Source: Somniosus microcephalus (lineage: Eukaryota). Taken from it: a DNA stretch of 64,000 nt. Under the pieces are notes generated by a model. The model did no database searches, had not been told where the DNA came from, and saw only the letters and a program-made list of their open reading frames with translations. The position numbers and the translations under genes are program-made. Positions 1 to 64,000 of this stretch are shown in pieces. The stretch spans positions 32,612,001 through 32,676,000 of the forward strand of contig CM126214.1 of NCBI GenBank assembly GCA_052327205.1, written 5' to 3'. Position 1 is the first letter of the stretch; the number at the start of each line of letters is the position of its first letter.

Positions 1-3000
1 CAGCATTGACAACAAATTCTATATCAACGCCACCAATTTCACAATCAGAATCATCTTCCCCGACAAGCATGACAGTGAAACTTGCTACAACTGAAACAGG
101 TACGAGTGAAATGATGACACCACAATTTGTAAAACACTGCAAGTAAGGTTATTGAGCTAAGAATTTGTGAAAGGTTGGATTCGAAGGCAAAATTCCCCAG
201 TTCCATGCTCCAGGCAGTTAGACATCTTGAAGGCAGCACTGCTCACAGAGAGGGCTGTAATCCTGATCGTCGAGGCCACAGTCACCTTAACCACAGATTC
301 TCACTGGGGGCTTTGGACTATACAATCTGCCCTAAAAAGATTGCAAATGGATAGAATTCTGTTCTTTCCAAAAAGGAGTTGAGGACAGCTCCATTAACCA
401 TATTCCTTTTCATTTACAGCAAGCATTACACAATTAACATCTACATTGCTCAGTACAACAGAGCCAGCAAATTCATCACCAACACAATCGTCTTCAACAG
501 CAAGCACTACTGTGACATTAAGCACAATGGAAACAAGTAAGTCAAAACAATTATACAACACATTGGGGAACAACAGTTTGCAGTTCTCTCTTTTAATTCA
601 TTGTTTGTTTTACAATGTGGAGTTGCATTAAAGAGAGCAATTTGAAATTCTGAGTCATGCATCAAGAAACTGTATTTGATACGTCCATGCACAACATGGA
701 TTGCAGAAATCACGCGCGTAACTGATACTATTCTTTCAATAGCTGCATCCACTGCAGCCACATCAACTGCTTCTGGGTCAGCAGAAATAACATCTGCACA
801 GGCAACACCTTCATCTGGCAGTACAGTGCAGCCAACAAATTCCATATCAGCAAGACCAAGCTCAGTAACACAATCATCTTCACCAGGAAGCACAACAGTG
901 ACATCAGTTACCAGTGAAACAGGTAGGATGGAAACCATTGCAACACTTTGTCGAACACTATTTGTCATGGCAAGGATTTTAGAAATTCAGAAAAATGGAT
1001 TGAAAAGTTCACAAACATAGATATTACTGTTCTTTCAAATGTAAGAAGGCACACAACACCAGGTTATAGTCCAACAGCTTTATTTGAAATCACAAGCTTT
1101 CGGAGCGCTGCTCCTTCTTCAGGTGAAGTGGAGAAATGCATAAAGGCACAGCTTATATAGTCAGAGAATCATGTCAGATGTTTACAGGTAACCTTTCCAA
1201 CTGCCATTTATCACACCTCGGCAGAGAGATAATCACAGCAGTCAAAGGTGTGAATGGTGTCCAAACAGGTCAGTCAGGGAAACATTACATCAAAGAACAA
1301 TGAGGTGGGGTCACAAGGGGTCAAATATTGCAGATGCTGGGGTCTGTATGAAAAACAAAGGCCATCCCCACGCCTCCACTACTCGCTTTCAAACAGCCGC
1401 CTAACCTCAAACAGACCATCGTTCGCAGCAAATTACCCAGCTTCCAGGAGAACAGCGACCACGACACCACACAACCCTGCCACAGCAACCTCTGCAAGAC
1501 ATGCCAGATCATCAACACAGATACCATCATCACACGTGAGGACACCACCCACCAGGTACATGGTACATACTCATGCGACTCGGCCAACGTTGTCTACCTC
1601 ATACGTTGCAGGAAAGGATGCCCCGGAGCATGGTACATCGGCGAGACCATGCAGACACTGCGACAACGGATGAACGGACACCGCGCAACAATCACCAGGC
1701 AGGAGTGTTCCCTTCCAGTCGGGGAACACTTCAGCAGTCAAGGACATTCAGCCTCCGATCTTCGGGTAAGCATTCTCCAAGGTGGCCTTCGAGACACACG
1801 ACAACGCAAAATCGTCGAGCAGAAACTGATAGCCAAGTTCCACACCCATGAGGACGGCCTCAACCGAGATCTTGGGTTCATGTCACGCTACATGTAACCC
1901 CACCTGATGCAGGGTCATCCAGACTCGAGTCGGCATTGGCTTGTTCTCTCTACACAGATGCGGCCGGACCTGCTGTGATTTCCAGCCAAAAAAAATGTTT
2001 TTTGTCTGTTTTTTTGTTTTTCATACAGACCCCAGCATCTGCAATATTTGACCCCTTGTGACCCCACCTCATTGTTCTTTGATGTAATGTTTCCCTGACT
2101 GACCTGTTTGGACACCATTCACACCTTTGACTGCTGTGATTATCTCTCTGCCGAGGTGTGATAAATGGCAGTTGGAAAGGTTACCTGTAAACATCTGACA
2201 TGATTCTCTGACTATATAAGCTATGTCTTTATGCATTTCTCCACTTCACCTGAAGAAGGAGCAGCGCTCCGAAAGCTTGTGATTTCAAATAAAGCTGTTG
2301 GACTATAACCTGGTGTTGTGTGACTTCTTACATTTGTCCACCCCAGTCCAACTCCGGCATCTCCACACCATGGCTACTATCAACAGCACAAACTGCCGGC
2401 TCAAAGTGGAGAGGATCTCCAAGAAGATCGCGCATATCGACACAGACATCAAGTTTCTACAGAGTTGCAAGAAAGCAGACAAGATCCCGAAAGGACTACA
2501 GATCACTAACCCACTCAAGTCGACCGACAACACAGACTACGCTGAGAGACTCTGCCGTCGTACCTCTCGCACACTCCTCAACCATCTCGTACACCAGCTC
2601 TACAGCAGACGCCGCAACCTCGAAACCGAGATGGAGTCCATGTTCTCAGCCTGTGCTCAGGACGCAGCAGACCAGCTACGAGACACCGCCAAACAAACAA
2701 GGCAACGGAACTACGCTACCTACATGCACACCAAGAACAGGAAGCTTGAGAAACTTGGCATCACCAGCAGCAGCAACCAAGCCTCCCCCGGTACCATGGT
2801 TGAAACCACAGGGAAATCCATCATCAACCTGTCCGACCACACCCTTCAACCAGACGAAATTGAAGTTCTCAGCCGAGGGCTCAATTTCTGCCCACCACCA
2901 AAATGGACCCCATCGGTCTCGCGGCAGACGCAGAGGAATTCATCAGGAGAATGAGGCTCCGGGAATTCTTCCACAAATCCCAAGATGTCAGCAGCGAACC

Positions 3001-6000
3001 CAATGAGACAATCAATGATCCGGAACAGCAGACAGAGGGATCCGCAGTGCAGCGACCGAAGAAGAAAGAGTCAAATTGGACCCCTCCGGAGGGTCGCTGC
3101 CCTAAGCTTGACATGTATGCTCAAGCTGTCAGGAGATGCATCAACGCCAGATTCATCAGCCGCACTCACAAGACAGTCCAGAATGTCACCCGAGCACAAC
3201 GCAACGCCATCCACGCTCTCAAGACCAACCGCAACATCGTCATCAAACCAGCAGACAAAGGAGGTGCCATCGTCATACAGAACAGAACGGACTATTGCAA
3301 AGAAGTATACCGACAACTGGACAACCAGGAACACTACAGACAGTTACCCGCAGATCCGACCAAAGAACACACCCGCCAACTCAACAGGCTGATCAAAACC
3401 TTCGATCCAGACCTTCAAAGCATCCTACATGCTCTCATCCCACGTACTCCCCGCGTGGGAGACTTCTACTGCCTCCCAAAGATATACAAAGCCAACACAC
3501 CTGGACGTCCTATCGCATCAGGCAACGGAACCCTGTGTGAGAACCTCTCTGGATATGTCGAGGGCATCCTGAAACCCATTGTACAGGGAACCCCCAGCTT
3601 CTGTCGCGACACTACAGACTTCTTACAGAAGCTCAGCACCCACAGACCAGTTGAACCAGGAACACTCCTCGCCACGATGGACGTCTCGGCACTCTACACC
3701 AGTATCCCCCACGACGACGGCATCGCTGCGACAGCCTCAGTACTCAACACCAACAACAGCCAATCTCCAGACGCCATCCTACAACTCATCCGCTTCATCC
3801 TTGACCACAATGTCTTCACCTTCGACAACCAGTTCTTTACCCAAACACACGGAACAGCCATGGGGACCAAATTCGCACCCCAATACGCAAACATCTTCAT
3901 GCACAAGTTCGAGCAAGACTTCTTCGCTGCACAGGATCTCCAACCAACGCTATACACCAGATACATCGACGACATTTTCTTCCTATGGACCCACGGCGAA
4001 GAATCACTGAAAAGACTACACGATAACATCAACAAGTTCCATCCCACCATCAAACTCACCATGGACTACTCCTCAGAATCAGTCTCATTCCTGGACACAC
4101 GAATCTCCATCAAAGACGGACACCTCAGCACTTCACTCTACCGCAAGCCCACGGACAACCTCACGATCCTTCACTTCGCCAGCTTCCACCCTAACCACGT
4201 TAAAGAAGCCATCCCCTGTGGACAATCCCTGCGAATACACAGGATCTGCTCAGACAAGGAGGAACGCGATGGACACCTACAGACACTGAAAGACGCCCTT
4301 GTAAGAACGGGATATGACGCTCGACTCGTCGAGCGACAGTTCTGACGGGCCACAGCGAAAAATCGCATAGACCTCCTCAGAAGACAAACATGGGACACAA
4401 CCAACAGAGTACCCTTCGTCGTCCAGTACTTCCCCGGAGCGGAGAAACTACGCCATGTTCTTCGCAGCCTTCAACATGTCATCGATGACGATGAACACTT
4501 CGCTAAGGCCATCCCCACGCCTCCACTACTCGCTTTCAAACAGCCGCCTAACCTCAAACAGACCATCGTTCGCAGCAAATTACCCAGCTTCCAGGAGAAC
4601 AGCGACCACGACACCACACAACCCTGCCACAGCAACCTCTGCAAGACATGCCAGATCATCAACACAGATACCATCATCACACGTGAGGACACCACCCACC
4701 AGGTACATGGTACATACTCATGTGGCTCGGCCAACGTTGTCTACCTCATACTTTGCAGGAAAGGATGCCCCGGAGCATGGTACATCGGCGAGACCATGCA
4801 GACACTGCGACAACGGATGAACGGACACCGCGCAACAATCACCAGGCAGGAGTGTTCCCTCCCAGTCGGGGAACACTTCAGCAGTCAAGGACATTCAGCC
4901 TCCGATCTTCGGGTAAGCATTCTCCAAGGTGGCCTTCGAGACACACGACAACGCAAAATCGTCGAGCAGAAACTGATAGCCAAGTTCCGCACCCATGAGG
5001 ACGGCCTCAACCGAGATCTTGGGTTCATGTCACGCTACATGTAACCCCACCTGATGCAGGGTCATCCAGACTCGAGTCGGCATTGGCTTGTTCTCTCTAC
5101 ACAGATGCGGCCGGACCTGCTGTGATTTCCAGCCAAAAAAAATGTTTTTTGTCTGTTTTTTTGTTTTTCATACAGACCCCAGCATCTGCAATATTTGACC
5201 CCTTGTGACCCCACCTCATTGTTCTTTGATGTAATGTTTCCCTGACTGACCTGTTTGGACACCATTCACACCTTTGACTGCTGTGATTATCTCTCTGCCG
5301 AGGTGTGATAAATGGCAGTTGGAAAGGTTACCGGTAAACATCTGACATGATTCTCTGACTATATAAGCTGTGTCTTTATGCATTTCTCCACTTCACCTGA
5401 AGAAGGAGCAGCGCTCCGAAAGCTTGTGATTTCAAATAAAGCTGTTGGACTATAACCTGGTGTTGTGTGACTTTATACATTTGTCCACCCCAGTCCAACT
5501 CCGGCATCTCCACACCATGTTCTTTCAAAAGGTGCATCAAGTGTAGCAGCATCAACTCCAATCACATCATCTCCAGAAAAAACTCCACATTCATCTGTGT
5601 TGCCCGTCAGTACAAGAGAGACTACAAATTCCCTACCAACACAATCGTCTCCATTAACAAGCAGTACTGGAACATTATTCACAACTGAAACAAGTAAGAC
5701 AAAGTCATTTATGCAATACATGGGGTACAATATGGAATTTACGGCCCAGAAAAATAAAAGCTTTTGTTCTTTCTAAAGGTGGGTCAAGTACAGTGCGATC
5801 ATCTGCCATTGTGTCAACTCCATCATCTCCAATGTCAACATTGTCATCTTCTGGTACAGCAGTGACAACAAATTCTATATCAACGCTACCAATTTCACAA
5901 TCAGAATCATCTTCCCCGACAAGCACGACAGTGACACTTGCTACAACTGAAACAGGTACGAGTGAAATGATGACACCACAATTTGTAAAACACTGCAAGT

Positions 6001-9000
6001 AAGGTTATTGAGCTAAGAATTTGTGAAAGGTTGGATTCGAAGGCAAAATTCCCCAGTTCCATGCTCCAGGCAGTTAGACATCTTGAAGGCAGCACTGCTC
6101 AAAGAGAGGGCTGTAATCCTCATCGTTGAGGCCACAGTCACCTTAACCACAGTTTCTCACTGGGGGCTTTGGACTATACAATCTGCCCTATAAAGATTGC
6201 AAAGGGATAGAATTCCATTCTTTCCAAAAAGGAGTTGAGGACAGCTCCATTAATCATATTCCTTTTCATTTACAGCAAGCATTACACAGTTAACATCTAC
6301 ATTGCTCAGTACAACAGAGCCAGCAAATTCATCACCAACGCAATCGTCTTCAACAGCAAGCACTACTGTGACATTAAGCACAACGGAAACAAGTAAGTCA
6401 AAACAATTATACAACACATTGGGGAACAACAGTTTGCAGTTCTCTCTTTTAATTCATTGTTTGTTTTACAATGTGGAGTTGCATTAAAGAGAGCAAGTTG
6501 AAATTCGGAGTCATGCATCAAGAAACTGTGTTTGATACGTCCATGCACAACATGGATTGCAGAATTCACGCGCATAACTGATTCTATTCTTTCAATAGGT
6601 GCATCAACTGCAGCCACATCAACTACTTCTGGGTCAGCAGAAATAACATCTGCACAGGCAACACCTTCATCTGGCAGTACAGTGCAGCCAACAAATTCCA
6701 TATCAACAAGACCAAGCTCAGTAACACAATCATCTTCACCAGGAAGCACAACAGTGACATCAGTTACCAGTGAAACAGGTAGGATGGAAACCATTGCAAC
6801 ACTTTGTCGAACACTATTTGTCACGGCAAGGATTTTAGAAGTTCAGAAAAATGGATTGAAAAGTTCACAAACATAGATATTACTGTTCTTTCAAAAGGTG
6901 CATCAAGTGTAGCAGCATCAACTCCAATCACATCATCTCCAGAAAAAACTCCACATTCATCTGTGTTGCCCGTCAGTACAAAAGAGACAACAAATTCCCC
7001 ACCAACACAATCGTCTCCATTAACAAGCAGTACTGGAACATTATTCACAACTGAAACAAGTAAGACAAAGTCAATTATGAAGTACATGGTGTACAAGATG
7101 GAATTTACGGCCCAGAAAAATAAAAGCTTTTTTTCGTTCTAAAGGTGGGTCAAGTACAGTGCGATCATCTGCCATTGTGTCAACTCCATCATCTCCACTG
7201 TCAACATTGTCATCTTCTGGTACAGCAGTGAAAATAAATTCTATATCAACGCCACCAATTTCACAACCAGAATCATCTTCCCCGACAAGCACGACAGTGA
7301 CACTTGCGACAACTGAAACAGGTACGAGTGAAATGATGACACCACAATTTGTAAAACACTGCAAGTAAGGTTATTGAGATAAGAATTTGTGAAAGGTTGG
7401 ATTCGAAGGCAAAATTCCCCAGTTCCATGCTCGAGGCAGTTAGACGTCTTGAAGGCAGCACTGCTCAAAGAGAGGGCTGTAATCCTGATCGTCGAGGCCA
7501 CAGTCACCTTAACCACAGATTCTCACTGGGGGCTTTGGAATACACAATCTGCCTTATAAAGATTGCAAAGGGATAGAATTCCGTTCATTCCAAAAAGGAG
7601 TTGAGGACAGCTCCATTAACCATATTCCTTTTCATTTACAGCAAGCATTACACAATTAACATCTACATTGCTCAGTACAACAGAGCCAGCAAATTCATCA
7701 CCAACACAATCGTCTTCAACAGCAAGCACTACTGTGACATTAAGCACAATGGAAACAAGTAAGTCAAAACAATTATGCAACACATTGGGGAACAACAGAT
7801 TGCAGTTCTCTCTTTTAATTCATTGTTTGTTTTACAATGTGGAGTTGCATTAAAGAGAGCAAGTTGAAATTCTGAGTCATGCATCAGAAACTGTATTTGA
7901 TACGTCCATGCACAACATGGATTGCAGAATTCACGCGCATAACTGATACTATTCTTTCAATAGGTGCATCAACTGCAGCCACATCAACTACTTCTGGGTC
8001 AGCAGAAATAACATCTGCACAGGCAACACCTTCATCTGGCAGTACAGTGCAGCCAACAAATTCCATATCAAGAAGACCAAGCTCAGTAACACAATCACCT
8101 TCACCAGGAAGCACAACAGTGATATCAGTTACCAGTGAAAAAGGTAGGATGGAAACCATTGCAGCATTTTGTCGAACACTATTTGTCACGGCAAGGCTTT
8201 TAGAAATTCAGAAAAATGGATTGAAAAGTTCGCAAACATAGATATTATTATTGTTCTTTCAAAAGGTGCATCAAGTGTAGCAGCATCAACTCCAATCACA
8301 TCATCTCCAGAAAAAACTCCACATTCATCTGTGTTGCCCGTCAGTACAAAAGAGACAACAAATTCCCCACCAACACAATCGTCTCCATTAACAAGCAGCA
8401 CTGGAACATTATTCACAACTGAAACAAGTAAGGCAAAGTCAATTATGAAATACATGGTGTACAAGATGGAATTTACGGCCCAGAAAAATAAAAGCTTTTT
8501 TTCTTTCTAAAGGTGGGTCAAGTACAGTGCGATCATCTGCCATTGTGTCAAGTCCATCATCTCCACTGTCAACATTGTCATCTTCTGGTACAGCAGTGAC
8601 AATAAATTCTATATCAACGCCACCAATTTCACAACCAGAATCATCTTCCCCGACAAGCACTACATTGACATTTGCTACAACTGAAACAGGTACGAGTGAA
8701 ATGATGACACCACAATTTGTAAAACACTGCAAGTAAGGTTATTGAGCTGAGAATTTGTGAAAGGTTGGATTCGAAGGCAAAATTCCCCAGTTCCATGCTT
8801 CAGGCAGTTAGACGTCTTGAAGTCAGCACTGCTCACAGAGAGGGCTGTAATCCTGATCGTCAAGGCCACAGTCACCTTAACCACAGATTCTCACTGGGGG
8901 CTTTGGAATATACAATCTGCCCTATAAAGATTGCAAAGGGATAGAATTCCGTTCTTTCCAAAAAGGAGTTGAGGACAGCTCCATTAACCATATTCCTTTT

Positions 9001-12000
9001 CATTTACAGCAAGCATTACACAGTTAACATCTACATTGCTCAGTACAACAGAGCCAGCAAATTCATCACCAACGCAATCGTCTTCAACAGCAAGCACTAC
9101 TGTGAGATTAAGCACAACGGAAACAAGTAAGTCAAAACAATTATACAACACATTGGGGAACAACAGTTTGCAGTTCTCTCTTTTAATTCATTGTTTGTTT
9201 TACAATGTGGAGTTGCATTAAAGAGAGCAAGTTGAAATTCTGAGTCATGCATCAAGAAACTGTGTTTGATACGTCCATGCACAACATGGATTGCAGAATT
9301 CACGCGCATAACTGATTCTATTCTTTCAATAGGTGCATCAACTGCAGCCACATCAACTACTTCTGGGTCAGCAGAAATAACATCTGCACAGGCAACACCT
9401 TCATCTGGCAGTACAGTGCAGCCAACAAATTCCATATCAACAAGACCAAGCTCAGTAACACAATCATCTTCACCAGGAAGCACAACAGTGACATCAGTTA
9501 CCAGTGAAACAGGTAGGATGGAAACCATTGCAACACTTTGTCGAACACTATTTGTCACGGCAGGGATTTTAGAAGTTCAGAAAAATGGATTGAAAAGTTC
9601 ACAAACATAGATATTACTGTTCTTTCAAAAGGTGCATCAAGTGTTGCAGCATCAACTCCAATCACATCATCTCCAGAAAAAACTCCACATTTATCTGTGT
9701 TGCCCGTCAGTACAAAAGAGACAACAAATTCCCCACCAACACAATCGTCTCCATTAACAAGCAGTACTGGAACATTATTCACAACTGAAACAAGTAAGAC
9801 AAAGTCAATTATGAAATACATGGTGTACAAGATGGAATTTACGGCCCAGAAAAATAAAAGCTTTTTTTCGTTCTAAAGGTGGGTCAAGTACAGTGCGATC
9901 ATCTGCCATTGTGTCAACTCCATCATCTCCACTGTCAACATTGTCATCTTCTGGTACAGCAGTGACAATAAATTCTATATCAACGCCACCAATTTCACAA
10001 CCAGAATCATCTTCCCCGACAAGCACGACAGTGACACTTGCTACAACTGAAACAGGTACGAGTGAAATGATGACACCACAATTTGTAAAACACTGCAAGT
10101 AAGGTTATTGAGATAAGAATTTGTGAAAGGTTGGATTCGAAGGCAAAATTCCCCAGTTCCATGCTCCAGGCAGTTAGACGTCTTGAAGGCAGCACTGCTC
10201 AAAGAGAGGGCTGTAATCCTGATCGTCGAGGCCACAGTCACCTTAACCACAGATTCTCACTGGGGGCTTTGGAATACACAATCTGCCTTATAAAGATTGC
10301 AAAGGGATAGAATTCCGTTCTTTCCAAAAAGGAGTTGAGGACAGCTCCATTAACCATATTCCTTTTCATTTACAGCAAGCATTACACAATTAACATCTAC
10401 ATTGCTCAGTACAACAGAGCCAGCAAATTCATCACCAACGCAATCGTCTTCAACAGCAAGCACTACTGTGAGATTAAGCACAACGGAAACAAGTAAGTCA
10501 AAACAATTATACAACACATTGGGGAACAACAGTTTGCAGTTCTCTCTTTTAATTCATTGTTTGTTTTACAATGTGGAGTTGCATTAAAGAGAGCAAGTTG
10601 AAATTCTGAGTCATGCATCAAGAAACTGCGTTTGATACGTCCATGCACAACATGGATTGCAGAATTCACGCGCATAACTGATTCTATTCTTTCAATAGGT
10701 GCATCAACTGCAGCCACATCAACTACTTCTGGGTCAGCAGAAATAACATCTGCACAGGCAACACCTTCATCTGGCAGTACAGTGCAGCCAACAAATTCCA
10801 TATCAACAAGACCAAGCTCAGTAACACAATCATCTTCACCAGGAAGCACAACAGTGACATCAGTTACCAGTGAAACAGGTAGGATGGAAACCATTGCAAC
10901 ACTTTGTCGAACACTATTTGTCACGGCAAGGATTTTAAAAGTTCAGAAAAATGGATTGAAAAGTTCACAAACATAGATATTACTGTTCTTTCAAAAGGTG
11001 CATCAAGTGTAGCAGCATCAACTCCAATCACATCATCTCTAGAAAAAACTCCACATTCATCTGTGTTGCCCGTCAGTACAAAAGAGACAACAAATTCCCC
11101 ACCAACACAATCGTCTCCATTAACAAGCAGTACTGGAACATTATTCACAACTGAAACAAGTAAGACAAAGTCAATTATGAAATACATGGTGTACAAGATG
11201 GAATTTACGGCCCAGAAAAATAAAAGCTTTTTTTCGTTCTAAAGGTGGGTCAAGTACAGTGCGATCATCTGCCATTGTGTCAACTCCATCATCTCCACTG
11301 TCAACATTGTCATCTTCTGGTACAGCAGTGACAATAAATTCTATATCAACGCCACCAATTTCACAACCAGAATCATCTTCCCCGACAAGCACGACAGTGA
11401 CACTTGCTACAACTGAAACAGGTACGAGTGAAATGATGACACCACAATTTGTAAAACACTGCAAGTAAGGTTATTGAGCTAAGAATTTGTGAAAGGTTGG
11501 ATTCGAAGGCAAAATTCCCCAGTTCCATGCTCCAGGCAGTTAGACGTCTTGAAGGCAGCACTGCTCAAAGAGAGGGCTGTAATCCTGATCGTCGAGGCCA
11601 CAGTCACCTTAACCACAGATTCTCACTGGGGGCTTTGGAATACACAATCTGCCTTATAAAGATTGCAAAGGGATAGAATTCCGTTCTTTCCAAAAAGGAG
11701 TTGAGGACAGCTCCATTAACCATATTCCTTTTCATTTACAGCAAGCATTACACAGTTAACATCTACATTGCTCAGTACAACAGAGCCAGCAAATTCATCA
11801 CCAACGCAATCGTCTTCAACAGCAAGCACTACTGTGAGATTAAGCACAACGGAAACAAGTAAGTCAAAACAATTATACAACACATTGGGGAACAACAGTT
11901 TGCAGTTCTCTCTTTTAATTCATTGTTTGTTTTACAATGTGGAGTTGCATTAAAGAGAGCAAGTTGAAATTCTGAGTCATGCATCAAGAAACTGTGTTTG

Positions 12001-15000
12001 ATACGTCCATGCACAACATGGATTGCAGAATTCACGCACATAACTGATTCTATTCTTTCAATAGGTGCATCAACTGCAGCCACATCAACTACTTCTGGGT
12101 CAGCAGAAATAACATCTGCACAGGCAACACCTTCATCTGGCAGTACAGTGCAGCCAACAAATTCCATATCAACAAGGCCAAGCTCAGTAACACAATCATC
12201 TTCACCAGGAGGCACAACAGTGACATCAGTTCCCAGTGAAACAGGTAGGATGGAAACCATTGCAACACTTTGTCGAACACTATTTGTCACGGCAAGGATT
12301 TTAGAAGTTCAGAAAAATTGATTGAAAAGTTCACAAACATAGATATTACTGTTCTTTCAAAAGGTGCATCAAGTGTAGCAGCATCAACTCCAATCACATC
12401 ATCTCCAGAAAAAACTCCACATTCATCTGTGTTGCCCGTCAGTACAAAAGAGACAACAAATTCCCCACCAACACAATCGTCTCCATTAACAAGCAGTACT
12501 GGAACATTATTCACAACTGAAACAAGTAAGACAAAGTCAATTATGAAATACATGGTGTACAAGATGGAATTTACGGCCCAGAAAAATAAAAGCTTTTTTT
12601 CGTTCTAAAGGTGGGTCAAGTACAGTGCGATCATCTGCCATTGTGTCAACTCCATCATCTCCACTGTCAACATTGTCATCTTCTGGTACAGCAGTGACAA
12701 TAAATTCTATATCAACGCCACCAATTTCACAACCAGAATCATCTTCCCCGACAAGCACGACAGTGACACTTGCTCCAACTGAAACAGGTACGAGTGCAAT
12801 GATGACACCACAATTTGTAAAACACTGCAAGTAAGGTTATTGAGCTAAGAATTTGTGAAAGGTTGGATTCGAAGGCAAAATTCCCCAGTTCCATGCTCCA
12901 GGCAGTTAGACGTCTTGAAGGCAGCACTGCTCAAAGAGAGGGCTGTAATCCTGATCGTCGAGGCCACAGTCACCTTAACCACAGATTCTCACTGGGGGCT
13001 TTGGAATACACAATCTGCCTTATAAAGATTGCAAAGGGATAGAATTCCGTTCTTTCCAAAAAGGAGTTGAGGACAGCTCCATTAACCATATTCCTTTTCA
13101 TTTACAGCAAGCATTACACAATTAACATCTACATTGCTCAGTACAACAGAGCCAGCAAATTCATCACCAACACAATCGTCTTCAACAGCAAGCACTACTG
13201 TGACATTAAGCGCAATGGAAACAAGTAAGTCAAAACAATTATACAACACATTGGGGAACAACAGTTTGCAGTTCTCTCTTTTAATTCATTGTTTGTTTTA
13301 CAATGTGGAGTTGCATTAAAGAGAGCAAGTTGAAATTCTGAGTCATGCATCAAGAAACTGTGTTTGATACGTCCATGCACAACATGGATTGCAGAATTCA
13401 CGCGCATAACTGATTCTATTCTTTCAATAGGTGCATCAACTGCAGCCACATCAACTACTTCTGGGTCAGCAGAAATAACATCTGCACAGGCAACACCTTC
13501 ATCTGGCAGTACAGTGCAGCCAACAAATTCCATATCAAGAAGACCAAGCTCAGTAACACAATCACCTTCACCAGGAAGCACAACAGTGATATCAGTTACC
13601 AGTGAAACAGGTAGGATGGAAACCATTGCAACACTTTGTCGAACACTATTTGTCACGGCAAGGATTTTAGAAGTTCAGAAAAATGGATTGAAAAGTTCAC
13701 AAACATAGATATTACTGTTCTTTCAAAAGGTGCATCAAGTGTAGCAGCATCAACTCCAATCACATCATCTCCAGAAAAAACTCCACATTCATCTGTGTTG
13801 CCCGTCAGTACAAAAGAGACAACAAATTCCCCACCAACACAATCGTCTCCATTAACAAGCAGTATTGGAACATTATTCACAACTGAAACAAGTAAGACAA
13901 AGTCAATTATGAAATACATGGTGTACAAGATGGAATTTACGGCCCAGAAAAATAAAAGCTTTTTTTCGTTCTAAAGGTGGGTCAAGTACAGTGCGATCAT
14001 CTGCCATTGTGTCAACTCCATCATCTCCACTGTCAACATTGTCATCTTCTGGTACAGCAGTGACAATAAATTCTATATCAACGCCACCAATTTCACAACC
14101 AGAATCATCTTCCCCGACAAGCACGACAGTGACACTTGCTACAACTGAAACAGGTACGAGTGAAATGATGACACCACAATTTGTAAAACACTGCAAGTAA
14201 GGTTATTGAGATAAGAATTTGTGAAAGGTTGGATTCGAAGGCAAAATTCCCCAGTTCCATGCTCCAGGCAGTTAGACGTCTTGAAGGCAGCACTGCTCAA
14301 AGAGAGGGCTGTAATCCTGATCGTCGAGGCCACAGTCACCTTAACCACAGATTCTCACTGGGGGCTTTGGAATACACAATCTGCCTTATAAAGATTGCAA
14401 AGGGATAGAATTCCGTTCTTTCCAAAAAGGAGTTGAGGACAGCTCCATTAACCATATTCCTTTTCATTTACAGCAAGCATTACACAATTAACATCTACAT
14501 TGCTCAGTACAACAGAGCCAGCAAATTCATCACCAACGCAATCGTCTTCAACAGCAAGCACTACTGTGAGATTAAGCACAACGGAAACAAGTAAGTCAAA
14601 ACAATTATACAACACATTGGGGAACAACAGTTTGCAGTTCTCTCTTTTAATTCATTGTTTGTTTTACAATGTGGAGTTGCATTAAAGAGAGCAAGTTGAA
14701 ATTCTGAGTCATGCATCAAGAAACTGCGTTTGATACGTCCATGCACAACATGGATTGCAGAATTCACGCGCATAACTGATTCTATTCTTTCAATAGGTGC
14801 ATCAACTGCAGCCACATCAACTACTTCTGGGTCAGCAGAAATAACATCTGCACAGGCAACACCTTCATCTGGCAGTACAGTGCAGCCAACAAATTCCATA
14901 TCAACAAGACCAAGCTCAGTAACACAATCATCTTCACCAGGAAGCACAACAGTGACATCAGTTACCAGTGAAACAGGTAGGATGGAAACCATTGCAACAC

Positions 15001-18000
15001 TTTGTCGAACACTATTTGTCACGGCAAGGATTTTAGAAGTTCAAAAAAATGGATTGAAAAGTTCACAAACATAGATATTACTGTTCTTTCAAAAGGTGCA
15101 TCAAGTGTAGCAGCATCAACTCCAATCACATCATCTCCAGAAAAAACTCCACATTCATCTGTGTTGCCCGTCAGTACAAAAGAGACAACAAATTCCCCAC
15201 CAACACAATCGTCTCCATTAACAAGCAGTACTGGAACATTATTCACAACTGAAACAAGTAAGACAAAGTCAATTATGAAATACATGGTGTACAAGATGGA
15301 ATTTACGGCCCAGAAAAATAAAAGCTTTTTTTCGTTCTAAAGGTGGGTCAAGTACAGTGCGATCATCTGCCATTGTGTCAACTCCATCATCTCCACTGTC
15401 AACATTGTCATCTTCTGGTACAGCAGTGACAATAAATTCTATATCAACGCCACCAATTTCACAACCAGAATCATCTTCCCCGACAAGCACGACAGTGACA
15501 CTTGCTACAACTGAAACAGGTACGAGTGAAATGATGACACCACAATTTGTAAAACACTGCAAGTAAGGTTATTGAGCTAAGAATTTGTGAAAGGTTGGAT
15601 TCGAAGGCAAAATTCCCCAGTTCCATGCTCCAGGCAGTTAGACGTCTTGAAGGCAGCACTGCTCAAAGAGAGGGCTGTAATCCTGATCGTCGAGGCCACA
15701 GTCACCTTAACCACAGATTCTCACTGGGGGCTTTGGAATACACAATCTGCCTTATAAAGATTGCAAAAGGATAGAATTCCGTTCTTTCCAAAAAGGAGTT
15801 GAGGACAGCTCCATTAACCATATTCCTTTTCATTTACAGCAAGCGTTACCCAGTTAACATCTACATTGCTCAGTACAACAGAGCCAGCAAATTCATCACC
15901 AACGCAATCGTCTTCAACAGCAAGCACTACTGTGAGATTAAGCACAACGGAAACAAGTAAGTCAAAACAATTATACAACACATTGGGGAACAACAGTTTG
16001 CAGTTCTCTCTTTTAATTCATTGTTTGTTTTACAATGTGGAGTTGCATTAAAGAGAGCAAGTTGAAATTCTGAGTCATGCATCAAGAAACTGTGTTTGAT
16101 ACGTCCATGCACAACATGGATTGCAGAATTCACGCGCATAACTGATTCTATTCTTTCAATAGGTGCATCAACTGCAGCCACATCAACTACTTCTGGGTCA
16201 GCAGAAATAACATCTGCACAGGCAACACCTTCATCTGGCAGTACAGTGCAGCCAACAAATTCCATATCAACAAGACCAAGCTCAGTAACACAATCATCTT
16301 CACCAGGAAGCACAACAGTGACATCAGTTACCAGTGAAAAAGGTAGGATGGAATCCATTGCAGCACTTTGTCGAACACTAGTTGTCACGGCAAGGCTTTT
16401 AGAAATTCAGAAAAATGGATTGAAAAGTTCCCATACTTAGATATTACTGTTCTTTCAAAAGGTGCATCAAGTGTAGCAGCATCAACTCCAATCACATCAT
16501 CTCCAGAAAAAACTCCACATTCATCTGTGTTGCCCGTCAGTACAAAAGAGACAACAAATTCCCCACCAACACAATCGTCTCCATTAACAAGCAGTACTGG
16601 AACATTATTCACAACTGAAACAAGTAAGACAAAGTCAATTATGAAATACATGGTGTACAAGATGGAATTTACGGCCCAGAAAAATAAAAGCTTTTTTTCG
16701 TTCTAAAGGTGGGTCAAGTACAGTGCGATCATCTGCCATTGTGTCAACTCCATCATCTCCACTGTCAACATTGTCATCTTCTGGTACAGCAGTGACAATA
16801 AATTCTATATCAACGCCACCAATTTCACAACCAGAATCATCTTCCCCGACAAGCACGACAGTGACACTTGCTCCAACTGAAACAGGTACGAGTGCAATGA
16901 TGACACCACAATTTGTAAAACACTGCAAGTAAGGTTATTGAGCTAAGAATTTGTGAAAGGTTGGATTCGAAGGCAAAATTCCCCAGTTCCATGCTCCAGG
17001 CAGTTAGACGTCTTGAAGGCAGCACTGCTCAAAGAGAGGGCTGTAATCCTGATCGTCGAGGCCACAGTCACCTTAACCACAGATTCTCACTGGGGGCTTT
17101 GGAATACACAATCTGCCTTATAAAGATTGCAAAGGGAAAGAATTCCGTTCTTTCCAAAAAGGAGTTGAGGACAGCTCCATTAACCATATTCCTTTTCATT
17201 TACAGCAAGCATTACACAATTAACATCTACATTGCTCAGTACAACAGAGCCAGCAAATTCATCACCAACACAATCGTCTTCAACAGCAAGCACTACTGTG
17301 ACATTAAGCGCAATGGAAACAAGTAAGTCAAAACAATTATACAACACATTGGGGAACAACAGTTTGCAGTTCTCTCTTTTAATTCATTGTTTGTTTTACA
17401 ATGTGGAGTTGCATTAAAGAGAGCAAGTTGAAATTCTGAGTCATGCATCAAGAAACTGTGTTTGATACGTCCATGCACAACATGGATTGCAGAATTCACG
17501 CGCATAACTGATTCTATTCTTTCAATAGGTGCATCAACTGCAGCCACATCAACTACTTCTGGGTCAGCAGAAATAACATCTGCACAGGCAACACCTTCAT
17601 CTGGCAGTACAGTGCAGCCAACAAATTCCATATCAAGAAGACCAAGCTCAGTAACACAATCACCTTCACCAGGAAGCACAACAGTGATATCAGTTACCAG
17701 TGAAAAAGGTAGGATGGAAACCATTGCAGCATTTTGTCGAACACTATTTGTCACGGCAAGGCTTTTAGAAATTCAGAAAAATGGATTGAAAAGTTCGCAA
17801 GCATAGATATTATTATTGTTCTTTCAAAAGGTGCATCAAGTGTAGCAGCATCAACTCCAATCACATCATCTCCAGAAAAAACTCCACATTCATCTGTGTT
17901 GCCAGTCAGTACAAAAGAGACAACAAATTCCCCACCAACACAATCGTCTCCATTAACAAGCAGCACTGGAACATTATTCACAACTGAAACAAGTAAGGCA

Positions 18001-21000
18001 AAGTCAATTATGAAATACATGGTGTACAAGATGGAATTTACGGCCCAGAAAAATAAAAGCTTTTTTTCTTTCTAAAGGTGGGTCAAGTACAGTGCGATCA
18101 TCTGCCATTGTGTCAAGTCCATCATCTCCACTGTCAACATTGTCTTCTTCTGGTACAGCAGTGACAATAAATTCTATATCAACGCCACCAATTTCACAAC
18201 CAGAATCATCTTCCCCGACAAGCACTACATTGACATTTGCTACAACTGAAACAGGTACGAGTGAAATGATGACACCACAATTTGTAAAACACTGCAAGTA
18301 AGGTTATTGAGCTAAGAATTTGTGAAAGGTTGGATTCGAAGGCAAAATTCCCCAGTTCCATGCTCCAGGCAGTTAGACGTCTTGAAGGCAGCACTGCTCA
18401 CAGAGAGGGCTGTAATCCTGATCGTCAAGGCCACAGTCACCTTAACCACAGATTCTCACTGGGGGCTTTGGAATATACAATCTGCCCTATAAAGATTGCA
18501 AAAGGATAGAATTCCGTTCTTTCCAAAAAGGAGTTGAGGACAGCTCCATTAACCATATTCCTTTTCATTTACAGCAAGCGTTACCCAGTTAACATCTACA
18601 TTGCTCAGTACAACAGAGCCAGCAAATTCATCACCAACGCAATCGTCTTCAACAGCAAGCACTACTGTGAGATTAAGCACAACGGAAACAAGTAAGTCAA
18701 AACAATTATACAACACATTGGGGAACAACAGTTTGCAGTTCTCTCTTTTAATTCATTGTTTGTTTTACAATGTGGAGTTGCATTAAAGAGAGCAAGTTGA
18801 AATTCTGAGTCATGCATCAAGAAACTGTGTTTGATACGTCCATGCACAACATGGATTGCAGAATTCACGCGCATAACTGATTCTATTCTTTCAATAGGTG
18901 CATCAACTGCAGCCACATCAACTACTTCTGGGTCAGCAGAAATAACATCTGCACAGGCAACACCTTCATCTGGCAGTACAGTGCAGCCAACAAATTCCAT
19001 ATCAACAAGACCAAGCTCAGTAACACAATCATCTTCACCAGGAAGCACAACAGTGACATCAGTTACCAGTGAAACAGGTAGGATGGAAACCATTGCAACA
19101 CTTTGTCGAACACTATTTGTCACGGCAAGGATTTTAGAAGTTCAGAAAAATGGATTGAAAAGTTCACAAACATAGATATTACTGTTCTTTCAAAAGGTGC
19201 ATCAAGTGTAGCAGCATCAACTCCAATCACATCATCTCCAGAAAAAACTCCACATTCATCTGTGTTGCCCGTCAGTACAAAAGAGACAACAAATTCCCCA
19301 CCAACACAATCGTCTCCATTAACAAGCAGTACTGGAACATTATTCACAACTGAAACAAGTAAGACAAAGTCAATTATGAAATACATGGTGTACAAGATGG
19401 AATTTACGGCCCAGAAAAATAAAAGCTTTTTTTCGTTCTAAAGGTGGGTCAAGTACAGTGCGATCATCTGCCATTGTGTCAACTCCATCATCTCCACTGT
19501 CAACATTGTCATCTTCTGGTACAGCAGTGACAATAAATTCTACATCAACGCCAGCAATTTCACAACCAGAATCATCTTCCCCGACAAGCACGACAGTGAC
19601 ACTTGCTACAACTGAAACAGGTACGAGTGAAATGATGACACCACAATTTGTAAAACACTGCAAGTAAGGTTATTGAGCTAAGATTTTTTAAAGGTTGGAT
19701 TCGAAGGCAAAATTCCCCAGTTCCATGCTCCAGGCAGTTAGACGTCTTGAAGGCAGCACTGCTCAAAGAGAGGGCTGTAATCCTGATCGTCGAGGCCACA
19801 GTCACCTTAACCACAGATTCTCACTGGGGGCTTTGGAATACACAATCTGCCTTATAAAGATTGCAAAGGGATAGAATTCCGTTCTTTCCAAAAAGGAGTT
19901 GAGGACAGCTCCATTAACCATATTCCTTTTCATTTACAGCAAGCATTACACAATTAACATCTACATTGCTCAGTACAACAGAGCCAGCAAATTCATCACC
20001 AACACAATCGTCTTCAACAGCAAGCACTACTGTGACATTAAGCACAATGGAAACAAGTAAGTCAAAACAATTATGCAACACATTGGGGAACAACAGATTG
20101 CAGTTCTCTCTTTTAATTCATTGTTTGTTTTACAATGTGGAGTTGCATTAAAGAGAGCAAGTTGAAATTCTGAGTCATGCATCAAGAAACTGTATTTGAT
20201 ACGTCCATGCACAATATGGATTGCAGAATTCACGCGCATAACTGATACTATTCTTTCAATAGGTGCATCAACTGCAGCCACCTCAACTACTTCTGGGTCA
20301 GCAGAAATAACATCTGCACAGGCAACACCTTCATCTGGCAGTACAGTGCAGCCAACAAATTCCATATCAACAAGACCAAGCTCAGTAACAGAATCACCTT
20401 CACCAGGAAGCACAGCAGTGATATCAGTTACCAGTGAAAAAGGTAGGATGGAAACCATTGCAGCATTTTGTCGAACACTATTTGTCACGGCAAGGCTTTT
20501 AGAAATTCAGAAAAATGGATTGAAAAGTTCGCAAACATAGATATTATTACTGTTCTTTCAAAAGGTGCATCAAGTGTAGCAGCATCAACTCCAATCACAT
20601 CATCTGCAGAAAAAACTCCACATTCATCTGTGTTGCCCGTCAGTACAAATGAGGCAACAAATTCCCCACCAACACAATCGTCTCCATTAACAAGCAGTAC
20701 TGGAACATTATTCACAACTGAAACAAGTCAGACAATGTCAATTATGAAATACATGGCGTACAATATGGAATTTACGGCCCAGAAAAATAAAAGCTTTTTT
20801 TCTTTCTAAAGGTGAGTCAAGTACAGTGCGATCATCTGCCATTGTGTCAACTCCATCATCTCCACTGTCAACATTGTCATCTTCTGGTACAGCAGTGACA
20901 ACAAATTCTATATCAACACCACCAATTTCACAATCAGAATCATCTTCCCCGACAAGCACGACAGTGTCACTTGCTCCAAATGAAACAGGTACGAGTGAAA

Positions 21001-24000
21001 TGATGACACCAAAATTTGTAAAACACTGCAATTAAGGTTATTGAGCTAAGAGTTTGTGAAAGGTTGGATTCGAAGGCAAAATTCCCCAGTTCCATGCTCC
21101 AGGCAGTTAGACGTCTTGAAGGCAGCACTGCTCACAGAGAGGGCTGAAATCCTAATCGTGGAGGGCACAGTCACCTTAACCACAGATTCTCACTGGGGGC
21201 TTTGGACTACACAATCTGCCCTATAAAGATTGCAAAGGATAGAATTCCTTTCTTTCCAAATAGGAGTTCAGGACAGCTCCATTAACCATATTCCTTTCAT
21301 TTACAGCAAGCATTACACAATTAACATCTACATTGCTCAGTACAACAGAGCCAGCAAATTCATCACCAACACAATCGTCTTCAACAGCAAGCACTACTGT
21401 GACATTAAGCACAATGGAAACAAGTAAGTCAAAACAATTATACAACACATTGGGGAACAACAGTTTGCAGTTCTCTCTTTTAATTCATTGTTTGTTTTAC
21501 AATGTGGAGTTGCATTAAAGAGAGCAAGTTGAAATTCTGAGTCATGCATCAAGAAACTGTATTTGATACGTCCATGCACAACATGATTGCAGAATTCACG
21601 CGCATAACTGATACTATTCTTTCAATAGGTGCATCAACTGCAGCCACATCAACTACTTCTGGGTCAGCAGAAATAACATCTGCACAGGCAACACCTTCAT
21701 CTGGCAGTACAGTGCAGCCAACAAATTCCATATCAACAAGACCAAGCTCAGTAACACAATCACCTTCACCAGGAAGCACAACAGTGATATCAGTTACCAG
21801 TGAAAAAGGTAGGATGGAAACCATTGCAGCATTTTGTCGAACACTATTTGTCACGGCAAGGCTTTTAGAAATTCAGAAAAATGGATTGAAAAGTTCACAA
21901 ACATAGATATTACTGTTCTTTCAAAAGGTGCGTCAAGTGTAGCAGCATCAACTCCAATCACATCATCTCCAGAAAAATCTCCACATTCATCTGTGTTGCC
22001 CGTCAGTACAAAAGAGACAACAAATTCCCCACCAACACATTCGTCTCCATTAACAAGCAGTACTGGAACATTATTCACAACTGAAACAAGTAAGACAAAG
22101 TCAATTATGAAATACATGGTGTACAAGATGGAATTTACGGCCCAGAAAAATAAAAGCTTTTTTTCTTTCTAAAGGTGGGTCAAGTACAGTGCGATCATCT
22201 GCCATCGTGTCAACGCCATCATCTCCACTGTCAACATTGTCATCTTCTGGTACAGCAGTGAAAATAAATTATATATCAACGCCACCAATTTCACAACCAG
22301 AATCATCTTCCCCGACAAGCACGACAGTGACACTTGCTACAACTGAAACAGGTACGAGTGAAATGATGACACCACAATTTGTAAAACACTGCAAGTAAGG
22401 TTATTGAGCTAAGAATTTGTGAAAGGTTGGATTGGAAGGCAAAATTCCCCAGTTCCATGCTCCAGGCAGTTAGACGTCTTGAAGGCAGCACTGCTCACAG
22501 AGAGGGCTGTAATGCTGATCGTCGAGGCCACAGTCACCTTAACCACAGATTCCCACTGGGGGCTTTGGACTGTACAATCTGCCCTAAAAAGATTGCAAAG
22601 GGATAGAATTCTGTTCTTTCCAAAAAGGAGTTGAGGACAGCTCCATTAACCATATTCCTTTTCATTTACAGCAAGCATTACACAGTTAACATCTACATTG
22701 CTCAGTACAACAGAGCCAGCAAATTCATCACCAACACAATCGTCTTCAACAGAAAGCACTACTGTGACATTAAGCACAACGGAAACAAGTAAGTCAAAAC
22801 AATTAAACAACACATTGTGGAACTACAGTTTGCAGTTCTCTCTTTTAATTCATTGTTTGTTTTACAATGTGGAGTTGCATTAAAGAGAGCAAGTTGAAAT
22901 TCTGCGTCATGCATCAGGAAACTGTATTTGATACGTCCATGCACAACATGGATTGCAGAATCCACGCGCATAACTGATACTATTCTTTCAACAGGTGCAT
23001 CAACTGCAGCCACATCAACTACTTCTGGGTCAGCAGAAATAACATCTGCACAGGCAACACCTTCATCTGGCAGTACAGTGCAGCCAACAAATTCCATATC
23101 AACAAGACCAAGCTCAGTAACACAATCATCTTCACCAGGAAGCACAACAGTGACATCAGTTACCAGTGAAAAAGGTAGGATGGAAACCATTGCAGCACTT
23201 TGTCGAACACTATTTGTCACGGCAAGGCTTTTAGAAATTCAGAAAAATGGATTGAAAAGTTCACAAACATAGATATTACTTTTCTTTTAAAAGGTGCGTC
23301 AAGTGTAGCAGCATCAACTCCAATTGCATTATCTCCAGAAAAAACTCCACATTCATCAGTGCTACCCGTCAGTACAAGAGAGACAGCAAATTCCCCACCA
23401 ACACAATCGTCTCCATTAACAAGCAGTACTGGAACATTATTCACAACTGAAACAAGTAAGACAAAGTCAATTATGCAATACATGGTGTACAAGATGGAAT
23501 TTACGGCCCAGAAAAATAAAAGCTTTTTTTCTTTCTAAAGGTGGGTCAAGATCATCTGCCATTGTGTCAACTCCATCATCACCACTGTCAACATTGTCAT
23601 CTTCTGGTACAGCAGTGACAATCAATTATGTATCAACGCCACCAATTTCACAACCAGAATCATCTTCCCCGACAAGCACGACAGTGACACTTGCTACAAC
23701 TGAAACAGGTACGAGTGAAATGATGACACCACAATTTGTAAAACACTGCAAGTAAGGTTATTGAGCTAAGAATTTGTGAAAGGTTGGATTCGAAGGCAAA
23801 ATTCCGCAGTTCCATGCTGCAGGCAGTTAGACGTCTTGAAGGCAGCACTGCTCACAGAGAGGGCTGTAATCCTGATCGTCGAGGCCACAGTCACCTTAAC
23901 CACAGATTCTCACTGGGGGCTTTGGACTATACAATCTGCCCTATAAAGATTGCAAAGGGATAGAATTCCGTTCTTTCCAAAAAGGAGTTGAGGACAGCTC

Positions 24001-27000
24001 CATTAACCATATTCCTTTTCATTTACAGCAAGCATTACACAGTTAACATCTACATTGCTCAGTACAACAGAGCCAGCAAATTCATCACCAACACAATCGT
24101 CTTCAACAGCAAGCACTACTGTGACATTAAGCACAACGGAAACAAGTAAGACAAAACAATTATACAACACATTGGGGAACAACAGTTTGCAGTTCTCTCT
24201 TTTAATTCATTGTTTGTTTTACAATGTGGAGTTGCATTAAAGAGAGCAAGTTGAAATTCTGAGTCATGCATCAAGAAACTTTGGCCTAGAAATTCTGTGG
24301 GCTTTGCGCCCAGTTAAGGCCCAAAGAGGGCTTCTGCACCAGTAGAGGAGGTTGCGCTGATATTGAGCTCGGCGGTAATAGCGGCGGTAGCCGGTAGCGC
24401 TGCGCCGGCACCGATGACATCATCGGTGTGCGCAGTGCCCCGTTTCTGCCCCGATGCCGGCCCGACCCCCATATTCAGTTGCCGCCGCCTCCTCTGTGGC
24501 GGCCGCCACTAACCTCCGGAGACCAGGGCCTTACTGCAGCCTTAGCGGGGCGCATAAAGGTGGAGGAGCGGCCGGCCGCTTTTTCGGCAGCCGCCTGCCC
24601 GCACCTCCATCCCCGGCCTCCTCCACCACCCCCCATTGCCGGCTGCTTTCCACGAGCCCGGCACTTCTCCGTGGTGCCAGGCTCATTTGCCGGCACAATC
24701 CAGCGGCGATCTCCCCGTTGCAGGCACCTCCACCTTAAGAGAAAGAGGAGGCCTGCAGTACCGCAGCCTGCCGCACCGCATCGGGTGGCGCAGCGGCACC
24801 TAGAGCGCAGAAATTCAGTTTCAGCGCCCCAAGCGGGGGCGGGCACACCCTGGAATAGCGCCCAGTTCCGACTTGGGGCGCAAAAACTGAATATCTGACG
24901 GTCGCAACTGACTCCGCGCCCAGCGCTAACTTTTGGGTGCTAGCCAGCTTGCGGGGCCATAGTGAATTTCTAGGCCTGTATTTGATACGTCCATGCACAA
25001 CATGGATTGCAGAATTCACGCGCATAACTGATACTATTCTTTCAATAGGTGCATCAACTGCGGCCACATCAACTACTTCTGGGTCAGCAGAAATAACATC
25101 TGCACAGGCAACATCGTCATCTGGCAGTACAGTGCAGCCAACAAATTCCATATCAACAAGACCAAGCTCAGTAACACAATCATCTTCACCAGGAAGCACA
25201 ACAGTGATATCAGTTACCAGTGAAAAAGGTAGGATGGAAACCATTGCAGCATTTTGTCGAACACTATTTGTCACGGCAAGGCTTTTAGAAATTCAGAAAA
25301 ATGGATTGAAAAATTCACAAACATAGACATTACTGTTCTTTCAAAAGGTGCATCTAGTGTAGCAGCATCAACTCCGATCACATCATCTCCAGAAAAAACT
25401 CCACATTCATCTGTGTTGCCCGTCAGTACAAAAGAGGCAACAAATTCCCCACCAACACAATCGTCTCCATTAACAAGCAGTACTGGAACATTATTCACAA
25501 CTGAAACAAGTAAGACAAAGTCAATTATGCAATACACGGTGTACAAGATGGAATTTACGGCCCAGAAAAATAAAAGCTTTTTTTCTTTCTAAAGGTGGTT
25601 CAAGTAGAGTGCAATCATCTGCCATTGTGTCAACTCCATCATCTCCACTGTCAACATTGTCATCTTCTGGTACAGCAGTGACAATAAATTATGTATCAAC
25701 GCCACCAATTTCACAACCAAAATCATCTTCCCCGACAAGCACGACAGTGACACTTGCTACAACTGAAACAGGTACGAGTGAAATGATGACACCACAATTT
25801 GTAAAACACTGCAAGTAAGGTTATTGAGCTAAGAATTTGTGAAAGGTTGGATTCGAAGGCAAAATTCCGTAGTTCCATGCTCCAGGCAGTTAGACGTCTT
25901 GAAGGCAGCACTGCTCACAGAGAGGGCTGTAATCCTGATCGTCGAGGCCACAGTCACCTTAACCACAGATTCTCACTGGGGGCTTTCGACGATACAATCT
26001 GCCGTATAAAGATTGCAAAGGGATAGAATTCCGTTCTTTCCAAAAAGGAGTTGAGGACAGCTCCATTAACCATATTCCTTTTCATTTACAGCAAGCATTA
26101 CACAGTTAACATCTACATTGCTCAGTACAACAGAGCCAGCAAATTCATCACCAACACAATCGTCTTCAACAGCAAGCACTACTGTGACATTAAGCACAAC
26201 GGAAACAAGTAAGTCAAAACAATTATACAACACATTGGGGAACAACAGTTTGCAGTTCTCTCTTTTAATTCATTGTTTGTTTTAAAATGTGGAGTTGCAT
26301 TAAAGAGAGCAAGTTGAAATTCTGAGTCATGCATCAAGAAACTGTATTTGATACATCCATGCACAACATGGATTGCAGAATTCACGCGCATAACTGATTC
26401 TATTCTTTCAATAGGTTCATCAACTGCAGCCACATCAACTACTTCTGGGTCAGCAGAAATAACATCTGCACAGGCAACACCTTCATCTGGCAGTACAGTG
26501 CAGCCAACAAATTCCATATCAACAAGACCAAGCTCAGTAACACAATCATCTTCACCAGGAAGCACAACAGTGACATCAGTTACCAGTGAAAAAGGTAGGA
26601 TGGAATCCATTGCAGCACTTTGTCGAACACTAGTTGTCACGGCAAGGCTTTTAGAAATTCAGAAAAATGGATTGAAAAGTTCCCATACTTAGATATTACT
26701 GTTCTTTCAAAAGGTGCATCAAGTGTAGCAGCATCAACTCCAATCACATCATCTCCAGAAAAAACTCCACATTCATCTGTGTTGCCCGTCAGTACAAAAG
26801 AGACAACAAATTCCCCACCAACACAATCGTCTCCATTAACAAGCAGTACTGGAACATTATTCACAACTGAAACAAGTAAGACAAAGTCAATTATGAAATA
26901 CATGGTGTACAAGATGGAATTTACGGCCCAGAAAAATAAAAGCTTTTTTTCGTTCTAAAGGTGGGTCAAGTACAGTGCGATCATCTGCCATTGTGTCAAC

Positions 27001-30000
27001 TCCATCATCTCCACTGTCAACATTGTCATCTTCTGGTACAGCAGTGACAATAAATTCTATATCAACGCCACCAATTTCACAACCAGAATCATCTTCCCCG
27101 ACAAGCACGACAGTGACACTTGCTCCAACTGAAACAGGTACGAGTGCAATGATGACACCACAATTTGTAAAACACTGCAAGTAAGGTTATTGAGCTAAGA
27201 ATTTGTGAAAGGTTGGATTCGAAGGCAAAATTCCCCAGTTCCATGCTCCAGGCAGTTAGACGTCTTGAAGGCAGCACTGCTCAAAGAGAGGGCTGTAATC
27301 CTGATCGTCGAGGCCACAGTCACCTTAACCACAGATTCTCACTGGGGGCTTTGGAATACACAATCTGCCTTATAAAGATTGCAAAGGGATAGAATTCCGT
27401 TCTTTTCAAAAAGGAGTTGAGGACAGCTCCATTAACCATATTCCTTTTCATTTACAGCAAGCATTACACAATTAACATCTACATTGCTCAGTACAACAGA
27501 GCCAGCAAATTCATCACCAACACAATCGTCTTCAACAGCAAGCACTACTGTGACATTAAGCGCAATGGAAACAAGTAAGTCAAAACAATTATACAACACA
27601 TTGGGGAACAACAGTTTGCAGTTCTCTCTTTTAATTCATTGTTTGTTTTACAATGTGGAGTTGCATTAAAGAGAGCAAGTTGAAATTCTGAGTCATGCAT
27701 CAAGAAACTGTGTTTGATACGTCCATGCACAACATGGATTGCAGAATTCACGCGCATAACTGATTCTATTCTTTCAATAGGTGCATCAACTGCAGCCACA
27801 TCAACTACTTCTGGGTCAGCAGAAATAACATCTGCACAGGCAACACCTTCATCTGGCAGTACAGTGCAGCCAACAAATTCCATATCAAGAAGACCAAGCT
27901 CAGTAACACAATCACCTTCACCAGGAAGCACAACAGTGATATCAGTTACCAGTGAAAAAGGTAGGATGGAAACCATTGCAGCATTTTGTCGAACACTATT
28001 TGTCACAGCAAGGCTTTTAGAAATTCAGAAAAATGGATTGAAAAGTTCGCAAACATAGATATTATTATTGTTCTTTCAAAAGGTGCATCAAGTGTAGCAG
28101 CATCAACTCCAATCACATCATCTCCAGAAAAAACTCCACATTCATCTGTGTTGCCAGTCAGTACAAAAGAGACAACAAATTCCCCACCAACACAATCGTC
28201 TCCATTAACAAGCAGCACTGGAACATTATTCACAACTGAAACAAGTAAGGCAAAGTCAATTATGAAATACATGGTGTACAAGATGGAATTTACGGCCCAG
28301 AAAAATAAAAGCTTTTTTTCTTTCTAAAGGTGGGTCAAGTACAGTGCGATCATCTGCCATTGTGTCAAGTCCATCATCTCCACTGTCAACATTGTCTTCT
28401 TCTGGTACAGCAGTGACAATAAATTCTATATCAACGCCACCAATTTCACAACCAGAATCATCTTCCCCGACAAGCACTACATTGACATTTGCTACAACTG
28501 AAACAGGTACGAGTGAAATGATGACACCACAATTTGTAAAACACTGCAAGTAAGGTTATTGAGCTAAGAATTTGTGAAAGGTTGGATTCGAAGGCAAAAT
28601 TCCCCAGTTCCATGCTCCAGGCAGTTAGACGTCTTGAAGGCAGCACTGCTCACAGAGAGGGCTGTAATCCTGATCGTCAAGGCCACAGTCACCTTAACCA
28701 CAGATTCTCACTGGGGGCTTTGGAATATACAATCTGCCCTATAAAGATTGCAAAAGGATAGAATTCCGTTCTTTCCAAAAAGGAGTTGAGGACAGCTCCA
28801 TTAACCATATTCCTTTTCATTTACAGCAAGCGTTACCCAGTTAACATCTACATTGCTCAGTACAACAGAGCCAGCAAATTCATCACCAACGCAATCGTCT
28901 TCAACAGCAAGCACTACTGTGAGATTAAGCACAACGGAAACAAGTAAGTCAAAACAATTATACAACACATTGGGGAACAACAGTTTGCAGTTCTCTCTTT
29001 TAATTCATTGTTTGTTTTACAATGTGGAGTTGCATTAAAGAGAGCAAGTTGAAATTCTGAGTCATGCATCAAGAAACTGTGTTTGATACGTCCATGCACA
29101 ACATGGATTGCAGAATTCACGCGCATAACTGATTCTATTCTTTCAATAGGTGCATCAACTGCAGCCACATCAACTACTTCTGGGTCAGCAGAAATAACAT
29201 CTGCACAGGCAACACCTTCATCTGGCAGTACAGTGCAGCCAACAAATTCCATATCAACAAGACCAAGCTCAGTAACACAATCATCTTCACCAGGAAGCAC
29301 AACAGTGACATCAGTTACCAGTGAAAAAGGTAGGATGGAATCCATTGCAGCACTTTGTCGAACACTAGTTGTCACGGCAAGGCTTTTAGAAATTCAGAAA
29401 AATGGATTGAAAAGTTCCCATACTTAGATATTACTGTTCTTTCAAAAGGTGCATCAAGTGTAGCAGCATCAACTCCAATCACATCATCTCCAGAAAAAAC
29501 TCCACATTCATCTGTGTTGCCCGTCAGTACAAAAGAGACAACAAATTCCCCACCAACACAATCGTCTCCATTAACAAGCAGTACTGGAACATTATTCACA
29601 ACTGAAACAAGTAAGACAAAGTCAATTATGAAATACATGGTGTACAAGATGGAATTTACGGCCCAGAAAAATAAAAGCTTTTTTTCGTTCTAAAGGTGGG
29701 TCAAGTACAGTGCGATCATCTGCCATTGTGTCAACTCCATCATCTCCACTGTCAACATTGTCATCTTCTGGTACAGCAGTGACAATAAATTCTATATCAA
29801 CGCCACCAATTTCACAACCAGAATCATCTTCCCCGACAAGCACGACAGTGACACTTGCTCCAACTGAAACAGGTACGAGTGCAATGATGACACCACAATT
29901 TGTAAAACACTGCAAGTAAGGTTATTGAGCTAAGAATTTGTGAAAGGTTGGATTCGAAGGCAAAATTCCCCAGTTCCATGCTCCAGGCAGTTAGACGTCT

Positions 30001-33000
30001 TGAAGGCAGCACTGCTCAAAGAGAGGGCTGTAATCCTGATCGTCGAGGCCACAGTCACCTTAACCACAGATTCTCACTGGGGGCTTTGGAATACACAATC
30101 TGCCTTATAAAGATTGCAAAGGGATAGAATTCCGTTCTTTCCAAAAAGGAGTTGAGGACAGCTCCATTAACCATATTCCTTTTCATTTACAGCAAGCATT
30201 ACACAATTAACATCTACATTGCTCAGTACAACAGAGCCAGCAAATTCATCACCAACACAATCGTCTTCAACAGCAAGCACTACTGTGACATTAAGCGCAA
30301 TGGAAACAAGTAAGTCAAAACAATTATACAACACATTGGGGAACAACAGTTTGCAGTTCTCTCTTTTAATTCATTGTTTGTTTTACAATGTGGAGTTGCA
30401 TTAAAGAGAGCAAGTTGAAATTCTGAGTCATGCATCAAGAAACTGTGTTTGATACGTCCATGCACAACATGGATTGCAGAATTCACGCGCATAACTGATT
30501 CTATTCTTTCAATAGGTGCATCAACTGCAGCCACATCAACTACTTCTGGGTCAGCAGAAATAACATCTGCACAGGCAACACCTTCATCTGGCAGTACAGT
30601 GCAGCCAACAAATTCCATATCAACAAGACCAAGCTCAGTAACACAATCACCTTCACCAGGAAGCACAACAGTGATATCAGTTACCAGTGAAAAAGGTAGG
30701 ATGGAAACCATTGCAGCATTTTGTCGAACACTATTTGTCACGGCAAGGCTTTTAGAAATTCAGAAAAATGGATTGAAAAGTTCGCAAACATAGATATTAT
30801 TATTGTTCTTTCAAAAGGTGCATCAAGTGTAGCAGCATCAACTCCAATCACATCATCTCCAGAAAAAACTCCACATTCATCTCTGTTGCCAGTCAGTACA
30901 AAAGAGACAACAAATTCCCCACCAACACAATCGTCTCCATTAACAAGCAGCACTGGAACATTATTCACAACTGAAACAAGTAAGGCAAAGTCAATTATGA
31001 AATACATGGTGTACAAGATGGAATTTACGGCCCAGAAAAATAAAAGCTTTTTTTCTTTCTAAAGGTGGGTCAAGTACAGTGCGATCATCTGCCATTGTGT
31101 CAAGTCCATCATCTCCACTGTCAACATTGTCTTCTTCTGGTACAGCAGTGACAATAAATTCTATATCAACGCCACCAATTTCACAACCAGAATCATCTTC
31201 CCCGACAAGCACTACATTGACATTTGCTACAACTGAAACAGGTACGAGTGAAATGATGACACCACAATTTGTAAAACACTGCAAGTAAGGTTATTGAGCT
31301 AAGAATTTGTGAAAGGTTGGATTTGAAGGCAAAATTCCCCAGTTCCATGCTCCAGGCAGTTAGACGTCTTGAAGGCAGCACTGCTCACAGAGAGGGCTGT
31401 AATCCTGATCGTCAAGGCCACAGTCACCTTAACCACAGATTCTCACTGGGGGCTTTGGAATATACAATCTGCCCTATAAAGATTGCAAAAGGATAGAATT
31501 CCGTTCTTTCCAAAAAGGAGTTGAGGACAGCTCCATTAACCATATTCCTTTTCATTTACAGCAAGCGTTACCCAGTTAACATCTACATTGCTCAGTACAA
31601 CAGAGCCAGCAAATTCATCACCAACGCAATCGTCTTCAACAGCAAGCACTACTGTGAGATTAAGCACAACGGAAACAAGTAAGTCAAAACAATTATACAA
31701 CACATTGGGGAACAACAGTTTGCAGTTCTCTCTTTTAATTCATTGTTTGTTTTACAATGTGGAGTTGCATTAAAGAGAGCAAGTTGAAATTCTGAGTCAT
31801 GCATCAAGAAACTGTGTTTGATACGTCCATGCACAACATGGATTGCAGAATTCACGCGCATAACTGATTCTATTCTTTCAATAGGTGCATCAACTGCAGC
31901 CACATCAACTACTTCTGGGTCAGCAGAAATAACATCTGCACAGGCAACACCTTCATCTGGCAGTACAGTGCAGCCAACAAATTCCATATCAACAAGACCA
32001 AGCTCAGTAACACAATCATCTTCACCAGGAAGCACAACAGTGACATCAGTTACCAGTGAAACAGGTAGGATGGAAACCATTGCAACACTTTGTCGAACAC
32101 TATTTGTCACGGCAAGGATTTTAGAAGTTCAGAAAAATGGATTGAAAAGTTCACAAACCTAGATATTACTGTTCTTTCAAAAGGTGCATCAAGTGTAGCA
32201 GCATCAACTCCAATCACATCATCTCCAGAAAAAACTCCACATTCATCTGTGTTGCCCGTCAGTATAAAAGAGACAACAAATTCCCCACCAACACAATCGT
32301 CTCCATTAACAAGCAGTACTGGAACATTATTCACAACTGAAACAAGTAAGACAAAGTCAATTATGAAATACATGGTGTACAAGATGGAATTTACGGCCCA
32401 GAAAAATAAAAGCTTTTTTTCGTTCTAAAGGTGGGTCAAGTACAGTGCGATCATCTGCCATTGTGTCAACTCCATCATCTCCACTGTCAACATTGTCATC
32501 TTCTGGTACAGCAGTGACAATAAATTCTACATCAACGCCACCAATTTCACAACCAGAATCATCTTCCCCGACAAGCACGACAGTGACACTTGCTACAACT
32601 GAAACAGGTACGAGTGAAATGATGACACCACAATTTGTAAAACACTGCAAGTAAGGTTATTGAGCTAAGATTTTTTAAAGGTTGGATTGGAAGGCAAAAT
32701 TCCCCAGTTCCATGCTCCAGGCAGTTAGACGTCTTGAAGGCAGCACTGCTCAAAGAGAGGGCTGTAATCCTGATCGTCGAGGCCACAGTCACCTTAACCA
32801 CAGATTCTCACTGGGGGCTTTGGAATACACAATCTGCCTTATAAAGATTGCAAAGGGATAGAATTCCGTTCTTTCCAAAAAGGAGTTGAGGACAGCTCCA
32901 TTAACCATATTCCTTTTCATTTACAGCAAGCATTACACAATTAACATCTACATTGCTCAGTACAACAGAGCCAGCAAATTCATCACCAACACAATCGTCT

Positions 33001-36000
33001 TCAACAGCAAGCACTACTGTGACATTAAGCACAATGGAAACAAGTAAGTCAAAACAATTATGCAACACATTGGGGAACAACAGATTGCAGTTCTCTCTTT
33101 TAATTCATTGTTTGTTTTACAATGTGGAGTTGCATTAAAGAGAGCAAGTTGAAATTCTGAGTCATGCATCAAGAAACTGTATTTGATACGTCCATGCACA
33201 ATATGGATTGCAGAATTCACGCGCATAACTGATACTATTCTTTCAATAGGTGCATCAACTGCAGCCACCTCAACTACTTCTGGGTCAGCAGAAATAACAT
33301 CTGCACAGGCAACACCTTCATCTGGCAGTACAGTGCAGCCAACAAATTCCATATCAACAAGACCAAGCTCAGTAACAGAATCACCTTCACCAGGAAGCAC
33401 AGCAGTGATATCAGTTACCAGTGAAAAAGGTAGGATGGAAACCATTGCAGCATTTTGTCGAACACTATTTGTCACGGCAAGGCTTTTAGAAATTCAGAAA
33501 AATGGATTGAAAAGTTCGCAAACATAGATATTATTACTGTTCTTTCAAAAGGTGCATCAAGTGTAGCAGCATCAACTCCAATCACATCATCTGCAGAAAA
33601 AACTCCACATTCATCTGTGTTGCCCGTCAGTACAAATGAGGCAACAAATTCCCCACCAACACAATCGTCTCCATTAACAAGCAGTACTGGAACATTATTC
33701 ACAACTGAAACAAGTCAGACAATGTCAATTATGAAATACATGGCGTACAATATGGAATTTACGGCCCAGAAAAATAAAAGCTTTTTTTCTTTCTAAAGGT
33801 GAGTCAAGTACAGTGCGATCATCTGCCATTGTGTCAACTCCATCATCTCCACTGTCAACATTGTCATCTTCTGGTACAGCAGTGACAACAAATTCTATAT
33901 CAACACCACCAATTTCACAATCAGAATCATCTTCCCCGACAAGCACGACAGTGTCACTTGCTCCAAATGAAACAGGTACGAGTGAAATGATGACACCAAA
34001 ATTTGTAAAACACTGCAATTAAGGTTATTGAGCTAAGAGTTTGTGAAAGGTTGGATTCGAAGGCAAAATTCCCCAGTTCCATGCTCCAGGCAGTTAGACG
34101 TCTTGAAGGCAGCACTGCTCACAGAGAGGGCTGAAATCCTAATCGTGGAGGGCACAGTCACCTTAACCACAGATTCTCACTGGGGGCTTTGGACTACACA
34201 ATCTGCCCTATAAAGATTGCAAAGGATAGAATTCCTTTCTTTCCAAATAGGAGTTCAGGACAGCTCCATTAACCATATTCCTTTCATTTACAGCAAGCAT
34301 TACACAATTAACATCTACATTGCTCAGTACAACAGAGCCAGCAAATTCATCACCAACACAATCGTCTTCAACAGCAAGCACTACTGTGACATTAAGCACA
34401 ATGGAAACAAGTAAGTCAAAACAATTATACAACACATTGGGGAACAACAGTTTGCAGTTCTCTCTTTTAATTCATTGTTTGTTTTACAATGTGGAGTTGC
34501 ATTAAAGAGAGCAAGTTGAAATTCTGAGTCATGCATCAAGAAACTGTATTTGATACGTCCATGCACAACATGATTGCAGAATTCACGCGCATAACTGATA
34601 CTATTCTTTCAATAGGTGCATCTACTGCAGCCACATCAACTACTTCTGGGTCAGCAGAAATAACATCTGCACAGGCAACACCTTCATCTGGCAGTACAGT
34701 GCAGCCAACAAATTCCATATCAACAAGACCAAGCTCAGTAACACAATCACCTTCACCAGGAAGCACAACAGTGATATCAGTTACCAGTGAAAAAGGTAGG
34801 ATGGAAACCATTGCAACACTTTGTCGAACACTATTTGTCACGGCAAGGCTTTTAGAAATTCAGAAAAATGGATTGAAAAGTTCACAAACATAGATATTAC
34901 TGTTCTTTCAAAAGGTGCGTCAAGTGTAGCAGCATCAACTCCAATCACATCATCTCCAGAAAAATCTCCACATTCATCTGTGTTGCCCGTCAGTACAAAA
35001 GAGACAACAAATTCCCCACCAACACAATCGTCTCCATTAACAAGCAGTACTGGAACATTATTCACAACTGAAACAATTAAGACAAAGTCAATTATGAAAT
35101 ACATGGTGTACAAGATGGAATTTACGGCCCAGAAAAATAAAAGCTTTTTTTCTTTCTAAAGGTGGGTCAAGTACAGTGCGATCATCTGCCATCGTGTCAA
35201 CGCCATCATCTCCACTGTCAACATTGTCATCTTCTGGTACAGCAGTGAAAATAAATTATATATCAACGCCACCAATTTCACAACCAGAATCATCTTCCCC
35301 GACAAGCACGACAGTGACACTTGCTACAACTGAAACAGGTACGAGTGAAATGATGACACCACAATTTGTAAAACACTGCAAGTAAGGTTATTGAGCTAAG
35401 AATTTGTGAAAGGTTGGATTGGAAGGCAAAATTCCCCAGTTCCATGCTCCAGGCAGTTAGACGTCTTGAAGGCAGCACTGCTCACAGAGAGGGCTGTAAT
35501 GCTGATCGTCGAGGCCACAGTCACCTTAACCACAGATTCCCACTGGGGGCTTTGGACTGTACAATCTGCCCTAAAAAGATTGCAAAGGGATAGAATTCTG
35601 TTCTTTCCAAAAAGGAGTTGAGGACAGCTCCATTAACCATATTCCTTTTCATTTACAGCAAGCATTACACAGTTAACATCTACATTGCTCAGTACAACAG
35701 AGCCAGCAAATTCATCACCAACACAATCGTCTTCAACAGCAAGCACTACTGTGACATTAAGCACAACGGAAACAAGTAAGTCAAAACAATTAAACAACAC
35801 ATTGTGGAACTACAGTTTGCAGTTCTCTCTTTTAATTCATTGTTTGTTTTACAATGTGGAGTTGCATTAAAGAGAGCAAGTTGAAATTCTGCGTCATGCA
35901 TCAGGAAACTGTATTTGATACGTCCATGCACAACATGGATTGCAGAATCCACGCGCATAACTGATACTATTCTTTCAACAGGTGCATCAACTGCAGCCAC

Positions 36001-39000
36001 ATCAACTACTTCTGGGTCAGCAGAAATAACATCTGCACAGGCAACACCTTCATCTGGCAGTACAGTGCAGCCAACAAATTCCATATCAACAAGACCAAGC
36101 TCAGTAACACAATCATCTTCACCAGGAAGCACAACAGTGACATCAGTTACCAGTGAAAAAGGTAGGATGGAAACCATTGCAGCACTTTGTCGAACACTAT
36201 TTGTCACGGCAAGGCTTTTAGAAATTCAGAAAAATGGATTGAAAAGTTCACAAACATAGATATTACTTTTCTTTTAAAAGGTGCGTCAAGTGTAGCAGCA
36301 TCAACTCCAATTGCATTATCTCCAGAAAAAACTCCACATTCATCAGTGCTACCCGTCAGTACAAGAGAGACAGCAAATTCCCCACCAACACAATCGTCTC
36401 CATTAACAAGCAGTACTGGAACATTATTCACAACTGAAACAAGTAAGACAAAGTCAATTATGCAATACATGGTGTACAAGATGGAATTTACGGCCCAGAA
36501 AAATAAAAGCTTTTTTTCTTTCTAAAGGTGGGTCAAGATCATCTGCCATTGTGTCAACTCCATCATCACCACTGTCAACATTGTCATCTTCTGGTACAGC
36601 AGTGACAATCAATTATGTATCAACGCCACCAATTTCACAACCAGAATCATCTTCCCCGACAAGCACGACAGTGACACTTGCTACAACTGAAACAGGTACG
36701 AGTGAAATGATGACACCACAATTTGTAAAACACTGCAAGTAAGGTTATTGAGCTAAGAATTTGTGAAAGGTTGGATTCGAAGGCAAAATTCCGCAGTTCC
36801 ATGCTGCAGGCAGTTAGACGTCTTGAAGGCAGCACTGCTCACAGAGAGGGCTGTAATCCTGATCGTCGAGGCCACAGTCACCTTAACCACAGATTCTCAC
36901 TGGGGGCTTTGGACTATACAATCTGCCCTATAAAGATTGCAAAGGGATAGAATTCCGTTCTTTCCAAAAAGGAGTTGAGGACAGCTCCATTAACCATATT
37001 CCTTTTCATTTACAGCAAGCATTACACAGTTAACATCTACATTGCTCAGTACAACAGAGCCAGCAAATTCATCACCAACACAATCGTCTTCAACAGCAAG
37101 CACTACTGTGACATTAAGCACAACGGAAACAAGTAAGACAAAACAATTATACAACACATTGGGGAACAACAGTTTGCAGTTCTCTCTTTTAATTCATTGT
37201 TTGTTTTACAATGTGGAGTTGCATTAAAGAGAGCAAGTTGAAATTCTGAGTCATGCATCAAGAAACTTTGGCCTAGAAATTCTGTGGGCTTTGCGCCCAG
37301 TTAAGGCCCAAAGAGGGCTTCTGCACCAGTAGAGGAGGTTGCGCTGATATTGAGCTCGGCGGTAATAGCGGCGGTAGCCGGTAGCGCTGCGCCGGCACCG
37401 ATGACATCATCGGTGTGCGCAGTGCCCCGTTTCTGCCCCGATGCCGGCCCGACCCCCATATTCAGTTGCCGCCGCCTCCTCTGTGGCGGCCGCCACTAAC
37501 CTCCGGAGACCAGGGCCTTACTGCAGCCTTAGCGGGGCGCATAAAGGTGGAGGAGCGGCCGGCCGCTTTTTCGGCAGCCGCCTGCCCGCACCTCCATCCC
37601 CGGCCTCCTCCACCACCCCCCATTGCCGGCTGCTTTCCACGAGCCCGGCACTTCTCCGTGGTGCCAGGCTCATTTGCCGGCACAATCCAGCGGCGATCTC
37701 CCCGTTGCAGGCACCTCCACCTTAAGAGAAAGAGGAGGCCTGCAGTACCGCAGCCTGCCGCACCGCATCGGGTGGCGCAGCGGCACCTAGAGCGCAGAAA
37801 TTCAGTTTCAGCGCCCCAAGCGGGGGCGGGCACACCCTGGAATAGCGCCCAGTTCCGACTTGGGGCGCAAAAACTGAATATCTGACGGTCGCAACTGACT
37901 CCGCGCCCAGCGCTAACTTTTGGGTGCTAGCCAGCTTGCGGGGCCATAGTGAATTTCTAGGCCTGTATTTGATACGTCCATGCACAACATGGATTGCAGA
38001 ATTCACGCGCATAACTGATACTATTCTTTCAATAGGTGCATCAACTGCGGCCACATCAACTACTTCTGGGTCAGCAGAAATAACATCTGCACAGGCAACA
38101 TCGTCATCTGGCAGTACAGTGCAGCCAACAAATTCCATATCAACAAGACCAAGCTCAGTAACACAATCATCTTCACCAGGAAGCACAACAGTGATATCAG
38201 TTACCAGTGAAAAAGGTAGGATGGAAACCATTGCAGCATTTTGTCGAACACTATTTGTCACGGCAAGGCTTTTAGAAATTCAGAAAAATGGATTGAAAAA
38301 TTCACAAACATAGACATTACTGTTCTTTCAAAAGGTGCATCTAGTGTAGCAGCATCAACTCCGATCACATCATCTCCAGAAAAAACTCCACATTCATCTG
38401 TGTTGCCCGTCAGTACAAAAGAGGCAACAAATTCCCCACCAACACAATCGTCTCCATTAACAAGCAGTACTGGAACATTATTCACAACTGAAACAAGTAA
38501 GACAAAGTCAATTATGCAATACATGGTGTACAAGATGGAATTTACGGCCCAGAAAAATAAAAGCTTTTTTTCTTTCTAAAGGTGGGTCAAGTAGAGTGCA
38601 ATCATCTGCCATTGTGTCAACTCCATCATCTCCACTGTCAACATTGTCATCTTCTGGTACAGCAGTGACAATAAATTATGTATCAACGCCACCAATTTCA
38701 CAACCAGAATCATCTTCCCCGACAAGCACGACAGTGACACTTGCTACAACTGAAACAGGTACGAGTGAAATGATGACACCACAATTTGTAAAACACTGCA
38801 AGTAAGGTTATTGAGCTAAGAATTTGTGAAAGGTTGGATTCGAAGGCAAAATTCCGTAGTTCCATGCTCCAGGCAGTTAGACGTCTTGAAGGCAGCACTG
38901 CTCACAGAGAGGGCTGTAATCCTGATCGTCGAGGCCACAGTCACCTTAACCACAGATTCTCACTGGGGGCTTTCGACGATACAATCTGCCGTATAAAGAT

Positions 39001-42000
39001 TGCAAAGGGATAGAATTCCATTCTTTCCAAAAAGGAGTTGAGGACAGCTCCATTAACCATATTCCTTTTCATTTACAGCAAGCATTACACAGTTAACATC
39101 TACATTGCTCAGTACAACAGAGCCAGCAAATTCATCACCAACACAATCGTCTTCAACAGCAAGCACTACTGTGACATTAAGCACAACGGAAACAAGTAAG
39201 TCAAAACAATTATACAACACATTGGGGAACAACAGTTTGCAGTTCTCTCTTTTAATTCATTGTTTGTTTTAAAATGTGGAGTTGCATTAAAGAGAGCAAG
39301 TTGAAATTCTGAGTCATGCATCAAGAAACTGTATTTGATACATCCATGCACAACATGGATTGCAGAATTCACGCGCATAACTGATTCTATTCTTTCAATA
39401 GGTTCATCAACTGCAGCCACATCAACTACTTCTGGGTCAGCAGAAATAACATCTGCACAGGCAACACCTTCATCTGGCAGTACAGTGCAGCCAACAAATT
39501 CCATATCAAGAAGACCAAGCTCAGTAACACAATCACCTTCACCAGGAAGCACAACAGTGATATCAGTTACCAGTGAAAAAGGTAGGATGGAAACCATTGC
39601 AGCATTTTGTCGAACACTATTTGTCACGGCAAGGCTTTTAGAAATTCAGAAAAATGGATTGAAAAGTTCGCAAACATAGATATTATTATTGTTCTTTCAA
39701 AAGGTGCATCAAGTGTAGCAGCATCAACTCCAATCACATCATCTCCAGAAAAAACTCCACATTCATCTGTGTTGCCAGTCAGTACAAAAGAGACAACAAA
39801 TTCCCCACCAACACAATCGTCTCCATTAACAAGCAGCACTGGAACATTATTCACAACTGAAACAAGTAAGGCAAAGTCAATTATGAAATACATGGTGTAC
39901 AAGATGGAATTTACGGCCCAGAAAAATAAAAGCTTTTTTTCTTTCTAAAGGTGGGTCAAGTACAGTGCGATCATCTGCCATTGTGTCAAGTCCATCATCT
40001 CCACTGTCAACATTGTCTTCTTCTGGTACAGCAGTGACAATAAATTCTATATCAACGCCACCAATTTCACAACCAGAATCATCTTCCCCGACAAGCACTA
40101 CATTGACATTTGCTACAACTGAAACAGGTACGAGTGAAATGATGACACCACAATTTGTAAAACACTGCAAGTAAGGTTATTGAGCTAAGAATTTGTGAAA
40201 GGTTGGATTTGAAGGCAAAATTCCCCAGTTCCATGCTCCAGGCAGTTAGACGTCTTGAAGGCAGCACTGCTCACAGAGAGGGCTGTAATCCTGATCGTCA
40301 AGGCCACAGTCACCTTAACCACAGATTCTCACTGGGGGCTTTGGAATATACAATCTGCCCTATAAAGATTGCAAAAGGATAGAATTCCGTTCTTTCCAAA
40401 AAGGAGTTGAGGACAGCTCCATTAACCATATTCCTTTTCATTTACAGCAAGCGTTACCCAGTTAACATCTACATTGCTCAGTACAACAGAGCCAGCAAAT
40501 TCATCACCAACGCAATCGTCTTCAACAGCAAGCACTACTGTGAGATTAAGCACAACGGAAACAAGTAAGTCAAAACAATTATACAACACATTGGGGAACA
40601 ACAGTTTGCAGTTCTCTCTTTTAATTCATTGTTTGTTTTACAATGTGGAGTTGCATTAAAGAGAGCAAGTTGAAATTCTGAGTCATGCATCAAGAAACTG
40701 TGTTTGATACGTCCATGCACAACATGGATTGCAGAATTCACGCGCATAACTGATTCTATTCTTTCAATAGGTGCATCAACTGCAGCCACATCAACTACTT
40801 CTGGGTCAGCAGAAATAACATCTGCACAGGCAACACCTTCATCTGGCAGTACAGTGCAGCCAAGAAATTCCATATCAACAAGACCAAGCTCAGTAACACA
40901 ATCATCTTCACCAGGAAGCACAACAGTGACATCAGTTACCAGTGAAACAGGTAGGATGGAAACCATTGCAACACTTTGTCGAACACTATTTGTCACGGCA
41001 AGGATTTTAGAAGTTCAGAAAAATGGATTGAAAAGTTCACAAACCTAGATATTACTGTTCTTTCAAAAGGTGCATCAAGTGTAGCAGCATCAACTCCAAT
41101 CACATCATCTCCAGAAAAAACTCCACATTCATCTGTGTTGCCCGTCAGTACAAAAGAGACAACAAATTCCCCACCAACACAATCGTCTCCATTAACAAGC
41201 AGTACTGGAACATTATTCACAACTGAAACAAGTAAGACAAAGTCAATTATGAAATACATGGTGTACAAGATGGAATTTACGGCCCAGAAAAATAAAAGCT
41301 TTTTTTCGTTCTAAAGGTGGGTCAAGTACAGTGCGATCATCTGCCATTGTGTCAACTCCATCATCTCCACTGTCAACATTGTCATCTTCTGGTACAGCAG
41401 TGACAATAAATTCTACATCAACGCCACCAATTTCACAACCAGAATCATCTTCCCCGACAAGCACGACAGTGACACTTGCTACAACTGAAACAGGTACGAG
41501 TGAAATGATGACACCACAATTTGTAAAACACTGCAAGTAAGGTTATTGAGCTAAGATTTTTTAAAGGTTGGATTGGAAGGCAAAATTCCCCAGTTCCATG
41601 CTCCAGGCAGTTAGACGTCTTGAAGGCAGCACTGCTCAAAGAGAGGGCTGTAATCCTGATCGTCGAGGCCACAGTCACCTTAACCACAGATTCTCACTGG
41701 GGGCTTTGGAATACACAATCTGCCTTATAAAGATTGCAAAGGGATAGAATTCCGTTCTTTCCAAAAAGGAGTTGAGGACAGCTCCATTAACCATATTCCT
41801 TTTCATTTACAGCAAGCATTACACAATTAACATCTACATTGCTCAGTACAACAGAGCCAGCAAATTCATCACCAACACAATCGTCTTCAACAGCAAGCAC
41901 TACTGTGACATTAAGCACAATGGAAACAAGTAAGTCAAAACAATTATGCAACACATTGGGGAACAACAGATTGCAGTTCTCTCTTTTAATTCATTGTTTG

Positions 42001-45000
42001 TTTTACAATGTGGAGTTGCATTAAAGAGAGCAAGTTGAAATTCTGAGTCATGCATCAAGAAACTGTATTTGATACGTCCATGCACAATATGGATTGCAGA
42101 ATTCACGCGCATAACTGATACTATTCTTTCAATAGGTGCATCAACTGCAGCCACCTCAACTACTTCTGGGTCAGCAGAAATAACATCTGCACAGGCAACA
42201 CCTTCATCTGGCAGTACAGTGCAGCCAACAAATTCCATATCAACAAGACCAAGCTCAGTAACAGAATCACCTTCACCAGGAAGCACAGCAGTGATATCAG
42301 TTACCAGTGAAAAAGGTAGGATGGAAACCATTGCAGCATTTTGTCGAACACTATTTGTCACGGCAAGGCTTTTAGAAATTCAGAAAAATGGATTGAAAAG
42401 TTCGCAAACATAGATATTATTACTGTTCTTTCAAAAGGTGCATCAAGTGTAGCAGCATCAACTCCAATCACATCATCTGCAGAAAAAACTCCACATTCAT
42501 CTGTGTTGCCCGTCAGTACAAATGAGGCAACAAATTCCCCACCAACACAATCGTCTCCATTAACAAGCAGTACTGGAACATTATTCACAACTGAAACAAG
42601 TCAGACAATGTCAATTATGAAATACATGGCGTACAATATGGAATTTACGGCCCAGAAAAATAAAAGCTTTTTTTCTTTCTAAAGGTGAGTCAAGTACAGT
42701 GCGATCATCTGCCATTGTGTCAACTCCATCATCTCCACTGTCAACATTGTCATCTTCTGGTACAGCAGTGACAACAAATTCTATATCAACACCACCAATT
42801 TCACAATCAGAATCATCTTCCCCGACAAGCACGACAGTGTCACTTGCTCCAAATGAAACAGGTACGAGTGAAATGATGACACCAAAATTTGTAAAACACT
42901 GCAATTAAGGTTATTGAGCTAAGAGTTTGTGAAAGGTTGGATTCGAAGGCAAAATTCCCCAGTTCCATGCTCCAGGCAGTTAGACGTCTTGAAGGCAGCA
43001 CTGCTCACAGAGAGGGCTGAAATCCTAATCGTGGAGGGCACAGTCACCTTAACCACAGATTCTCACTGGGGGCTTTGGACTACACAATCTGCCCTATAAA
43101 GATTGCAAAGGATAGAATTCCTTTCTTTCCAAATAGGAGTTCAGGACAGCTCCATTAACCATATTCCTTTCATTTACAGCAAGCATTACACAATTAACAT
43201 CTACATTGCTCAGTACAACAGAGCCAGCAAATTCATCACCAACACAATCGTCTTCAACAGCAAGCACTACTGTGACATTAAGCACAATGGAAACAAGTAA
43301 GTCAAAACAATTATACAACACATTGGGGAACAACAGTTTGCAGTTCTCTCTTTTAATTCATTGTTTGTTTTACAATGTGGAGTTGCATTAAAGAGAGCAA
43401 GTTGAAATTCTAAGTCATGCATCAAGAAACTGTATTTGATACGTCCATGCACAACATGATTGCAGAATTCACGCGCATAACTGATACTATTCTTTCAATA
43501 GGTGCATCTACTGCAGCCACATCAACTACTTCTGGGTCAGCAGAAATAACATCTGCACAGGCAACACCTTCATCTGGCAGTACAGTGCAGCCAACAAATT
43601 CCATATCAACAAGACCAAGCTCAGTAACACAATCACCTTCACCAGGAAGCACAACAGTGATATCAGTTACCAGTGAAAAAGGTAGGATGGAAACCATTGC
43701 AGCATTTTGTCGAACACTATTTGTCACGGCAAGGCTTTTAGAAATTCAGAAAAATGGATTGAAAAGTTCACAAACATAGATATTACTGTTCTTTCAAAAG
43801 GTGCGTCAAGTGTAGCAGCATCAACTCCAATCACATCATCTCCAGAAAAATCTCCACATTCATCTGTGTTGCCCGTCAGTACAAAAGAGACAACAAATTC
43901 CCCACCAACACAATCGTCTCCATTAACAAGCAGTACTGGAACATTATTCACAACTGAAACAATTAAGACAAAGTCAATTATGAAATACATGGTGTACAAG
44001 ATGGAATTTACGGCCCAGAAAAATAAAAGCTTTTTTTCTTTCTAAAGGTGGGTCAAGTACAGTGCGATCATCTGCCATCGTGTCAACGCCATCATCTCCA
44101 CTGTCAACATTGTCATCTTCTGGTACAGCAGTGAAAATAAATTATATATCAACGCCACCAATTTCACAACCAGAATCATCTTCCCCGACAAGCACGACAG
44201 TGACACTTGCTACAACTGAAACAGGTACGAGTGAAATGATGACACCACAATTTGTAAAACACTGCAAGTAAGGTTATTGAGCTAAGAATTTGTGAAAGGT
44301 TGGATTGGAAGGCAAAATTCCCCAGTTCCATGCTCCAGGCAGTTAGACGTCTTGAAGGCAGCACTGCTCACAGAGAGGGCTGTAATGCTGATCGTCGAGG
44401 CCACAGTCACCTTAACCACAGATTCCCACTGGGGGCTTTGGACTGTACAATCTGCCCTAAAAAGATTGCAAAGGGATAGAATTCTGTTCTTTCCAAAAAG
44501 GAGTTGAGGACAGCTCCATTAACCATATTCCTTTTCATTTACAGCAAGCATTACACAGTTAACATCTACATTGCTCAGTACAACAGAGCCAGCAAATTCA
44601 TCACCAACACAATCGTCTTCAACAGCAAGCACTACTGTGACATTAAGCACAACGGAAACAAGTAAGTCAAAACAATTAAACAACACATTGTGGAACTACA
44701 GTTTGCAGTTCTCTCTTTTAATTCATTGTTTGTTTTACAATGTGGAGTTGCATTAAAGAGAGCAAGTTGAAATTCTGCGTCATGCATCAGGAAACTGTAT
44801 TTGATACGTCCATGCACAACATGGATTGCAGAATCCACGCGCATAACTGATACTATTCTTTCAACAGGTGCATCAACTGCAGCCACATCAACTACTTCTG
44901 GGTCAGCAGAAATAACATCTGCACAGGCAACACCTTCATCTGGCAGTACAGTGCAGCCAACAAATTCCATATCAACAAGACCAAGCTCAGTAACACAATC

Positions 45001-48000
45001 ATCTTCACCAGGAAGCACAACAGTGACATCAGTTACCAGTGAAAAAGGTAGGATGGAAACCATTGCAGCACTTTGTCGAACACTATTTGTCACGGCAAGG
45101 CTTTTAGAAATTCAGAAAAATGGATTGAAAAGTTCACAAACATAGATATTACTTTTCTTTTAAAAGGTGCGTCAAGTGTAGCAGCATCAACTCCAATTGC
45201 ATTATCTCCAGAAAAAACTCCACATTCATCAGTGCTACCCGTCAGTACAAGAGAGACAGCAAATTCCCCACCAACACAATCGTCTCCATTAACAAGCAGT
45301 ACTGGAACATTATTCACAACTGAAACAAGTAAGACAAAGTCAATTATGCAATACATGGTGTACAAGATGGAATTTACGGCCCAGAAAAATAAAAGCTTTT
45401 TTTCTTTCTAAAGGTGGGTCAAGATCATCTGCCATTGTGTCAACTCCATCATCACCACTGTCAACATTGTCATCTTCTGGTACAGCAGTGACAATCAATT
45501 ATGTATCAACGCCACCAATTTCACAACCAGAATCATCTTCCCCGACAAGCACGACAGTGACACTTGCTACAACTGAAACAGGTACGAGTGAAATGATGAC
45601 ACCACAATTTGTAAAACACTGCAAGTAAGGTTATTGAGCTAAGAATTTGTGAAAGGTTGGATTCGAAGGCAAAATTCCGCAGTTCCATGCTGCAGGCAGT
45701 TAGACGTCTTGAAGGCAGCACTGCTCACAGAGAGGGCTGTAATCCTGATCGTCGAGGCCACAGTCACCTTAACCACAGATTCTCACTGGGGGCTTTGGAC
45801 TATACAATCTGCCCTATAAAGATTGCAAAGGGATAGAATTCCGTTCTTTCCAAAAAGGAGTTGAGGACAGCTCCATTAACCATATTCCTTTTCATTTACA
45901 GCAAGCATTACACAGTTAACATCTACATTGCTCAGTACAACAGAGCCAGCAAATTCATCACCAACACAATCGTCTTCAACAGCAAGCACTACTGTGACAT
46001 TAAGCACAACGGAAACAAGTAAGACAAAACAATTATACAACACATTGGGGAACAACAGTTTGCAGTTCTCTCTTTTAATTCATTGTTTGTTTTACAATGT
46101 GGAGTTGCATTAAAGAGAGCAAGTTGAAATTCTGAGTCATGCATCAAGAAACTTTGGCCTAGAAATTCTGTGGGCTTTGCGCCCAGTTAAGGCCCAAAGA
46201 GGGCTTCTGCACCAGTAGAGGAGGTTGCGCTGATATTGAGCTCGGCGGTAATAGCGGCGGTAGCCGGTAGCGCTGCGCCGGCACCGATGACATCATCGGT
46301 GTGCGCAGTGCCCCGTTTCTGCCCCGATGCCGGCCCGACCCCCATATTCAGTTGCCGCCGCCTCCTCTGTGGCGGCCGCCACTAACCTCCGGAGACCAGG
46401 GCCTTACTGCAGCCTTAGCGGGGCGCATAAAGGTGGAGGAGCGGCCGGCCGCTTTTTCGGCAGCCGCCTACCCGCACCTCCATCCCCGGCCTCCTCCACC
46501 ACCCCCCATTGCCGGCTGCTTTCCACGAGCCCGGCACTTCTCCGTGGTGCCAGGCTCATTTGCCGGCACAATCCAGCGGCGATCTCCCCGTTGCAGGCAC
46601 CTCCACCTTAAGAGAAAGAGGAGGCCTGCAGTACCGCAGCCTGCCGCACCGCATCGGGTGGCGCAGCGGCACCTAGAGCGCAGAAATTCAGTTTCAGCGC
46701 CCCAAGCGGGGGCGGGCACACCCTGGAATAGCGCCCAGTTCCGACTTGGGGCGCAAAAACTGAATATCTGACGGTCGCAACTGACTCCGCGCCCAGCGCT
46801 AACTTTTGGGTGCTAGCCAGCTTGCGGGGCCATAGTGAATTTCTAGGCCTGTATTTGATACGTCCATGCACAACATGGATTGCAGAATTCACGCGCATAA
46901 CTGATACTATTCTTTCAATAGGTGCATCAACTGCGGCCACATCAACTACTTCTGGGTCAGCAGAAATAACATCTGCACAGGCAACATCGTCATCTGGCAG
47001 TACAGTGCAGCCAACAAATTCCATATCAACAAGACCAAGCTCAGTAACACAATCATCTTCACCAGGAAGCACAACAGTGATATCAGTTACCAGTGAAAAA
47101 GGTAGGATGGAAACCATTGCAGCATTTTGTCGAACACTATTTGTCACGGCAAGGCTTTTAGAAATTCAGAAAAATGGATTGAAAAATTCACAAACATAGA
47201 CATTACTGTTCTTTCAAAAGGTGCATCTAGTGTAGCAGCATCAACTCCGATCACATCATCTCCAGAAAAAACTCCACATTCATCTGTGTTGCCCGTCAGT
47301 ACAAAAGAGGCAACAAATTCCCCACCAACACAATCGTCTCCATTAACAAGCAGTACTGGAACATTATTCACAACTGAAACAAGTAAGACAAAGTCAATTA
47401 TGCAATACATGGTGTACAAGATGGAATTTACGGCCCAGAAAAATAAAAGCTTTTTTTCTTTCTAAAGGTGGGTCAAGTAGAGTGCAATCATCTGCCATTG
47501 TGTCAACTCCATCATCTCCACTGTCAACATTGTCATCTTCTGGTACAGCAGTGACAATAAATTATGTATCAACGCCACCAATTTCACAACCAGAATCATC
47601 TTCCCCGACAAGCACGACAGTGACACTTGCTACAACTGAAACAGGTACGAGTGAAATGATGACACCACAATTTGTAAAACACTGCAAGTAAGGTTATTGA
47701 GCTAAGAATTTGTGAAAGGTTGGATTCGAAGGCAAAATTCCGTAGTTCCATGCTCCAGGCAGTTAGACGTCTTGAAGGCAGCACTGCTCACAGAGAGGGC
47801 TGTAATCCTGATCGTCGAGGCCACAGTCACCTTAACCACAGATTCTCACTGGGGGCTTTCGACGATACAATCTGCCGTATAAAGATTGCAAAGGGATAGA
47901 ATTCCATTCTTTCCAAAAAGGAGTTGAGGACAGCTCCATTAACCATATTCCTTTTCATTTACAGCAAGCATTACACAGTTAACATCTACATTGCTCAGTA

Positions 48001-51000
48001 CAACAGAGCCAGCAAATTCATCACCAACACAATCGTCTTCAACAGCAAGCACTACTGTGACATTAAGCACAACGGAAACAAGTAAGTCAAAACAATTATA
48101 CAACACATTGGGGAACAACAGTTTGCAGTTCTCTCTTTTAATTCATTGTTTGTTTTAAAATGTGGAGTTGCATTAAAGAGAGCAAGTTGAAATTCTGAGT
48201 CATGCATCAAGAAACTGTATTTGATACATCCATGCACAACATGGATTGCAGAATTCACGCGCATAACTGATTCTATTCTTTCAATAGGTTCATCAACTGC
48301 AGCCACATCAACTACTTCTGGGTCAGCAGAAATAACATCTGCACAGGCAACACCTTCATCTGGCAGTACAGTGCAGCCAACAAATTCCATATCAACAAGA
48401 CCAAGCTCAGTAACACAATCATCTTCACCAGGAAGCACAACAGTGACATCAGTTACCAGTGAAAAAGGTAGGATGGAATCCATTGCAGCACTTTGTCGAA
48501 CACTAGTTGTCACGGCAAGGCTTTTAGAAATTCAGAAAAATGGATTGAAAAGTTCCCATACTTAGATATTACTGTTCTTTCAAAAGGTGCATCAAGTGTA
48601 GCAGCATCAACTCCAATCACATCATCTCCAGAAAAAACTCCACATTCATCTGTGTTGCCCGTCAGTACAAAAGAGACAACAAATTCCCCACCAACACAAT
48701 CGTCTCCATTAACAAGCAGTACTGGAACATTATTCCGAACTGCAACAAGTAAGACGAAGTCAATTATGAAATACATGGTGTACAAGATGGAATTTACGGC
48801 CCAGAAAAATAAAAGCTTTTTTTCTTTCTAAAGGTGGGTCAAGTAGAGTGCGATCATCTGCCATTGTGTCAAGTCCATCATCTCCACTGTCAACATTGTC
48901 ATCTTCTGGTACAGCAGTGACAATAAATTCTATATCAACGCCACCAATTTCACAACCAGAATCATCTTCTCCGACAAGCACGACAGTGACACTTGCTACA
49001 ACTGAAACAGGTACGAGTGAAATGATGACACCACAATTTGTAAAACACTGCAAGTAAGGTTATTGAGATAAGAATTTGTGAAAGGTTGGATTCGAAGGCA
49101 AAATTCCGTAGTTCCATGCTCCAGGCAGTTAGACGTCTTGAAGGCAGCACTGCTCACAGAGAGGGCTGTAATGTTGATCGTCGAGGCCACAGTCACCTTA
49201 ACCACAGATTCCCACTGGGGGCTTTGGACTATACAATCTGCCCTAAAAAGATTGCAAAGGGAGAGAATTCTGTTCTTTCCAAAAAGGAGTTGAGGACAGC
49301 TCCATTAACCATATTCCTTTTCATTTACAGCAAGCATTACACAGTTAACATCTACATTGCTCAGTACAACAGAGCCAGCAAATTCATCACCAACACAATC
49401 GTCTTCAACAGCAAGCACTACTGTGACATTAAGCACAACGGAAACAAGTAAGTCAAAACAATTAAACAACACATTGTGGAACTACAGTTTGCAGTTCTCT
49501 CTTTTAATTCATTGTTTGTTTTACAATGTGGAGTTGCATTAAAGAGAGCAAGTTGAAATTCTGAGTCATGCATCAGGAAACTGTATTTGATACGTCCATG
49601 CACAACATGGATTGCAGAATTCACGCGCATAACTGATACTATTCTTTCAACAGGTGCATCAACTGCAGCCACATCAACTACTTCTGGGTCAGCAGAAATA
49701 ACATCTGCACAGGCAACACCTTCATCTGGCAGTACAGTGCAGCCAACAAATTCCATATCAACAAGACCAAGCTCAGTAACACAATCATCTTCACCAGGAA
49801 GCACAACAGTGACATCAGTTACCAGTGAAAAAGGTAGGATGGAAACCATTGCAGCACTTTGTCGAACACTATTTGTCACGGCAAGGCTTTTAGAAATTCA
49901 GAAAAATGGATTGAAAAGTTCACAAACATAGATATTACTTTCCTTTTAAAAGGTGCGTCAAGTGTAGCAGCATCAACTCCAATTGCATTATCTCCAGAAA
50001 AAACTCCACATTCATCAGTGCTACCCGTCAGTACAAGAGAGACAGCAAATTCCCCACCAACACAATCGTCTCCATTAACAAGCAGTACTGGAACATTATT
50101 CACAACTGAAACAAGTAAGACAAAGTCAATTATGCAATACATGGTGTACAAGATGGAATTTACGGCCCAGAAAAATAAAAGCTTTTTTTCTTTCTAAAGG
50201 TGGGTCAAGTACAGTGCGATCATCTGCCATTTTGTCAACTCCATCATCTCCACTTTCAACATTGTCATCTTCTGGTACAGCAGTGACAACAAATTCTATA
50301 TCAACGCCACCAATTTCACAACCAGAATCATCTTCCCCGACAAGCACGACAGTGACACTTGCTACAACTGAAACAGGTACGAGTGAAATGATGACACCAC
50401 AATTTGTAAAGCTCTGCAAGTAAGGTTATTGAGCAAAGAATTTGTGAAAGGTTGGATTCGAAGGCAAAATTCCTCAGTTCCATCCTCCAGGCAGTTAGAC
50501 GTTTTGAAGGCAGCACTGCTCACAGAGAGGGCTGTAATCTTGATCGTCGAGGCCACAGTCACCTTAACCACAGATTCTCACTGGGGGCTTTGGACTATAC
50601 AATCTGCCCTATAAAGATTGCAAAGGGATAGAATTCCGTTCTTTCCAAAAGGAGTTAAGGACAGCACCATTAACCATATTCCTTTTCATTTACAGCAAGC
50701 ATTACACAATTAACATCTACATTGCTCAGTACAACAGAGCCAGCAAACTCATCACCAACACAATCGTCTTCAGCAGCAAGCACTACTGTGAAATTAAGCA
50801 GAACGGAAAAAAGTAAGTCAAAACAATTATACAACACATTGGGGGACAACAGTTTGCAGTTCTCTCTTTTAATTCATTGTTTGTTTTACAATGTGGAGTT
50901 GCATTAAAGAGAGCAAGTTGAAATTCTGAGTCATGCATCAAGAAGCTTTGGCCTAGAAATTCAGTGGGCTTTGCGCCCAGTTAAGGCCCAAAGACGGCTT

Positions 51001-54000
51001 CTGCGCCAGTAGAGGAGGTTGCGCTGATATTGAGATCGGCGGTAATGGCGGCGGTAGCCGGTAGCGCTGCGCCGGCACCGATGACGTCATCGGTGTGCGC
51101 AGTGCCCCGTTTCTGCCCCGATGCCGGCCCGACCCCCATATTCAGTTGCCGCCGCCTCCTCCGTGGCGGCCGCTACTAACATCCGGAGACCAGGGCCTTA
51201 CTGCAGCCTTAGTGGGGCGCATAAAGGTGGAGGTGCGGCCGGCCTCTTTTTCGGCAGCCGCCTGCCCGCACCTCCATCCCCGGCCTCCTCCACCACCACC
51301 CCCCCGCGGCATTGCCGGCTGCTTTCCGCGAGCCCGGCACTTCTCCGTGGTGCCGGGCTCATTTGCCAGCACAATCCAGCGGCGATCTCCCCGTTGCAGG
51401 CACCTCCACCTTAAGAGAAGGAGGAGGCCTGCAGTACCGCAGCCTGCCGCACCGCATCGGGTGGCGCAGCGGCAGCTAGGGCGCTGAAATTCAGTTTCAG
51501 CGCCCCATGCGGGGGCGGGCACACCCTGGAATAGCGCCCGGTTCCGACTTGGGGCGCAAAAACTGAATATCTGACGGTCGCAACTGACTCCGCGCCCAGT
51601 GCTAACTTTTGGGCGCTAGCCAGCTGGCGGGGCCATAGTGAATTTCTAGGCCTGTATTTGATACGTCCATGCACAACATGGATTGCAGAATTCACGCGCA
51701 TAACTGATACTATCCTTTCAATAGGTGCATCAACTGCAGCCACATCAACTACTTCTGGGTCAGCAGAAATAACATCTGCACAGGCAACATCTTCATCTGG
51801 CAGTACAGTGCTGCCAACAAATTCCATATCAACAAGACCAAGCTCAGTAACACAATCATCTTCACCAGGAAGCACAACAGTGATATCAGTTACCAGTGAA
51901 AAAGGTAGGATGGAAACCATTGCAGCATTTTGTCGAACACTATTTGTCACGGCAAGGCTTTTAGAAATTCAGAAAAATGGATTGAAAAATTCACAAACAT
52001 AGACATTACTGTTCTTTCAAAAGGTGCATCAAGTGCAGCAGCATCAACTCCAATCACATCATCTCCAGAAAAAACTCCACATTCATCTGTGTTGCCCGTC
52101 AGTACAAAAGAGACAACAAATTCCCCACCAACACAATCGGCTACATTAACAAGCAGTACTGGAACATTATTCACAACTGAAACAAGTAAGACAAGTCAAT
52201 TATGCAATACATGGTGTACAAGATGGAATTTACGGCCCAGAAAAATAAAAGCTTTTTTTCTTTCTAAAGGTGGGTCAAGATCATCTGCCATTGTGTCAAC
52301 TCCATCATCACCACTGTCAACATTGTCATCTTCTGGTACAGCAGTGACAACAAATTATGTATCAACGCCACCAATTTCACAACCAGAATCATCTTCCCCG
52401 ACAAGCACGACAGTGACACTTGCTACAACTGAAACAGGTACGAGTGAAATGATGACACAATAATTTGTAAAACACTGCAAGTAAGTTTATTCAGCTAAGA
52501 ATTTGTGAAAGGTTGGATTCGAAGGCAAAATTCCGCAGTTCCATGCTGCAGGCAGTTAGACGTCTTGAAGGCAGCACTGCTCACAGAGAGGGCTGTAATC
52601 CTGATCGTCGAGGCCACAGTCACCTTAACCACAGATTCTCACTGGGGGCTTTGGACTATACAATCTGCCCTATAAAGATTGCAAAGGGATAGAATTCCGT
52701 TCTTTCCAAAAAGGAGTTGAGGACAGCTCCATTAACCATATTCCTTTTCATTTACAGCAAGCATTACACAATTAACATCCACATTGCTCAGTACAACAGA
52801 GCCAGCAAATTCATCACCAACACAATCGTCTTCAACAGCAAGCACTACTGTGACATTAAGCACAACGGAAACAAGTAAGTCAAAACAATTATACAACACA
52901 TTGGGGAACAACAGTTTGCAGTTCTCTCTTTTAATTCATTGTTTGTTTTACAATGTGGAGTTGCATTAAAGAGAGCAAGTTGAAATTCTGAGTCATGCAT
53001 CAAGAAACTGTATTTGATACATCCATGCACAACATGGATTGCAGAATTCACGTGCATAACTGATACTATTCTTTCAATAGGTGCATCAACTGCAGCCACA
53101 TCAACTACTTCTCGGTCAGCAGAAATAACATCTGCACAGGCAACATCTTCATCTGGCAGTACAGTGCAGCCAACAAATTCAATATCAACAAGACCAAGCT
53201 CAGTACCACAATCATCTTCACCAGGAAGCACAACAGTGACATCAGTTCCCAGTGAAACAGGTAGGATGGAAACCATTGCAGCACTTTGTCGAACACTATT
53301 TGTCACGGCAAGGCTTTTAGAAATTCAGAAAAATGGATTGAAAAGTTCACAAACTTAGATATTACTGTTCTTTCAAAAGGTGCATCAAGTGTAGCAGCAT
53401 CAACTCCAATCACATCATCTCCAGAAAAAACTCCACATTCATCTGTGTTGCCCGTCAGTACAAAAGAGACAACAAATTCCCCACCAACACAATCGTCTCC
53501 ATTAACAAGCAGTACTGGAACATTATTCAGAACTGAAACAAGTAAGACAAAGTCAATTATGAAATACATGGTGTACAAGATGGAATTTACGGCCCAGAAA
53601 AATAAAAGCTTTTTTTCTTTCTAAAGGTGGGTCAAGTACAGTGCGATCATCTGCCATTGTGTCAAGTCCATCATCTCCACTGTCAACATTGTCATCTTCT
53701 GGTACAGCAGTGACAATAAATTCTATATCAACGCCACCAATTTCACAACCAGAATCATCTTCCCCGACAAGCACGACAGTGACACTTGCTACAACTGAAA
53801 CAGGTACGAGTGAAATGATGACACCACAATTTGTAAAACACTGCAAGTAAGGTTATTGATCTAAGAATTTGTGAAAGGTTGGATTCGAAGGCAAAATTCC
53901 CCAGTTCCATGCTCGAGGCAGTTAGACGTCTTGAAGGCAGCACTGCTCACAGAGAGGGCTGTAATGCTGATCGTCGAGGCCACAGTCACCTTAACCACAG

Positions 54001-57000
54001 ATTCTCACTGGGGGCTTTGGACTATACAATCTGCCCTATAAAGATAGCAAAGGGATAGAATTCCGTTCTTTCCAAAAAGGAGTTGAGGACAGCTCCATTA
54101 ACCATCTTCCTTTTCATTTACAGCAAGCATTACACAATTAACATCTACATTGCTCAGTACAACAGAGCCAGCCAATTCATCACCAACACAATCGTCTTCA
54201 ACAGCAAGCACTACTGTGACATTAAGCACAACGGAAACAAGTAAGTCAAAACAATTATCCAACACATTGTGGAACAACAGTTTGCAGTTCTCTCTTTTAA
54301 TTCATTGTTTGTTTTACAATGTGGAGTTGCATTAAAGAGAGCAAGTTGAAATTCTGAGTCATGCATCAAGAAACTGTATTTGATACATCCATGCACAACA
54401 TGGATTGCAGAATTCACGTGCATAACTGATACTATTCTTTCAATAGGTGCATCAACTGCGGCCACATCAACTACTTCTGGGTCAGCAGAAATAACATCTG
54501 CACAGGCAACATCTTCATCTGGCAGTACAGTGCAGCCAACAAATTCCATATCAACAAGACCAAGCTCAGTAACACAATCATCTTCACCAGGAAGCACAAC
54601 AGTGATATCAGTTACCAATGAAAAAGGTAGGATGGAAACCATTGCAGCATTTTGTCGAACACTATTTGTCACGGCAAGGCTTTTAGAAATTCAGAAAAAT
54701 GGATTGAAAAATTCACAAACATAGACATTACTGTTCTTTCAAAAGGTGCATCAAGTGTAGCAGCATCAACTCCAATCACATCATCTCCAGAAAAAACTCC
54801 ACATTCGTCAGTGTTACCCGTCAGTACAAGAGAGACAACAAATTCCCCACCAACACAATCGTCTCCATTAACAAGCAGTACTGGAACATTATTCACAACT
54901 GAAACAAGTAAGACAAAGTCAATTATGAAATACATGGGGCTGGATTTTCAGTTGCTTGCGCCAGCAGTTAGCGCCTTAAGAGAAGTGAATTTCGGGCGCT
55001 ATGCGTGTAGCGCCCGGGTGCAGCGCAGTTTGCGCCTCGCCCCAAATTAAGTTGGCCGTTAGCGCCGGCGCAAAGTTTAGCGCCCGCCCGGATGCGCGCG
55101 CAGAAAATGACATCACATCCTCGTGCAACGCCCTTTGGCCGCCCCGATTCCAAACTCCAGTCGGACCGCCCCATTGTGCAGCTGGCGGCCGGAGCGTTTG
55201 AAAAAAGGAACGCAACACAACCAGCGCGGGCCCCGGGGGGTGCAAATTAAAGGGGACGTACCCTCCAGTATAAAGCGCAGCCATTTTGCAGCAAACACTC
55301 TTGTGCAACGCATTTCTGGACACACAACAAGGAGGATAGCTAACTGGTTTCAAGCAGCAACAGCTCAGGTATTTTTGGACTCAGGCCAGAGCGCTGCAAG
55401 TGGCCTTTTGGAAATTTGACTGTTTGCCAGGATTTGATGGGGGTTGCATGGGGTGCCAACGCGGAGCTGCAGCGCCATGTCCGTAGGGCTCGCAGACGCA
55501 TTGTGAGAGGGGCAGCCCTGGCTAGAGGCAGAGGCGGCTACAGGCGTCGGCCACGTAGGCCTTACCCAGTCAGGCTATACGCCAGCAGCGCTCCTACCTC
55601 AACATGACTGACGCGCGATGTGTTAGAAGGCTCCGATTCCGAAAGGAGGTGGTTGCAGAGATCTGCCACCTGCTTCGCAGAGATCTGCGTCCAAAGCTCA
55701 GGTGCAGGACGTCTCTGTCGGTGGAAGTGAAGGTGACGGTGGCATTGAACTTCTATGCCACCGGCTCCTTCCAATCCGCTGCTGGGGACATAGCAAACAT
55801 CTCCCAGTACGGCGCGCATCGCTGCATCCGCCAGGTGACCGAAGCACTGTTCAGAAGGAGAAGCCAATTCATCTCCTTCCCCATGGCCCTGCAGAGCCAG
55901 CATCAGCGCACCTTGGGATTTGCAAGACTCGGGGACTTCCCCTTGGTGCAGGGCGCTATTGACTGTACGCATGTGGCTTTGCGGGCCCCTCTGGAGCATG
56001 GCGAGCAGTATCGCAACAGGAAGGGCTACCATTCTCTGAATGTGCAGCTGGTGTGTGACCACAAGCAGCGCATCATGGCTGTCAATGCCAGCTTCCCAGG
56101 CAGCAGCCACGATGCGTTTATCCTGCGCCAGAGTACTGTGCATGACATGTTCGAGGCACAGCCTCCCCCAAGAGGATGGCTACTCGGGGACAAAGGCTAT
56201 CCTTTGTGTACCTGGCTCATGACCCCGCTCCGCGCGCCCAGGACCGCTGCTGAAGAGGCCTACAACGAGAGCCATCAAACCACCCGCAACATCATCGAGC
56301 AAACTATTGGGGTCCTAAAGCAGCGGTTCCGCTGCCTTGATCACTCCGGAGGAGCTCTGCAGTATTCGCCGGACCGGGTCTCCCAATTTGTGGTAGTTTG
56401 CTGCATGCTACACAACCTGGCTATCCGCAGGACCCAGGCACTGCCACCTGACGTTGGAGCAGTACCTCAGGAGGAGGAGCAGGAGGAGCAGGAGGAGGAG
56501 GAGGAGGAGCAGGAGTACGTTCCCAGGAGGGAGCGACCAGGGCCAAGGGCCGCGCGACGCCACCTTATTACACGTTACTTCTAAGCCCCCTGTCAGGGAA
56601 TGCCTTGTGGCCATGAGGGAAGATGAATGCAGCCGCTCCGCAAGCCCTCAGCCGGCGATGCCACCAAACACTAACAAGAACAACCATGGAGACTGTATGA
56701 ATAAAGATAATTATTTATTACACAAAAATGAAAACCCCTTCCCACATGAATCCCCAAAAACAATCAACGGGCCCCACAAAAAGCCCAACAAACGACTCAC
56801 TCCCACAAACTGGGGAGGAGTAACTCCACATTTGTACAAACCTGGCCTCAACCTCGGCCTTAACACAAAAAATAAGCCCATGAACCAAACAACCATGGGC
56901 AAAAGAAAGATGGCCACCGCCATATAAAACGAAAGCTGGCCACACCCTCTACTGAGTGGCCCGCGAGGGCGAGACCTTGTCCAGCCTTTTGCCTCCCCTG

Positions 57001-60000
57001 CCCGGCCTGCTGCTCCTTCGCAAGCTCTGCCCAGTGGCTGCTGCGAGGCTGGGGGAAGGCGCCTGAGGCTCAGATGTCCTTCCGCCAGATGCCGCTGGGG
57101 GGCGGCCTACACGGCCTTTGGGCCTCGAGGGGCCGGCTGCTGAGTGGCGCACCTGAGCCTGGCCAACATCAGCTCCAGCCGCTTGCCCTTGACGCCCCAG
57201 TGGGGGAGTGGCAGCGACAGATGGCGCAATGTGGGCAAGCTGGCGTCTGGGATGCGCTGCCTGGTGCTGTGGCGCGCTGGCACTCGGCCGGGCCCGCACT
57301 GCAGGATCCGCAACAATCAGCCGAGGGGCGGCTCGCTGGGATGCTCCAGCGCGGCGGCTGCCCTGGCGATGCCTGCCTGAGACAGCGCGTGTGGCAGCAG
57401 TGAGTGCCCCTGTTGTCCTGGTGTGCGCCCGCATCACACCCGCCAGGGTCTTGACGGCATCAGTGAGCATGCGGCCACTCGCGGCAGTTGATGCCCCGAA
57501 CTCGCGCACACTGGTCGCCAGCGACTCGATGGCCTCAGGCATGCGCCCCACCACGCTCATGAGCTCCGTGTGGCGCCGGTCCGAATCCTCGCCCATCTTG
57601 TCCAGCTTCCGCGCCTCCTCCATGGTGAAGGTGTCCGGACTGGAGTCGGGACTCTCCCGCTGGGGAGCAGGGGACCGAACTAGGGGAACCTTGCCACGTT
57701 GGTGGCGGCGAGTGTCCCGATCAACTGCACTCCCCTCTGATCCTTCCCCCCTTGGCCGCGGCCCATGCGCAGGGCTCCTGGGTGGCTGGACGCCACTGGT
57801 CCCAGAAGCTGCAATCCCCTGCGACAGTTGGTCCAGGCACTCGTCCAGTGAGGACGTGTCAATCATTTCGTCCTCTCCTGCGGGACCTGAGTGTTCCCCT
57901 GATGGTCCGGCTTGCTCTTGCTCCTCCTTCTCCTCCTCCTCCTCCTCCTCCTGCTCGGAGGGGCTGTCACTGGCAGCTTCAGGGTCCTGGTCATCACCAG
58001 CTGAAAGCAGGAATGCACAAGAGTAGCTTCAGAGTGAGGAGACGGCGTCAGCGAGGGAGTTAGGACTGGTGGCATTCAGCGCATTGGTGGGACAGTGGCA
58101 AAGGAGGTAGCTCGGATGTGCAAGTGCGACGCGAGAGGGCCAAAAGGCGAGATCCTTACCATTGCCGGGCAGTGGAGGGTCGGCTACTCCACACGCTGTG
58201 GGCACGATCAGCCGGGCTCCCATGAGCCCACACACGCGCTCCTCCAGGCGAGTGAGCTTCTGCAGCTTGGCGCGGCCTCCCCTGGTCCTGGCACGGGCCT
58301 GGCGATTATAGGCAACTTTAGCCTGCAAGAGAAAGGACGGGCTGTAAGTACGCAGTGTAGCGCTGATGTAGTGTGCACTGCCTCCCATGGTGGAATAGCT
58401 TGGCCAGAGTGTAGCCCTGATGTACTGTGCACTGCCTCCCATGGTGGAATAGCTTGGCCAGAGTGTAGCCCTGATGTACTGTGCACTGCCTCCCATGGTG
58501 GAATAGCTTGGCCAGAGTGTAGAGTGCAGAATGGGCAATTGATGCTCATGACTGTCCCAAAGCTGCTGGCTGAGGGCTGGCCATTAGGACTTTCAGCTCC
58601 CTTTGCCCATCATGTCAGGTGTACATGCAAGAATGAGGAGGAGACTGGAAAGGGTACTCACCCTGACAATCCTGGTCAGGTCGTTGTATTTTTTACGACA
58701 TTGTTTGTGGGTCCTGGGGGCATCGCCGGTGAACGTCACCCTGTTGGCGATCTGCTTCCAGGCTCTGGTGTATTCTTGGTGGTTCGGATTCCTCCCAGTC
58801 TCTGGGAACAAGATCCTGCGCCTCTTCTCCAGAGCTGTCACCAATATTTCCAGATCACCCTCTGAGAAGCACAGGGCACGCTCACGGGCCTTCTCTGGCG
58901 TTGCCATGACTCCCTGGGGCTGAGCAGCAGTGTTGAGGCCTATTTGCAAAGCTGCAGTGTGCAGGGCGTGGCAGCAGACCAAATCGTCCCTTCCCCCTTT
59001 AAGAGCTGGTCGGCGCCACGGGGTCTGCTGTCAATCAAAAAATGACCGCACCCGCGCTGCGCCCCGCCTCGGCGCTATCCCTCTGCACCGCCGGCTTAGC
59101 GCCTAAAGATAGTAGTGGAACGCCTCTTTTAGCGCTCCACCAACCTCTTAGGGCGAAGCCACTGAATTTCCGGCAAGGGGGCGCAACTTAGGGGCGGGCG
59201 CTAACTTCGGGCGGGCGCTAACGTTAGCGCCCCAAAACTGGCTATACTGAATTTCTAGGCCATGGTGTACAATATGGAATTTACGGCCCAGAAAAATAAA
59301 AGCTTTTTTGCTTTCTAAAGGTGGGTCAAGTACAGTGCGATCATCTGCCATTGTGTCAACTGCATCATCTCCACTGTCAACATTGTCATCTTCTGGTACA
59401 GCAGTGACAACAAATTCTATATTAACGCCACCAATTTCACAATCAGCATCATCTTCCCCGACAAGCATGACAGTGACACTTGCTACAACTGAAACAGGTA
59501 CGAGTGAAATGATGACACCACAATTTGTAAAACACTGCAAGTAAGGTTATTGAGCTAAGAATTTGTGAAAGGTTAGATTCGAAGGCAAAATTCCCCAGTT
59601 CCATGCTCCAGGCAGTTAGACGTCTTGAAGGCAGCACTGCTCACAGAGAGGGCTGTAATCCTGATCGTCGAGGCCACAGTCACCTTAACCACAGATTCTC
59701 ACTGGGGGCTTTGGAATATACAATCTGCCCTATAAAGATTGCAAGGGGATAGAATAAAGTTCTTTCCAAAAAGGAGTTGAGGACAGGTCCATTAACCATA
59801 TTCCTTTTCATTTACAGCAAGCATTACACAATTAACATCTACATTGCTCAGTACAACAGAGCCAGCAAATTCATCACCAACACAATCGTCTTCAACAGCA
59901 AGCACTACTGTGACATTAAGCACAACGGAAACAAGTAAGTCAAAACAATTATACAACACATTGGGGAACAACAGTTTGCAGTTCTCTCTTTTAATACATT

Positions 60001-63000
60001 GTTTGTTTTACAATGTGGAGTTGCATTAAAGGGAGCAAGTTGAAATTCTGAGTCATGCATCAAGAAACTGTATTTGATAAGTCCATGCACAACATGGATT
60101 GCAGAATTCATGCGCATAACTGATGCGATTCTTTCAATAGGTGCATCAACTGCAGCCACATCAACTACTTCTGGGTCAGCAGAAATAACATCTGCACAGG
60201 CAACACCTTCATCTGGCAGTACAGTGCAGCCAACAAATTCCATATCAACAAGACCAAGCTCAGTAACACAATCATCTTCACCAGGAAGCACAACAGTGAC
60301 ATCAGTTACCAGTGAAAAAGGTAGGATGGAAACCATTGCAGCACTTTGTCGAACACTATTTGTCACGGCAATGCTTTTAGAAATTCAGAAAAATGGATTG
60401 AAAAGTTCACAAACATAGATATTACTGTTCTTTCAAAAGGTGCATCAAGTGTAGCAGCATCAACTCCAATCACATCATCTCCAGAAAAAACTCCACATTC
60501 ATCAGTGTTACCCGTCAGTACAAGAGAGACTACAAATTCCCCACCAACACAATCGTCTCCATTAACAAGCAGTACTGGAACATTATTCACAACTGAAACA
60601 AGTAAGACAAAGTCAATTATGCAATACATGGGGTACAATATGGAATTTACGGCCCAGAAAAATAAAAGCTTTTGTTCTTTCTAAAGGTGGGTCAAGTACA
60701 GTGCGATCATCTGCCATTGTGTCAAGTCCATCATCTCCACTGTCAACATTGTCATCTTCTGGTACAGCAGTGACAACAAATTCTATATCAACGCCACCAA
60801 TTTCACAATCAGACTCATCTTCCCCAACAAGCACGACAGTGACACTTGCTACAACTGAAACAGGTACGAGTGAAATGATGACACCACAATTTGTAAAACA
60901 CTGCAAGTAAGGTTATTGAGCAAAGAATTTGTGAAAGGTTGGATTCGAAGGCAAAATTCCCCAGTTCCATGCTCCAGGCAGTTAGACGTCTTGAAGGCAG
61001 CGCTGCTCACAGAGAGGGCTGTAATCCTGATCGTCGAGGCCACAGTCACCTTAACCACAGATTCTCACTGGGTGCTTTGGACAATACAATCTGCCCTATA
61101 AAGATTGCAAAGGGATAGAATTCCATTCTTTCCAAAAAGGAGTTGAGGACAGCTCCATTAACCATATTCCTTTTCATTTACAGCAAGCATTACACAGTTA
61201 ACATCTACATTGCTCAGTACAACAGAGCCAGCAAATTCATCACCAACACAATCGTCTTCAACAGCAAGCACTACTGTGACATTAAGCACAATGGAAACAA
61301 GTAAGTCAAAACAATTATACAACACATTGGGGAACAACAGTTTGCAGTTCTCTCTTTTAATTCATTGTTTGTTTTACAATGTGGAGTTGCATTAAAGAGA
61401 GCAAGTTGAAATTGTGAGTCATGCATCAAGAAACTGTTCCTTGAACAGAGGCCTGACCTGTCCCCATCCACCACCACCCTCCTCCGCCTGGCTGAACTTG
61501 TTCTCACATTGAACAACTTCTCCTTCAACTCCACTCATTTCCTCCAAATCAAAGGTGTTGCTATGGGTACCCGCATGGGTCCTAGCTATGCCTGCCTTTT
61601 CGTGGGATATGTGGAATACTCTTTGTTCCAATCCTACTCGGGTCCCCTCCCTCACCTCTTTTTCCGATACGTTGATGACTGTATCGGCGCCGTTTCCTGC
61701 TCTCACCCTGAACTAGACAATTTAATTCACTTTGCCTCCAATTTCCACCCTTCCCTCACCTTCACATGGTCCATCTCTGACTCTTCCCTTCCCTTCCTCG
61801 ACTTCTCCGTCTCCATCTCTGGGGATAGGTTATCAACCAATATTCACTACAAGCCCACTGACTCCCACAGCTATCTGGACTATTCTTCCTCCCACCCCGC
61901 CTCCTGTATTGACTCTATTCCATTCTCCCAGTTTCTCCATCTCCGCCGTATCTGCTCCGATGATGCCACCTTCCAGACCAGTGCTTCCGACATGTCTTCC
62001 TTTTTCCTCAACCGAGGATTCCCCTTTACCGTGGTTGACACGGCCCTCGACCGTGTCAGTTCTATCTCCCGCACTTCTGCCCTCACCCCTGCCCCTCCCT
62101 CCCGGAACCACGATAGGGTTCCCCTTGTCCTCACCTTTCACCCCACCAGCCTCCACATTCAACGGATCATCCTCCGCCATTTCCGCTACCTCCAAAGCAG
62201 TCCCACCACCAAACGCATCTTCCCCTCCCCTCCCCTTTCAGCATTCCGTAGGGACTGCTCCCTCCAAGACACTCTAGTCCACTCCTCTATCACCCCCAAC
62301 AGCCCTTCCCTTTCGCCTGGCACCTTCCTGTGCAAGCGCAGGAGATGTAACACCTGCCCCTATACCTCCCCCCTTCCCACTGTCCAGGGCCCCAAACACC
62401 CCTTCCAGGTGAAACAGTGATTTACTTGTACTTCTTGCAATCTAGTATACTGTATTCGCTGCTCACGATGCGGTCTCTTCTACATTAGGGAGACCAAACG
62501 CAGATTGGGTGACTGCTTTGCGGAACACCTCCATTCAGTCCGTAAGGGTGACCCCGAGCTCCCGGTCGCCTGTCATTTTAATTCACCGTTCCATTCCCAC
62601 TTGGACCTCACCGTCCTTGGCCTCTTGCATTGTTCCACGGAAGCTCAACGTAAACTCGAGGAACAGCACCTCATCTTCCGATTAGGCACGTTGCAGCCTT
62701 CCGGACTCAATATCGAGTTCAACAATTTCAGATCATAACCTCGGCCCCTATTACATTTTTACTTATATTTTTTTTCCCACCCCTTTGTTTTGGGTTTCCC
62801 CCCCCCCCTTTCCTTTTGTTTTTCTCTCTCTCCCACACGGCAGCTGTCTCTCATTCTGCCAGTACACTTCACACCTAATCTGAGCCATCTTTTGTCTCCA
62901 CTTGTCCTATTACCATCTCATCTGGTTTTGAATATCTCTTAATGTCTCTTTACTTCTTTTGTTCTATCGCAGCCCTGCCTTCGATCTATTTCATTTCCTT

Positions 63001-63908
63001 TCCAGTTTTGAAAAAGGGTTCACCCGAAACGTCGACTCTAATTTCTCTCCACGGATGTTGCCTGGCCTGCTGAGTTTTTCCAGCATTTTCTCTTGTTATA
63101 ACAAGAAATTGTGTTTGTTACGTCCATGCACAATCTGGATTGCAGAATTCATGCACATAACTGATTCTATTCTTTCAATAGGTGCATCCACTGCAGCCAC
63201 ATCAACTATTTCTGGGTCAGCAGAAATAACATCTGAACAGGCAACACCTTCATCTGGCAGTACAGTGCAGCCAACAAATTCCATATCAACAAGACCAAGC
63301 TCAGTAACACAATCATCTTCACCAGGAAGCACAACAGTGACATCAGTTACCAGTGAAACAGGTAGGATGGAATCCATTGCAGCACTTTGTCGAACACTAT
63401 TTGTCACGGCAAGGCTTTTAGAAATTCAGAAAAATGGATCGATAGGTTCACAAACATAGATATTACTGTTCTTTCAAAAGGTGCGTCAAGTATAGCAGCA
63501 TCAACTCCAATCACATCATCTCCAGAAACAACTCCACAATCATCAGTGTCACCCGTCAGTACAAGAGAGACAACAAATTCCCCACCAACACAATCGTCTC
63601 CACTAACAAGCAGTACTGGAACATTATTCACAACTGAAACAAGTAAGTCAAAGTCAATTATGCAATACATGGGGTACAATATGGAATTTACCGCCCAGAA
63701 GTAAGTATGAATCCTTTTTTTCTTTCTAAAGGTGGGTTAAATACAGTGCGATCATCTGCCATTGAGTCATCTCCATCATCTCCACTGTCAACATTGTCAT
63801 CTTCTGGTACAGCAGTGACAACAAATTCTATATCAACGCCACCAATTTCACAATCAGAATCATCTTCCCCGACCAGCACGAGAGTGACACTTGCTACAAC
63901 TGAAACAG
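1..63908 (+). CDS. Interior of a giant multi-exon mucin-like (PTS-domain) gene: 37 four-exon cassettes plus a partial exon (1-99), about 7,800 aa; start and stop not in the window
   Basis: Each unit has four S/T/P-rich open segments bounded by polypyrimidine-AG acceptors and GT donors. All have lengths divisible by 3 and phase 1 at both ends. In-frame stops occur only beyond the donors, and all TE insertions are intronic. No terminal domains (VWD, SEA, TM, cystine knot) are visible, so the gene cannot be named. Confidence 0.8.
1040..1359 (-). repeat. Inverted copy of the PLE pseudo-LTR
   Basis: Reverse complement of ~2012-2331 and ~5159-5478. The ORF track shows the same MVSKQVSQG peptide on opposite strands. 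Confidence 0.92.
1090..1126 (-). ncRNA. Minimal hammerhead ribozyme in the inverted pLTR
   Basis: Exact reverse complement of 2246-2282. Confidence 0.75.
1360..1897 (+). pseudogene. Duplicated 3' fragment of the PLE ORF (linker + GIY-YIG) in the upstream partial-tandem copy
   Basis: Near-identical to 4507-5044. Confidence 0.88.
2246..2282 (+). ncRNA. Minimal hammerhead ribozyme in PLE pLTR
   Basis: tcac-CTGAAGA-a-GGAGC-agc-GCTCC-GAAA-gc-TT-gtga: core boxes, stem II hairpin, stem I tcac/gtga and palindromic AAGCTT stem III, as in PLE minimal hammerheads. Confidence 0.8.
2370..5044 (+). pseudogene. PLE polyprotein (reverse transcriptase + GIY-YIG endonuclease), disrupted
   Basis: Motifs IKPADKGGA, DVSALYTSI, GTAMGTKFAPQYA, RYIDD and VVY...YIGET...RMNGH. 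A 1-nt frameshift lies near 2890 (GLNFCP/TTKMDP) and a premature TGA at 4343-4345; the frame then continues to TAA 5042-5044. Confidence 0.9.
5393..5429 (+). ncRNA. Minimal hammerhead ribozyme in the 3' pLTR
   Basis: Identical to 2246-2282. Confidence 0.8.
6276..6392 (+). CDS. Exon A of a representative unit (117 nt, phase 1-1): SITQLTSTLLSTTEPANSSPTQSSSTASTTVTLSTTET
   Basis: Acceptor ccttttcatttacag| and consensus donor aa|gtaagt; conserved across units. Confidence 0.75.
6599..6778 (+). CDS. Exon B of a representative unit (180 nt, phase 1-1): ASTAATSTTSGSAEITSAQATPSSGSTVQPTNSISTRPSSVTQSSSPGSTTVTSVTSET
   Basis: Acceptor tattctttcaatag| with a ctgat branch-like motif upstream; donor ag|gtagga. 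S/T-rich composition stops at these borders. Confidence 0.8.
6898..7059 (+). CDS. Exon C of a representative unit (162 nt, phase 1-1): ASSVAASTPITSSPEKTPHSSVLPVSTKETTNSPPTQSSPLTSSTGTLFTTET
   Basis: Acceptor tgttctttcaaaag| and donor aa|gtaaga. Confidence 0.8.
7145..7321 (+). CDS. Exon D of a representative unit (177 nt, phase 1-1): GSSTVRSSAIVSTPSSPLSTLSSSGTAVKINSISTPPISQPESSSPTSTTVTLATTET
   Basis: Acceptor tttttttcgttctaaag| and donor ag|gtacga, at the position homologous to the other three exon ends (gaaaca-R|gta). Confidence 0.75.
24283..24976. mobile_element. Non-autonomous Harbinger-type MITE, copy 1 (694 bp)
   Basis: 13-bp TIR ggcctagaaattc...gaatttctaggcc and 3-bp TSD ttt/tgt (empty site aaac-tgt-attt). 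Unit length rises by 697. GC-rich. TIR equals the right end of the autonomous element at 59249-59261. Confidence 0.9.
37270..37963. mobile_element. MITE copy 2 (spread by array duplication)
   Basis: Same site and sequence as copy 1, offset 12987. Confidence 0.9.
46156..46849. mobile_element. MITE copy 3 (spread by array duplication)
   Basis: Same site and nearly the same sequence as copy 2, offset 8886. Confidence 0.9.
50950..51652. mobile_element. MITE copy 4 (703 bp, more diverged)
   Basis: Same intron position and the same ttt/tgt flanks; 9 nt longer, with multiple substitutions. Confidence 0.9.
55437..56584 (+). CDS. Harbinger DDE transposase (HARBI1-like, DDE_Tnp_4); apparent 1-nt frameshift near 55580, intact 326-aa ORF from 55604
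   Basis: Motifs ALNFYATGSFQ, GAIDCTHV, NRKGYHSLNVQLVCD, PGSSHDA, LLGDKGYP and IIEQTIGVLKQRFRCL. Restoring one base joins the upstream RRPYP segment to YRQQRSYLNM. AATAAA at 56700-56705. Confidence 0.88.
56949..58907 (-). CDS. Harbinger Myb/SANT-like DNA-binding protein, 3 exons (58907-58662, 58322-58160, 58000-56949), ~486 aa
   Basis: N-terminal FSEGDLEILV...RAWKQIA...RTHKQCRKKYNDL trihelix motif. Donors gtgagt and gtaagg, acceptors ttgcag and tttcag. Exon phases join in frame through an acidic tract into ORF 57866-56949. Minus-strand AATAAA at ~56714-56719. Confidence 0.82.
58354..58522. repeat. 54-bp minisatellite, ~3.1 copies, in intron 1 of the Myb-like gene
   Basis: agtgtagccctgatgtactgtgcactgcctcccatggtggaatagcttggccag repeated at 58354, 58408 and 58462. 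Confidence 0.92.
61438..62738 (+). pseudogene. Truncated PLE RT + GIY-YIG ORF with internal stop
   Basis: Motifs GVAMGTRMGPSYA, FRYVDD, YKPTD, CKRRRCNTC and LVYCIRC...YIRETKRRL. TGA at 62418-62420. Confidence 0.88.
61438..63101 (+). mobile_element. 5'-truncated Penelope-like element of a second family
   Basis: 11-bp TSD caagaaactgt (61427-61437) / caagaaattgt (63102-63112). Partial RT, GIY-YIG, a pyrimidine-rich 3' UTR and a degenerate hammerhead-like motif near 63004-63038. Confidence 0.9.
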
Positions 63909-64000
63909 GTACGAGTGAAATGATGACACGACAATTTGTAAAACACTGTAAGTAAGGTTATTGAGCTAAGAATTTGTGAAAGGTTGGATTAGAAGGCAAA

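Follow-up and report, generated by a model that had tools for sequence, protein, structure and literature searches.

A four-exon cassette repeated over 185 kb likely encodes the PTS region of a MUC16-type transmembrane mucin in Somniosus microcephalus

The exon array and its cassette

The window analysed here is a stretch of 64,000 nucleotides from Somniosus microcephalus (contig CM126214.1, 32,612,001-32,676,000). It holds the 3' third of a tandem array of short exons that extends from 32,490,951 to 32,675,908 (185 kb). Features within the window, numbered from its first base, are the following.

1..63908, plus strand: 149 PTS exons, all phase-1/phase-1, that form the 3' third of the array and encode 7,865 aa
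1040..5519, plus strand: retroelement near the end of an intron 2 whose acceptor is retained (RVT_1, E 4e-10)
6276..6392, plus strand: exon A of the reference unit, 117 nt; joint 6392-6599, GT..AG, in runs X1 and X2
6599..6778, plus strand: exon B of the reference unit, 180 nt; the B/C joint omits 119 nt, GT..AG
6898..7059, plus strand: exon C of the reference unit, 162 nt; it matches exon A at 78% across 102 nt
7145..7321, plus strand: exon D of the reference unit, 177 nt; it matches exon B at 66% across 180 nt
24284..24975, strand unassigned: 0.7-kb element with terminal inverted repeats, in an intron 1
35077..35078, plus strand: inactivated C-exon donor (TT), with a second such lesion at 43963-43964
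54938..59260: DNA transposon with a DDE transposase, in an intron 3 (DDE_Tnp_4, E 1.7e-40)
61438..63101, plus strand: retroelement-like fragment in an intron 1, class assigned by eye, with no Pfam match
63732..63908, plus strand: final D exon of the array, followed in phase after 1.27 kb, beyond the window, by the unique last PTS exon

In the reference unit, exons of 117, 180, 162 and 177 nt alternate with introns of 206, 119, 85 and 320 nt, exactly as a sequence-only reading of the window had divided it. The GT-AG ends it described are found in all introns of this unit, but two C exons elsewhere in the window have TT donors. The main period is indeed 1366, yet the units are less uniform than was supposed, as seven introns carry insertions of 0.7-4.5 kb and four D exons measure 168 nt, 9 nt short. 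The window contains the 37 units counted before (37 A, 37 B, 37 C and 38 D exons, the first D truncated by the left edge). All 149 exons, against ~148 proposed, are open and 3n long; their sum of 23,595 nt corresponds to 7,865 aa and agrees with the earlier minimum of ~7,800 aa of PTS sequence. The peptide had been described as Cys-free and S/T/P-rich, which holds for the whole array, with S+T+P at 62% and no Cys in 270 translated intact exons.

The array had been thought to run off both edges of the window. It does so on the left, where 141 further slots reach 121 kb beyond the edge, whereas on the right the repeat stops ~260 bases past the window at a cut-off A stub. The exon count of the window thus understates the whole array, which comprises 290 exon slots, 274 of them intact, with 43,593 nt encoding 14,531 aa. 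In thirteen upstream units the exons number three, one being an A/B hybrid that keeps the frame. Candidate copies across the genome (76 for B and 77 for D) equal the local counts (B plus hybrid exons, and D, respectively), and the array is therefore confined to a single locus. The assembly is continuous across the array, which contains no N. Tandem Repeats Finder missed the array because its period limit is 500 bases, and no Pfam family matches the PTS exons.

The retroelement at 1040..5519 is presumably Penelope-like, judging from the architecture of its duplicated 3' part, and we take the DDE transposon at 54938..59260 to be of Harbinger type by its layout. The 0.7-kb element has further copies at 37271-37962, 46157-46848 and 50951-51651 and has multiplied along with the array. 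Part of its terminal repeat is common to the DDE transposon, of which it is, on that ground, probably a non-autonomous partner. The transposon itself encloses a 54-bp tandem repeat of 3.1 copies (58354-58522). An avoidance of exons by insertions, suggested by 0 of 4 events in the window, was rejected, as 6 of 18 large events in the whole array, by hand count, lie in exons (P 0.19).

Downstream exons, paralogs and shark relatives

Features of the surrounding locus are given below in contig coordinates.

32,398,919-32,398,997: farther candidate signal-peptide first exon, 92 kb before the array, single-copy, with a phase-1 GTAAGA donor
32,436,595-32,436,673: nearer candidate signal-peptide first exon, 54 kb before the array, likewise single-copy with a phase-1 GTAAGA donor
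32,677,174-32,677,374, plus strand: unique last PTS exon, phase-compatible with the array
32,679,301-32,778,695, plus strand: 21 exons of seven three-exon SEA domains
32,784,484-32,784,596, plus strand: transmembrane exon
from 32,789,481, plus strand: tail exon of 33 codons
33,124,458-33,129,640: single 5.3-kb Thr/Pro repeat exon of a third paralog, between its last two SEA domains
33,240,884-33,384,977: paralog with 64 PTS exons, 64/64 open by donor-motif count
33,630,257-33,837,888: paralog with 178 PTS exons, 178/178 open by donor-motif count

The sequence-only reading had called for annotation of the flanks, and phase-1-compatible SEA, transmembrane and tail exons do follow the array. The SEA exons begin 3.4 kb past the last D exon, with identical strand and phase. 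All 24 downstream exons have AG acceptors and all 23 internal donors are GT; when joined, they encode 1,036 aa free of stops, with one membrane helix and a short tail and no EGF-like block between, as judged by translation and hydropathy. An assembly gap of 500 N lies in the SEA 7 intron, upstream of the transmembrane exon. The third exons of SEA 1 and SEA 4, the two tested, have MUC16 as their best PDB match (E 1.5e-6 and 4.2e-6), the PDB matches of SEA exons being 8vm1, 8gkl and 7sa9. The first exon of SEA 1 gave nothing significant in the PDB search, and single SEA exons reach Pfam SEA at or just under the cut-off. All three matches in a protein search with a SEA exon were shark mucin-16-like proteins, at 44-46% identity over ~1,000 aa. 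SEA 5 and SEA 7 read G-S-V-K-V at the position of the autoproteolysis motif, which is given for membrane mucins as G/S[V/I]VV (PMC13643018, available in part). The intron between exons 2 and 3 of SEA 1 contains an LTR-retrotransposon-like insertion with long open frames.

At the upstream end, the nearer candidate first exon agrees with the first exons of the paralogs in length and in the way it starts. The nucleotide likeness between the candidates and those exons did not exceed that of shuffles (score 28 vs. a maximum of 41), and no low-copy internal exon stood out in the upstream region. A purine/pyrimidine-skewed minisatellite of 13 kb lies between the nearer candidate and the array (32,452,400-32,465,400); it has several open frames and is probably non-coding.

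A cluster of genes on one strand, from 32.4 to 33.98 Mb, opens with this gene and contains at least five genes that have a transmembrane exon and one partial copy. Both array paralogs consist of a signal-peptide exon (5 or 16 kb upstream), an exon array and the SEA-transmembrane-tail series, and neither the 64-exon nor the 178-exon array showed a clear sequence match to the four-exon cassette. The single PTS exon of the third paralog represents a mammalian-style layout beside the exon-array genes. Another paralog, at 32,895,000-32,988,000, has degraded-looking SEA units, and no PTS array was found there. The partial copy (33,476,000-33,549,000) has two signal-like exons and a terminal SEA, and no transmembrane exon was found in it.

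A MYO1F exon, 98% identical to shark MYO1F, lies at 35.53 Mb and a PLAC-domain exon at 35.29 Mb, so that both genes share the strand of the cluster and lie 1.3-1.6 Mb beyond it. A protein-database search with the PLAC exon yielded no gene name. MUC16, ADAMTS10 and MYO1F are reported at one human locus (PMC8220141, available in part), and in chicken MYO1F and ADAMTS10 (PMC5703906, available in part) as well as Muc16 (PMC1552070, available in part) are on chromosome 28. In Chiloscyllium, the mucin-16-like and MYO1F proteins have source contigs of equal length. From sequence and position, the genes of the cluster are best read as MUC16 co-orthologs in a cartilaginous fish.

Masking of the array by annotation pipelines had also been thought probable. 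The three annotated shark mucin-16-like proteins, from a search limited to 99-2000 aa, indeed have no PTS region and otherwise the same SEA-transmembrane-tail series, but a catshark gene model does contain cassettes. Among the three HMMER matches to exon B, this model (Scyliorhinus torazame GCB71906.1) is a true relative, in which B-C-D-A repeats (47-60% identity) lead into the start of a SEA domain. It is a hypothetical protein of 645 aa with ~2.5 cassettes and a partial SEA, and a gene prediction rather than a transcript. The cassette is therefore old within sharks and, in this independent prediction, linked to SEA. The other two matches had no local match above 45% identity, and a word-index protein search with exon B returned no match.

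Constraint, splicing and alternative readings

Substitutions in the window are about as dense in exons (123/636, 0.193) as in introns (147/730, 0.201; P 0.76), and dN/dS is ~0.8 there and ~0.84 over 277 of the 290 slots. None of the 123 exon variants makes a stop, vs. 6.1 expected (P 0.002), and indels that are not multiples of three number 0 in exons vs. 9 in introns (P 0.004). The whole array, for which split, cut or unpaired slots were left out (277/290 used), has 0 stop-making variants vs. 15.8 expected and 0 such indels in exons vs. 27 in introns. Splice-core positions carry 4-6 variants vs. 14.8 expected from other intron sites (P 0.001-0.009). All these P values are approximate because variants were counted as distinct changes and not as independent events. 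Changes that stop or shift the reading frame are removed, while the amino-acid sequence is almost free to drift.

Contigs of runs X1 (organism A) and X2 (organism B), which come from two studies of relatives ~3% different and are presumed to be RNA, have all four introns removed at the predicted GT-AG sites. The junctions named in advance from the sequence (6392/6599, 6778/6898, 7059/7145 and 7321/7642) were thus all recovered. Between the X1 contig and the reference unit there are 22 differences, which identifies the source organisms as relatives. One X1 contig of 640 nt represents a whole spliced unit closing on itself, the form that a tandem mRNA would be expected to take in an assembly graph. 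Run X5 has two of the joints, on the last unit, and run X12 has none, its contigs retaining introns. Raw reads of the presumed-RNA runs X14/X15 (0/2 on the unit) are no measure of expression. An X1 contig over 6751-6925 retains intron 2 at a depth of 15, compared with 45-69 in spliced contigs; this 119-nt intron would shift the frame, and the contig may represent pre-mRNA, DNA or a truncated form. Joints that skip an exon were absent from those listed for the X1 and X2 contigs, a type of data that loses rare forms, and no contig leading from a D exon into the last PTS exon or SEA was among the matches listed, where repeats dominate.

Two interpretations were rejected. A non-coding satellite is contradicted by the constraint on stops, frameshifts and splice sites and by the spliced contigs. 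Coding on the opposite strand was considered since the minus strand of the spliced unit has one open frame, but the GT-AG sites and the SEA exons belong to the plus strand. The window is instead a spliced PTS exon array, as the junctions seen in relatives and the phase-compatible SEA, transmembrane and tail exons indicate, and likely part of a functional MUC16-type transmembrane mucin with ~300 exons and at most ~15,600 residues predicted.

Damage is found in 16 of the 290 slots: seven are split or cut by insertions or deletions, and nine have altered splice sites (three acceptors and six donors, one of them GC). Every exon is 3n long and in phase 1-1, and therefore a damaged exon could be skipped without a frameshift; this is probably how damaged exons are tolerated. 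Fourteen of the damaged slots, and all six insertions that hit exons, lie upstream of the window in the 5' two-thirds of the array. Such a distribution would suit a working mRNA drawn mainly from the clean 3' array, with the decaying 5' part skipped in blocks and a protein far below 15,600 aa. We consider this rather unlikely, because the upstream part is purged as well: taken alone, it has 1 scored stop variant vs. 11.5 expected, scored against the majority reference of that part and reduced to 0 by direct translation, and 0 exonic indels outside multiples of three vs. 19 in introns.

The number of units could also be inflated or collapsed by the assembly, in which case the exon count would be wrong and the gene real. 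Near-identical blocks within the array (1,300 of 1,300 bases in one case, 99.8% over 8 kb in another) lend this some credence, but the blocks carry private variants, such as the TT donor present in two of three copies of a repeated block, and N is absent, so that a seriously mistaken count seems quite unlikely.

It is very unlikely that the array is a separate secreted PTS-only gene, or that its transcript ends ahead of the SEA exons. The cut-off last A exon and the X1 contig with intron 2, which would end the frame, could be taken in that sense, but the SEA exons are reached 3.4 kb on through a unique PTS exon in the same strand and phase, the catshark model unites cassette and SEA, and two paralogs have the same order of signal exon, exon array and SEA series. 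That the locus is a recent pseudogene in Somniosus microcephalus, or a satellite merely resembling exons, is highly improbable: satellite-like higher-order repeats (8 kb at 99.8%), a dN/dS near 0.8 and the damaged exons are in keeping with it, but 277 exons are free of stops and frameshifting small indels, the C-terminal part is intact, splicing occurs in relatives and the cassette is kept in catshark at ~50% amino-acid identity.

Comparison with known mucins and growth of the array

The preferred reading of a functional transmembrane mucin departs from the sequence-only reading in its reference point, which had been the gel-forming mucins; by its SEA domains and helix the gene is of MUC16 type. 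A gel-forming mucin (MUC2/5AC/5B), a secreted type with VWD, CysD and cystine-knot domains, was rejected since the array is Cys-free, SEA domains and a membrane helix come after it, and no low-copy internal exon stood out upstream. A Muc13-type mucin, which has a single SEA domain and, in mammals, EGF-like domains, was rejected since there are seven SEA domains here and the EGF-like block is absent. Features of the MUC16 type seen here are a large N-terminal PTS region (the 274 intact exons), several tandem SEA domains (seven) and a conserved neighbourhood (the MYO1F exon and the PLAC exon, the human locus having MYO1F and ADAMTS10). MUC16 (CA125) of mammals and chicken likewise combines a PTS region, several tandem SEA domains, one membrane helix and a short tail. 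It differs in that the shark PTS region is made of 290 short exons in a homogenised, expanding array, that there are seven SEA domains of three exons each, and that the gene belongs to a set of at least five tandem paralogs with a transmembrane exon. Human mucin repeats are described as lying in a large exon, with the MUC16 repeat nearly invariant in length and degenerate, and in the same 2026 pangenome preprint all mucins are said to have one large repeat exon (PMC13345508, available in part).

Multi-exon designs exist in other systems. Chicken Muc13 is also a transmembrane SEA mucin with one PTS repeat per exon, but it has at least 12 exons of 20 aa, one SEA and a different orthology group; its authors proposed in 2006 an ancestral multi-exon design with length control by splicing (PMC1552070, available in part). 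Xenopus tropicalis Otogl/MucXS offers a vertebrate example of a multi-exonic central mucin domain (PMC5789918, available in part). In Schistosoma mansoni SmPoMuc, an exon and its flanking introns form conserved tandem units of ~1 kb, although this is an unrelated parasite protein with one 27-bp exon and at most ~20 units (PMC2576457, available in part). A shark MUC16 or an exon array this large was not found in the literature searched, from which subscription papers were largely missing, and the available part of PMC4948705 contains nothing on the Somniosus array gene. The multi-exon mucin design is already known; the novelty lies in its scale here, in the cassette of four exons, in the identification with MUC16 and in the mixed make-up of the cluster.

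Comparison within the cassette suggests how it arose. Exon C resembles A (78%) and D resembles B (66%), and introns 1 and 2 as well as introns 2 and 4 have common sequence remnants; the cassette therefore probably grew by doubling, with one ancestral exon-plus-intron unit giving two and then four. The 1366-bp cassette would then have been expanded and homogenised in the manner of a satellite by unequal crossing-over, as the 8-kb block at 99.8% identity suggests. Selection would act on frame, splicing and composition and hardly on single residues, and a broken exon may be skipped at no cost in frame.

The predicted product is a type I membrane mucin with a signal peptide, a filament of ~14,500 aa, seven SEA domains, a helix and a tail. 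The putative signal peptide would lead the protein into the secretory path, where the S/T-rich array, by its composition, could be densely O-glycosylated into a long bottle-brush filament of the apical glycocalyx anchored by the helix. Glycosylated mucins measure ~0.25 nm per residue, at which the filament could extend ~3.6 micrometres. Shedding may occur at the G-S-V motifs of SEA 5 and SEA 7, where cleavage is predicted.

If this reading holds, 185 kb of apparent satellite becomes coding sequence, and in the three annotated mucin-16-like proteins of sharks described above the greater part of the length is probably missing. Titin has 363 exons; a gene of ~300 exons approaches it and would rank among the most exon-rich vertebrate genes. 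The locus puts MUC16 and its neighbour MYO1F in cartilaginous fish, as an expanded cluster with exon-array and single-giant-exon regions side by side. Both ideas raised by chicken Muc13, an ancestral multi-exon PTS region and splicing that sets mucin length within one individual, can now be tested directly, and the 16 damaged, frame-neutral exons provide markers of spliceosome behaviour at hundreds of nearly identical splice sites. Tentatively, ancestral MUC16 might have been such a cluster as in this shark, with satellite-like arrays of 64 to 290 interchangeable exons, block skipping that tunes glycocalyx length over micrometres, and mammalian giant PTS exons as a later replacement, a scenario that we consider possible but doubtful.

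Additional clusters of SEA exons were noted at 87.9-88.3, 93.8 and 113.4-114.5 Mb of C14 and at 1.31 Mb of C41. At two of these loci the SEA exons lie in open frames of 892 aa and 709 aa, and the clusters are possibly other mucins or membrane proteases.

Follow-up and report, generated by a model that had tools for sequence, protein, structure and literature searches.

Hundreds of short exons in one tandem array all keep the same reading frame, which raises the question of where this symmetry comes from and what it allows the gene to do. The 64,000-nt stretch of DNA analysed here (the window) is, over its whole length, a tandem array of a 1366-nt unit that is interrupted by insertions and contains four exons (A-B-C-D) with 636 coding nt in total. 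The array spans G000:C13:32490951 to about 32676250, with 121 kb lying upstream of the window and its end just past the window. Tandem Repeats Finder did not detect this array, because the period is >500. We defined the array and one of its units as follows.

420..63908, plus strand: tandem PTS exon array, the portion inside the window (37 A-B-C-D units, 148 exons)
6276..6392, plus strand: exon type A, 117 nt, phase 1-1 (joints 6392-6599 and D-A present in RNA-type contigs)
6599..6778, plus strand: exon type B, 180 nt, phase 1-1 (boundaries and RNA-type contigs)
6898..7059, plus strand: exon type C, 162 nt, phase 1-1 (boundaries and RNA-type contigs)
7145..7321, plus strand: exon type D, 177 nt, phase 1-1 (boundaries and RNA-type contigs)

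The original prediction, made from the window alone, stated that every exon length is a multiple of three. This was true of 148 of 148 complete window exons (37 per type, with one more D cut by the window start) and of 283 of 283 intact copies across the 185-kb array, all of which were also phase 1-1 and stop-free. Four window copies of exon D were 168 nt long. Joining all 148 window exons yielded an open frame of 7831 codons, in which Ser (28.7%), Thr (23.9%) and Pro (9.0%) together made up 61.6% (PTS) and Cys was absent. Window exons ended in A or G and started with GT (110), CA (37) or CT (1, the B at 743), and the junction codons found were those predicted (AGT, GGT, ACA and GCA) together with ACT and GCT from the exon B at 743. 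The predicted set of exon starts was correct for the window and incomplete for the array, where AT (3) and TT (1, at a dead acceptor) also occurred; these starts add junction codons for Asp, Asn, Val and Ile and create no stop. All pairwise window junctions were free of stops, in agreement with the claim that any skipping pattern remains in frame and stop-free, and this follows automatically because a stop at a phase-1 junction requires an exon that ends in T. The frame symmetry is one inherited property, not 148 independent ones.

In order to evaluate the origin of the symmetry, we compared the four exon types. The A-B, A-C, A-D and B-D alignments scored above 300 of 300 codon shuffles, B-C and C-D homology was weak when considered alone (11/300 and 33/300 shuffles reached the score), and the exon ends are common to all four types. 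Four independent introns would all be phase 1 with a chance of ~1%, using human frequencies (from the available part of PMC3632108), but this figure is not applicable here, as the exon types are homologous and their introns are therefore not independent. Symmetry as independent evidence for a splicing code was likewise rejected because of this homology. Symmetric phase is a precondition for tandem exon duplication, and among neighbouring human exons of high similarity, 108 of 118 have the same symmetric phase (PMC3632108, same part); extracellular modules are as a rule class 1-1, and a phase-1 intron tends to follow the signal peptide (available part of PMC8001218). Given the homology of the exon types and the prevalence of phase 1 among extracellular proteins, the symmetry is expected and ordinary. 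Judged by these alignments, the matching frames appear to stem from the copying of one exon type: A-D would descend from a single symmetric exon, and the four-exon unit would then have been amplified by unequal crossover. The intron end before A (window 6240-6300) aligns, by alignment only, with the 5' coding part of B, C and D, and the sequence suggests that A may have arisen when the acceptor moved to an AG further inside the exon, with the phase kept.

Gain and loss of units, which the original prediction had expected to be tolerated, were borne out by higher-order repeats, in-frame hybrids, partial-unit deletions and persisting disabled exons. Length change by unequal crossover is seen in the higher-order repeats, which measure 8886 and 12987 nt and contain identical stretches of about 2.8 kb; copy number within them may be wrong in the assembly. 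In-frame A/B hybrid exons numbered 12 among the 283 intact copies. One 117-nt hybrid (L008:9446-9562), which recurs in 11 further copies upstream of the window, begins as A and ends as B, as recombination at a shared motif would leave it, one intron and most of B being lost in frame.

A more specific claim was that the array could tune glycoprotein length combinatorially by splicing. We addressed this with 7 of the 14 listed runs (X1 being used twice), which came from other samples than the assembly and whose contigs collapse repeats; none of the listed data sets was registered as RNA. The contig sets X1, X4, X2 and X3, from two studies, were taken as RNA by guess, though they skip introns at GT..AG; X8 was rejected as RNA, since its introns were covered evenly and it behaves as DNA. 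The A-B, B-C and D-A joints were present in all four RNA-type contig sets, with C-D listed in two, each joint falling where the exon boundaries had been predicted, and the RNA contigs differed by 0-2 from exons A, B and C of the last unit. No skip joints (B-D, D-B or A-C) were found among the joints listed in the four contig sets, contigs being prone to lose rare variants, and the complete joint table of X1 held zero skip-type joints at a main contig depth of 68.8. The raw RNA runs provided 0 and 2 reads, too few to test skipping. Thus only adjacent A-B-C-D-A joints were listed, which is the outcome that the original prediction had set against itself, and combinatorial length tuning gained no support from them. 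We consider it rather unlikely that regulated or stochastic skipping of intact exons generates a range of mucin lengths within one animal. Every such skip would be in frame, the acceptors AAG in C and D look weak, and three C donors read GTCAGA; however, the listed joints are of the adjacent kind only, and descent plus the class 1-1 rule (available parts of PMC8001218 and PMC3632108) fully explains the symmetry on which this reading draws.

Tandem exon arrays mimic both back-splices and skips in short reads. After removal of disabled copies, 15 of 274 neighbouring genomic exon pairs were already of skip type (2/145 in the window), namely D-B 6, B-D 3 and one each of C-A, D-C, C-C, D-D, B-B and A-C. 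Because the genome itself encodes such skip-type neighbours, the count of junction types put forward with the original prediction is confounded and cannot by itself show alternative splicing, and unit-specific variants are needed. In the same way, the D-A joint shows as one that goes back when a contig is placed on a single unit. We also weighed the proposal that the array makes open-frame circular RNAs, which would be translated by the rolling-circle route. A 636-nt A-B-C-D circle would be a multiple of three and stop-free in the coding frame, and 15 of the 148 window exons carry an in-frame Met. However, linear D(n)-A(n+1) splicing would produce the back joint as well, the depth of this joint equals that of the forward joints in the same contig, and a circle would be without the signal peptide; inverted repeats of >=25 nt across exons were absent from the part of the window searched (5500-64000). 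We regard such circles as very improbable. The original prediction thus stood in its observation and was supported in part in its interpretation, as gain and loss of units held up while combinatorial splicing and circular RNA gained no support.

One intron was retained in an RNA-type contig.

6779..6897, plus strand: B-C intron, 119 nt, retained in one X1 contig

The X1 contig with this intron had a depth of 15.3 vs 45.4 for the spliced form (about a quarter of the sum), the other introns having 0-2.3, and its retention would lead to a stop. It is conceivable, and in our judgement quite improbable, that dead splice sites and B-C retention lead to shortened secreted forms with Ser/Thr-rich sequence only, or to substrates for decay, and not to clean skips. 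Counted by class, 143 of 147 window introns would meet a stop within the first 47 codons if retained, as would every C-D intron except one, and in the last A-like exon 10 codons precede an in-frame stop. However, the retention comes from a single contig of a single run and is equally explained by unspliced precursor, and a stop so far upstream is generally expected to trigger decay. The C-D intron of 84 nt at window 52186-52269 has no stop, and its retention would keep the frame.

Several copies in the array are disabled, including two in the window.

34915..35076, plus strand: exon C whose donor is dead (TT); either skipping, with a B-D joint, or use of a cryptic site is predicted
43801..43962, plus strand: exon C, second dead-donor copy, 8886 nt downstream, a higher-order duplicate

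These TT donors, which the original prediction had overlooked, represent one mutation in two copies and affect 2 of the 148 window exons. Across the array, 9 of 283 copies were without AG or GT (8 dead, 1 GC). Cryptic in-frame sites are located near some dead sites (a +15 acceptor in D and a -30 donor in C), and rescue at dead sites may not have to be skipping. At a length of 85-320 nt, the introns may themselves be the units that are recognised, in which case a dead donor results in retention, not skipping. At G000:C13:32595544-32595774, the acceptor of an exon C has been displaced by an insertion of 231 nt in which the acceptor motif occurs three more times, and the exon now follows GAG.

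Larger lesions are due to insertions. The array contains 22 insertions or gaps: 5 interrupt an exon and are flanked by a target duplication, 14 lie in introns and 3 are complex; by a hand count after merging copies, with the 3 complex ones set aside, the 14 intronic insertions correspond to 9 events. The window contains the following (a strand is given where one was assigned).

1040..5517, plus strand: retroelement with a reverse transcriptase and a Penelope-like layout, inside a B-C intron
24281..24975: insertion of 695 nt within an A-B intron; duplication of the array has placed further copies at 37268, 46154 and 50945
54938..59260: DNA transposon (DDE_Tnp_4 transposase, Harbinger-like) in a C-D intron
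61438..63101, plus strand: 1664-nt retroelement fragment in the last A-B intron

The target duplication of the retroelement at 1040..5517 restores the acceptor of exon C. This element is young: the copies of its 1013-nt direct repeat are 99.1% identical. Its end is also present as an inverted copy of 320 nt, and its reverse transcriptase frame is broken by a stop near 4345. The 1664-nt fragment was spliced out in all four RNA-type contig sets placed on the last unit. A short terminal sequence is common to the Harbinger-like transposon (54938-59260) and to several other insertions (24281-24975; G000:C13:32493707, 32514951, 32603573), and three different elements have inserted within ~10 nt of one site in the A-B intron.

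We then asked which kinds of lesion the array has accumulated. Distinct variants were scored as departures from the majority sequence of the exon type concerned, and the substitution rates of the introns supplied the neutral expectation; the 12 hybrid exons and the introns with large insertions were left out, and such distinct-variant counts ignore recurrence and gene conversion. Across the array, synonymous changes numbered 105 vs 101.9 expected and missense changes 233 vs 262.8 expected, while nonsense changes were absent (0 vs 19.0 expected, P 6e-9). The 636 exon bases held no indel other than multiples of three, as against 31 such indels in the 730 intron bases, of which 23 were away from homopolymers (P 6e-7); the exon indels were two, of 9 and 12 nt. 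The sole frameshift in any exon copy was located inside a copy already split by an insertion. Two sub-region counts had returned 1 and 2 'stop' changes, which were an artefact of local-majority single-base scoring, as no exon copy has a stop. Changes at splice dinucleotides numbered 6 distinct vs 11.2 expected (P 0.07), and large insertions numbered 5 in exons vs 9 events in introns (exon depletion P 0.30); large insertions and small frameshifts in exons differed significantly from each other (Fisher P 0.002). Protein-ending changes are thus purged, whereas exon-disabling changes are not clearly depleted and are largely tolerated. As truncating lesions are purged and disabling ones are not clearly depleted, the disabled copies are probably skipped, and skipping in frame is the simplest reading of these counts. 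Phase symmetry likely acts as a buffer in that damaged copies drop out harmlessly. This lesion spectrum is a useful new result. A pseudogene or satellite was also considered, and was ruled out by selection and splicing.

All 5 split exons are located in the 5' part of the array, and this part could be recently dead. In such a case it would be dead or bypassed in one jump, or the gene recently truncated, and the broken exons would not be translated. The 2 truncated exons and 7 of the 9 non-canonical sites are likewise upstream of the window, and two of the exon-splitting inserts are young (terminal repeats 97.8 and 98.8% alike). However, the intact upstream exons are without stop or frameshift while their introns carry 23 indels that are not multiples of three, and one split exon has accumulated 17 mismatches over 135 nt with its neighbours still open, so breakage and selection overlapped in time. 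In the region upstream of the broken copies, such indels numbered 0 in exons vs 17 in introns, and purifying selection also holds there. We regard a dead 5' part as improbable, and retain the reading in which damaged copies are skipped in frame. Its wider form, in which both intact and disabled exons would be skipped, so that one allele would give rods of many lengths up to ~15,000 residues and symmetry would buffer knockouts by transposons and splice-site mutations, we find doubtful.

The array belongs to a larger gene model, whose terminal exons are as follows.

G000:C13:32436595: candidate signal-peptide exon, 26 codons (hydrophobicity, ATG and phase-1 donor only)
C13:32784484-32784596: TM exon, single membrane helix
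C13:32789481: tail exon, 33 codons, with stop and AATAAA

The candidate signal-peptide exon is 54 kb upstream of the array, and a genome search for it found no homologue or paralogue. The 275 usable repeat exons total 14,570 codons. In the 3' direction, the array is followed by a degenerate A, a unique 201-nt phase 1-1 PTS exon, SEA exons, the TM exon and the tail exon. The last A-like exon (L021:227-300) has an intact acceptor and no matching donor, and its stop, if the exon were used, would terminate the protein ahead of its SEA part. This part, located downstream, comprises seven SEA domains, each encoded by three exons. Pfam SEA was matched by 11 of 14 SEA exon pieces at E<=0.05, with scores mostly below the whole-domain cut-off, the pieces being half domains. 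A profile of the third exons matched, in the PDB, Mucin-16 chains at 3.4e-9 to 3.6e-8 and 1ivz, which we take to be mouse Muc16, and no other SEA protein; the first-exon profile matched 1ivz (4.5e-4), then Mucin-1 and Mucin-16 at 0.05-0.13, and a single SEA exon reached E 0.28 only. A Cys pair 17-18 residues apart is present in 5 of the 7 SEA domains and missing in 2, the conserved pair of the MUC16 SEA repeat being spaced by about 19 residues.

The MUC16-type features present are a long N-terminal Ser/Thr/Pro region, tandem SEA domains, a single TM helix and a short tail. The locus is likely a ~300-exon, ~15,500-residue gene for a MUC16-like membrane mucin, which we named 'MUC16-like', not MUC16, because the human exon layout (few large mucin exons, 156-aa five-exon repeats) was not matched; here there are ~280 short exons and three exons per SEA domain, and no linker exons were identified. 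From order and phase we infer that the signal exon, array, SEA exons and membrane anchor form one transcript. The U1 and SEA exons had no joint among those listed in the RNA records, where the bin of the second SEA exon had depth 0, nor did any listed joint link the array to the signal exon or the SEA exons. TM-exon matches in the genome numbered six, all at C13 32.78-33.97 Mb (within 1.2 Mb), an interval with a cluster of at least 6 MUC16-like genes and many SEA exons. In one paralogue of the cluster, the PTS region is a Thr/Pro repeat that forms one uninterrupted 1791-codon frame, and thus single-exon and many-exon mucin domains coexist in one cluster. The exon array or its unit had no match in 200 kb over the next paralogue, nor in seven 10-kb stretches of other paralogues.

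The explanation that we favour, and hold with fair assurance as a whole, is a MUC16-like gene with ordered splicing in which damaged copies are skipped in frame. A single transcript would run from the candidate signal-peptide exon through the array to the SEA exons and membrane anchor, with ~280 short phase 1-1 exons joined in order to encode a Ser/Thr/Pro stalk. Heavy O-glycosylation would make this stalk a long glycocalyx rod whose length would matter more than its sequence, missense changes being nearly neutral. The skipping of ~15 disabled copies would be fixed and encoded by the genome, with the frame kept, and not regulated combinatorial skipping. If this model is true, a single exon can be lost to a transposon or a splice-site mutation while the protein is kept. 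The lesion spectrum provides direct evidence, at the level of sequence, that damage can be buffered by phase symmetry. Repeat-per-exon mucins are already known, and control of their length by splicing has been proposed since 2006 and is still open; this gene suits tests of length control, as it offers hundreds of exons with unit-specific variants, and its ~15 disabled copies are built-in positive controls for skipping.

A literature search, in which subscription journals were poorly covered, found no paper on a Muc16 exon array in cartilaginous fish. Splicing of FIM-B.1 has been the subject of a paper. Among the described mucins, FIM-C.1 is polymorphic via alternative splicing (available part of PMC7177656), and the available part of Lang et al. 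2016 (PMC4948705) does not mention Muc16. MUC16/CA125 (human, mouse and chicken Muc16) shares with the gene described here a very long Ser/Thr-rich N-terminal region (12,068 residues in human vs ~14,570 here), several tandem MUC16-type SEA domains with the Cys pair, one membrane helix and a short tail (PMC3431878, available part). In contrast, the amino domain of human MUC16 is encoded by 9 exons and has a nearly fixed length (PMC3431878 and PMC13345508, available parts), whereas here ~275 usable exons form a young array; human MUC16 has dozens of five-exon 156-aa repeats where this gene has seven three-exon SEA domains. As the gene described here is one of at least 6 paralogues, its likeness to MUC16 is one of domains and need not mean orthology.

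Chicken Muc13 shares a spliced mucin domain of the repeat-per-exon type, with near-identical exons that contain one repeat each, and length control by alternative splicing and recombination was proposed for it (Lang et al. 2006, available part of PMC1552070). It has a single SEA domain and no fewer than 12 repeats, each 20 aa long (same source), whereas the gene described here has ~280 exons of 39-60 codons, a four-exon unit and seven SEA domains. In SmPoMuc of Schistosoma mansoni, a repeat exon and its flanking introns are likewise amplified as ~1-kb tandem units, and frame-keeping splice variants are documented; its exons, however, are of 27 nt with at most 20 genomic repeats, the proteins are secreted by a parasite, and alternative splicing is found in the C-terminal region (available part of PMC2576457). 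Compared with known repeat-per-exon mucins, the gene described here is unusual in its very large exon-array stalk on a MUC16-like mucin. It shares with disordered regions made by tandem duplication of symmetric exons, and with class 1-1 modules, the same symmetric phase and the phase-1 intron after the candidate signal peptide (PMC3632108 and PMC8001218, available parts), and differs from those regions in its larger scale and in the disabled copies that persist inside an apparently selected array.
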